DNA from: Malassezia furfur
Lineage: Eukaryota
Assembly: GCA_052055015.1 (NCBI GenBank)
Contig: JBQJIT010000039.1
Direction: 5' to 3' (one strand)
Length of the DNA stretch: 45,368 nt
Positions 1 to 45,368 of this stretch are shown here, piece after piece; within the stretch, counting starts at the first letter, position 1, and each line of letters starts with the position of its first letter. The notes under the pieces were generated by a model. The model did not search any database. It worked only from the letters and a program-made list of their open reading frames with translations, and was not told where the DNA came from. Both the position numbers and the translations under genes were made by a program.

Positions 1-1972
1 CGTGTAGTCCACATGAAGGTATTCACCACCGGTCCAAAAGTCTGCGTCAGTGCGGCAACGTACCCAAACAGTTGCCCAGGGCCCCCTTGTCGAACGGGTT
101 GGCCGCTGCGCGCGAGCGCTTCAGGCCCTGTCCGCCCTTCCCGCGCGTGTAGAGATCGAGCCCGACGATGGACAGTAGCGAGGCACCCATCCCTGTGCAC
201 AAGCCCCACAGCGTCCGTTTCTTACGGTGCGCGCACCCGTGCAGCTGTTGGTGGATGTCCTCGCGACGCATGCCAGCGGCCACCATGCGCTCGGTCTGCT
301 GCTCGATGAAGCCCGCCTGGGCACTCATGTTGGTGTCGCCGCGGCCACCCATGAACCCGTAGCGTCCCACGTTGCTCGCCTCGAGCGTGGTCAACTGCCG
401 CGAAATTTGCGCAAGCTGCATCACGAGCAAGATGAGGAGCCAGGCGTCCACGAGGAGGATCCACAGACTGCTGCACAGCAGCGGCCCGTGGAAGTTGGCG
501 GCGGCAAACAGCCACGGCACCGCAAATCGATCACGGTGCTGTGCCCAAATGCTTGCAGGCAGGTTGTCACGGAAATCTGGGTGAGCGCGCGACGTACATT
601 GGTACACAAGACTCAGGTACACAGGGATGCCCGCTTCAGCGGCCGCGACCATAACGATAAAGGGGCGGTGGTTGCCCAGCCCGACGCAGTTGGCAATCCA
701 CGGGCAGTGGTGGTCATGGCGCGGGATGCATGTATCGCACAGGTGGCAGTGCTTGGAGCGCAGCGGGCGGCGCGCAAGGCAATGCACGCAGTACGTCATG
801 CCCGTCAGCATCCCGCGCGACGCCAGAAGGTTGACTTCGTCCTGGCGCTCCGCCGGTGACGCCGGCGTATGACAGTGACCCGGCGAGACGGTGGCGCACC
901 ACCCCAGTGTTCCAACGACCGTGGACAGCAGCACACCCACCAACGCATGCCGAACGAGATAGGCGCGTGTATTCGGCGCCACTTCAATCGTCCACATGAG
1001 AAACAGCCAGCCCAGCGACAGCGAGAGCAGCGAGAGGAAGTAGGGCGACTTCTTCATCGCGTTCGGGATGCGCCGATCCAGCACGTACAGTCCCATCGCG
1101 ACGTGCATGACGGCAACGCCGGCGCAGAACGCCGGGGTGGCCAGGAACCAGGGCAGGTGCGGCACGCCGAAGAACAATGCGCCAAACCAGGCAAACGGAA
1201 GCACAAACAGGAGGACACGCAGCATCCGTGGCCCAATGATGCGGTGCACGGCGTGCCCATGCGTGTCGCGACCGAGGGCATAGAGCGCACTGTTGTAGGC
1301 GAGCAGCGTCTGCAGTTCTTCGGCCATGTCGCGTGCCGTCTTCCCCTCATGGTCCTTGGCGTGCAAGTCCGCGCCATAGGAGATGATGCGCTCAATGCAC
1401 AGCTTACTACCGCGTACCACCGCCCAGTGCAGCGGGGTGAGGCCCGACTCGTCGCGCGTGTCGACACTGGCGCCATGCTTCAGCAGGACGTCGACCGACA
1501 ACGCATCGCCCTGGAACGCGGCCCACATGAGCGACGTATGTCCCTGTAGGTCCTGTAGGTCTACTCCCGCGGGCGTCGCAAAGGGCCCCTGCTGTAGCAC
1601 GTACACCAACGCCAAGACGAGGCTGCTGTGTGTTGCCAGATGCAACGTGTTGAAACCCTGCTTGTCCTTAAATGTGGGATCGGCGCCACGCTCGAGCAGC
1701 AGGTGCATAAGTCCGACCTGACCATTGCGCGCACACCACTGCAGCGGCGTCGCGCCGAGGTCACCGCCCGCCGCATTGACCAAGGCGCCGTGCTCGAGCA
1801 AGAACTCGCAACACGCCATGTGCCCGTTGATCGCCGCCCAGTGCAACGGCGTCACATTTTCCGCGTCGCGTGCATTCACCAGCGAGGGATCCTCTTCCAC
1901 AATGGCCGTGAGCTGTGCGAGGTCGCCGCACTGTGCGCACCGGTGCACCGAGCGCGTCGGCTCTGTCTCCAT
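1..1972 (-). CDS. AKR1: Ankyrin-repeat DHHC palmitoyltransferase Akr1 (3' end runs off the window)
   Basis: N-terminal ankyrin repeats (TPLHWAAING, TPLQWCARNG), TM segments and Cys-rich RSKHC...RHDHHCPWIANCVG. Introns at 577-597 (21 nt) and 42-63 (22 nt); removing the latter restores the Akr1-like tail NPFDKG..NCLDFWT. Confidence 0.95.
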
Positions 1973-2028
1973 CGACTTGGAATGTGGAGAAGAGGCGTGC
2001 TGGCTTGGGGTTCGCTAGCTACGCTACC

Positions 2029-3016
2029 TCACAGACGCGATGGCGGCGACGGCGGCTCACGGTCCTCGTCCTCGGTGCCCTCGACCACCGCGGCGACGTC
2101 GTTGACCGTCTCGATGACCCATGTCGCACCCTCTAGCGTCGACAGGAAATCCAGGCCGGCACGCTCCGGCCCCTGGACGTGCGCGAAACTCGGCCCAGAG
2201 CGCAGCAGGCCAAACGTGTGGCTCGTCACCTGGGGAGCGACTCCTCCCTGCGCATGCAGTGCGGCCATGTTCATCAGGCTCACGCGCACACGGTTGACCT
2301 CCCACGCCGGCTCCTCGATCTGCTTGTACATGGTCGGCGGAGCAAATAGCGGGCCGTACTCGTTCTGCAGAATGTACACGCCCAGGTCTGGGTGGGAGTG
2401 GGACAACACCTCGCGCAAACGCTGCGACTTTTCTTGGTAGATATCCTCGTACAGCGCATTGCCGACCTTTTTGACATGGTCCCATTCGCTCGCACTGATT
2501 TCACTGCGTCAGCAAACGACACGCACCGGCGGGGCTCATTGGGCATCGCTGCAGCACACTCCTTGTCCTCATCGACCATAGCACGCAGCGCAGCGAGGTT
2601 GTTGATCGCCTTGGGCGTGCCGATCAGTCCGATCGACTTGAGACCCACTTCGCGCATCAGGCACGCACGTTCCACCCGCTCCGACACGGGCCGCAGCTCA
2701 GTGGAGCCGTCGCGGCGAACAAGGTAGCGGTGCAGGCTCTGCAGACTTCCTGGCGAGTTCAGTGCAAACATGGTCGCCGTCTGGGTCAGGAATGTGCACG
2801 TACCACCACCGTCACCCATTCACCCCAGCCAATGCTGTGCTGCTGCGCACGGGCACTGATCCGCTGGAAGAGATCCTCGAGCAGCGCCGCGCGCGGGGGT
2901 CGCGCAGGCAGCCCACCAGCACCAGCGGGGATCGTCTTGTTCGCCGAGTATGCCGACGCGCGCGCAGCGTACTTGGGCGCCTTGAGCAGGGCCTTGAACG
3001 CTGGGGTCAGGGACAT
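2029..3016 (-). CDS. AhpD/carboxymuconolactone decarboxylase-like fungal protein
   Basis: Three ORF fragments join in frame via GT-AG introns at 2781-2803 and 2504-2526 (23 nt each). Motifs [24 protein letters not shown] and SHPDLG..I...YG.L resemble the fungal AhpD-like family (recalled). Confidence 0.7.
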
Positions 3017-3028
3017 GGTCAATGGGAA

Positions 3029-3036
3029 TCACGTGA
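3029..3036. promoter_or_regulatory. TCACGTGA E-box in a 43-bp divergent promoter
   Basis: Palindrome between ATG 3016 (-) and ATG 3060 (+). Confidence 0.55.
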
Positions 3037-3059
3037 GACCGCCGCCTCTTCCCTCGACC

Positions 3060-3440
3060 ATGTCGCTGCCCCGGTTCGTGGGCGTGCGCCAGGTGCGCTT
3101 GCTCCGCCCAAAGGCCGTTTCTGCGCCGCAAGTTTGCGCACGGCGGACTGCTGTCAAGACGACCGTAGCGCCCATCCCTGTCGCCCGCATGCGCGTGGAT
3201 ACGCCGTCGGTTTCCCGGACGTCGCCGATACTCTCAATGACGCGACCCAACCTCTTCCAAGCGCCGCAGCCGCAGGCCCAACTGAATGGCGTGCGGTTCG
3301 TGACGTACGGCTCGGAATACCAGCCTTCCCAGCGAAAGCGCAAGCGCAAGCACGGATTCATGTCGCGCCTGCGAACCAAGAACGGACGCAAGGTAATGGC
3401 TCGCCGCCGGTCAAAGGGCAAAGTCCGCGTCTCGCACTAG
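3060..3440 (+). CDS. MRPL34: Mitochondrial ribosomal protein bL34m
   Basis: Arg-rich presequence followed by [39 protein letters not shown], the L34 signature. Confidence 0.95.
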
Positions 3441-3476
3441 ATACCATGCAGTCTGCTGCACTACCTGAGGGCGCAG

Positions 3477-3700
3477 CGATGTGCTATTTGCCATAATACC
3501 ATGCCGCGCTACGTCTACAGTGTTCCTCATGACCCCGTAGCATGCTACCATGGAAGAAACCGTAGCGGCTTCTGCGCCTGAGCCACGCTCTCACCTGGCC
3601 ACCTGGCCTCATGTTACCTCGCTAGCTTGTTTTGTTGTCTGTATGGCCTCGCGGGCACGGCCCCTGAGCCGAGCCAGCTTGCCGAGGTGCCGCACCATCT
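3477..3700 (-). ncRNA. Candidate H/ACA-like structured RNA
   Basis: Minus strand: 5' hairpin (3698-3643), A-rich linker with ANANNA (AGACAA, 3640-3635), branched 3' domain closed by GCUA/UAGC, then ACA (3482-3480). G-U pairs favour the minus strand. No target identified. Confidence 0.35.
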
Positions 3701-3761
3701 TCTTCGCGAAGCCACGTGCGTTACGAAATTTTGGCCAGTCGGTCCGTGCTTTTGCAGTACC

Positions 3762-5280
3762 ATGTCGCTTCCCGCTAGTCATGAAGTCCTAACGTTCCTT
3801 GCGGATCCGAATCCGCAGGTGCGACAACTTGCGATGTCGCATGTCGTCGGCTTCAGTGCGAAAGACAGCCCCAGCCGCTCGCTCCTCGTCGACAAGTTGA
3901 CTGACCCCGAAGGACAGCCCCTCCGCATCTGGGATGGGTCTGAGCTGAACGTCGTCGAGCAGATCAAGGAGCTGTGCCACGACCAGCCCGTATGTGTAGA
4001 TGTCTGACGCAGCTCACAATGCATGATGCACTGAGTGCTCTGATCAACCTCTCCGATAGCCCCTCGGTGGCGCTGCGGATCGGTGACGAAGAGTTTCTGC
4101 GATTCTTGGTCGCGTACATTGGCGTACGTACATGCATACTAACAGCAGGATTCGGTGTCACTTTTGGCAGACCTCGCGTGCATGCTCCTGTCCAATCTGA
4201 CCAAGTTTGAGCCAGTGTGTGCGCGTCTTCTTAACCTGGAGGTGGAAGACCGTCCATTCTACTCCTTCTTGTCCCCGCTAGACCTGCAGCTGTCGTTGAG
4301 TGGAATGGATGCAGACCCCAACGACCCCGACTATGAAGAGCGCAAGCGGATCACCGCCGAGGCCACCGAACGGTTGAGCAAGTCGGTGCGGGTAACCGAG
4401 GCGGTCAAGATGCCAGCCCTCATCAAGCTGCTCCGTGCGTTTGAGGAAGGTGCGTCGGTGGAGTCGAGCAGCGCAAGTGCTTCCAACATGCGCGAGCGTA
4501 TTGCGGACACCAAGCGAGATGGAAATGAGCGTCCTGTCGACATCAATGCCCAGGGGCGTCCTGAGGTGCGGCGCAAGTCGGACTGCAACTTCTTGGCCAG
4601 TGTCTTTGCGAATGTGACGGTTCTGCCGCGCGGGCGCGAATTCTTTGTGCAGCCGATTGTAGACGGCGACAAGACGTCTGCCGATGCCTATCCGGTTGGG
4701 CGCATCATGGTGTACACCGAACATGCCAACCTCATTCGCCGTGGTGGTGTGATCAGTGCGCTGAAAAACATCCTGTTCATCAAGCACGCTCACAAAATGC
4801 TGCTGGCACCTGCACCGGCAATGAAAGGCTATGAGGATCATGCGGCGCCCGTGGATGTGCTTCCCTATGTGCTGATGCCGCTCATCGACGGCAAGGAGCT
4901 GAGCAAGGTCGACCTCGAGGACCAGGAGGATCTGCCGGCCGTGTGCCAGCTTGTGCCAGAGGACAAGCCACGCGAGCCAGACACGGCACTGCGTATGATG
5001 TTGATCGAGTGTCTTCTTCTGCTGTGTACCTCGTTGTACGGCCGTGAGAGTCTGCGGCGCCGCGGCGTGTACATTGTGGTTCGCGAAGCCCACCTGGCCG
5101 AGCACAATGAGGAGGTGCGTTTGTGCACGACTGACACAGATTACCGAAGCCATTGCCCGCCTCGTCAACCTACTTAAGCGCGAGGAGTCCGAAGCAACGC
5201 AGCGCGAGGCTGAGGAGGACGTCGAGTTTGCCGAGGAGGCGGAGGAGGACGACGAGGACCTGCAGCTGGAGGTGTTGTAA
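3762..5280 (+). CDS. HGH1: Hgh1/FAM203 eEF2 chaperone
   Basis: LINLS, ADLACMLLSNL, FLASVFANVT, RRGGVISALKN and REPD..LR.MLIECLLLLC motifs, plus an acidic tail. Introns 3990-4012, 4124-4148 and 5115-5139. Confidence 0.93.
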
Positions 5281-5331
5281 TTTCCCTAGATCGTACAATC
5301 GGGCTTTTTTTCTGAAACTACTCGCACGACC

Positions 5332-6157
5332 ATGGGCGACGGACGCGGCCAACAGAGTGCGCCCGCCTGGCTGATGGACTTTACGTCCAATGCTGCCGAG
5401 ACGTTTGTCACTGCGTACTATGCGGCAGCAGACTCGCCACAGCGCGCACAGCTCCTGCCGTCGCTCTACCTCCCTACCTCGTCGATCGCGTGGAATGGCA
5501 ATCCCATCAGCGGCGCGGCGCAGTTCGCGCAGTTGTTGGACGCGCAGCCCGGCTCTCAGCACGAAATCCAGTCGTTTGACTGCCATCCACTCGGCACGAT
5601 GAGTGCATCAGGTGCGTACCAACGTGGCGCATAGCCCGCTGGGCAAGGTCACGACGAGGCAGCCCACCTCTCTCGTGCCTGCCTGGGCGACATTGCCGTG
5701 CTCTTGTAAGGACTCGGTGTGCTCATGTTCAACGCGCGCTAGAGTAGTATGCAGAGCCGACATGCGCCACATTTGCACGCTGAACACGCTTACGCCAGAC
5801 CGTCGCGACGCGCCGTCGCTCCTGCTTGTCGTGTCAGGCACCGTCGCCCACTACACCCCCGAGAGCCTCGCGACGAACGCGAGCAGCGCGCCCAAGTCGG
5901 CGACTACGCCCGCGTCGGCGGCCGCGAGCAAACGCAAGTTTGATGCGGATGCGCCGCTGTCGACGCATCCCCGCGTGTTCAGCCAGTCGTTTGTACTGGT
6001 CAACGGCAACGGCAGCAACACCGAGGGCGGTGTGCCATTCGTATGGACGCAGTCGCGCTCCGTGTCCAAAGGCAAGTCGTCCTCGGCAGACACCGACGGC
6101 CAAAAAACCGTTGCGCGGTACTTTATCCAGGCTGACGCGCTGCGATTCGTAGGCTGA
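5332..6157 (+). CDS. NXT1: NTF2-like export protein (Nxt1/Mtr2 family)
   Basis: AETFV..YY, WNGNPI, HEIQSFDCHP, LLVVSG and RVFSQSFVL motifs of the NTF2 fold. One 187-nt intron (5612-5798) joins the two frames. Confidence 0.85.
5634..5765 (+). ncRNA. Intronic H/ACA-like guide RNA, putative U1 snRNA Psi6 guide
   Basis: Two hairpins (5634-5688 and 5700-5757), each followed by ACA (5690, 5760). The hairpin-2 pocket is AGG/AGUAU, 14 nt from the terminal ACA. The H box is imperfect (ACAUUG). Confidence 0.6.
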
Positions 6158-6200
6158 TCCTCACTTGTACTACTACCACTATTACCAATCCTGTGGGCGT

Positions 6201-7366
6201 CTACGTGCGCCGGTCAATCGAGCCGTATGATGGGTCGGGGTTGTGCACCGTGACGCCCTCGAGCTCTGGCGCGCGGCGCTCGCGGTTGGCATACGCGGCG
6301 TTCAACTCGTCCTGCTCGCGCGACGGCGGCACCTCGACTTCCACCTCGTGCGCCTGCTGTCCGCCGGGGTGCGTGTGGCAGATGATCAGGAAGCGGTTCT
6401 TGATCAGTCCCGGGACCACTAGCGAGACGGTGCGCACGAACATCGACGTGAACATCACGATCGACATCGAAAACGGACGCGAGCGCGGGCCGAGCACGGG
6501 GATGGACTTGAGGCCCAGCACGGAGGCGTCGAGGTACATCGACGCAAGGTACACGCTCACGTCCGTGTTCATGCCCACCCACACGGCGAGGAGGATGCCG
6601 AGGATAACCTGGACACCGATCGCGTATCCGAGCGAGTGACTCAGGTGATCGTAGCCACGCCACGGATCGCGCACCCAGTCGTTGTCGAGGAAGAGCTGCT
6701 GCCAAAACAGCTGGTGGATCACCAAGACGGTCATCAATCTGGGTCAGTAGGCGGCACGTACTTGTTCGGGATGTGCACGAGGAACAGCTCGAATGGGTGC
6801 ACCCAGCGCGGACGGTACTTGGCGCGCAGCACCGCAAAGTTGACCAGCGACAGCACACCGACACCGGCCAAGATATAGCAGCCGATGGTCGTGGTGAGGG
6901 GCGTGTCGAGAACGAACAGGATGAACCAGAGCGCCATGAGGTAGTTTTCCACGGCAAGGCGCGAGCCCGTGGTGCGCACGATACAGCGCTGCGTGTGCGC
7001 ATTCTGCGAAATGACGGCGAGCATGCAAAAGCCGACCTGGAACAAAAAGAGTACAAAGATGTACATCAGGAACATCTTGGGCGCCGCGGTGATCAGTGTC
7101 GGGTGGCTCGTGAACACGTCGCTGATCGACGGCACGATCATCACGCCGACGATCGCCGACACGATGCAGCACAACACGCTGAGTGGCGTGTTCATCTGGA
7201 GAAACACGAGCGAGCGCCGCTCACGCGGGTTGAGCGGCAGCGACGGCGCCTCCTCTTCCTCCTGCTGTTGCTGATGGTGCTCACGCTGCTGTCTGTTCGA
7301 CATCGGCGGCGGGGACTGCGACATCGGCTCGCGCGGCAGCAGCCGCTCTTCCTCCTCCCGCGCCAT
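6201..7366 (-). CDS. Multi-pass membrane protein of unknown function
   Basis: About 7 hydrophobic segments and an N-terminal EEERLL dileucine-like motif. Intron 6739-6761 (23 nt) joins the two ORFs. Confidence 0.8.
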
Positions 7367-7423
7367 TTCGACGCAGCACGTTGGCCCGTACGCGGGGTGG
7401 GGCGCGCGGGCGAAAGTTTCGTG

Positions 7424-7431
7424 CACGTGAC
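7424..7431. promoter_or_regulatory. CACGTGAC E-box in a divergent promoter
   Basis: Lies between ATG 7366 (-) and ATG 7496 (+). Confidence 0.5.
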
Positions 7432-7495
7432 ACCATGCATGCTCGAGTGATAAGTCGAACGTGCGCGGCGGTGGACGGCCTTTTCGACGACGGCC

Positions 7496-9516
7496 ATGCC
7501 TGCGAGCTCGAAGGATTCCAAGGGAAAAGGGGTGGCTCCGACCTCGTCGGAGCAGGAGGAGCGCCCCGAGATGCCCGCGCGCACGCAGTCGGGCAATGTG
7601 GTTCCGGAGCTCGACGAGCATCCCCTTCCCGACGAGCACAAGGCCAAAATTGTTGAGAAATAGTAAGTCGCCTGGTGCGGATCTGACCCAGCCTTGTTCG
7701 CCCCGACTCTGCCTCGGAGGTGTCCGAATCGCAGGAAGATGGCCAGGATGAGCCGACTGAGCAAACGAACCGCTCGGGCTTTGCCGGCGCGAATGCAAGC
7801 GCCATCTCAGGCTACGTCGGCGACGAAGAAGAGTACCAGGGTGCGCACCACACGCTCGGCGGTGCCATCACGGATGACCTGTACCGATGGGCACACCAGA
7901 ACAAGCGCCCGCGCCGCCCGCGCAGCGAGAGCATGCACGCCATTAATACAAGCTCCATCGAGGCGCCCGTGGACCGCGACCTAATCAAGCAGCCGGGCGG
8001 GTTCCGGCGTACCTTTGTGCTGAACCAGGCCGCGGAGCAGGGAAAGGCGCCGCCGCGTGCGCTGCGCAGTTTTGTTGACTTCCTCATGCTCTACGGGCAC
8101 TTTGCCGGTGAGCATCTCGAGGACCTCGAGTCCGAGGTGGTCGATGCATTTGAAGACACGCAGGGCGGCGACGATACCCGTGCCGCGTCCGTGGCCGGCT
8201 ATGCGCCGGGCCAGGGCACGGGCGAATCGTCGCAGTTGCTCGTGCATAACGTGCACGGTGAGATTCCCGCCTTCCGCCCTCGGCCGCGCCGCAAGCAGGG
8301 CGAGGCGACCGTATTGGATGCAGTGCTGATGCTTCTCAAGTCGTTTGTGGGCACGGGCATCCTGTTCTTGGGCAAGGCGTTTTTCAATGGCGGTATTCTC
8401 TTCTCAACGGCGGTGCTGTGTGCCATCGCGATCATCTCGCTGTGGTCGTTCCTGCTGCTGGTCAAGGTGAACTTGAAATACCCCGTGGGCTTTGGTGACA
8501 TGGGCGGCCTGCTGTATGGCCCGCGCATGCGCCAGGCGATTCTCTTCTCCATCGTGTTCTCGCAGCTGGGCTTTGTCGCTACGTACACCGTGTTCATCGC
8601 CGAAAACACCCAGTCGTTCGTGCTGTCGATCACCGAGTGTCGCACCAAGATTTCGATTGGTTTCTTGATCTTTTTGCAGTGTCTCGTGTTCCTGCCGCTG
8701 AGCTTGGTGCGCCGCATTGCGAAGCTGTCGTCGGCTGCGCTGGTCGCCGACGTGTTCATTCTCGCCGGCATCTTCTACCTATTCTACTACGAAATCGACC
8801 ACCTGATTACCGACGGCATGGCCAAAGTCGTCTTGTTCAACCGCGTCGACTTCCCTCTGCTGATTGGCACGGCGGTGTTCACGTTCGAAGGCATTGGACT
8901 GGTGATTCCCATCACAGACAGCATGAAGGAGCCGCAGAAGTTCCCGCGTGCCCTGACGGGCGTCATGATCGGCGTGATGCTGCTCTTCTCCTCTGCAGGT
9001 GTACTGTCCTACGCAACGTTTGGAAGCGATGTTCAGACGGTCGTCTTCTCGAACCTGCCGCGCGACTCGCGCTTTGTGCAGGCGATCCAGGTGCTCTACT
9101 CGCTCGCCATCCTGCTGTCGCTGCCGCTGCAGCTCTTCCCCGCACTGTCCATCCTAGAGCTGGGTCTGTTCCGCCGCAGCGGGAAGTACGACTGGCGGAT
9201 TAAGATGGAGAAGAACTTCTTCCGCTTCCTGGTGGTGATCTTCTCGATGTTGTGTGCGTGGGTCGGCGCAGACGACCTGGACAAATTCGTGAGTCTGATC
9301 GGCTCCGTGGCCTGCGTTCCGCTCGCGTTTGTCTACCCGCCACTGCTGCATCTGCGCGGCGTTGCCCGGACACGCACGGAGCGTGTGCTCGACATTACAT
9401 TGGCTGTGTTTGGTGTCGGCTGTGCCGTGTTTGCCGGAGGGCAGACGTTGCAGCTCATGCTCTCCCCCTCGGGTGAGAAGCAGGAGCCGGTGTGTATCCC
9501 ACCGAACCATGCATAG
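7496..9516 (+). CDS. AVT3: Vacuolar amino acid transporter Avt3/Avt4 (Aa_trans family)
   Basis: PGGFRR, LYGHFAGE, LLKSFVGTGILFL, FTFEGIGLVIPI and LQLFPA motifs. Exon 1 starts at ATG 7496; intron 7663-7691 (29 nt). Confidence 0.93.
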
Positions 9517-9556
9517 AATATCAAGACGAAATGTGATATAGGGACTATAGACAAAA

Positions 9557-9785
9557 GAATGTACGACAAGACCTTGCGACACCGCTCATGGGAAGGCACG
9601 AACACCGTTCCTGCTGCCGTGACGCACCCAGCCCCATCATCCCACTCCCGGCAAGCCGGGCTGGTATGACTCTCCGACTACTCTACGACCTCACACAATC
9701 ATAGAGAGACGGCTTGCGCACGCCCGGTTCTATTGAGAAGGTGCTTTTATAGTAGTCGGGGTCTATTGCCATTTGGCAATGAAGC
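9557..9785 (-). ncRNA. Candidate orphan H/ACA RNA, divergent from ERG25
   Basis: Minus strand: ~95-nt hairpin (9763-9668) with a GCAA loop, H box AUACCA (9667-9662), G(CUUG)C hairpin (9660-9647), long 3' hairpin (9640-9563), then ACA (9562-9560). Confidence 0.45.
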
Positions 9786-9833
9786 GTTAAAGAAAAAAGT
9801 AGCCGCGTGCGTGTCAGGCAGCCGATCTTATCA

Positions 9834-9849
9834 CACGTGACGCCACGTG
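9834..9849. promoter_or_regulatory. Double E-box CACGTGAC-GC-CACGTG upstream of ERG25
   Basis: Two CACGTG cores 10 bp apart (one helical turn). Confidence 0.55.
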
Positions 9850-9966
9850 GTGGCGGAAATCGCACGATTTTGCACGAGGTTGGTCAAACCACGCGATGGG
9901 CGGCGGCACCCTTTAAAATTGCCCAAGAAGCCCAAGCTCGGAGCTTCACCACCACCTTTCGCGCTC

Positions 9967-10980
9967 ATGAACCAAACTCTGGGCACGTTCACGGAAGCGA
10001 TTACGGGGCACCCTACCCCCGCTTCGGTACTCTATGAGGGGCTGAATATGGCGTCGCTGTCGTGGGCCGAGAAGCTGTGGGTGCAGTGGTACCAGTACTG
10101 GGAGAACCCGGTCATCGCGACAGGTGTGATGAGCTTCCTGCTCCACGAGATCGTCTATTTTGGACGGTCGATCCCCTGGATCATCATCGACATGATTCCG
10201 TCGATGCGCAAGTACAAGCTGCAGCCCGGCAAGGTGCCCACTCTCGCCGAACAGTGGCGCTGCACCAAGCTCGTGCTGCTGAGCCACTTCACCGTGGAGC
10301 TGCCGCAGATTTGGAGCTTCCACCCGATCTGCGAGTACTTTGGTATGACCACGCATGAGGTGCCTTTCCCGCCGTGGTACAAGATGGCGTGGCAGATTGG
10401 TCTCTTCTTTGTGTTTGAGGACACGTTCCACTACTTTGCACACCGCGCGCTCCACTGGGGCCCGCTGTACAAGCACATTCACAAGGTGCACCACGAGTTT
10501 AGCGCGCCGTTTGGTCTTGCGGCCGAGTACGCCCACCCGCTGGAGGTGCTGATCCTTGGTATGGGCACGATTGGTGCGCCGTTCCTGCTGTGCGCCTTTA
10601 CCAAGGACCTGCACATCCTTACCGTGTACATTTGGATTGTCTTGCGCCTGTTCCAGGCCGTGGACGCGCACTCGGGCTACGACTTCCCGATCAGCCTGCA
10701 CAACTGGTTGCCGTTCTGGGCCGGTGCGGACCACCACGACTACCACCACATGGCCTTCCTTGGCTGCTACTCGACCAGCTTCCGCTGGTGGGACCACTTC
10801 CTTGGCACGGACCGTGGCTACAAGCGCACGCGCGCCAAGGAGCGTGCCGCCAAGGAGCGCGCCGCTAAGGAGCTCACTGAGCAGAAGCGTGCGGAAGCAC
10901 TTGGCGTCAAGCCGGCAGGGGAGGCGGACGTCACCGCGACCATCACGGCCACGGCGCTGCCCGCCAAGGCGGCGGCCTAA
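9967..10980 (+). CDS. ERG25: C-4 methylsterol oxidase
   Basis: His boxes HRALH, HKVHH and HHDYHH, plus APFGLAAEYAHP and DAHSGYDFP. Confidence 0.97.
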   Translation: MNQTLGTFTEAITGHPTPASVLYEGLNMASLSWAEKLWVQWYQYWENPVIATGVMSFLLHEIVYFGRSIPWIIIDMIPSMRKYKLQPGKVPTLAEQWRCTKLVLLSHFTVELPQIWSFHPICEYFGMTTHEVPFPPWYKMAWQIGLFFVFEDTFHYFAHRALHWGPLYKHIHKVHHEFSAPFGLAAEYAHPLEVLILGMGTIGAPFLLCAFTKDLHILTVYIWIVLRLFQAVDAHSGYDFPISLHNWLPFWAGADHHDYHHMAFLGCYSTSFRWWDHFLGTDRGYKRTRAKERAAKERAAKELTEQKRAEALGVKPAGEADVTATITATALPAKAAA

Positions 10981-11127
10981 TGTGCGTCCAGCCCTCTCCA
11001 CTGCTCTCCCATACTCGCTTACTAGTGTACAATTTTTTGCCATGAGGGGTTCCTAGTTTTGATTGGCCGCGCCATCTCCACACGCTGAGCCTGTGCACGG
11101 CCCGGGTGCTCTTGGACGGTCGCCTCG

Positions 11128-13410
11128 ATGTCGACGATCGTGCACTCGTTGCGGGACTACCGTCCCCCAACCAAGGCACAGCAGTTTGCCGAGGCATTCA
11201 GCCTGCCACCCGATGAGGGTCCCTATGTCGATGCTGCGGGGAATCGCGCTGAGATTGTCTCGGCGATCCTTACGCTGTCGAATCCCAATGAAGAGGGCCA
11301 GGAAGACTTGGTGTACGCCGGGCGCCTGACGCTCACGCCCTCGTTCCTGTGTTTTGCGAGCCAGGCGGACAGAGGACGAGGCTGCCGCGTGGCGCTCCCA
11401 CTGAGCACAGTGCGCCGCGTTGAGCGGCTGAATACTCGTGACGCCGTCTTTGCCCTGAGCATTACTGTGTGGCACGGGATGCAGCTCATCTTCCAGCTGA
11501 ATGCGCTGCGGCCCTCGTGTGAGGGGTTTTGCCACGCACTCCGTGACCGATTGCGCGCACACCTGAGTGATATGAAGAAACTTAAACCGTTCCTGGGCGA
11601 GTGCTACAGCGAATATCTGCTGAAGAACGCCGCCGAAGTCACAGGGGAGAGCGGTGGCCCGGACGGCGGTCCCGAAGCCGCGCAGACGGGTGCGCTGATT
11701 GACCTTGGTCAGGAAGGTGCCGCCGGCGCAGGCGCACCGGCGCGCCTGCCGTACCACATGGGCCTCGGCGCGCAGTTTGGCTTTCCTGGCGACCCGAAAA
11801 AGTACGTCGCGCAACTGACCCAGACTGAAAGAAAAGAGCAAAATGCGCCTGTGGAAAGACTACCTCACATTGCACGGGCGCAACATCACACTTCTGCGCT
11901 ACCCACAATTTACGCGCCTCGTCCAAGTCGGTCTACCGAACCAGCTGCGTGGCGAAGTGTGGGAGATCAGCTGCGGCTCCATTCTGCAGCGCATGGCCCA
12001 TCCCGGCAAGTACCAGCAAATTCTTGCCGAGCACGAGGGGATGACGAGCACGAGCACCGAAGAGATCGAAAAGGACCTAAACCGCAGCCTGCCCGAATAC
12101 GCCGCGTTCCAGTCACCCGAAGGCATCGAGACGCTGCGTCGTGTGCTGGTGGCATACAGCTGGAAGAACCGCGAGCTGGGGTACTGCCAGGCGATGAACA
12201 TTGTCGTCGCGGCGTTGCTCATCTACACGTCCGAGGAACAGTGTTTCTGGCTGCTCGATACGCTGTGTGAGCGGCTGCTGCCCGGCTACTACACCCAGTC
12301 GATGGCCGGCACTTTGCTCGACCAAAAAGTGTTTGAAAACCTGGTGCAGACGACGATGCCGGTGCTGCACGAGCACTTTGCCAAGCATGACATGCAGCTG
12401 AGTGTCGTGACGCTGCCATGGCTGCTCTCGCTATACATCAACAGCATGCCCATGGTGTTTGCCTTCCGCATCATCGACTGCTTCATGGCATTTGGCTCGC
12501 GCGTGCTCTTCCAAGTGGGTCTTGCCATCCTCAAAATCAACGGTGAAGACATTCTGCAGCTGAACGACGACGGAACGCTGATCGGGGTGCTGCGCAACTA
12601 CTTCCGCACGCTTGGCGACAGCGCCTACCCGGAGAGCGCCGACCCTCGCCGCCGGCAGGTGACGCGCTTCCAGCAGCTGCTTGTCGTGGCGTTCCGCGAG
12701 TTTGGTCTGATCACGAACGAGACCATCGACGCGGAGCGCAAACGATTCCGGCAGCAGATTGTCGAAGAGATCGAGGCATTTGCACGGCGGTGTGCGATCC
12801 GCAACCTCAAGTCGCACGGCTGCTTCAACAAGGCGCAGCTCGGACTCATCTACGACCAGGTGGTCGAGGCGATCTACCGCGCGCGGCATGCGCCCGAGTC
12901 GCTTACGGCCGGCGATGCGGCGCCAGTGCGCTCCTCCTCGCTGCTCGACCCGACACAGGATCTAAAGGAGATGCGCATCAACTTTACTACCTTTAGGCTC
13001 TTCCTCAGCGAGGTTGCAACGTGGGCGCGCGACGAATACCTGGTGGGCAACGGCCTGCAGGAGCGCATCGAGCGCCGCATTCCCGACCAGGGGCTTGCGC
13101 GGCGCCTCTTTGCCTACTGGGACCAGGAGCAGTGTGGCTCGCTCTCGTTCCAGGACATTGTCACGGGTCTCGACGGCCTCATGCGCACCGACGGCGACGT
13201 CAGCGCCACGATCGAGTGGTTTTTCCGCTTGCACGCGAATGGCAAGGAGAAGCTGACGCGCAACGAAGTGCTGACGCTGTCTGAGTCGTTGCTCTTCAGT
13301 ATGTATGCCTACTAACACAAGTGTACCGGAATGAACCCGGCGACGACCACCTGGGCGCCATCTCCCAGCTCATCACGCAGGCGTTTGAGCTTGGCGGGTC
13401 AGATGCTTAG
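11128..13410 (+). CDS. MDR1: GRAM-TBC Rab GTPase-activating protein Mdr1/Gyp2
   Basis: GRAM-like N-terminus, IEKDLNRSLP and GYCQAMN TBC motifs, and an EF-hand-like region. Introns 11802-11823 and 13299-13321. Confidence 0.92.
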
Positions 13411-14117
13411 GCCGCGTCGTGCTGCGCCTGCTCGTAGCCCTCGAGCACCTGCCGCGCTAGGCTCACGCCGAGGACCTCGCGTAGCTTCTCCGTAGGATCC
13501 TCGCCCTTAGCATCGGCCTCTTCCATAATCCGTTGCACCTGCTCCATGAGCTGGTCCGCCTTGTCGTCCACGTCGGCATCATCGGCGTCGTCCCCCAAAT
13601 CGGCGGGTTCCTCCTCTTCCTCCTCGCCGGCGCGCTGGAGCAGCTCGCTGCGAGGCACCGCCGCCTCGCCCGTTACAGAGCGAAGGTACTCAGCAAGCTC
13701 CTCGTGCTCGTTCATATCGGCGTGCTGGGCGGCCTGGGTCAGCAAGCGACGTACCGTGATGCCCTCATCGTTCTGTAGGCTGGGGTCCGCGCCAAACTCG
13801 GTCACGAGCAGCTCGGCGGTCGGTCGGTCCTCACAGAAAAAGAGGGGCGTATCGCCATCCTCGTCGCGCACATTGACCGCATCCTTCGCCACGCCAGGAT
13901 AGCGCAACAAAAGGCGCAGCAGGTCGTGACGCCCGTAGGACGCCGCAGCATGGATCGGCGTGTACTGAACCATATCGCCTGTCACCGGCGTGACGCCGCC
14001 GTGCTCCAGCAGCAGCTTGACGCGTTCCTCATCTCCGTCAGCAACCGCAATCCAAATATTGGGGCCGTTGTGGACGCGCTCGGCAATCTCCTCTTGGCTC
14101 GGGGTCGCCGTCGGCAT
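13407..14117 (-). CDS. Small acidic ankyrin-repeat protein (YCR051W-like)
   Basis: NIWIAVADGD, YTPIHAAASYG and DEDGDTPLF motifs. In-frame 21-nt intron at 13734-13754. Confidence 0.85.
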   Translation of the reverse strand: MPTATPSQEEIAERVHNGPNIWIAVADGDEERVKLLLEHGGVTPVTGDMVQYTPIHAAASYGRHDLLRLLLRYPGVAKDAVNVRDEDGDTPLFFCEDRPTAELLVTEFGADPSLQNDEGITVRRLLTQAAQHADMNEHEELAEYLRSVTGEAAVPRSELLQRAGEEEEEEPADLGDDADDADVDDKADQLMEQVQRIMEEADAKGEDPTEKLREVLGVSLARQVLEGYEQAQHDAA

Positions 14118-14146
14118 CGTCGACTGCAGCACGGTCCACTTTCGTC

Positions 14147-14154
14147 CACGTGAC
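14147..14154. promoter_or_regulatory. CACGTGAC E-box in a 70-bp divergent promoter
   Basis: Lies between ATG 14117 (-) and ELF1 ATG 14188. Confidence 0.55.
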
Positions 14155-14187
14155 GCACGCGACACTCCGTACGCGTTCGCCTCGACG

Positions 14188-14513
14188 ATGGGCAAGCGCA
14201 AGAAGTCGACGCGCCAGCCAGGTGCGGGCAGGACCAAGACGCCACCGCTGGGTAGGTGTTGCGACTCACACCAGACACCGTTTTTACGTGTCTCTTTTGC
14301 AACCACGACAAGGCTGTGTCGTGCAAAATGTACGTGCGTGGCTGACACAGCGATGACAAGGCGCGCATCGGTTACCTGAGCTGCAAGATTTGTGGGCAAA
14401 AGTTTTCCACGGACACCGATACGCTTTCGCAGCCGATTGATGTATACTCGTACGTGTCATACTCACCCAGGCAATGGATCGACGCTTGCGAAGATGTGGC
14501 AGAAGAGGCGTAG
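14188..14513 (+). CDS. ELF1: Transcription elongation factor Elf1
   Basis: Spliced product MGKRKKS...FTCLFCNH...LSCKICGQ...DVYSQWIDACE. Introns 14252-14274, 14330-14350 (in-frame TGA) and 14450-14470. Not recovered intact by the ORF track. Confidence 0.95.
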
Positions 14514-14522
14514 CAGTGTAGA

Positions 14523-17212
14523 CTATTTCAGCGGATCAAAGTCAGCCCACGTCGACTTAGGGACGGGCGCCGGCCCAGTGGACGTGCCCTTTCGCTCGGG
14601 CACCAGAAGGCCGCCTCCCCACCCTGGCGGCGCCGTGGGGCGTGAAGCACTTGCCAGATTGGGCTGCGACGCCGTTTGGGGCAGCGGCGGACGCACGGGC
14701 GTCGGCAATGGCTCGGCCGGCTTATCGGCCATCAACGCATCAAACAGGCCTGTTGACGGAGTCGCACTCGGGGTAGTTGGCTGCGACATGGTTGCAGACA
14801 TGGGCCGTGGTGGCGGCGCGAGCGGCGAGCTCAGCTTCGGCGCATGCGACGCCCGCAGATGACTGGGGATGCCCGCTGGGGGCATTGTCACGCTATTGGA
14901 GCGCGGTGCCCCCAATGGCTTGGGCACACTGTCGAGCAATGCCGGCATCTCGGTCGTGGGCGTGCCCGGCATGTCGGCGAAGAGGTCGAGTTCGTTTGAC
15001 GCTGCAGACTGCGTCTGACCGACTAAGGTCTCAAAGTCAAGATCGTTGCTGGCGTTCATTGTGGACGACAGACTCTTGCGTGACCCCTGCGCATCCCCGA
15101 CCATCTCCTCCGTGTGCTTCTGCACGCTTTGTTGCTCATGCAGGTAGGCCATATCTGGGTCAGCATAGCTACGCACGCTCTCGCTCGATCTTCTCGCCTA
15201 GCTGGCGAATCACGCGCATGAACCGCGCAAACTGCGTTTCGGTCAAGGCAGGGCACTAGGTCAGACACACACGTACCATGCTCATGACCCACAGGCGAGG
15301 GAGCACGGCAGTTGCTTGCACGTCACGGTCGACCTTGGCCGCGATGGCCTCGTAGACGGCGAGCGACGCCACCTGGGTGAGTCGTGCGACCTACCATCAC
15401 GGCTGGCTCACGCGTCTTGACGCGTGCCAGCGCGGGAATCAACGTCTCACTGAGCGTTACCTTGTCGAGCATGGGCGTCAACGCATGGAAGCAGATCTGG
15501 ATGAGCCTAGTAACGTACGAGTGCGCTCACTTTCACCGAAAGCGTCTTGGTCTTGGAAAAGAGCGCCATCAGCTTCGGCAGGAGGGTATCCTTAACGTGC
15601 GAGAACTCGAGCAGCTCGCAGAGTTGCGGCACCTTTTGCAGCGCATTTTCCTGGACCGCGATGTGCTCATTTTCAAACGAGGCGTAAAAGAGCGGCATCA
15701 CGTCTGTGTTAGGCATCGACGCACCTTCGCGGAACTGCGATGGGGTCATTTTGCTCACAAACAGGTCCGTCTGGTTCAGCAGGAGCACTGGCGTCAGCGC
15801 ACCGGGCGTACTCTGGTTCTGCGGCGGGTCCTTGATTAGAAAGAGTGGCTTGATCCGAGGCAGAATGCTATTGCAAAACTCCAGAGAGGCTGTGTGAGAG
15901 ACACAATCACCCACAAATGTTGCTCGCCATGGCAAATACGTTGGGCAGGATGTAGGGGAGCAGCGAACGGTCTGCCATAATTTCGGTCATCTGTGTGAGC
16001 CCGACACGTACCGAAGGAAGCAGCTTGCGGCGCTGCAGCGCCGGCGAGAATTGTGGCAGCATCTTGTGCAGACCACGGAGGAACTGCACCTTTTCTTGCT
16101 TGGTGCGCGCCGCGAAACTGTCGCGTTCCAAGAACTTGAGCACAGATACGAGTATGCTGTTAAAGTAGCTCAGCGTCTGGAAGGTTTTGACATTGTACCG
16201 CTCGTTTCCCGAGCGTGTAATCAGGTTGCTCAAGATCACTGCATGAGCAAGTCACGAACCTTGCACGTCCGGCCCGAGCATCTGCCACGAGGGCGAATGG
16301 ATGCGGTCGGACAGGTGGTCTGCATACGACCGCAGTGCATTCGCACTGCCTTGTGTCTTGTACGGTGTGTTGCCGTGATGAAAAATGGCAAAGATGAGAA
16401 TGCCGAGTGAGAACATGTCGTTTGCTGGCGAAGACGTCCCGTCGAGCACATACATCGGGTCCATGTAGTCCATGTTGCGCTGCATCGATACCGGCAGCAT
16501 CTGTTCCTCGTCCTCGTACGCCCAGCGTGTACGGCTTGGCGATTCTGGGTCAAGTACCGTGGAGTAGCCGACGCCCGCCAGCTTCCAATCGCCTTTGGCG
16601 TTGATGATGATCGCACTGGGCGTAAGATTGGTGTGAAGTCGCTTGGATTCGTGCAAGAACTCGAGCGAGCGGGCAATCTAGGTGAGCGGCACACTGTACC
16701 TGAAGCAGGCCCTTGCGGATTTCGATCTCATCTAGCTGGTTGTCTGGATTGGAGCGTGCCGAAAGGCTCCCAGCCAGAGACATACTCACACGTTCGGTTG
16801 CAAACGTGAGTTCGCCACGGCTTTCCTCCATAGGTTCGACAACCTCGAGGATGCAGGGGTGCCGCAAGCGAGAGAGTGTGGTGACCTGGGTCAATCGGGA
16901 CACCTACCTCGCGTTTGAGTTGCTCCACCGCTTTTGCGCGTTCTATACCGCGACCCTGTGGCAAGCACGACCACACAGATACGGTGTCGCGAGCTGGTGG
17001 CTGTACTGACCCTGCAGGTGCGGTTGCTGCACCTGATTTTCGCGTTGCTGTGAACACGCGCCAAGGTCCAATTTGGAGGCTGCGTCAGGCAAGCACGTAC
17101 GGAGCGCGCGAGTCATCTACATTATAGTTAGTCGAGATGTTGGTGCGCCCCCTTTCGTCAGCCAGCGCAGCACTTACAGGAACGAAGACGCCTGGCTCCA
17201 CAGCGACGCCAT
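14523..17212 (-). CDS. SCY1: SCY1/SCYL2-like pseudokinase with HEAT repeats
   Basis: GPWRVF, LSRLRHPCILEVVEP, INAKGDWKLAG and DMFSLG motifs; C-terminal WADFDPL. Nine introns: 17152-17177, 17080-17100, 16886-16907, 16678-16699, 16239-16259, 15991-16011, 15890-15914, 15497-15518, 15373-15394; plus 15256-15276 (all 21-26 nt). Confidence 0.92.
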
Positions 17213-17325
17213 CTTGGTCCACGCACGCTGCGCTCGGTGTCGGTGTGTGCTTGTCCCACCCACACTCCCCTCCACTCCATTACGTCATCCACTTGGGGGT
17301 CACGACGCGGGGCAGCAGCGGCACG

Positions 17326-18360
17326 ATGGATAGCGGCGTAGGCGCGCTCGTGCGCCGGCTAGCTGATCCTGCCAACTTTGCGAGCAGCGAAGAGGCAGAT
17401 ACAGCAGATACACTCTCGCAAGAATTGATTGCACTCCAGTCAATTTATGGCGAAGATGAGCTACAGCTACTCCACGAGTCAGCGTCCGACGCGGCCGACG
17501 AAGGCCTCGTGCTAGTCTTGCGCGTCTCGCTGCAGAGCGATACAGACGATGTGACTGTTCGTTTGCAGATTTTTCTGCCGACAGGATACCCTCGAACACG
17601 GGTGCCGCCACGTCTGCAGCTGCTGAACCGTTACGTCGGTGTCTTGAAAGCACCCGAGGAAGTGCATCAATATGTCGCTTCTGTCTTCCAGCCGGACGCG
17701 GCGAATGGTGTGGTCTGGCGAGAGAATGAATCGATGCTTTTCGAAGGCATTGAGTCTGTCTTGGACTACATTCGCACTTGGTATGAACAGCAGTGCCAGG
17801 GTCGACCGACACGGGAACCTGCTGCACCTGCATGTGCAGCAGACGAGCAGGATACGTCACCTGAGCTATCGCACAGCGCTGCGCAGGTAGACGCTGCGTC
17901 CATTGTGCGCAGTGAGCCAATCGTGGAGCGCAAATCGGAGTTTTTGGGCCATGCCGCGCGCATTCGGCACCCGGACGATGTTCCTGTGCTTCTCTCCCAC
18001 ATTCTAGAGTCGGACAAGCGCGTGCAGCGTGCGACACATCCCATTATCCATGCGTGGGTGTGTCGCACGGACGATGGTGTGCTGCATCATGGTATGTAAT
18101 GTTGCTGACCGCAGACTGTGATGACGACGGCGAAACCGCTGCGGGAGGTCGCCTTGCACACCTGCTGACCTTGCTGGTGTGTATCTATGAGCTTATGGCA
18201 GGAAGTGGAGAACGTCTTGGTGGTAGTGACCCGATGGTATGGTGGGGTGCTATTGGGACCCGATCGATTTAAGCACATCAATCGGGTTGCGCGCGACGCG
18301 CTGGTGCGTGCCGGTGTAGTGCAGGACGGCGGGGCCGCGTCGCGGCCTGCCAAAAAATAA
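17326..18360 (+). CDS. YIH1: IMPACT/Yih1 (RWD plus UPF0029 domains)
   Basis: ELIALQSIY and LPTGYP (RWD), plus ERKSEF, DCDDDGETAAGGRL and VTRWYGGVLLGPDRFKHI. Introns 18092-18114 and 18177-18201. Confidence 0.93.
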
Positions 18361-18709
18361 CATAGAGTGCGCGACGCGATTTGGTCACGACGCGTTCCGA
18401 CGCAACGCGGGTGCCTGCACGGCACCTCGTGCCGGCCTGTGCGCCAGGGGCATTCCGACCAGCCGTGTGGCTGCGATCGGAATTTTTTTGTCAGCGTAGA
18501 ATTAGGACCCGATAGAAATCGCCGAACCCTGGAACCCCGGAGCATTGTTGGGTGTCTCATTGGGCCACTTGGCACCCCCTCGCTTTATTTCCCAGCCGTG
18601 CCTTGCGTAGAGTGGGCCATCGGGTGGCGCGCCAGGCTGGCCTGTTTGTGGCCGTGTACCAAAGCTTCGAGGGCGCCTCGTCCCTTCACCCACGACCCTT
18701 ACCGTCAGG

Positions 18710-20850
18710 ATGACGCTACGCTCCGCCCCTTGGGTGGCCCTTCTCTTTGCTACACTCTTTTGTCTTATTGCTCCCATCTATGCGGAGGACTACATGCAGC
18801 CCCATGCGCACATCGTGAAGCGCGCGATCACGACCAAGGCGCACGACCTGGAATGTACGTTGGCGACGTTAGACTGACCGCAGCCAAGCAGTTCGACTAT
18901 GTCGTGATTGGTGGTGGCCAGGCCGGTCTGGTCGTGGCCTCGCGCCTTTCCGAGGACCCTTCGCTGCAGGTGGCGGTCATCGAGGCTGGCCCGTCGGGTC
19001 TCGACCCGGATGATGCCGCCAAAATCGATGTTCCGGCGGCGAACCTGTACAATTCGCCTGGCAAGTCGGAGATGAACTGGAACTGGACGACGACGGCGCA
19101 GACCAACCTGAACAACCAGCAGAAGCCGTGGCCCCGTGGCCGCGTGCTGGGTGGCAGCAGCGCTATTAACGGTCTCTACTACATCCGCCAGAGTGCGCGC
19201 GAACAGGACCTTTGGGCAAAGCTCATTGATAACGCCACGGATCTCTGGGGGTGGGACAACATGCTGCGTGCGATGAAGAAGAGCGAAAACTTCACTGCAC
19301 CCACGGACCAAGCTCGTACGGTGGGAGACATTCACTGGAACACCTCGGCCCACGGCAGCAACGGTCCCATCGGCGTGACGTGGCCGGCGATTTCATACGC
19401 ACCCGTTGGCGCGTTTATTGAGGCCGCCTCGAACGTGTCGGCACCTGCAACCGACAACCCCGACAGCGGCAACGCGTGGGGCACGTTTGTGAGCACCTCG
19501 GCGATCAACCCGACCAACTGGACGCGCACTACGTCGCGCACTGGCTACATTGACCCGTACACCTACCGCTCGAACCTGGTGGTGCTCACGGACCACATGG
19601 TGTCCAAGATCAACTTTGACACCTCGAACGCGGACGCGGTCAAGGCAACGAGCGTGCAGTTTATGAAGAACAAGGGTGGGCGCACCTTCCAGGTGAACGC
19701 CACGCGTGAGGTGATCCTGAGTGCCGGTGCGGTCAACAGCCCGCAGATCCTGCAAGTTTCGGGCATTGGTGACAAGAACCTGCTCGATTCGAAGCAGGTG
19801 CCGGTTGTGGTGGACCTGCCCGGTGTCGGCTACCACCTGCAGGACCACCTGTCTGCCGGTGTGCAGTTCACGCCCAAGAACCCCAACGAGCTTCCGCCGG
19901 CGAAGGTGACGAACAATGCGACGGTCGACTCGTTTGTGAACAGTGCGACGTCGTACACGAACACGAGCCAGCTGTTGGGCAACCAGTTTGACCAGGTGAT
20001 TGGTCTCGTGCGCAACAACGCCACCAAGGCGGTGCAGGCGTACGACGCGCCCGACGCGGTCAAGCAGGGCTACAACCTGACCTACCTCGCCACGGCGAAC
20101 GAGATCTACGACAGCCCGATTGGCTCGATGGAGCTGCTCTTTGCCATGACCTTTGGGCAGATCCAGGTGCAGGCGGCGCTGCAGCACCCCTTCTCGCGCG
20201 GCTCGGTGACGATCCAGTCGTCTGACATTTGGGATGCGCCGGTGATCAACCCGATGTACCTCGAGCAGGAGACGGACCTGGTTTTCCTGCGCGCTGGCTT
20301 CCGCATGGCGCGCAACATTCTGCAGCAGGCGCCGCTGAGCAACCACGTCAACGAAGAGACGGCGCCTGGGAATGACGTGCAGTCGGACGATCAGTGGGAC
20401 AACTGGATCCGCAACAACATTGGCACCGAGTACCACCCCAGCTGCACCTGCTCGATGCTTCCGCGCGAGTCGGGCGGTGTCGTGGATAAGAACCTGCTGG
20501 TGTATGGCACGAGCAACCTGCGGGTGATTGACGCGTCGGTGCCCCCGCTGTCCATGTCGGCGCACCTGATGTCGATCGTGTACGGCATTGGCGAGATTGG
20601 CTCGGAGATTATCCTGAGCAACAAGGACAACTACCAGTCGGGCAACAACAGCCAAAACGGCACGAGCAACGGCGGTGCTTCGGGCAGCGCCTCGGGCAGC
20701 AGCTCGAGCAGCAAGGGCTCGTCGAGCTCGGGCAGCAAGACGAACAACGCGTCTGACTCGAGCAACGCGGCGCTGCGCGTGCAGCCTGGTGCGTGGGCCA
20801 GTGCGGTGCTTGGTGCGGGTGTGGCCGCGGTGTTTGCATGGGCGCTGTAA
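18710..20850 (+). CDS. Secreted GMC oxidoreductase with probable GPI anchor (Mala s 12 paralogue)
   Basis: Signal peptide and KR site in exon 1; intron 18855-18883. GGGQAG, GRVLGGSSAING, TEYHP and SAHL motifs; Ser/Gly-rich linker and hydrophobic C-terminus. Confidence 0.92.
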
Positions 20851-21360
20851 GTGTGCGTACCTGGCACTTCATACCACCCCATCTGCTGCCCTTGGGATCA
20901 TACATACACCCCTGCCATCCCCCCTATCCCTTCCTGCTAATCCGCCCTGCGACGAGGGGCGCACTTTCACGATTGGACCTCTTACGGCCACCCTTCACAT
21001 GATGCGACCTGCGTCGGTGCTTACACACCCGGTTAGTGAAAAGCCCTATTATTGGGCGATGCCAAGCCCTGCCGAATCGGATAGGTGCAAGGCACGACGC
21101 ATGTGGCGTTCCGATGCTTTTCCGATATAGCGAATCAGACATTGTTTATCCGATGCGGTTGCGGGTGCGTGACGTTGTGGCGTGACATGTGGCACGGACG
21201 CCCGGCATGCGCCTGTAGACCATTGGCGGCGCCGAATCAGAAGGTGAATTCAGTCAACTCTAACCCTCGGCATTCCGCGCGTGCCTCGGGGTGGAAAGCG
21301 GCAGATACAACCGGTTGCGGGCGTCTACGGCTTGTTCCCCAACACCACCACACTCGTTCC

Positions 21361-23226
21361 ATGAAGCTCACTCTTTCGGGAATTGCTGTGGCCGTGGCCA
21401 CCGCCACGGTTGTGGCAGCGCAGCCGTCGGGCAACAGCTCGGAGGCTGTGCACCAGTACGCGAAGCGCCAGGTCACGACCAACGGCTGGGACCTGGACAA
21501 CAAGTCCTACGACTATGTGATCATCGGCGGTGGTACCGCGGGTCTGGCTCTCGCGGGCCGCCTCTCGGCGGATAGCTCGAAGTCCGTCGCGGTGATCGAG
21601 GCCGGTGCGACGGGCTACGACGACCAGCAGAAGTTCCTCGTGCCGGACGCGGACCTGTACGACTCGTCGCTCAACACGCAATACGACTGGCAATTCAAGA
21701 CGACGCGCCAGAACTACATGAACGGTCGCCGTGCCTCGTGGCCGCGTGGCAAGGTGCTGGGTGGTAGCAGTGCCATCAACGGCCTGTACTACGTGCGTCA
21801 CAGCAAGCGCGAGCAGAACACCTGGAACGACCTGATTGGCGGCGGCTGGGACTGGGACAATTTCCTGTCTGCAATGAAGAAGAGCGAGAACTTCTCGCCG
21901 CCCCTGCGCAGCATCGCGCGTGCCGAGAACATCGAGTACGAATCGAGCTCGCACGGCCACAATGGCCCCATCCACACGACGTGGCCGGCAGTGACCTACG
22001 ACCCGATCGGTGCGTTTATCCGCTCGTCGGAGGCGGTTGCTGCGCCGCTCAACAGCGACCCATACAACGGCCGTAACTGGGGTACCTATGTCGCGGCTGC
22101 CACGATGAAGAAGTCGGACTGGACGCGCTCCTACTCGCGCACCGGCTACATTGATCCCGTGGCCTCGCGCTCGAACCTGCATGTCCTCACCGGTCACACG
22201 GTGACCAAGATCATCTTTGACCGGTCGGACCGCAACAATGTCAAGGCGACGAGCGTCGAGTACGCTGCGAGCAGCGGCGAGGCGACGCACACTGTGCACG
22301 CCAACCGTGAGGTGATCGTGAGTGGCGGTGCGATCAACTCGCCGCAGATTCTGCAGCTCTCGGGTATCGGCCCCTCGAGCCTGCTCAACAGTCTTGGCAT
22401 TGACGTCGTGGTCAACCTGCCCGGCGTCGGCGAGAACCTGCAGGACCACCTGTCGGCCGGCATGTCGTTCCGCCCGAAGAAGAGCTCGTACGTGCCTGAG
22501 CAGCGTGTCACGGGTGACGCCAAGACGGACTCGTACGTCAACACGGCCGTGTCGTACGTGCACATGGACAAGCTTTTCAAGAACCCCGACGCGATCATCA
22601 GCCGCATCCAGAACAGCGTGAACGACATTGTGAACAACGCAAACGTTCCCGAGTCGGTCAAGCGCGGCCAGCGCAAGTCGTACGAGGCGATTGCCAACCG
22701 CATCTTCACCTCGAACGTGGCGCCCATCGAGATTCTCGGCAACGTCATGTTTGGCGCGATCAACATCCAGGCGGCGCTGCAGCACCCTCTGTCGCGTGGC
22801 TCGGTTAAGATCCACACGACGAACGCCTTTGCGAAGCCACACATTGACCCCGGCTACCTGTCGCAGAACATGGACCTGACCATCCTGCGCCAGGGCTTCA
22901 AGCTGATCCGCAAGATTGTCGACCAGTCGCCGCTGAAGGACCTGATTGACTACGAGGAGAACCCCGGCAGCAACGTGCAGAGCAACGACCAGTGGGAGGA
23001 CTGGATTCGCCAGAACGCCGGCACCGAGTACCACCCGACGGGTACCTGCTCGATGCTTCCCCGCAACGAGGGCGGTGTCGTGGACCAAAACCTCAAGGTG
23101 TACGGCACGAGCAACCTGCGCGTGGTGGACGCCTCGGTGCCCCCGATTTCCTTCTCGGCGCACCTCATGTCGATCACCTACGGTATCGCCGAGGTTGCTG
23201 CCGAGCTCATTGCGCGCGACAACTAA
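21361..23226 (+). CDS. Mala s 12: Secreted GMC oxidoreductase, Mala s 12 allergen homologue
   Basis: Signal peptide, KR, then NGWDLDNKSYDYVIIGGGTAG, RRASWPRGKVLGGSSAINGLYYVR and TWPAVTYDP, closely resembling Malassezia Mala s 12 as recalled. Confidence 0.9.
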   Translation: MKLTLSGIAVAVATATVVAAQPSGNSSEAVHQYAKRQVTTNGWDLDNKSYDYVIIGGGTAGLALAGRLSADSSKSVAVIEAGATGYDDQQKFLVPDADLYDSSLNTQYDWQFKTTRQNYMNGRRASWPRGKVLGGSSAINGLYYVRHSKREQNTWNDLIGGGWDWDNFLSAMKKSENFSPPLRSIARAENIEYESSSHGHNGPIHTTWPAVTYDPIGAFIRSSEAVAAPLNSDPYNGRNWGTYVAAATMKKSDWTRSYSRTGYIDPVASRSNLHVLTGHTVTKIIFDRSDRNNVKATSVEYAASSGEATHTVHANREVIVSGGAINSPQILQLSGIGPSSLLNSLGIDVVVNLPGVGENLQDHLSAGMSFRPKKSSYVPEQRVTGDAKTDSYVNTAVSYVHMDKLFKNPDAIISRIQNSVNDIVNNANVPESVKRGQRKSYEAIANRIFTSNVAPIEILGNVMFGAINIQAALQHPLSRGSVKIHTTNAFAKPHIDPGYLSQNMDLTILRQGFKLIRKIVDQSPLKDLIDYEENPGSNVQSNDQWEDWIRQNAGTEYHPTGTCSMLPRNEGGVVDQNLKVYGTSNLRVVDASVPPISFSAHLMSITYGIAEVAAELIARDN

Positions 23227-23387
23227 ATGGCCCTTTCGTGAGGCGCTTCCATTCGCTTTCCACCATCGCTCCCCCGTTAGAGTTCACCTATAGGAAATAT
23301 ACAAGACATAACGATGACTGGTGTGGCTGGCACGTGGCACGCCTTGGACCCCACGCGCCCGATTTGGCGTGTGCGTTCCACCACGCG

Positions 23388-24409
23388 ATGGGCGCCTCGG
23401 AGAGCCGACCGGAGGCTGGGGATGCCAGCATTGGTACGTGCGCGCGACTCATAACAGCACCCAAACAGGGGTACCATGTGATCCGTGTTGCGCAGGGCAG
23501 CCCGGCACAATACGCGGGCTTGTACGTTTGTCGCACACACTCACACAGCGAACCTTTCTTTGATTTCTGCATCGGGATCAACGGCCGTCCGCTCGCGGAC
23601 CTCGGCGTGGAGTATCCGCCGGGCGTGCCGGTGGGAGCGCGCCTCGGCCACGCCAACTGGACCACGGTCGAGGCCAACGAAGGCCGCGAAATCGTGCTCA
23701 ATGTGTGGAGCTCCAAACAACAGGCCTACCGTGGTGCGTGCGCGACCATGGACGCGACTGACCCTAGACGTGCACATTGTGCCCTCACGCGCATGGTCTG
23801 AAGCAGGCACCAAGGGGAATGCCCAACCCTCGCTGCTCGGGCTCACGCTGCGCTTGTGCAACCCGACCGTGTCGATCAGCCACGTATGGCACATCCTCGA
23901 CGTGCTCGAGGGCAGTCCCGCTGACTCGGCAGGGCTTGTGCCCTACGGCGACTACATTATTGGCTGGACTGGCGGACCGCTTCAGAGCGAGGCCGACTTC
24001 TTCCAACTGATTGAGCAACATGCAGGGCGCAACGTCGCCATGTATGTATACAACAGCGACTACGACCACACACGCGAGGTCGTCATCATGCCCAACCGCG
24101 ACTGGGGCGGCGAGGGATTGCTCGGCTGCGGCGTCGGCTATGGCCTTCTACGTATGTCCTCCTTACACTTATCCAGATCGGATTCCCAAACCCCAGCGGA
24201 CGTGGGAGCAGGACGACGACGCAGCCCCCACCGATGCCACACCCGCGGCGGCACCACCCGCCGCGCAGGCCACACAGCCCCATGGACCGCCCTCGTTGGC
24301 ACCACCGCCGCGTGCAGGTGCATCGTATTACGACCCATACTCGGACTATGGCGAGGCCGGCAACGCCTCGGGCGTTACGGTGAGTGTGCATGCCGAGGAA
24401 GAAGAATAG
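23388..24409 (+). CDS. GRH1: GRASP55/65 Golgi reassembly stacking protein
   Basis: MGASES myristoylation start and tandem PDZ-like domains ([36 protein letters not shown]). Introns 23434-23457, 23522-23548, 23734-23767 and 24152-24176. Confidence 0.93.
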
Positions 24410-24438
24410 AACTACGATACCACCTACGTGCGCCGCAT

Positions 24439-26029
24439 CTAGGCGTACAATGCGCGAGCAGCCGCCGCAGCGCCGGCCTTGTACCCGTGCTCGAACTCCC
24501 ACAGGTACTTGCTGCCACCTGTCTCCTTCTCGTGCGCCGCCAGGCGCAGCAGGCCCAAATTATGCGAAAACCCGATTTCAGAGCCCGCCTGGATGAACTG
24601 GAGCGCATCCTTGGCCGCGAGCTCGAAACCGCGCTCGTAGCGCCAGTGCTCAAACTTGGAGCCACCCACCTGGCTATCCCAATAATGGCAGTGGCCCTCG
24701 TACGAGCTCTTGAGCTCCTGCTGCAGAAGGCCCTGGATCTTTTGCAGGTCCGGCCGGCGCCCCTGCAGCGGATCAAGCGAGGGTGGCATAGATCCCTTCT
24801 CCATAGCCGTGTACAGGCACCAGCCAGGGTCGGGACCGCCCTCCTTCTTGAGCGTCCAGTAGTAATAGCCGGCAGCGAAGCGCTCAAACGCCATCCACTG
24901 CGCCTTGGACCACAGCGTGCGTGCCTGTAGCTTGCTTTGGATCTTGCTCAGCTCAAACGACCGCGGGTTCAGCGCGCCACTCCATTCGCCAATGATGAGC
25001 GACCCGTGCGCCTTGTTGGAAATGTCCTGCAGCCAACGTGCCGTTTGGCCGTTGCCGTTCGGGTCGATGTTCTGGGCATGATCTTCTGCCGAGATGTTAT
25101 GATCCTGAGGCGTGAAGCAGCGATAGACGTGGTGGTCCAGCACGAGAGGACTGCCAGCAGTCGTGTTATCACCCACATAGTCCGCGTAGAACTTGGTGAC
25201 CCACGCATCGCCGAGATAAATAGGGAGCTGCCGCGCCTGCGGAACGGAACTCTCACGAATGGCTGCAATGGCCTTCGCATAAAAGGACTCGAGGCCCGAG
25301 TTGTTATCGGGCTCATTCAGCAGCTCGAGGCCAATCACATTGTCAAAGCCAGCGAGCGCTTCCGCCAGGTCGACCAAGATTTCGATCGTCACTCGCTGGT
25401 GCTTACCCGAGTGCAGGCCGTGCCAAAGCGCCGACTTGCTGTTCGACAGACCACAGTGACCGTCCTTGTTCTGGCCTCCAGGTGCGCCGTGCAAGTCGAC
25501 CAGCACGCCGATGTTGTTGGCGCGCGCCTTTTCAATCCCTTGCAGAATGTGTTGCCACGCGCCTTGGTAAACGGAGAAGTATTTCTCGTACTCAGTGCCC
25601 TTCAGCAAAGATGCAAAACGACCCTGGTCGGCACCGGAAAGGAAGTGGAAGTAGCCGATTGGGAGGCGCACCGAGTTGACGCCGTGTTGTGCCATCCATT
25701 TCCAGTCGCCATCGTTGATGAAGTTACTCCAGTGCTGTTCCAACATCTTCCGAGCATCTTCAGGGCTCATGTTGCTCACAATATCGTACTCGCTTCCACG
25801 CGGCTCAGCCGCGTTCTGGAACAGGCTGCCCGTGAGCCACGATTCGAGCGAGAACCACGAGCCGAGATTCACCCCACGTTGCTTCCGGTACTGGAAGATC
25901 CGACGCGAATCAAGCGGCTTCTCTGTAGGGATCGTGTCAGCGGGAGGGATCATTTTGATGTCCGTCCCACCCATTTTGTCGCCAATCTTATCGAGAAACT
26001 GTATTAGCCACCCCACATACCTTGCGCAT
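24439..26029 (-). CDS. GH5 glucan 1,3-beta-glucosidase-like protein (no signal peptide)
   Basis: RGVNLGSWFSLE, VRLPIGY, DLHGAPG, ELLNEP and IIGEWS motifs. A 9-nt first exon (MRK) precedes intron 25999-26020. Confidence 0.92.
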
Positions 26030-26129
26030 CGTCTTGCGGAGGAGGATCGGCAAAGAGTCAGGTTCAGGGTATGTGGGATGGCCCGTGCTCACCTAATCCA
26101 CTCCACCCCCACCTGCTGCGCACACAACC

Positions 26130-27323
26130 ATGGCACCCAAGCTTCGTATTTCTGCAGGCCCCGACATAGACCACCTTGAGATCGTTAACGTCAATCACGA
26201 CAACGAACCCTTTGTGGTCGATAGCGAACGGTTCCATGGACGGCTCACAGTCCGCATCAAAGACTTTGTGGGCGAATCGCCAGACGGTACACCCGCGAAC
26301 AAAACCACGGCCTACTTTCGGGAGCCGTACGGAGATTCGATGACCTATAGCATCCAGGTGCAAGGTACGTCATCGCTTAATGCAGGTCAATTTTCCAGCG
26401 AGATTTCGGTCAACGATCTTGTGTTCGGAAACGAGTTTGATCGTCCGATTCGCGTATGTTGATCGACTTATCCAGAACTCGCTCCCATACGGTACTGGCC
26501 TTGCCTTGCGCTTTGCGAGTTATGTGGACCCCAACTGTATGCACTCAGTACTAATGCAGTGAAACACGATCTTTATGGAGACAAACCATGGGCGTTTTCC
26601 CCCTTGCTGGCTACCATGTATCGCGTCCAGGCGAACCGCGCCGAGCAGCCTTACGACGCCCAGTCTGCCGAGGACATGTTTAAATCCGAATCGTGGCCAC
26701 CTTTCCCAACACCGAATGGGGACAGCCAGCAGCACTTTGTGAATGAAAGTATTGCGCCCCTGTTCCGCACGGTAAAAGACGGAGAGTCTACTTTGGACGA
26801 GAAGACCGGTATCGACGACGCAACTTTGCAGAATCTGGAATCCGACTCAGTCACCAAAGCCTCCTCTGCGAGGGCATCCTGGCTGGGGAATAAGGCTAAC
26901 CGAGAAAAGCTCATGATTACACCGGCAGACGTGGTGACCGTGGATTTCTGCAATGGGTTTATTGATTTCAACACGCTGCAGCTAGTGCTACCGTACGGAG
27001 GACTGCATTTCGATCTGCAAAAGTACTGGGATGGCCAGCCCGTTCGCTATGTTGCAAAGAACCTGTCGACCAACGATGTATTCTTCGTTGTTCAGTATGT
27101 GCATGACTAACAAAGATTTGAGCTGGTTGAACTCTCCGAAGAAGCGAAAGAAGAGCGCAGTGACACAGATGGAAATGCGGGGAAGGCCTCGAATGAGCCA
27201 GAGGCTGAGGACGAGAAGGAGGGTGATGAAGACAATGGCGAAGATGACGAGGTGCAGGCATCTGGCGAGACAAAGGACGAGGAACAGAAAGACGAAGACG
27301 ACAATTCCAACGATGTTGACTAG
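26130..27323 (+). CDS. DUF1769 family protein
   Basis: TYSIQVQG, LVFGNEFDRPIR..LP, DLYGDKPWA.SP, DFCNGFIDF and YWDGQP motifs. Introns 26365-26385, 26454-26475, 26537-26559 and 27095-27115. Confidence 0.85.
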
Positions 27324-27455
27324 GAGCTATGCATGGAAAGGGAAGAATCGCATCATCAAGATATCGCATCCACTACCTACTGGGTATAAAGCTTGGTAGC
27401 TACCTTGCTCGATGCCATAAGGCATGTGGCTAGGAGTAAATAGTGCATTTCCATC

Positions 27456-28214
27456 TCAATTCAAGTCTGCTTCATAAAAACAAATGCCCTGGGTATCAAG
27501 CCATGTACGCATCCGCGCACGGGCTTTGGCAGTCGAGCCTGGCAGCAGATTCAGTCTTTTCCCCAGCCCAACCATCTCGTCCAAAGGGATCGGCTCTAAA
27601 AGAAGAATTCGGCGATAGAGTTGTTTGTCTTGGTATATTGCGTTGCAAAGAGCCTCATCCAGATCATTGGCTTCGCTCCCGTACAGATCGAGTGCAAGTG
27701 ATTCCTGGGTATCGGTTGCTTCGATGGATTCCGCGTCGCTGGAGCCCGGTGTATTGCTTTCCGCAGAAGATGAAGAGAGATGAATGGCCTCCATGGCTTT
27801 CTCCAATTCTTCAGTAGTACTTGTCTTGCTTTTCCGACGCGGGGATGTTGTAGGACTCCGTCGTGCTACACGTATGATTTCGAACGATGAATCCGAGTCT
27901 GTAATGGGTACAGCTGCTGCGCTCCGGCTTTCTGATGGAGTCTCGGATCCATCCTTTGGCCGAGTCGTGGAAGTTTCGCCCCGTTCGGCGTAGTAGGAAT
28001 CCAACATGGCAACGAGCTCAGCTTTTTTGAGCGTCGTTCGCAGACCCAGAGAGCGACATAATGCCTTGAGCTCAGGTAATTTTTGCGTTGCAAAGGGTGA
28101 AGATGTAGCTTGGGTCTGAATGTGACGCTGGGGCAGAGTATCGAGAAGGTTTAGCAGTGCACTTGACTGCGATCTGCCCTGCATCCCACGAAGCGTTGCT
28201 CCGCAGCGCAGCAT
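27456..28214 (-). CDS. SLX4: Compact Slx4-like structure-specific endonuclease scaffold (SAP plus CCD)
   Basis: SAP motif LPELKALCRSLGLRTTLKKAELV and C-terminal LYRRILLLEPI...WLDTQGICF, typical of the Slx1-binding CCD. Confidence 0.75.
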   Translation of the reverse strand: MLRCGATLRGMQGRSQSSALLNLLDTLPQRHIQTQATSSPFATQKLPELKALCRSLGLRTTLKKAELVAMLDSYYAERGETSTTRPKDGSETPSESRSAAAVPITDSDSSFEIIRVARRSPTTSPRRKSKTSTTEELEKAMEAIHLSSSSAESNTPGSSDAESIEATDTQESLALDLYGSEANDLDEALCNAIYQDKQLYRRILLLEPIPLDEMVGLGKRLNLLPGSTAKARARMRTWLDTQGICFYEADLN

Positions 28215-28298
28215 TGAACTGTGGAGGAATCTCGAAATGCGTCCAAAATTTTGTGCTACATGAATAGTGCAGACTAGCCTAAAGGTTGGTATGAGCGT

Positions 28299-29574
28299 TT
28301 AACCAGCATAGGGGAGAATACGACCTTCCTTGGCACTTTGACGAATAAGCCGAAGGATCCGAGTAGACGTCGCGACGTGTTCGAGCTTGATGTCCAGCAG
28401 TTTGTCCACAATACTAGCAGCTTCTTCCACGTTGGGAGCCGCATTGACTGCACAGATGGTCTCGGCCAAGTTTGTGTATAGATCGATGTAGCGACCAGGC
28501 AGCGTGGGAATGCTGGCAACTGCAAGCTTTGGGGGATTGGTTCCAGACACTTCTTGGTTTGGTTGACTCGTTGTAAGCTGCGCGAGACGCAACGAGGATG
28601 GCGCATCGCTTGCATACATGCCAAACACGTCTGGATGGGTCGCCGGGGTCCAGCCCAGCTTGAGCTGACCCTCCTGAGGGTCGGTACCTTTCTTCACGTA
28701 AGAGCCGAGCGTGCCTTCCACGCGGAAACGCGACTGCTCTGCATCTGTGTGTGCCGAAAGGCAGGTTGAGCCAAGGACCGCTCGAAGTGCCCCAAGACGT
28801 CGGCCAGGTGTAAATGTCTCCTCCGTAGGTGCGTCACCCGGCGGGTAAGTGAGTACGGCCAGCCAGTCGTCATCCACATTTTCGGGACCTTGACCGCGTT
28901 GGTTCTGGACCATGCCAAAAACGGACTCAGGCGCGCCGAACAATGCAACGGCTTGGTCTACAAGGTGCGCACCCAGGTCCCACAGCATACCACCTCCCTC
29001 GGTTTCTGGGTCGACGCTTTCCCGCCATCCACCTTTGGCAATAGGCCGGAATCGGTCAAACCGCGACTCATAATACGTTGGAAGACCCAGCGCCGAGGGG
29101 TTGGGCCCACCCTGGTGCTTGATCAACGACTTTAGCGTTAAATAATCCCCATCGAAACGGCGGTCTGCGTTAGCAAACGCACGTACTCTGGTAGACGGTG
29201 CAGACTTTCCCCACAGAACGTGCGAGCTGGGCCAACTTGTCCACCTCGTCCTCATGGATAGCCACTGGTTTCTCGACCAGAACATGCATCTTGGCGCGAA
29301 GCGCCTTCTCTGCGTACGGGTAGTGCGAAGCATTGTTGGTAGTGATGATCACCAGTCCTCCTTCGGGCAGTGCACTGAGCGCAGCATCAATGTCCGGCAC
29401 GACCTGGACATCGGGAAGGTCCAGTGCGGCATTCGGGGACGTCGATCCTTCTGGACGTGGGCGTTGCAGCACAACGTGCAGCTGAAATTGGTCCGGTAAG
29501 GACTTCACAAACGGAAGATGGAACGTCCGGGCCGAGTTACCGTACCCAAGCAAGGCGACAGGGATGGGCGACAT
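28299..29574 (-). CDS. Gfo/Idh/MocA-family NAD(P)-dependent oxidoreductase
   Basis: GYGNSARTFHLP, HVLVEKP, YQNRRFD and DLGAHLVDQ motifs. Intron 29165-29186. Confidence 0.92.
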
Positions 29575-29625
29575 GGTGTCAAGAGACAAGAGATGATTCA
29601 CACCACTGATCAAATTAAAACTATG

Positions 29626-29853
29626 AAATGTGCGGTCTACCGACCCGCCAAAGCTCAACATGAGAGCTTTCGCATGGGTGCTAAGATGACCGTGCGGGCC
29701 TGCAAGCAGGCACGAGAGATGGCATAATCCCCCTGGAGTCGCCTGATCTGGTCGTCCATTGAAGCGCTTCCGGCAATGTGGTACGGTAAAGAAACTGCAG
29801 GCCGCAAGGCCTGCACCGCAGTTCCTACCGGGCGCAACACGAAGAGAGCGACG
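29626..29853 (-). ncRNA. H/ACA snoRNA, probable snR35/SNORA13 homologue (18S Psi1191 guide)
   Basis: Minus strand: 5' hairpin with guide UCUUCGUGUU (29845-29836) complementary to 18S AACACGGGGA, 3' guide (U)UCAA 14 nt before H box AGAUCA (29749-29744), further hairpins, and ACA+3 nt (29631-29626). Confidence 0.6.
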
Positions 29854-29908
29854 TATGCCGCACGAAGAGAAAAAGTGCTGGCGCTGCACCGCGCTTAACA
29901 GACCTTCG

Positions 29909-29916
29909 CACGTGAC
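29909..29916. promoter_or_regulatory. CACGTGAC E-box in a divergent promoter
   Basis: Lies between the snoRNA candidate/Gfo gene (-) and LYRM2 ATG 29932. Confidence 0.5.
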
Positions 29917-29931
29917 GTCCGTGCAACCACT

Positions 29932-30243
29932 ATGGGGAAGCTCAATGCGCCGTCGTTGCGGCAGTTTATGCTGCATGCCGAGGCGCTAGCGCTCTATCGC
30001 AAATATTTGCGGGCTACGAGGTGTACGTGATGTGCTGATCTAGTTATACCTACCATGTCAGCAAGGCGTGAAACAATCGCATGGTTCCGCGATGAATTCG
30101 AGCAAGCACGGCACGAGACCGATGTAGGAAAAATCGAGTCGCTGCTCAAGCATGGTCGCATTCAACTCAAGCAGACAGAATCTGGGATGATGCTTAGCAG
30201 TACAAGTGGCTCATATGTGCCACTACGGGGAGGCAGAGGGTAA
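29932..30243 (+). CDS. LYRM2: LYR-motif mitochondrial protein (LYRM2-like)
   Basis: SLRQFML..EALALYRKYLRATR...RRETIAWFRDEFE. The 21-nt intron 30023-30043 contains an in-frame TGA. Confidence 0.85.
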
Positions 30244-30245
30244 TT

Positions 30246-33200
30246 TTATACAATTGGATCGGCGCGGACAATTTGCAGTTCGCCAAGAAGGTATCGGTTC
30301 AAGTGAAGCAGCGCCTCTAGGCAAGAAACCAGTTGCGACAGGAGCACGTGCTCGGAAAGCAGATACAGCACGCCATCTGCACTAGGGGTATTGTTGGGCG
30401 GGAGGCTGCCCCATGTGGATGAAGGCACGGCAGGCGTTCGTCCGGCCAGATGAAGTGTCACGACGGAATTGTGTGGTTGAACATGGGTTTGCGTTTTCAT
30501 AAGATAGTCTCGTGCCCTGTATTGTAAATTGGGCGCGTCAAATATGTGCCGCGAGTCTCTCGGTACGATAACCTCTTGTTGATTACGATCGTAGAAGACC
30601 TCGCCGAGATTGTGCGCCAGTGCTGCAGTGAGTTCTTCCAGCGTGCGCCGCGTCGAAGGCAAGAACTGCGGCATACGTGAGCGTGTCAGCATGGACTGCC
30701 CGATGATCCAGAGATTAAGCATCACCGTCGACGCCATTTCTTGACGCAAGTTTGCCACGTCCCAAATCACCTTTTGACGCAGACTCTGCAATCCATGCTC
30801 ACGGCACATGCGCAAACCAACAAGCAAGTCGAAGATGCTTTCCAGTCGGACCAGCATTTGCGTCATAACCACCGTGGGTTTCGGCACCAGTGAGATTTCG
30901 TTGTTCATGACGTTAATCAGCAGATAGCATTTGCTAATGTTGGCACGCAGCTTCCGCTCAAAATCGGCGAATCGAGCGTGGGATTCGGGTGAGACATAGA
31001 ATCCAGCGTAGAACATGTGCCTGGTCAGGTTCATGTACATGGTTTGCAAGTCGCTTGCAAGCCACGAGAGCTTCTGTCCCAGCTTAATTCTCGCATGGTA
31101 AGGCCATATAAATGTATTGATCAACAGCGCCGCGACGATGCCAATACAGATCATGTACCCACGCGTGACACCCACAAGCCATGCGGTGTCGTAGTACTCA
31201 TTGAAAAAGGTCACGAGGGCAACGACCGGCACCGTGACTCCCATGACCGTCCCGAGAGGAGGCAGCGAAGTATGCATGCGGATGCTCGAGGCCACTGCCT
31301 CACAGAGCACCACGAGAACACCCAGGCCATACTTGTTTCCGCGCGAAATCTCGAACGAGATGATTCCCATAATCACACCTGAAATTGTACCAAGGATGCG
31401 ACACAGAGACATGCGGATGGAGTCTCCTGTGTAAGACTCTAGGCACCAGACGAAGGAAATGACCATCCACTGCCCATGGTTGTTGCTCCACCAAGAATTG
31501 GATCCAGGCAGCACGAAGGCAGGAATACACAATAGGACCACTCCCGACGCCAGCTTGAGCCCAAAGCGTACATGCCGCGATTGCTTCCACCGACGACAAA
31601 AAGCAGATACTTGGATACGCGCACGCAACACTCTGGGCTTGCGTGAGAACCGATGTACGAATTGTCGAATGCGATTGAAGAGGAAAGGACGCCTGAATTT
31701 GTGCTCAAACGAGCTGGTAGTGTTGGACGCGCGCACTGTATTCATCGCATATGCTTGGTACATATTCGTTCGCTTGACATCATCGAAGAGCTCAGGCAAG
31801 TCGTCTTCATTCTTTTCCTGATTTTTCTTCTCGAATGGTTTATCAGGCGCATTCGACGCGTCCTGGCCATCATCGCTGGAGGAAGAATGAACCGAGTTCA
31901 CCATAGTGTTCTCCGACACGTTTTGGAAAAGACCGATTCCGCTCGACGAATAAAACCAATTTGAGAAATTGAGCACGGGCAGATAAATCTTGTCCTTCGG
32001 GTGCTTTTCATAAAATTCCACCGTGTCCGAGGCGCTTTCTAGTAGACTCACAGTTCGGTAGGATACCTCAATGAGAGATAGCGAGTAGAACGACAATGCA
32101 CACATATCAGAACGGAACAGGGATGGTTCATGCAAGCTGGAATCACAGTGAGTCTTATTCTCCGACTTTGTTTCGTCCGCGGCTGTTTCTTTTTCGCACG
32201 AGTCGCGGTACTCTCCAGCGAGGCGCTGTCGTGATTGTACCATTTTGTGCAGCTTGACACGACTATTCTGGATCGACTGTTGCAATGCCTTTTTCCGCTC
32301 CGAGAGTATGGCACAAGCCTGGTTTTGTGACGTGGACTGTTGCAGAGCTTGGGCCAGTTCAAGCGTCCCAGGCCGGGTTGTGGTAGGGGTTTGTCCGTAA
32401 CACACCTCGGTTACAACAAGAACAGCTGCCAATGCATCCTGCAAGGTGGAATAAAGCTCTTTCATAGGCTTTTCCTGTCCCATGATCTCCGGAAGATCAT
32501 TTTTAGGGATAGCTGGCGTAGATTGCACGGATGATGGTAGATTCTCCTCATCTTGTTGAATATGTTCATGTGCATCGCCAACATCCTGGTGCGGTTCGTA
32601 AGCGGCTGTGTCCCGGAACGCAGTCTCATCTTCTTCCTCGTCCAGATACTTGTACTTCCGTGTAGACAGCTCGAACGGAAGCAAGGGAACTTCTAGGCCA
32701 AACCCACAACTGATCCAGGTTTTAAAATCCACGAGATAACCGAGTACATCCGCCATGTTGGTCACTGGCACACGACACCAAGCAATCTCGTGCGTAGTCG
32801 CAGCGACGGCCAGACGCATGAGGCCGATGCATTCGTCAATGGACTTGCGAAGCTGAATGAATTCAGGTGACTGGATAGGGGGTGGTGGGAGGCTAATTTT
32901 TCCTTGCGACTCAAGTGCCGCATGGCTTCGTAGCAGCCACTGCCGCAATTCAGAGTCGAAGTTGTTGACCGCGACATCCACCACCTCCATGGTTGTTTTG
33001 AGCCCACGACATGCAGCCTGAAAATAGGCATCCCGACCGGTTCGGGGAAACAAAATGTTAGCCGCAAAACTGAGACCTGCCGTCACAATAAGTGGGTAAA
33101 AGAGTTGCGTGAAGTTCTCGGAGCTGATCGACGATGACGAGCCTGTGAGTGCCCAGATCTGTACAAACATCAACGCACGTAGCGGTGTTCTAAGTCGTGG

Positions 33201-33605
33201 GACTTTACTCCATACCATACCAGCAATGAAGAATACAACAAAGAGATAACATGCTCCCAGCCCTCTGGTTTTCTTGCTGGTGTAGATAGGATTTGGCTCA
33301 TCAATCCAAACTTGGATGCAAACGATCAGGTAAGAGAGTCCTAGGCAAAGTGTGCTCAACACTGTGCCTAGTACAGCCTGCTCAACATGTGCGCCCACGG
33401 TGTTTCCGCCCGGATAGTACACGAGGTGTGCCAAAATGAAGCAGAAAAATGAATGCTTCCCAAGCCAGTCCGACAGCACTGTAACAAACACAAATGGAAG
33501 CAATGATATGTTGAAGAGAATCGGCGGGAGAATATCATAGAGGTTAGCGACCCACGTCCTCCGCCATGACGTGCGCGCCTTCGATAACAGCGGCTCAAAC
33601 AGCAT
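30246..33605 (-). CDS. ArAE/FUSC-type (Bre4-like) membrane protein
   Basis: Two TM bundles; FGLKLA, GQWMVIS, RILGTISG, FIWPYHAR and MPQFLPS motifs. Start placed at ATG 33605 because the neighbouring + gene begins at 33688. Confidence 0.8.
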   Translation of the reverse strand: MLFEPLLSKARTSWRRTWVANLYDILPPILFNISLLPFVFVTVLSDWLGKHSFFCFILAHLVYYPGGNTVGAHVEQAVLGTVLSTLCLGLSYLIVCIQVWIDEPNPIYTSKKTRGLGACYLFVVFFIAGMVWSKVPRLRTPLRALMFVQIWALTGSSSSISSENFTQLFYPLIVTAGLSFAANILFPRTGRDAYFQAACRGLKTTMEVVDVAVNNFDSELRQWLLRSHAALESQGKISLPPPPIQSPEFIQLRKSIDECIGLMRLAVAATTHEIAWCRVPVTNMADVLGYLVDFKTWISCGFGLEVPLLPFELSTRKYKYLDEEEDETAFRDTAAYEPHQDVGDAHEHIQQDEENLPSSVQSTPAIPKNDLPEIMGQEKPMKELYSTLQDALAAVLVVTEVCYGQTPTTTRPGTLELAQALQQSTSQNQACAILSERKKALQQSIQNSRVKLHKMVQSRQRLAGEYRDSCEKETAADETKSENKTHCDSSLHEPSLFRSDMCALSFYSLSLIEVSYRTVSLLESASDTVEFYEKHPKDKIYLPVLNFSNWFYSSSGIGLFQNVSENTMVNSVHSSSSDDGQDASNAPDKPFEKKNQEKNEDDLPELFDDVKRTNMYQAYAMNTVRASNTTSSFEHKFRRPFLFNRIRQFVHRFSRKPRVLRARIQVSAFCRRWKQSRHVRFGLKLASGVVLLCIPAFVLPGSNSWWSNNHGQWMVISFVWCLESYTGDSIRMSLCRILGTISGVIMGIISFEISRGNKYGLGVLVVLCEAVASSIRMHTSLPPLGTVMGVTVPVVALVTFFNEYYDTAWLVGVTRGYMICIGIVAALLINTFIWPYHARIKLGQKLSWLASDLQTMYMNLTRHMFYAGFYVSPESHARFADFERKLRANISKCYLLINVMNNEISLVPKPTVVMTQMLVRLESIFDLLVGLRMCREHGLQSLRQKVIWDVANLRQEMASTVMLNLWIIGQSMLTRSRMPQFLPSTRRTLEELTAALAHNLGEVFYDRNQQEVIVPRDSRHIFDAPNLQYRARDYLMKTQTHVQPHNSVVTLHLAGRTPAVPSSTWGSLPPNNTPSADGVLYLLSEHVLLSQLVSCLEALLHLNRYLLGELQIVRADPIV

Positions 33606-33687
33606 CTCGCCGGCTGTCGACGACGTGGGGGAACCTCCACATGAGCAAATTTTTGGATGGCAGACTCCAAAAACACACGATGCAGGG

Positions 33688-34838
33688 ATGGGTTTATCGC
33701 TGCTCCCCGTCGAGGTAGGCTTGTCTAACATCTGATCCAGCTTCTTTGGAAGGTTTTGATCTTTTCCAGAAGTCCGGATTTACCCTACGTGTGTCGTTAT
33801 ACCCTTTACGCCTGCACACAAGCGCCGCGGTCAATTCTTTGCGAGTATTTGCTCTGCTCATGGCTCGACTCTTACGCGTTGCGTTTCACACGAGGCCAGC
33901 ATGCCAACGCTAGCATTCCAGATCTTGCTACCAAGTTTCTTCCTACCACATATCCCCCTGCTGGGTCACTGATCCCGCAGCGCCGGGCAGCTACCTGTGA
34001 CATTCTCTCCTACGTCGCACGATTTGGGATTTGTACGCCGGAGCTTCTGGGAGCTGTGGAAAAGTATATCTTGCACACTACAATGTGTGGTAACATATGC
34101 CAACTTCATGGCTTGTTTCCCGTGGGGAAGCCATGCTTATATCCTTTGCACCTTGCCTGTCACACCGTACCCGAGCGCATTCTCCGTGCGATCACTACGG
34201 TCGACACTGAGCAGGAACTCGCGACGGTGCCGGAATATTTGCAAGCACCATTGCGCACCATGGTGGATACGATGAATGCCATGGTCCCATCAGCGCACAG
34301 GGAAGCATCGATGCCTCGGCCACCATTGGCCCACCTCGAATTGCTTCTTCGACTGGTACTGTTGCATCGCGCCTCGCCGAATTCGTTGCAAGGCTACCCT
34401 TTGGCTATGGCTGTACATCGTATGAGCATGCCAATCATCTGTTTCCTCCTCGCCGTTGGCGCCGATCCCGGCTTAAAGCAAGGTTTTGCACTACAGCTTG
34501 CTTCCAAAAAGGGTTGGCTCGAAGGTCTACGCATGCTTGTCGAGCGCGACGACAAGCTCGAAGCACAGTGGAAGCAGCAAGTACACTCGCTCTCAGAGAC
34601 GATGCACACCATCGTGGCGCTGCGCATGCACCGACCACGTCCACCTCCTCGAAAAAACGCAGAACCCGGGCGAACAAAGCGCCGACGACTAGAGGACCGC
34701 TTGAAGCTGGATACCACCCATCTCCAGACGGCTGTGCGTTCCAATGCCTGGAACGTGGTCGCCTACATGATGCAGCAAAAAGGAGTGGTACCTGACGTCG
34801 ACACTCTGCGGCTGATGGAAGTCCACGGCATTACCTAG
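33688..34838 (+). CDS. F-box-like N-terminus plus ankyrin-like protein
   Basis: Exon 1 MGLSLLPVE joins via intron 33715-33740 to LLWKVLIFSRSPDLPYVCR. Later YPLAMAV..FLLAVGADP is ankyrin-like. Confidence 0.7.
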
Positions 34839-34845
34839 ATACCCA

Positions 34846-36637
34846 CTATTCGTCTACCAACTCACGTTTCAATACTTTCCCAGCCGCACTGTGGTTAGAG
34901 CTAGCACATACCTGGTAGGCAGCGAATCAATCCAAGTCAAGCCGCGCAGCTTCTTGTAAGGCGGCACACGTGAATTTACATAGTCCAGGATCTTCTGGGT
35001 GCGTTCCTCCTCGGGCTGGTTCTTCGCGTCGTCATTAACCACGACATATGCCCAAGGAAGCTCGTTGCGAGTAATATTGTCCTTCTTGATCTTGCCAACA
35101 ACGGCGACGTCCTTCGCAATGTCGACCTGGCGCACGATATCCTCCAGTTCGGATGCGGAAATCTGGTAGCCGTTGTATTTGATCACGTCTTTGATGCGCT
35201 CGCGGATGGTCAGGTAACCTGGGTAAGCTCAGCACAACGAACCATCTTGGTCAATCGAGACCACATCGCCCGAGCGGAAGTAGCGCTCTGGGTCCGAAAT
35301 GTTGGGCACAAACGCCTTGGCATTGGCTTCGTCGTTGTCTTTATACCCCAACATCATCTGTGGGCCACGCAGCCAAAGCTCGCCTGCCTCACCAGGTCCG
35401 ACGTCTTTCCCGGTCTCAATGTCAATGATACGCGCCTCAGTGTTGGGGACAAGGCGGCCGACGTCGAGGTGGTGCCGCTTGATGTCGGCCTCGGTCTGGA
35501 GCGCAATGAGCGGTGACATTTCTGTCATGCCATAGCCGTCGGTGACGGGAATGCCATTTTTCTTGTACACCAATGCACACAGCTCCTTGGACAGCGATGC
35601 AGCGCCGGATGCAAACGAGCGGATGGAGGAAACATCGTATTTTTCCGCCAAGGGTGACGTGGCCATCGCCATGAGCATGGGCGGAACGACAAACATGAAC
35701 GTCACGCGGTATCGCTGTACCGCCTCGAAGAAGTGTTCCACGTTGAAGCGCGAAAATATCACACAGGGTGTTGAGGTGTGCAGAGAAGCGACGGCCATCA
35801 ACAGGCCGTAGCAGTGGAACTGCGGCAGAATCGACAAGTGGAACTCGTCTGTGCCGTCCTGTGGCGGCAGCAGCGGCTGGTCGTACCACCCAGCATCGTC
35901 AAAGCGTGGCTTGTTCATGCGGCCTCCGAGCGTCGCAACTGTTTGGATCACATTGGAAATAATGTTGTAGTGCGACAGGCAGACAACTTTCGGCATACCC
36001 GACGTGCCGGAGCTGAAGCAGTACACGGCCACATCCTTCGTCGGGTCGCATACAGGCACGTCAATCTGCTGGGAAGCCTTCATCATGGGATCTTTGAGGA
36101 GTTTCTGTAGGCTGCGCGGATGGTCCTCCTCAAAAACGTATACCGGTACGGAATCGGCGGTCCGTGCGTACTCTTGGGCGGCTGCATTGGCCGCGGTAAA
36201 GGTCGCCGCAGACGCAAACACGGCGCGTGGGCTCACCTTTTTCATCATTCTAAGAAGCTCCTCGCCCGTGAATTGCGGGTTGAGCAAGGCCGGAATTCCA
36301 CCTGCGAGCATTACACCCAGGCAGACCATCAAGTAGTCGTGCTGTGTTACTTTTTTTTTGGCCGCACACGTACCTGATTTTCGGTAAGAAACAGGACAAC
36401 ATCGCCCTTTTTCCATGGCCCGCCCGGGTGGTCGGGCTCGAGGAGGCTTTTTGCGATGGCATAGGCACCGTCGCGCACATCGAGCAGGGTAAGCGCCTTG
36501 GACTCGCGGCGCGAGCCGAACGGCGAGGGATGCAAAACCGGGACCTCGTTCCTGTCTTTGTCGAGGTAACGAAAGACAAACTGCGGCAATGACAGGTCGC
36601 TCGGGAGCTTCTGCTCGTTGTAGAGCGACTTGTACAT
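34846..36637 (-). CDS. 4-coumarate-CoA ligase/luciferase-like AMP-dependent acyl-CoA synthetase
   Basis: FSSGTSGMPK, GYGMTE, GELWLRGP, FRSGD, RIKDVIKYNG and SAAGKVLKR motifs. Introns 36342-36373, 35219-35242 and 34889-34911. Confidence 0.92.
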
Positions 36638-36701
36638 GGTAGTGTCAAAGTGGGGAAGCAGAATATGGGGAAAGCGAATAGGGCGCACCTCCATCACCGC
36701 G

Positions 36702-37355
36702 ATGATCCCGGGCTGGAAAGCGTGGATCCAGGAGGCGCTGGCCGATCCGAAGGGCGACCGCTCGGCGGGTGCGTGACGAACTTATGTAGGCTATTACGCA
36801 TTAGCAACGCTGTGTGGTGGTGCGCCGCACGTTCGCCACGTCGTGCACCGCGGCTTTTTGCGCGATGGTACGACGCTCGTCACGACGACCGACGTCCGTG
36901 CCCCCAAAGTTGAGGAGATCCGTGCGCAGTCAGCCGTTGAGCTCGCATGGTGGATCGCACCGGCGAAAGTCCAGGTACGTGTGTGTCTCATGCAGTTTCG
37001 CATCAGCGGCACCGCTACCGTGCTCCCTCACTCCGCCCACGCCTGGCGAGGGACTGAACCCGGGGATCTGGATGCAGAGCGTGAGCGTGTGTGGAATGCA
37101 TTGGGTCCCGGTCTGCAGGACACGTTCCGAGGTGCACCACCTGGTGTGTCGCTCGCAGATGCGTCGCGTGCGGCGCCGCCTGAGGAAGACGCCTCTTCTA
37201 TTCCTACAAGGTATGGGGAGTGACGCTAACGCAGCTTTGCCTTGCTGCTCATCGAGCCGCACAAAGTCGATGTTTTGGATCTCGCTCAAATGAAGCGCAC
37301 CCTATACGAGCGCACAAAAGAGGAGCAGTGGTCCGAGACTGAGATCACACCGTAG
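36702..37355 (+). CDS. Pyridoxamine 5'-phosphate oxidase-like FMN-binding protein (YGR017W-like)
   Basis: LAT..PHVRHVVHRGF, TTDVRAPK, QFRISG and FALLLIEP..VD.LDL motifs. Introns 36769-36789 (in-frame TGA), 36975-36995 and 37211-37234. Confidence 0.85.
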
Positions 37356-37408
37356 AAGCCGCCGAGCGCCGTCGGCGTGTCGTTCGATGGCGCGAGGGTT
37401 AGCACCAC

Positions 37409-37753
37409 TTAGGCGTCTTCGAGGTTCCGGTCGAGAAAGTCGCGGATCTTGGCCGACATGGTATCACGCACCGAGTTCGGCAACGTTTCTGGGTGAGGCT
37501 TTGCACCTACTTTGCGCGTACGGTCCAAGCTTGGCGACGAGCGTAGGCAGGTGCAGTGGATCTTGCGCGCGTGCCTCGCCTGAGTGAGTGTGTGGGGCGT
37601 ACGTTCGGCCTGTTCGCGCAGCTGGGTATCCCATTCGCTCTCCTCAAGGAGCTGCCGGAGCTGTGCAAGCAGCGTATTCCACTCGCCTGTCGCGACGAGG
37701 CGCTGGTGCAGCAGGTTGAGCAGCTCCTCGCAGCTTTCCCCACCGTCGGACAT
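37409..37753 (-). CDS. SUS1: Sus1/ENY2 (SAGA/TREX-2 subunit)
   Basis: LHQRLVATGEW..L...L...L.ESEW...LR...P.SVR..M.AKIRDFL. Introns 37580-37602 and 37489-37510. Confidence 0.9.
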   Translation of the reverse strand: MSDGGESCEELLNLLHQRLVATGEWNTLLAQLRQLLEESEWDTQLREQAERTPHTLTQARHARKIHCTCLRSSPSLDRTRKVGAKPHPETLPNSVRDTMSAKIRDFLDRNLEDA

Positions 37754-37777
37754 GGTGGAGGGGTCACGCGGGCAATT

Positions 37778-40700
37778 CTACGTGCGCCCACTGGGCGGGG
37801 CTATAAACGTGCCGTTCATCCACATGAGCGCGGGCATGGTGAAGTCGCCGGGCGAGCCCGCGGAGGCATAGGCAAGGCGGAGGTAGTGGGTGGTATTGGT
37901 AAGGGCGTCGGCGAGCGCACTGGCCCCTAACAAGGGGGCGTCGGTGGAGCCCGAGGTGTTGTATTGCGAATAGAGCGTGCGCAGATCAAACTGTGTGCCC
38001 GTCCCCTGGTAGCGCACCACGTCGTCCACGAGCAGCACGAACGAGTCCCAGGTGGTGCGTAGCACGGCAGGAATTGCGTCCCAATGCACCACCGAGCCCG
38101 TCGTGGGCGGCACTGCAAACGCTGGGAGCGCCGAGCTGCCGGTCGCATCACCCTGGATCACGCTCTCGTCCTGGATGAGGCCGTCAAAGCCCCAGCGCGC
38201 CACACCGTTGGTGTACATGCCAAACAAGAAGGCGCAGCAGAGCAGCGAGATGCGCGTCGGGAAGCCACACGCGGGTAGGAGGGCGATGCCGATGATGTAG
38301 TGGTGCAGCCGTACGCCCTCTCCAGGCACCGCCGCGCACAGTCCGATGGTTACGCCGGCGACAATGTAGAGCGCGAGGTACTTGGGCAGGCACCCTGCTG
38401 CGCGGATTACACGCACCTGGTTGACGGCGACACACACCACCACAATGATGATGACGATGAGCGAGGGCAGTGCGCCGGGCTGCTGGGTGATGTCGTGCCC
38501 CTCGAGCCGCTGCAGGGGCACGTCGGCAAACACCACATCGAGCAGCACACCGAGCCACCAGAGACCTAGCGTGCCGATGCCAAACTCGAGCGGAACGTGC
38601 GCAAACGCCGGCCAGACGTACCGGATGGCGATACGCCATGCCGCGTACGTCACAAACAGGTGCGGCCCAAAATCGCCCGCGGCCTCGCCGACTGGCGGCG
38701 GGAAGTCGCGCAGCTCGGACACGAGGTTCACGTGCCAGTACCCCACGATCGCGAGGATGAAGAGGAGCACAATCGGTTGCGGCCGCACGACGAGGCCGAC
38801 GATCGCCGAGAAGACGGCGTCCAACACGTACGTCTTCCACCGCGTGTCGCCACAGTCTCTGCCATTGACGCTCTCTAAAACAAAGGACGACGGAAAGGTG
38901 CCGGCAAATGGAAAGCTCTGGATGCCATGGGCGGTACTGGCGGTGAAGTTGGCATAGGCGCCGGTAAGCCGCAGCGACGCGCAGCCGCCGCCGCTGCCCA
39001 GCACGCCTGCGTGCTGCGCCGCCGCACAAATGAACGAGTCGGCCCGGTACGGCGTCGAGGAGGTGGCATTGTGCGGCCCTCCGCCCACAACAAGCGGTTG
39101 GTAGTTGTACTGGGCGTCGCCGACCGTGCGCGGGTTGAGCAGCGTGGTGCTTGCGCACCCGCTCGGGCACCGGAACGGCTGCGCGGGCGCTTCAAACGGG
39201 GAACACTTGGCACCGTCTAGCCCACACGCGGCATTGCGCAGCCAGTAGGTCGAGGTGCAGTCGACGTACTGTGGCGATGCCCACCCATGCGCCGTCTCCA
39301 CCTCGGCGTGGAACCAGTTGCGGTCGACGAGCACCGCAAAACCAAACAGCCACGCGACACACACGCACACCAGCGCAATGTAGTGCACATGATTGGCTGC
39401 CCAGGTGGCATGTACGCGGCTCAGCCAAAGGGCGCCGCGGTGGTGCGTCGGCGGCGGCGTACGGGGCGTCGAGGGCGGAAGCAGCTCCAACGCCTCATCG
39501 TCCGGCGCGAGCCAGGCCGGAGGGTGCGACGATGGAGGCGGCGTTCGCCATGCAAGTGGCGCCGTTAAGTGTGCAAAGCGTGACTCGAGTGCACCCAACG
39601 GCCACCACGGGTAGTGCTGGATGGGGCGCAGCGTCGAGTACGGCGGGCCGATGATCCAGTGCAGGAGGCGCGCGAGGCGTGTGCGTGGTACACGCCTCGG
39701 CGGAGACTGCGTACTTGACGGCGAGCTGGGCACGTCCTGCCCGTCGCGCCCCTGCGCCATGTCCTCGACGTCGGCCACCGGCTTCGCCAGGGGACTGGCC
39801 GCCTCCGCCTTTGCCGCGCACGGACCACATAATGACCGCGGGCGGACAAGCCAAAGGGCCGCGTTGGTGGGCACATGGGTATACGGCGGAAGGTGCGCCG
39901 TCGTGCCGAGGGCATCGACAGTGGCGGACGCGAGCTGCTGCACGCCATTTGCGTGCGACGTCAGCGTTGTGATCGACGCTTCGAGGCCCAGCTCGAGGGC
40001 CTCGACCGTGTGCGGTGAGGCGCCCAGGGTCTTGGCGCGCGCCGACGACGCTGCGGCGTTGTGGAGCGCCGTGCGCATGAGCGATGCAAGCGTGTGCGTA
40101 GGTGCGTCGCCTGCGTACGTGTGGGATGCATCAACCTCGTGTGTGATGGGCAGCACAAGCTGTGTAGAGACGGGCGAGGCATCCCATCGTGACCCGGCCC
40201 AAAACTGCCCAGCGTTGCCATAGCACAGCGCCTCGGCGCGGCGCCGCTCGTCATCCGAGCCGAGCTTGCGCACGATCTGCAGCATTTTGGTGAGCGACGC
40301 CGGGGAGGCGACGAGGTACGTCACCGGCGCACACGCCGCGGCCAGGGCGGCGCACAGCGGCGACTGCTGCTCGTACGCATACTGTTCGGCGAGCGCGCGG
40401 TTTGTATGGGAGGCGAGGCGCAGCTCCATCTCCGGTCCGGGCTGTGCATGTGACAGGTCACTAATCAGCGCAATCAGCGCGCTCGTATCCAGGTTGAGCG
40501 CCGGCGTTGTATGTAGCACGGGCGGCGGCGGTGGACGTGGTAGGGCAGGGTACGTATCGGCGATCGTCGGCGCACCGGATGCGATGTCGCATGAGCCGAA
40601 GCGCACGTCGATACGGAGTGTACGGATACGGCGTACGAGTGCGCCGAGGCGCCATGCAAAGCGTGCGTCCTCGGGGACGTGCCAGTAGGCGGTCCCTGGA

Positions 40701-41416
40701 GGTGGGGGTGTCATGTCCGCTTCCTGCTCGGCCAGACGCAAGAGGGCCAATGTGAGGGCAGGGCGGTGCGGCTGCGCATCGGCGGCAGCCGCGATGTCGC
40801 ATGCAATCTGCCAAATGCTGCACTGCTCGATTGCCGCGTGGTCGTCCAGCGGCAGATCGTCCAGATCCAGCAGCGCGTCGGCTTCGCGAAATTCCGCCCG
40901 CAACGCGTCGCGCCGGGTGGGCACGAGACGGATCCACTGCTTGGGCGCGACAATCGAGATGCGCACTGTGCGGGCGTGTGTAGCGATTTCCGCATTGAGC
41001 GCCAGCACGGAGCCGCGTGTGAAGAGTGCGTAGAGCACGTCGGCCCAGAACGCAACGAGGTAGCGAGCATTCGACACGGATTCAGCGGTGGTGCCCGCCT
41101 CGACGCGGTCGAGGAACCGAAGCTCGGCATCGACGGCATTGCGAAAAGTGGCAAGACCCGCCAGCGGCTGGGGCGCGCAAGGAAGGGCGGCATCGGTACG
41201 GATCGGCAGAGCAATGCGCCAGAGCGCCGGCGACGCGACGTGGACGCGCTGTTTGTCGACCACGGCGCTCCACCCCTGTGGTGCAGAGCCGCACGCAAAC
41301 TCGGGACCCGCATGCCACCCGTACGAGCGTGCGTTCCAGGCGGCATAGGAGGCGTCGAGGTCCGCCGCAGAGGCCGCGACGGCCTCGAGCGCCGTGCGGC
41401 ATGCGTGCGGCGCCAT
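37778..41416 (-). CDS. 1212-aa ORF: DUF1308 (C7orf25-like) N-half fused to an LCCL-domain multi-pass membrane protein
   Basis: SNARYL and LNLDTSALIALISDLSH..RPRSL (DUF1308-like), then CGLDG..C, YRADSFICAAAQHAG (LCCL), LHHYI and GVARWGFD with about 8 TM segments. No stop between the two halves. Confidence 0.8.
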   Translation of the reverse strand: MAPHACRTALEAVAASAADLDASYAAWNARSYGWHAGPEFACGSAPQGWSAVVDKQRVHVASPALWRIALPIRTDAALPCAPQPLAGLATFRNAVDAELRFLDRVEAGTTAESVSNARYLVAFWADVLYALFTRGSVLALNAEIATHARTVRISIVAPKQWIRLVPTRRDALRAEFREADALLDLDDLPLDDHAAIEQCSIWQIACDIAAAADAQPHRPALTLALLRLAEQEADMTPPPPGTAYWHVPEDARFAWRLGALVRRIRTLRIDVRFGSCDIASGAPTIADTYPALPRPPPPPVLHTTPALNLDTSALIALISDLSHAQPGPEMELRLASHTNRALAEQYAYEQQSPLCAALAAACAPVTYLVASPASLTKMLQIVRKLGSDDERRRAEALCYGNAGQFWAGSRWDASPVSTQLVLPITHEVDASHTYAGDAPTHTLASLMRTALHNAAASSARAKTLGASPHTVEALELGLEASITTLTSHANGVQQLASATVDALGTTAHLPPYTHVPTNAALWLVRPRSLCGPCAAKAEAASPLAKPVADVEDMAQGRDGQDVPSSPSSTQSPPRRVPRTRLARLLHWIIGPPYSTLRPIQHYPWWPLGALESRFAHLTAPLAWRTPPPSSHPPAWLAPDDEALELLPPSTPRTPPPTHHRGALWLSRVHATWAANHVHYIALVCVCVAWLFGFAVLVDRNWFHAEVETAHGWASPQYVDCTSTYWLRNAACGLDGAKCSPFEAPAQPFRCPSGCASTTLLNPRTVGDAQYNYQPLVVGGGPHNATSSTPYRADSFICAAAQHAGVLGSGGGCASLRLTGAYANFTASTAHGIQSFPFAGTFPSSFVLESVNGRDCGDTRWKTYVLDAVFSAIVGLVVRPQPIVLLFILAIVGYWHVNLVSELRDFPPPVGEAAGDFGPHLFVTYAAWRIAIRYVWPAFAHVPLEFGIGTLGLWWLGVLLDVVFADVPLQRLEGHDITQQPGALPSLIVIIIVVVCVAVNQVRVIRAAGCLPKYLALYIVAGVTIGLCAAVPGEGVRLHHYIIGIALLPACGFPTRISLLCCAFLFGMYTNGVARWGFDGLIQDESVIQGDATGSSALPAFAVPPTTGSVVHWDAIPAVLRTTWDSFVLLVDDVVRYQGTGTQFDLRTLYSQYNTSGSTDAPLLGASALADALTNTTHYLRLAYASAGSPGDFTMPALMWMNGTFIAPPSGRT

Positions 41417-41493
41417 GGTGGAGGGGTGCGGGTGGAGGCCGTGTGAAGCGCTGGGCCCCGGCGTGCGGGCGGAGCCAACGTTGGTCTACCTCG

Positions 41494-44400
41494 CTACATG
41501 TTCGCGTACTTGTCAAACTTGTCGCGCGCGGCCGCCTTCAGGGCCGAGTTGCGCGTTCTGCGTGAGGGGCGAGACGTACTGTTTGAGGAAGTCCTTGGCG
41601 CTGCGCTCCAAGTCGCTCATTCCCTCGCCGAGGCTGTGTGAATATGGGTGCACGTACTTGGAGAGAATTTCGTCACGCTTGTGGAGCAACTGCATGTTGA
41701 TCTGCGCCTGGGAGCGCGCGCTGCCGTTGGCGAGGCTCGTGAGCGACCTCTGGTACGAGCTCAGCCAGCTTTCGCGCGGCGCGTCGGCGGGCGGCGTAGC
41801 GGTGCCTGTGCCCTTGCCCGGCGCCGCCTTGCCGCCTGACGCGGGCGCTGCACTCACGGACGGGCGCGGCGACTCGACCACCGGCACTTCCGGCACGTAG
41901 GTCACGCGCGGCGGCAGCTTGGGCTGTGGCGGGCGCCGTGTCCCGCCGATCACCGCGTCGAGCTGCGCGCCGGGCGACAGCGTCGACACGGCCGAGGTGC
42001 CGAGCCACTGCCCGAGGCTCGCAATGTACCCCCCCGCGCCGACGCCCGGGGCGTACGGGAGCGGGCGCGGCGTGAACAGGCACATATTCGGCATCTCGCC
42101 GTGTGGCTGCGTGGCGAAGGCCGTCCAGAGGCGGAGCTGCTGCCCGTCGGAGAGCTCGGCAAAGTCGCCCTGCGCCTCGATGCTCACCTTGGGCGGCGCG
42201 GCGACCACCTCGAGCGACGGCGGGACGTGGCGCTGGATGCGGTGAGCGGTGTCAAGGCGCGGCAGCGTAAGCGCCGTGATGCTGCTAGGCGACGCGGTCA
42301 GCAGCACGCGGCCGTGCGGGCGCGCGACGACCTGCGCGCCGTCCGCCTTCTCCGGGAGGTCGGCGTGGCCGATGCGCGGGCCGGTGACCTGGTCACGCAT
42401 CGTGGCGCACGACTCCGTGACCACAAGGAGCAGGTGGAAGTGTTGCGTGCTGGACGCCATGCCACCGTCCGGCGACTCTTGCTCGATGCGCGCGCGCTGC
42501 ACGTCGTCGGCGGTGCACCGCGCCGTGTGGCCGGACGGGTCGAGCACCGCGGCGGCGAGCACGGGCCCCTGCACGTCGAGCTGGACGCCGGCGGAGCGGA
42601 AGCCGAACCAGTCGCCGAGGCTGCCCTGCTCAAACGTCCACACCGTTGCGTAGCCGCTCGTGCGCACGACGATGAGGCGCGGCGCAAGCATGCGGTCCTC
42701 GGCGATGCGGCACACGGCGAAGGTGAGCGCGGCAATCTCGCCGCGTGCCTCGCCCGCGACGATGCGCGCCTCGCGCTCGCCAATCTGGCGCGAGTAAAAG
42801 TCGTGCGCACCAAAGCCGGCGCGGACGACCATCTCCTGCGAGCGCGCATCGGCCACGACGAGCAGGCCGCCGGACGCGACGGCGCACAGGCCCGTGTCGC
42901 TCAGCGCCAGGCACGTCGGCGGCATCGGGAGCAGGTGGAGCATGGCATGCGCTGGGTGAGCAAGCGACGTACGTTTGAAGCCCGGCACGTGCGCCTGGGC
43001 GGTCGCCTCGAGCGGCGTAAACTCGGGCAGCGGCGCGCTGTTGGCGCTCGGCGTGTCGTGCAGCGCAAGGGCGTGCAGCGCATCGGCGGCCGCGGTGCCG
43101 GCATCGCCCACGAGCGCCGCGGGCGCGTACGCAAGATGCAGCACGTGGCCGGTGGTGAGGCGCACGGCGAGCTCCGCGGCGTCCCACGCCGGGACGACGT
43201 CGGCGACCTGCATGCGCATCGGGAAGCGCTGCAGCGGCTCGAGCGCCGGCGCACCGATCGCCGACGGGTGCAGCACAACGTCGCGCACGTTCGTCGAGAG
43301 GTGCGGCAGCGGCGCAGGGAAGGGGCGCTCGAGCACCGTGCCGCGCCGCGCGTCCTCCACGCCGAGCAGCAGCAGGTGCGGCGACGCGTCGTGTACACGC
43401 ACGCTGCCGTCCAGGTGCCAGGTGACGAGCATGCGCGGCTGGCCGTTGCGCGCAATGGCGGGCGCATGCGCGCGCGTGGCGCCACCCGTGAGGTGCGGCG
43501 TCGCAAAGCCGCCCATCGCGATGTCGGGGTGGATGGCGCCTTTGGGCGACGCGTGCGCATCCTGCACGAGCCGCCGGTAGGTCGCGAGCGGCACCGAGTA
43601 CGTCTTGGCGCCCAGCACCGCGCCGCGGCCGACGCACTGCAGGGGGAGCGGCAGCGTAAGCCGCACGTACGGCGCGCTACTCTGTGGCTTGGGCGGGAAG
43701 GAGTACGACTCGAGGCCGCGGTGCGTCGTCTGCGCCGCAAGCGACGGCAGCGACTCGTCGGGGCCGACGAGAACCAGGATGGCATAGGGGTCGTACGCCC
43801 CGTTGTAAAAAGGGCTCAGGCGCGGCAGCAACACAAAGTCTTCGACCGTCGCGCTTGTGCGGTACACCGACAGGTGGCGGGCAACGAGCGCGTCCTGCTG
43901 CGCGCGGCGTGCCTTGTACTGTGCCTCGGGCGTGGTGCTGGTCCACAACGCGCTCGGCGCCGCGGGCGGCAGGTGGAAGGCGTGCAGGCATGCCGCGTTC
44001 TGGCGCACGGGCGTGCCGCCCATCACGGTGAGCACGGTGCCCTGTGTGCCGGTCTCGTTGGCATGCGCCTGCTGTGCGGCGTCGGCCGCGGCGCTGCCGC
44101 TGCTGCCGCTGCCCAGCACCGACGCGGCCGACTCGTACCAGCCGAGGCCGGGGAACGCCGACCAGGCGAGCTTGAAAATGGGCTCGCGCGCGCCCGCCGA
44201 GCGCCGCTGCGCGAGCTCTTCCGGGGCGGTCGGGCGGTCGACGTCGACCTCGTCGAGCGTGCGCACCTGCAGCGGTTTGTCCTCGTCCTTGATCGACCAG
44301 AACGAGATGCACCCGTTCTCGTGGCCCATGGCAAACTGCTCGCCGTCAGGGCCCCACGCGATCGCCGTGGCAGGACATGCACGCTCGCTCCAAATCTCCT

Positions 44401-45281
44401 CCATGGGCGCGTCCGGCTGCGGCCCCGGCGCGCCGGGCAGCAGGCGCAGACGAAACGCACGCACCGCCGCCTTGTCGCGCACCGAGTAGAGCACCGCACC
44501 GCCCTCGTAGCACAGCAACAGCAAGTTCAAATCGCGGGGATGCGTCTTGATGTCAATGATCAGCGGGACGTGGAGGCGGCTCGGCGCGCCGGGCTCGTTG
44601 GTGCGCCGCATCGCCTCTTCCTCGTTCCACCACAGGTTGGGGATGCGGTACGGCGCGGGCGCACACCGCTCGAGGTCGTACGCATCTACCGTGCCATCGG
44701 CAAGACCGAGGAACAAGTGGCTGTGCTCGGCAGTGACCTCGACACAGAGCACGGCGTTGCGTGCACTGTGCGTCGCCGTGCGCAGCGGCGCGTCGGCGAT
44801 CTGCATCGGGTTGGCGCCCGCGCTGCTCGCGGTCGGCGGCGCACGGCGCGCGCTGCCACGCAGCGTCGCAGCGTGTGGGTCCTGCCGCGACAGGTCGTAC
44901 ACGCTCAGGTTGTCTTTCTCGTCGATGCACACAAGCAGGTAGGTGTCCGACTTGAACACGAGGTGCTTGACGCGCAGCGCGGGGCGCAGCGTGATAGACA
45001 GACGCACGGGCGGCGCGCCATAGATATGCACGGTGCCTGCCGAGGTGCCTGGCGTAAGTCGCTCCCTACGTACCGACGGCGAGCAGCCCGATGCCGGGCT
45101 CGTACGCGAGCGCCGACACTTGGCCGGGCAGCGTCAGCTGGTCGAGGAAGCCCTCGGCGAATTTGGTGTCGTCACGCAGCTCGCCCGACCAGTCTCGCAG
45201 GCGTGCATTGAGCGGCGCAAGCGGCGTCGCGGGCTCGGCGTGCCCGCCCTTGGCCTTGCCGACCTTTTTGAGCCACGACAT
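41494..45281 (-). CDS. SRO7: Sro7/Lgl/tomosyn WD40 exocytosis regulator
   Basis: LAYEP..GLLAVGT..G, HPRDLNLLL and REPIFKLAWS motifs; C-terminal SNARE-like coil. Introns 45049-45073, 42952-42972, 41634-41657 and 41558-41579. Confidence 0.9.
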
Positions 45282-45368
45282 GGCGGTGGGGTGGTGCGTC
45301 CGATCGGCCATCGGGGTGGAGGCGGTACGGCGCCGCCAGCGCCCGCGCACGCGCCGCACGGCGGGGTG

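Follow-up and report, generated by a model that had tools for sequence, protein, structure and literature searches.

Genes and introns of the window

The window, a 45,368-nt stretch of Malassezia furfur DNA, contains 55 GT-AG introns in 26 genes with intact ATG-to-stop open reading frames (ORFs), according to our own models of the whole 45 kb. The closest named proteins are from M. furfur, at 95% and 89% identity. Introns were called with a length-neutral gene finder (lengths from 10 nt allowed, no length prior) and then curated, leaving 56 candidates, of which one, at 2648-2668, was false. Fifteen introns are 21 nt long, 13 are 22 nt, 10 are 23 nt, and five each are 24 and 25 nt; the others measure 26, 27, 29 (two introns), 32, 34 and 187 nt. 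Apart from the single 187-nt outlier, all (54/55) fall between 21 and 34 nt. With the gene finder open from 10 nt across the whole window, none of the 55 modelled introns is shorter than 21 nt, and all 26 ORFs close without any such intron.

A preliminary description of this DNA had placed just over 50 introns, all but one of 21-34 nt and none shorter, and our census returns the same range with the same exception. The 21-nt class it described stands, with 15 members instead of the 14 it counted, and the seven members it singled out (starting at 14330, 15256, 16239, 17080, 27095, 30023 and 36769) all recur in our models, each with an in-frame stop if retained. Judged by the sequence, ultra-short introns with a 21-nt floor are thus confirmed.

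Alignment to homologues, a paralogue or the sequences of solved structures backs 28 of the 55 junctions, many of the homologues being predicted proteins from the same genus and so not fully independent. These are all 13 junctions of SCY1, four each in Lgl and GRASP, two each in the gene at 2029-3016 and the Akr1-like gene, and one each in ELF1, the PNPOx-like gene (by one of two solved chains) and GMC oxidoreductase 1 (by its paralogue). At six further junctions, Pfam profile positions continue across the intron. The other 21 introns are supported by reading frame and motif, or in one case (13734..13754) by motif alone. Length itself is informative: 33 of the 54 short introns have a length not divisible by three, and nine of the remaining 21 hold in-frame stops.

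At the left end, the Akr1-like ankyrin/DHHC gene (minus strand) has a 22-nt intron at 42..63, which is not a multiple of three, holds an in-frame stop and has a junction conserved in P0017. Its 21-nt intron at 577..597, in the DHHC region, is a stop-free multiple of three with the canonical 16 + 5 layout, and its junction is gap-free against P0017 and P0024. The conserved unnamed gene at 2029-3016 (minus strand) carries two 23-nt introns, 2504..2526 (gap-free against 14 of 14 homologues) and 2781..2803 (13 of 14, the M. furfur model being 2 residues short at this point). A 21-nt GT..AG stretch in the same gene, 2648..2668 (minus strand), is coding: all 14 homologues have its seven residues. 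It was the only off-pattern candidate, with its A at position 12, 9 nt from the end, and serves as a useful control on the architecture.

On the plus strand, the DUF383/DUF384 gene has a 23-nt intron at 3990..4012 (frame, internal in-frame stop and canonical motif) and a frame-required one at 4124..4145. The latter is modelled as 22 nt but possibly 25 nt, ending at 4148; its acceptor is ambiguous because the branch A lies 3 nt from its AG and 6 nt from the next in-frame AG. At the third intron (25 nt, 5115..5139), Pfam DUF384 positions 1-35 close the upstream exon and 36-54 open the downstream one. The single long intron, 187 nt at 5612..5798 in an NTF2/Mtr2-like gene (plus strand), is less certain than the rest. 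It is called from frame, an internal stop and a canonical CTTAC 6 nt from its end; the upstream exon encodes the first half of the NTF2/Mtr2 profiles, and no Rfam family was found inside the intron.

Frame and a canonical motif define a 23-nt intron at 6739..6761 in the membrane protein gene 6201-7366 (minus strand), and these plus a stop define a 29-nt intron at 7663..7691 in an amino-acid transporter gene (plus strand). The GRAM/TBC RabGAP gene (plus strand) has a 22-nt intron at 11802..11823, called by frame, with the GRAM domain 5' and the TBC domain 3' of it, and a 23-nt intron at 13299..13321 (frame, stop and canonical motif). The weakest of the set is the 21-nt intron at 13734..13754 in a small ankyrin gene (minus strand), a stop-free multiple of three with a perfect consensus and the 16 + 5 layout. 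ELF1 (plus strand) contains a 23-nt intron at 14252..14274 (frame and canonical motif) and two of 21 nt: 14330..14350 has an in-frame stop and a downstream exon that begins exactly at Elf1 profile position 39, and 14450..14470, if read through, adds exactly 7 residues that are missing from solved Elf1 chains.

SCY1/ppk32 (minus strand) has 13 introns. Its junctions are gap-free at 15155..15176, 15497..15518 and 16886..16907 (22 nt each), 15788..15811 (24 nt) and 15890..15914 (25 nt), and also at three 21-nt introns with in-frame stops, 15256..15276, 16239..16259 and 17080..17100. The 22-nt intron at 15373..15394 leaves a junction without a model-specific indel. Two 21-nt introns, 15704..15724 and 15991..16011, are stop-free multiples of three; both are missing from 9 of 10 homologues and kept as 7-residue inserts in the M. 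furfur database model. A 22-nt intron at 16678..16699 has the weak donor GTACAG, and 9 of 10 homologues align without a gap at its junction, which spans a strongly conserved motif. The junction of the 26-nt intron at 17152..17177 is gap-free against P0006; six homologues at greater distance differ from it by a 2-residue indel. In L002, a metagenome relative, introns occupy the same positions as 16239..16259 and 16886..16907.

The next genes, on the plus strand, begin with an RWD/IMPACT gene with introns of 23 nt (18092..18114) and 25 nt (18177..18201), supported by continuity of the UPF0029 profile: positions 1-44 precede the first, 74-107 follow the second, and a 20-residue exon lies between. 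GMC oxidoreductase 1 has a 29-nt intron at 18855..18883, gap-free against the intron-less paralogue at 21361-23226. In GRASP, the 24-nt intron at 23434..23457 lies in a variable N-terminal region and leaves no model-specific insertion against 15 homologues. The 27-nt intron at 23522..23548, if read through, leaves solved GRASP55 chains with a gap of exactly 9 residues, and homologues are gap-free at the junction. The 34-nt intron at 23734..23767 is gap-free against 14 of 15 homologues, and the 25-nt intron at 24152..24176 is gap-free over an invariant motif in 13 of 15, the two closest homologue models reading into the orthologous intron. A GH5 glucanase gene (minus strand) has a 22-nt intron at 25999..26020, called by frame and motif; its first exon is 3 codons long and the choice of start codon is uncertain.

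Duc1/DUF1769 (plus strand) has four introns. At 26365..26385 (21 nt), Duc1 profile positions 1-67 lie upstream and 67-90 downstream. The latter also precede 26454..26475 (22 nt), which has an internal stop; positions 113-241 resume after the exon that follows, giving profile continuity to 26537..26559 (23 nt) as well. The fourth, 27095..27115 (21 nt), contains an in-frame stop, and its upstream exon carries the profile up to position 241 of 246. A GFO/IDH/MocA oxidoreductase gene (minus strand) has a 22-nt intron with an internal stop at 29165..29186, the N domain closing the upstream exon and the C domain coming next. The LYR-motif gene (plus strand) has a 21-nt intron with an in-frame stop at 30023..30043 and LYR profile positions 21-58 in the downstream exon.

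In the AMP-binding (acyl-CoA ligase-like) gene (minus strand), the 23-nt intron at 34889..34911 is called by frame, with AMP-binding_C positions 1-70 of 76 closing the upstream exon. The 24-nt intron at 35219..35242 has an in-frame stop and lies between the AMP-binding and AMP-binding_C domains; the 32-nt intron at 36342..36373 has an internal stop, the branch motif GTAAC and a downstream exon starting from profile position 58. The PNPOx-like gene (plus strand) contains in-frame stops in a 21-nt intron at 36769..36789, whose downstream exon runs from profile position 23, and in a 24-nt intron at 37211..37234 with a canonical motif. Between them, reading through the 21-nt intron at 36975..36995 gives a 7-residue gap against solved chain 2i51_A and none against 2ou5_A, which is ungapped through those residues; support for this intron is weak. 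Sus1/ENY2 (minus strand) has frame-based introns at 37489..37510 (22 nt, canonical motif) and 37580..37602 (23 nt, EnY2 profile positions 4-38 closing the upstream exon).

Lgl/Sro7 (minus strand) completes the set. Its 22-nt intron at 41558..41579 is gap-free against 5 of 9 homologues, the remaining models being truncated or reading into the intron. Two introns are stop-free multiples of three: 41634..41657 (24 nt), gap-free against nine homologues, with 3 of the 9 models reading into the orthologous intron, and 42952..42972 (21 nt), gap-free against 9 of 9. The 25-nt intron at 45049..45073 has an internal stop and is gap-free against 7 of 9, the other two lacking the region.

Anatomy of the short introns

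The short introns share one layout: GTAYGT, then 6 nt or more of spacer, then CTRAC, with the branch A 5-6 nt from the 3' end. Among the 55 short candidates, a set that still includes the false 2648-2668, the commonest donors are GTACGT (25), GTATGT (8) and GTGCGT (7), and the commonest branch motifs are CTGAC (18), CTCAC (12) and CTAAC (7). The branch point, assigned by motif alone, lies 5 nt from the 3' end in 41 candidates and 6 nt in 11 (52/54 with a motif match). The spacer is 6 nt in 15 candidates, 7 nt in 16, 8 nt in 8, 9 nt in 6 and 10 nt in 4. Twelve of the 21 positions vary little or not at all among the 21-nt introns. With only 1-2 nt between the branch motif and the AG, a polypyrimidine tract would not fit. 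The presumed branch A is at position 16 or beyond in every real intron and at a fixed 5-6 nt from the 3' end, so the 21-nt floor equals 16 + 5. This anatomy bears out the GTACGT...CTRAC/CTCAC-NNAG layout first described, with its A near position 16 and no polypyrimidine tract.

Motif scans give the same picture. In a loose scan, 15 matches are 21 nt long and 12 each are 22 and 23 nt long, where 30 shuffles predict 1.6-2.2 per length. A length-neutral composite scan, covering spacers from 0, found none at spacers of 4 and 5 nt and then 16, 11 and 8 at 6, 7 and 8 nt, where 0.6-0.8 are expected (0.6 at spacer 6; 100 shuffles). The pile-up at 21-23 nt and spacers 6-8 exceeds chance. Eleven composite matches at spacers 0-3 were rejected: seven are GTs inside real introns, and the other four disrupt a frame, sit on the wrong strand, or consist of coding sequence that a paralogue conserves.

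Splicing of very short introns

The size scale of these introns is already in print for Malassezia. In the curated M. sympodialis annotation, the 5350 introns average 30 bp and 5271 (99%) have RNA-seq support (PMC5389616 Table 2); the M. restricta median is 30 bp (PMC9241646), and its annotation set the minimum intron length to 20, then 15 (PMC6473144). The short introns of the window fit these genus-level statistics. We did not find the 21-nt floor and its anatomy in print. Introns this small are otherwise reported for ciliates, microsporidia and myxozoans, by the account of one myxozoan study (PMC13644364), and those in the window come close to the smallest size handled by any splicing machinery. 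The likeness to ciliates and microsporidia drawn in the preliminary description therefore holds, with the scale for the genus published beforehand. Its "free-living fungus" does not: Malassezia yeasts are associated with hosts and their genomes are compact, at 7-9 Mb (PMC7426719), in keeping with the usual pairing of tiny introns and genome compactness.

Lengths, motifs, the jump in matches at a 6-nt spacer and, through protein homology, exact excision are established at the level of sequence. We think it probable that these are ordinary U2-type GT-AG introns, shrunk to the shortest length that still fits the splicing signals. Such an intron would open with a strong 5' splice site, GTAYGT, and close with a composite branch/3' unit of CTRAC, 1-2 nt (usually with C at -3) and AG; only the spacer between them would vary, never falling below 6 nt. 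The A of CTRAC would be the branch point, and branch site and AG may be recognized together, with no polypyrimidine tract. The floor may then be the steric minimum of an otherwise conventional spliceosome, in which a few nucleotides would have to link the 5' splice site/U6 helix to the branch/U2 helix and the 3' AG would need to loop back to the catalytic center; alternatively, early recognition factors could set the wall. Introns may have piled up against it under deletion pressure, the genome being compact and host-associated.

The preliminary description had instead argued that U1 and U2 cannot easily co-occupy 16 nt, which would imply a modified assembly route. With only 15 nt from the 5' splice site to the branch A, U1 might, for example, leave before U2/SF3b clamps, or the 3' end might be recognized without U2AF65. 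The geometry behind this proposal is real, and it echoes a question already posed in print for short introns. The A complex is reported to cover 79-125 nt of RNA, and steric hindrance has been raised for human introns of 43-65 nt; SPF45 is described as replacing U2AF on a subset of short human introns with truncated polypyrimidine tracts (PMC4463651, PMC8363638). Modified assembly would imply matching changes in Malassezia splicing factors. The splice signals, however, are strongly canonical rather than degenerate, and the same data are accounted for by a conventional machinery with some flexibility. Moreover, lineages with 15-27 nt introns are reported to keep conventional U2 snRNA and U2AF: the authors of the myxozoan study conclude that 22-27 bp introns are handled by conventional U2-type machinery, with U2 and U2AF components present, and by their account Stentor too has conventional U2-type machinery (PMC13644364). 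We therefore consider a modified assembly route unlikely, if worth keeping in mind.

Less likely still is that the floor reflects sampling or search, with shorter introns lying outside the window or invisible to motif and frame. The window holds only 54 short introns, and finding none of 20 nt or less in 45 kb is compatible with a genome-wide share of shorter ones of up to about 5%. An in-frame, stop-free intron lacking the usual motifs would escape our models, and homologue alignments covered five of the 26 genes. Yet neither the gene finder nor the composite scan favored any length, nothing usable appeared below a spacer of 6 nt, and the five aligned genes contain no hidden GT..AG within model-specific insertions. 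The length distribution also jumps from zero to its maximum at 21 nt, the shape of a wall and not of a tail. That the interruptions are sequencing errors, pseudogene lesions or translational recoding sites is refuted for practical purposes: all 55 begin with GT and end with AG, with one 5' motif, one branch motif and fixed distances, signals that errors or decay would not bear. When homologues from distant fungi are aligned, the interruptions drop out precisely, and orthologous ones sit at the same positions in relatives.

Intron census and evidence for removal

The analysis drew on the window DNA, protein homology and published papers. We ran our own gene finder, which allowed GT..AG introns from 10 nt upward without a length prior, and then curated its models; the first passes had merged genes via spurious introns of 100-300 nt. 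Curation yielded 26 genes with unbroken ATG-to-stop frames, two of which extend past the window ends, and 56 intron candidates, one of them false. The lengths of the remaining 55 are 21 nt (15 introns), 22 nt (13), 23 nt (10), 24 nt (5) and 25 nt (5), followed by two introns of 29 nt and single introns of 26, 27, 32, 34 and 187 nt. The median is 22 nt, 48 of the 55 fall within 21-25 nt, and the shortest measure 21 nt. A median below 30 nt and a narrow distribution lying against a lower bound place these introns in the ultra-short class.

This census agrees with the preliminary description, which had counted just over 50 introns, all but one of 21-34 nt and none shorter; where it had 14 introns of exactly 21 nt, we count 15. 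The seven 21-nt introns that it had cited (ELF1 at 14330; SCY1 at 17080, 16239 and 15256; DUF1769 at 27095; LYRM2 at 30023; PNPOx at 36769) are all present, and retaining any one of them leaves an in-frame stop. We conclude that the 21-nt floor is real within the window and that the tiny introns are confirmed, in numbers far above the chance expectation.

Removal was examined by three routes: from single exons, from read-through of unspliced stretches and from alignments made by script. In SCY1/ppk32, all 13 junctions are crossed without a model-specific indel in alignments with 10 homologues reaching Mucoromycota and Ascomycota. Homologue alignments also back two junctions in an unnamed gene (2029-3016), two in the Akr1-like gene, four in Lgl/Sro7 and four in GRASP. 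When the read-through translation was compared with solved-structure sequences, the 27-nt GRASP intron appeared as an exact 9-residue gap and the ELF1 intron as an exact 7-residue gap. The PNPOx-like intron gave a 7-residue gap against one solved chain while a second displayed chain was ungapped, making it the weakest of the 28 junctions (out of 55) with alignment support. The last of these, in a GMC oxidoreductase, was confirmed against the neighbouring intron-less paralogue. Two solved-structure searches yielded nothing on the DHHC intron, one being dominated by ankyrin matches and the alignment in the other stopping short of the intron.

Pfam profile continuity across exons supports six further junctions. 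The DUF384 profile, for example, runs from positions 1-35 to 36-54 in the next exon, the Duc1 profile from 1-67 to 67-90 and later 113-241, and the UPF0029 profile from 1-44 to, later, 74-107. Frame and motif are the basis for the other 21 introns, with 13734-13754 placed by motif alone. As to length, 33 of the 54 short introns are not divisible by three; among the 21 that are, nine contain an in-frame stop and 12 are stop-free. Homologue alignments of five genes revealed no GT..AG stretch hidden in a model-specific insertion. Removal restored the frame in 26 genes and protein homology at the junctions compared, except at one candidate, which was dropped.

The discarded candidate, at 2648-2668 (- strand), would have been a 21-nt intron. 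The seven residues that it encodes are present in 14 of 14 aligned homologues, and it was the sole candidate with off-pattern anatomy. Other proposals failed on inspection, among them 9490-9595 (106 nt) and 38381-38416 (36 nt). Two longer calls, at 16678-16789 (112 nt) and 41451-41579 (129 nt), each turned out to be a 22-nt intron, followed in the second case by a stop codon. The frame of a FUSC-like ORF does not require any of its four in-frame candidates (36, 21, 69 and 18 nt); three have the weak donor GTACAT, and the Pfam FUSC_2 match overlaps with that of 69 nt. The 5' end of this gene is overlapped on the opposite strand by an ORF of 369 codons (33729-34835, + strand) with weak ankyrin matches and a start codon only well inside it. 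A weak GT..AG pair at 33715-33740 (26 nt) could link that ORF to an upstream ATG, and was excluded as too weak.

The sole long intron (187 nt; 5612-5798, + strand) lies in an NTF2/Mtr2-like gene and combines the usual donor with CTTAC at 6 nt from the end. Across the window, no Rfam family reached its gathering threshold, and so no snoRNA was found in this intron. The GMC oxidoreductase paralogues are arranged in tandem (18710-20850 and 21361-23226, + strand) and agree at 317 of about 620 aligned residues. Only the first is interrupted, by a 29-nt intron that follows the signal-peptide exon; the second lacks introns.

Signal anatomy and the lower length limit

All 55 real introns begin with GT and end with AG. 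Donor, branch and spacer tallies were made over the 55 short candidates, the false one included. Three hexamers, GTACGT (25), GTATGT (8) and GTGCGT (7), account for 40 of the 55 donors; A occupies position 3 in 44 donors, G position 5 in 54 and T position 6 in 50. Near the 3' splice site, 54 of the 55 carry YTNAY, most often as CTGAC (18), CTCAC (12) or CTAAC (7), and the last carries GTAAC at an equal distance. We take the A of this box to be the probable branch point. Its distance from the 3' end is 5 nt in 41 candidates and 6 nt in 11. Of the 54 real short introns, 46 have C at position -3. Because just 1-2 nt separate the branch box from the AG, no polypyrimidine tract is possible.

The length that varies lies between the 5' hexamer (GTAYGT) and the branch box (CTRAC). 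This spacer measures 6 nt in 15 candidates, 7 nt in 16, 8 nt in eight, 9 nt in six and 10 nt in four; in no real intron is it below 6 nt. The distance from the 5' site to the branch is 15-19 nt in most introns, and in the 21-nt class 12 of the 21 positions are invariant or almost so. The floor can be written as 16+5: 16 nt from the 5' end to the branch A and 5 nt from there to the 3' end.

We scanned both strands for the composite motif at spacers of 0-30 nt and compared the counts with 100 dinucleotide shuffles. There were no matches at spacers 4 and 5, and there were 16 at spacer 6, 11 at spacer 7 and 8 at spacer 8, against an expected 0.6-0.8 per spacer. Spacers 0-3 gave 11 matches, which we rejected as introns: seven arise from GTs within real introns, and the remaining four break the frame, lie on the wrong strand or fall in coding sequence conserved in a paralogue.

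U12-type 5' splice sites follow the consensus RTATCCTT. None of the 12 donor hexamer types in the window begins with [AG]TATCC, so no U12-type donor was found. As read from their sequences, the window introns carry conventional U2-type GT-AG signals.

The full TACTAAC box occurs in two introns, 4124-4145 and 13299-13321. The first of these has a tandem acceptor (4124-4148, + strand). Its first AG follows TACTAAC directly, which puts the branch A an off-pattern 3 nt from the end, and a second in-frame AG 3 nt downstream restores the usual 6-nt branch distance. An intron length of 25 nt in place of 22 nt is thus possible, as is use of both acceptors.

Other short-intron systems and spliceosome assembly

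In Paramecium, introns divisible by three and free of in-frame stops are depleted; the window shows no such depletion, 12 of its 21 divisible introns (among 54) being stop-free. Paramecium and Nyctotherus introns are given as about 25 bp (PMC5014332), and myxozoan medians as 22-27 bp, in a 2026 survey that also enumerates other ultra-short lineages (PMC13644364); Malassezia has no occurrence in that survey. According to the same source, conventional U2 and U2AF components were found for the myxozoan introns of 22-27 bp, and Stentor is said to be likewise equipped (PMC13644364). As far as these accounts go, ciliates, microsporidia, dicyemids and myxozoans resemble the window in having medians in the 20s, a distribution abutting its lower limit and mostly compact or parasitic genomes. 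The window differs from them in its GC-rich, yeast-like signals, which include a CTRAC box and a 5' hexamer that hardly varies.

Budding-yeast introns have a rigid GTATGT donor and TACTAAC box, near-invariant motifs rather than a polypyrimidine tract. The window introns share this reliance on 5' and branch motifs. Yeast introns nevertheless typically span 100-400 nt, and their 5' site lies tens of nucleotides from the branch. The Sus1/ENY2 orthologue in the window (37409-37753, - strand) has just 100 codons and two introns (23 and 22 nt), and budding-yeast SUS1 is likewise unusual for having two introns. The mean intron length reported for S. cerevisiae is 397 bp (PMC8476143).

A steric question has already been posed for human introns of 43-65 nt, given an A complex footprint of 79-125 nt, and SPF45 substitutes for U2AF on some of the short introns in human (PMC4463651, PMC8363638). 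As presented there, the human cases resemble the window in the problem of fitting U1, U2 and the 3' factors into less than the A-complex footprint; in some of them the polypyrimidine tract is truncated. They differ from it in being two to three times longer, rare in their genome and often weak in their signals, whereas in the window tiny introns are the norm and their signals are strong.

How might such a floor arise? The branch box and YAG are probably read as a single unit. The 5' spacer is the sole variable length, with a distribution that begins at its maximum. A maximum at the shortest spacer is the shape expected if deletions push introns against a hard minimum. That minimum could be the shortest linker able to seat the helices of the 5' splice site and of the branch in the catalytic core, and 5-6 nt could be the shortest loop that returns the AG to the active site.

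A more far-reaching reading concerns assembly. The 16-nt wall between the 5' end and the branch, with the branch A 5 nt from the 3' end, would be too short for a canonical U1 plus U2 prespliceosome. Most introns would then follow an altered early pathway, with U1 and U2 binding sequentially rather than simultaneously and the branch site and AG read in one step without U2AF65. We regard this combination as unlikely. The preliminary description had gone from the difficulty of U1 and U2 sharing 16 nt to a modified assembly route. U1 and U2 may be unable to bind together, with a modified route as the result, a possibility that goes beyond the present data; the question had already been posed. How a spliceosome acts on an intron below its own footprint is treated in print as open (PMC4463651, PMC8363638). 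Were the altered pathway true, a culturable, transformable yeast would become the first tractable model for splicing introns near 20 nt. A culturable yeast whose normal introns are 21-23 nt would be more convenient to study than ciliates, nucleomorphs or myxozoans. The label "free-living fungus" attached to the earlier argument is inaccurate, as Malassezia is described as host-associated, with a genome of 7-9 Mb (PMC7426719).

Malassezia introns in print and in database models

The best named matches of the window proteins are to M. furfur (95% identity for ppk32, and 89%) and M. psittaci (80%). M. vespertilionis, M. pachydermatis and M. cuniculi appear among the lower-ranked matches, supporting the genus Malassezia.

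Tiny intron size is already on record for this genus as summary statistics. The curated M. sympodialis annotation lists 5350 introns averaging 30 bp, and RNA-seq supports 5271 of them; its TopHat/Cufflinks runs permitted introns of 10-2000 bp, and the supplement gives sizes just as a cumulative plot, Fig. S8 (PMC5389616). M. restricta introns average 37.2 bp with a median of 30 (PMC9241646), in a species annotated with the minimum intron length set to 20 and then 15 (PMC6473144), and a review terms Malassezia introns "very short" (PMC7426719). These published introns belong to the same genus and the same size scale as those of the window. The trait is unevenly visible in print, since an earlier genus-wide annotation gave M. 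globosa an average of 76-79 bp (PMC4634964), which shows how easily tiny introns are missed. Within the portions available of open-licence Malassezia papers and preprints, we found no account in which introns bottom out at 21 nt, follow the 16+5 anatomy or peak at 21-23 nt. The sharp floor, with this anatomy, is a tidy refinement that we did not come across in print. The STAR aligner has a default minimum intron length of 21, so RNA-seq floors at that value need cautious reading; the window floor is independent of any aligner.

Database models of relatives handle these introns poorly. The M. furfur ppk32 protein (P0001, 611 aa), homologous to 14523-17212 (- strand), contains two 7-residue insertions where 21-nt introns were left in, omits other segments and misses the N-terminal exons, discrepancies that look like annotation errors caused by tiny introns. 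Homologues of Lgl (P0037, P0038, P0040, P0042) and GRASP (P0046, P0048) diverge exactly at the splice junctions and end soon after, as if reading into orthologous introns, which suggests that intron positions may be conserved across relatives. Three further models (P0017, P0024, P0035) fuse adjacent genes, joining the Akr1-like gene with the unnamed gene at 2029-3016, or Lgl with the LCCL/DUF1308 gene, because the intergenic spacers are very short.

Given such mishandled models and the false 21-nt call of our own finder, Malassezia annotation and proteomics need the minimum intron length set to about 20, with candidates divisible by three checked. The rigid 16+5 anatomy offers a cheap, testable annotation filter.

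Three metagenome loci of uncertain taxon (L001-L003, GC about 0.45) hold SCY1 relatives with 53-54% identity and lend the introns anecdotal support. L002 shares two of the 13 SCY1 intron positions of the window, with candidates of 22 (or 26) and 25 nt, and is uninterrupted through a region holding eight window introns. L001 has candidate introns of 24-41 nt, not mapped position by position.

Composition varies along the 45,368-nt window, from a GC of about 0.6 overall to 0.52-0.54 across 25-35 kb, where a separate codon model was needed, and 0.70 at 40-45 kb, the right end. The RWD/IMPACT model, which starts at 17137 (+ strand), overlaps there with the first SCY1 exon (17180-17212, - strand), and a downstream ATG is probably where IMPACT really begins.

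Follow-up and report, generated by a model that had tools for sequence, protein, structure and literature searches.

The part of U1 snRNA that base-pairs with each 5' splice site contains the pseudouridines Psi5 and Psi6. In animals, box H/ACA guides have been described for U1-Psi6, namely, Drosophila pugU1-6 (PMC3884663) and human U109 (SCARNA18), in addition to ACA47, the guide for U1-Psi5 (PMC7960923). Guide RNAs of Cbf5 also act on spliceosomal RNAs in fungi, as reported for Saccharomyces cerevisiae snR81 (U2-Psi42) and Schizosaccharomyces pombe pugU2-43/44 (PMC5473140). As for Psi5 and Psi6 of yeast U1, a 2021 review calls it unclear whether the mechanism is RNA dependent (PMC7960923). 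Another instructive case is the H/ACA snoRNA snR191, which resides in an intron of NOG2 and is kept in intron-poor fungi, including M. sympodialis (PMC8476143). Our literature searches brought up no fungal U1 guide, as the original prediction had also stated.

Here, we analyzed an intron located in a 45,368-nt stretch of Malassezia furfur DNA (the 45-kb window) and compared it with the orthologous introns of other Malassezia. Our analysis indicates with high confidence that this intron encodes a real, previously undescribed box H/ACA RNA; its most likely target is probably U1-Psi6, an assignment we make with moderate confidence.

Host gene and intron

The host gene, on the plus strand of the window, encodes an Mtr2/NTF2-type, NXT1-like mRNA export factor. 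Exon 1 (5332 to 5611) matches the Pfam families Mtr2 (E value of 2.4e-8) and NTF2 (E value of 3.5e-7), and its frame continues into exon 2 (5799 to 6157, stop codon included), so that the two exons are in frame when joined and amount to 639 nt. The GT-AG intron between them (5612 to 5798, 187 nt) begins with GT at 5612, ends with AG at 5797 to 5798, and occupies a position common to the annotated Malassezia orthologues in the alignment. It had been described as about 8 times the typical size, and heuristic support for this came from a splice-signal regular expression, applied without gene models, which returned about two dozen candidate introns of 21 to 29 nt in the 45-kb window. These candidate short introns mostly begin with GUACGU, while 5 of them (about one-fifth) start with GTGCGT, that is, with G at +3. 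Judging from the short-intron ends, CTRAC-N(2-5)-AG, the candidate branch sites of the long intron are CUGAAC (5780 to 5785) and CUUAC (5788 to 5792), 5' of the 3' splice site. The H/ACA RNA inside it would account for the survival of an intron of about 190 nt in genomes of otherwise about 22-nt introns. Public gene callers have translated the RNA-bearing region as protein (P0001 to P0004, P0010, and P0019).

Structure of the intronic RNA

The MFE fold of the intron followed the order originally proposed, namely, a hairpin, the hinge ACAUUG, a second hairpin, and ACA. The 5' hairpin HP1 (5634 to 5688, plus strand, as are all features below unless noted) has the basal stem GCCC/GGGC and an internal "pocket" that is closed by self-pairing; as read from the sequences and folds, this pocket is only about 12 nt from the H box in the window, against about 14 nt in the orthologous loci L059 and L063. 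The hinge (5690 to 5695) is H-box-like, and its last base is G, not A. HP2 extends from 5697 to 5759 in the MFE fold. Its lower stem pairs 5697 to 5704 with 5753 to 5759, as found in the MFE fold and in pair counts, and shows compensatory changes at 2 pairs, while its upper stem (5712 to 5745 with the loop) pairs 5712 to 5722 with 5734 to 5745, leaving A5741 bulged and an 11-nt apical loop. Between the two stems, the 5' arm UGUAAGG (5705 to 5711) and the 3' arm AGUAUGC (5746 to 5752) form the pocket. The upper stem is indeed composed of ACUC/GAGU and 7 further base pairs and flanked by AGG (5709 to 5711) and AGUAU (5746 to 5750), as claimed, and in the MFE fold, AGG and AGUA(U) are unpaired. 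The spacing given in the original prediction was likewise recovered, with AGUAUGCAGAGCCG, the start of the 3' arm, lying 14 nt upstream of the ACA box (5760 to 5762); the mature 3' end is predicted at about 5765. We also considered ACUC/GAGU as guide instead of stem and rejected it, as the target would then sit 18 nt from ACA.

The fold energy itself is unremarkable, with a z-score of -1.2 for the intron and -1.9 to -2.5 for the single-hairpin folds (versus mononucleotide shuffles). Because these z-scores are modest, the single sequence does not go beyond chance, whereas the conservation described below does.

Conservation among Malassezia lineages

Orthologous introns were collected from 7 Malassezia loci with 4 distinct sequences, which makes 5 distinct sequences together with the window. 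L059 to L061 share one common sequence, whose exon 2 (compared for L059 alone) is 100% identical to that of M. sympodialis MSYG_3082, and a second Malassezia is represented by three variants in L062 to L065. All of these introns are likewise long and keep the succession of hairpin, H box, hairpin, and ACA; MFE folds and the RNAalifold consensus place the hairpin-hinge-hairpin-tail architecture in the window, L059, and L062 to L064. At the place of HP1, a hairpin of different sequence is present in L059 and L062 to L064, and directly after GGGC comes an H box reading AGAGUA (L059), ACAUGA (L062 and L063), or AAAUGA (L064). A canonical H box (ANANNA) thus occurs in four of the five distinct sequences. 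The caveat that the H box is noncanonical is correct for the ACAUUG of the window, the one exception, while the orthologues carry canonical H boxes.

The pocket of HP2 is kept as well. Its invariant elements are AAGGACUC on the 5' side and GAGUAGUAU on the 3' side: in the alignments, AAGG is preceded by U, C, or C in the three lineages, and the invariant AGUAU is followed by G, A, or G as the sixth base. The ACA box is invariant in all orthologues. In all five distinct sequences, its distance from the first A of AGUAU is exactly 14 nt, and it begins 0 to 2 nt beyond the HP2 lower stem. RNAalifold independently predicted the same HP2 with an open pocket, and the HP2 MFE folds of L059 and L063/L064 consist of a lower stem, a 6+6 internal loop, and an upper stem. 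In a small sample of 4 distinct rows from 3 lineages, the 16 pairs of HP2 were formed in 95.3% of 64 cells, a value reached by only 4 of 500 shuffles, while slid registers gave 36 to 55%. Both-sided changes were found at 4 of the 16 pairs; for example, the upper-stem alignment pair 21-44 is GC, CG, or AU, and pair 23-42 is GC, GU, or AU.

The comparison covers three lineages as DNA and a fourth through a translated open reading frame only. That frame, P0010 of M. pachydermatis, runs through the intron and reads RVVCQADI where the intron frame of the window reads RVVCRADM, which fits the same 3' arm, spacing, and ACA in what would be a fourth lineage. For comparison, the Malassezia lineages share only about 62% identity in the part of the host protein encoded by exon 2. 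The expectation that pocket and ACA are kept in the orthologous introns of other Malassezia was therefore borne out, with compensatory stem changes besides, and on the sequence comparisons made here, this conservation is the decisive evidence for the RNA.

Predicted pairing with U1 snRNA

All three pocket versions form 5+3 Watson-Crick pairs with nt 1 to 10 of U1, AUACUUACCU, which we take to be the universal U1 5' 10-mer, although the U1 of Malassezia itself may differ. In this pairing, AGUAU is bound to nt 1 to 5 (AUACU) and AGG to C8, C9, and U10, leaving U6 and A7 unpaired in the pocket; the variable guide base (U/C/C) can pair with G12 in each lineage.

In supplement 3 of Lopez et al. (2008), AUACUUACCU is present in fungal U1 5' ends, and ACCUUG is read by 13 of the 15 Pezizomycotina rows shown and also by Puccinia, while Phakopsora, a basidiomycete, reads ACCUGG. 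With a U1 reading ACCUUG(Y), the pocket duplex would grow to 5+5 or 5+6 bp; with a U1 of the ACCUGG type, it would stop at 5+3 bp, an A-G mismatch coming next. The warning that the duplex is short is accordingly softened by the conserved (U/C)AAGG and by the many fungal U1s with ACCUUG(Y), but it stands for nt 1 to 10, where the Watson-Crick pairs remain 5+3. According to supplement 2 of the same study, U1 was found in none of M. globosa, Ustilago, and Cryptococcus, and our literature search found no account of a Malassezia U1 snRNA. The sequence ATACTTACCT does not occur in the 45-kb window, and its sole match among 77 loci (L068:4807) was read as a 5' splice site in reverse complement rather than a U1 gene. 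Some divergence of U1 is conceivable, because intron starts of the GUACGU type pair imperfectly with canonical U1.

Search for other targets and related RNAs

Next in standing to guidance of U1 is the possibility that the H/ACA RNA is genuine but its substrate is not U1, being instead a site in Malassezia rRNA, U2, U4, U5, or U6, a tRNA, an mRNA, or none at all if the RNA is an orphan with a nonguide role. We regard this as a tentative alternative, well short of an even chance. The secure U1 pairing is only 5+3 bp, and AUACUUNCCU occurs about once per 130 to 250 kb of arbitrary DNA (4 matches in 510 kb versus 1.9 expected), so that sites exist in any transcriptome. Three observations weigh on the other side. 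Within the 3' arm, conservation extends over precisely those 5 nt that can pair with U1 upstream of U6. Chance would seldom produce a perfect 8/8 match to a position already known as Psi in yeast and in animals; we estimate about 1.5e-5 per site for such a match to a known Psi position and less than 0.2% over about 100 known sites. Finally, a complete fungal rDNA unit contains no rRNA site of equally good fit.

For the latter, rDNA was obtained from contaminant eukaryotic contigs in bacterial assemblies, found by a primer motif and mapped with Rfam, which yielded one complete fungal unit and three partial ones that may not be Malassezia's own. Each was scanned both for contiguous pairing and with mismatches allowed. 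The better rRNA target that might have displaced U1 did not turn up: no site in the complete and the three partial units equals the 5+3 pairs of U1 without resorting to G-U pairs, the best being 18S U33 (6+3 with 3 G-U) and a site in the L037 SSU only (5+3 with 2 G-U). To our knowledge, neither of these is a known pseudouridine site. The arms of HP1, scanned per lineage, gave no conserved or convincing target site, leaving the pocket of HP2 as the one to which a guide function can be ascribed with conservation behind it.

Among the loci compared, the RNA was found in Malassezia only. A search for the motif AGG-N20-70-AGTAT-N9-A[CT]A gave a single place in the 45-kb window, likewise a single one in every one of the 7 Malassezia loci, and 0 matches in 12 loci of distant fungi. 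In L064 and L065, a second, nested start of the motif falls at the same place. Model R1 matched the orthologues alone, at 78 to 84 bits, with the next best match at 15 bits; the weak 15-bit match in L062 to L064 (about 7380 to 7469, minus strand) was without H/ACA features on inspection and was set aside. Rfam at the gathering threshold found nothing in the window or the 7 Malassezia loci. Its best subthreshold H/ACA match was SNORA67 (14.8 bits, threshold of 45), which was misregistered, and both this and mir-370 (19.8 bits) were treated as chance. The core of the CAB box is UGAG (ugAG). UGAG appears in the HP2 apical loop of L062 to L064 only; neither the window nor L059 has it in that loop, so that the CAB box as a mark of scaRNAs is not shared across the lineages. 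RNAs of the snR30/U17 type are marked by m1/m2 loop motifs; the intronic RNA lacks these, and a processing RNA of this type was rejected.

A cis-acting role of the intron in splicing or regulation, including a split 5'-splice-site mimic that would bind U1 for autoregulation, is improbable in our estimation. Such a role would draw on the arms of the pocket, which together make up a consensus 5' splice site (AAGG..AGUAU), and on the host gene, an mRNA export factor and thus of a class known for intron-based autoregulation. It would also draw on a 9-bp terminal stem that bridges the intron ends, in which GUGGCGCAU (5623 to 5631) pairs with 5762 to 5770 in the MFE fold, keeping the last A of ACA inside a helix. 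However, this stem belongs to the window copy only; it has no counterpart in L059 and L063, where the branch site abuts ACA. Moreover, a folding aid would need neither a conserved H box nor ACA after HP2 nor the fixed 14 nt, and in the 12 loci of distant fungi, the aligned exon ends are separated by only about 70 nt; these loci showed no H/ACA motif or structure and no R1 match. That a GC-rich long intron folded by chance and matched U1 by coincidence is barely credible despite the intron z-score of -1.2 and the lack of an Rfam match, since the boxes, the pocket, and the spacing have been kept, and stem changes are compensatory, next to a host exon 2 of only about 62% identity, and in our view, this conservation and the pair counts, as sequence evidence, already speak decisively against it.

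Discussion

According to the above-described comparisons, the explanation we favor overall, with slightly less assurance than the choice of target taken by itself, is an intronic H/ACA guide that converts U6 of U1 to Psi6. The original reading of a fungal U1-Psi6 guide gains support from the conservation in the orthologues and from the absence of a better rRNA site. The intron would encode a guide RNA of the box H/ACA class, about 130 to 135 nt long, from roughly 5630 to 5765. From what is established for H/ACA RNAs, the spliced and debranched intron would be trimmed by exonucleases, while the Cbf5-Nop10-Nhp2-Gar1 proteins would protect the RNA. HP1 is probably structural, and the sole conserved guide pocket would be that of HP2, with the 3' arm AGUAU on U1 nt 1 to 5 and the 5' arm (U/C)AAGG on nt 8 to 10 and probably 11 and 12. 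U6 and A7 would then remain single stranded at the foot of the upper stem, at a distance of 14 nt from ACA, where Cbf5 may convert U6 to pseudouridine. We infer that the RNA accumulates, that Malassezia U1 starts with AUACUUACCU(UG), and that Psi6 depends on the RNA.

If this holds true, the Malassezia RNA would be the first candidate for a fungal U1 guide and would offer a first handle on the pathway of Psi5 and Psi6 in fungal U1. With a U1-Psi6 pocket on a conserved H/ACA RNA from a fungus, RNA guidance of U1 pseudouridylation becomes directly testable, and related pockets of the form CAAGG ... AGUAU-N9-ACA are predicted in other fungi whose U1 reads AUACUUACCUUG. Whether U1 Psi6 is RNA guided in at least one fungal lineage, through an unrecognized H/ACA family in an intron of an export-factor gene, we consider an evenly balanced proposition. 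Psi opposite G is reported to strengthen pairing (PMC7960923), and one may speculate that Psi6 would face G at +3 of about one-fifth of the candidate short introns.

The closest described counterparts are pugU1-6 and U109, whose predicted job is the same and which likewise place an H/ACA pocket on the extreme 5' end of U1, with at most 5 nt on one side (PMC3884663, PMC7960923). In contrast to these, the Malassezia RNA is fungal and lies in an intron of only about 190 nt, and no likeness in sequence or covariance model was detectable, an Rfam scan up to an E value of 10 having given no scaRNA family. It also differs from snR81 and pugU2-43/44, which target U2 and are independently transcribed or located downstream of a gene, whereas the Malassezia RNA is intronic and predicted to act on U1. 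Compared with snR191, which acts on 25S rRNA and occurs in most fungi (PMC8476143), it lies in an Mtr2/NXT1-type gene, has no rRNA match, and is confined to Malassezia among the loci compared. As with snR191, though, an intron apparently persists in an intron-poor genome on account of the H/ACA RNA within it (PMC8476143).

The host gene and its long intron

The window has a base composition of 60.5% G+C, and its proteins have their relatives in Malassezia. The two-exon gene at 5332-6157 keeps its exons in frame across a GT-AG intron of 187 nt (5612-5798); the Pfam hits of exon 1, Mtr2 and NTF2, make NXT1/Mtr2-type export factor a fair name for it. Exon 2 shares 79% identity with M. psittaci, the closest named relative, 70% with M. 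vespertilionis, and 62% with both M. pachydermatis and M. sympodialis. When both strands of the window were searched by a regular expression on splice signals, roughly two dozen intron candidates measuring 21-29 nt were listed, mostly of the form GTACGT...CTGAC..AG (for example, 5115-5139, 11802-11823, and 13734-13754), which agrees with the claim that the host intron is about 8 times the usual size. The 5' splice sites of these short candidates are predominantly GTACGT, with fewer GTGCGT, GTATGT, and GTAAGT; the +4 C would mismatch U5 of canonical U1, and Malassezia U1 either tolerates it or differs at that position.

In the minimum free energy (MFE) structure of the intron, an almost continuous 5' hairpin (HP1, 5634-5688) is followed by the hinge ACAUUG (5690-5695), the 3' hairpin (HP2, 5697-5759), and an ACA box (5760-5762). 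HP2 is composed of a lower stem, a small internal loop whose 5' and 3' strands are AGG (5709-5711) and AGUA (5746-5749), respectively, and an upper stem of 11 bp with a single bulge; the distance from the start of AGUAU to ACA is exactly 14 nt. The coordinates given in the original observation are all correct. The Rfam scan returned no family for the intron RNA, and its fold energy is not distinguishable from that of shuffled sequences (z = -1.2 for the intron and -1.2 to -2.5 for single hairpins). A perfect 9-bp stem (5623-5631 with 5762-5770) bridges the intron ends and encloses both hairpins, and the last A of ACA falls within it. This terminal stem is absent from the introns of M. sympodialis and the second Malassezia lineage (L063), and it may aid the splicing or processing of the longer 3' tail in the window copy.

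Conservation of the RNA in Malassezia

Scanning metagenome contigs with protein alignment gave 19 loci, 7 from Malassezia and 12 from more distant fungi. Three Malassezia loci (L059-L061) are one identical sequence across the compared stretch, and L059 matches M. sympodialis MSYG_3082 with 100% identity over exon 2; the other four (L062-L065) represent three variants from a second Malassezia. The intron lies at the identical codon position and is long (about 170 nt as read) in all seven. These orthologues keep the GCCC/GGGC-closed 5' hairpin, immediately followed by an H box of AGAGUA, ACAUGA, or AAAUGA, all canonical ANANNA; their HP2 carries the invariant strings AAGGACUC and GAGUAGUAU, and ACA stands exactly 14 nt past the first A of AGUAU. 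The conservation of pocket and ACA in orthologous introns, on which the original prediction depended, therefore holds in other Malassezia. The MFE folds of L059 and L063/L064 make HP2 a textbook case of an H/ACA hairpin: above a lower stem of 6-7 bp come a symmetric 6+6 internal loop (GCAAGG/AGUAUA or ACAAGG/AGUAUG), the upper stem, and the apical loop. In M. sympodialis, though not in the other lineages, an additional small hairpin (GCCGG UCAA GCCGG-like, L059:3903-3925) lies between the H box and HP2. Only in the L062-L064 lineage does the HP2 apical loop contain UGAG (L063:3945-3948), which resembles a Cajal-body (CAB) box.

Across 16 HP2 pairs in a small sample of four distinct rows from three lineages, standard pairs fill 95.3% of the 64 cells, and both sides have changed in four pairs, one of which reads GC, CG, and AU in the window, M. 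sympodialis, and the third lineage, respectively. The observed pairing was reached in 4 of 500 column shuffles, and it fell to 36-55% when the partner strand was slid by 1-3 columns. A separate RNAalifold run on the full-length RNA gave the same hairpin with the pocket left open. Conservation and covariation, compared over these four rows and three lineages, give good support for the H/ACA structure, short of proof.

A fourth lineage comes into view through the predicted protein P0010: its exon 2 is identical to that of the M. pachydermatis orthologue, but its ORF begins within the intron and reads ...RVVCQADI..., where the window intron in the same frame reads ...RVVCRADM.... These codons span GAGUAGUAUG, the 3' strand of the lower stem, and GACAU, as judged at the amino-acid level. 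Because the ORF runs without a frame shift, the 14-nt spacing would be kept in the M. pachydermatis lineage. Several public ORF predictions on Malassezia contigs (P0001-P0004, P0010, and P0019) likewise start inside the intron, so that a portion of the RNA gene is read as protein; the M. pachydermatis prediction, for example, contains RVVCQADI, and that of the L064 lineage contains IGFYKDSICEEGAPYSSSMR.

The pattern AGG-N20-70-AGTAT-N9-A[CT]A has a single site in the window (both strands scanned) and a single site per locus in the seven Malassezia loci (L064 and L065 add a nested second start at that site), and it is absent from the 12 loci of more distant fungi. When 159 kb was searched with R1, a covariance model of HP2, only orthologues were recovered (78-84 bits), the next best match scoring 15 bits. 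A weak minus-strand match at about 7380-7469 of L062-L064 (11-15 bits, E 0.13-1.4) showed no H/ACA features on inspection and is probably due to chance. In the 11 distant loci spanning both exons, the aligned exon ends are only about 70 nt apart and therefore leave no room for such an RNA. On present sequence data, the RNA is a Malassezia feature.

The guide pocket and its probable target

The HP1 internal loop is completely different among lineages, and its strands largely self-pair in the window (GGGCA/UGCCU) and in L063/L064 (GGGU/ACCC in L063). Per-lineage rRNA scans with the HP1 arms gave no common or convincing site, and we read HP1 as structural. The sole conserved pocket is that of HP2, with a 5' arm of (G/G/A)(U/C/C)AAGG and a 3' arm of AGUAU plus G/A/G. 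H/ACA geometry predicts the target 5'-AUACU-U-N-CCUU(G)-3', and the universal U1 5' end, AUACUUACCU, forms 5+3 Watson-Crick pairs with the pocket of every lineage, placing U6 in the pocket. The functional minimum is reportedly about 8 bp in total.

A better target was looked for in rRNA. The rDNA came from eukaryotic contigs contaminating bacterial assemblies, mapped with Rfam: one complete fungal-type unit (L034; 18S, 5.8S, and full 25S) and three partial ones (L027, L037, and L050). With G-U pairs permitted and pairing required to be contiguous, with no fewer than 3 pairs in each arm and 8 overall, these four contigs yielded sites of three kinds only: 18S U33 (6+3, three G-U pairs) and, in the L037 SSU only, U1053 (5+3, five G-U pairs) and U1489 (5+3, two G-U pairs). 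A mismatch-tolerant scan of the same contigs gave nothing better, and none of the sites equals the U1 match. A eukaryotic LSU 5' motif is present in at least 58 contigs (L001-L058) filed under bacterial assemblies or metagenome-assembled genomes; the four mapped ones are eukaryotic rDNA, i.e., contamination, L050 coming from the metagenome-assembled genome of a skin bacterium. As to chance, AUACUUNCCU occurs 4 times in 510 kb of DNA, both strands counted, versus 1.9 expected, stable RNA totaling about 10 kb would be expected to hold about 0.04 such sites, and the estimated chance of matching one particular already-known pseudouridine is about 1.5e-5.

The target common to the three pocket versions, CCUUG followed by U or C, was derived before the fungal U1 rows were inspected. 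AAGG, which is invariant, pairs with CCUU, the variable U/C/C with G, and G/G/A with U (or, in two of the three lineages, with C). With a Malassezia U1 of the ACCUUG(Y) type, the duplex would extend to 5+5 or 5+6 bp, normal for a functional guide; with one that reads ACCUGG, an A-G mismatch would follow the 3 bp. In supplement 3 of Lopez et al. 2008 (PMC2396436), 13 of the 15 displayed Pezizomycotina rows begin AUACUUACCUUG... (the other two have CCUUC and CCUUA), and the basidiomycete Puccinia (CCUUGCGU) is of the same type; the second type of fungal U1 5' end, AUACUUACCUGG..., is that of S. pombe, Pneumocystis, Phakopsora, zygomycetes, and chytrids, and animals share it. In supplement 2, no U1 is listed for any of M. 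globosa, Ustilago, and Cryptococcus.

Proposed function and relation to known guides

The original observation of a long intron with an H/ACA-like RNA and a U1-matching pocket is confirmed by sequence, fold, and conservation, and its interpretation as an H/ACA guide survives both the conservation and the rRNA-target comparisons. The RNA gene and its H/ACA grammar are conserved in Malassezia, and the intron RNA is very probably a real, undescribed box H/ACA RNA. U1-Psi6 as its substrate is reasonably likely, and the whole statement, an H/ACA RNA with U1-Psi6 as substrate, is a shade less so. After splicing and debranching, the intron would be trimmed by exonucleases to an H/ACA core protected by Cbf5, Nop10, Nhp2, and Gar1, and the RNP would then pair with the capped U1 5' end and isomerize U6. 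ACA precedes the ACUAAC branch site by 2 nt in M. sympodialis (L059:3985-3999) and by 1 nt in the second lineage (L063:3986-4000); therefore, the predicted mature 3' end runs into the branch-site motif, an unusually tight packing for an intronic snoRNA. The window species has 17 additional nt here, together with the terminal stem.

In the openly accessible literature searched, no fungal U1 guide was found. In the passages covered, "The fungal snoRNAome" (PMC5824354) mentions neither a U1 guide nor Malassezia, and the 2017 annotation of M. sympodialis, as far as its description goes, is without snRNA or snoRNA features (PMC5209728). Lim et al. 2021 (PMC8476143) reported that in intron-poor fungi, M. 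sympodialis among them, the introns of RPL7 and NOG2 contain snoRNAs; Mtr2 and NXT1 are absent as terms from the main text. For a fungal modification pathway that is still unassigned, the RNA offers a concrete candidate that can be tested. Among known systems, U1-Psi6 is guided in animals by Drosophila pugU1-6 (PMC3884663) and by human U109, with ACA47 guiding Psi5 (PMC7960923), and the fungal H/ACA guides S. cerevisiae snR81 and S. pombe pugU2-43/44 act on U2 (PMC5473140).
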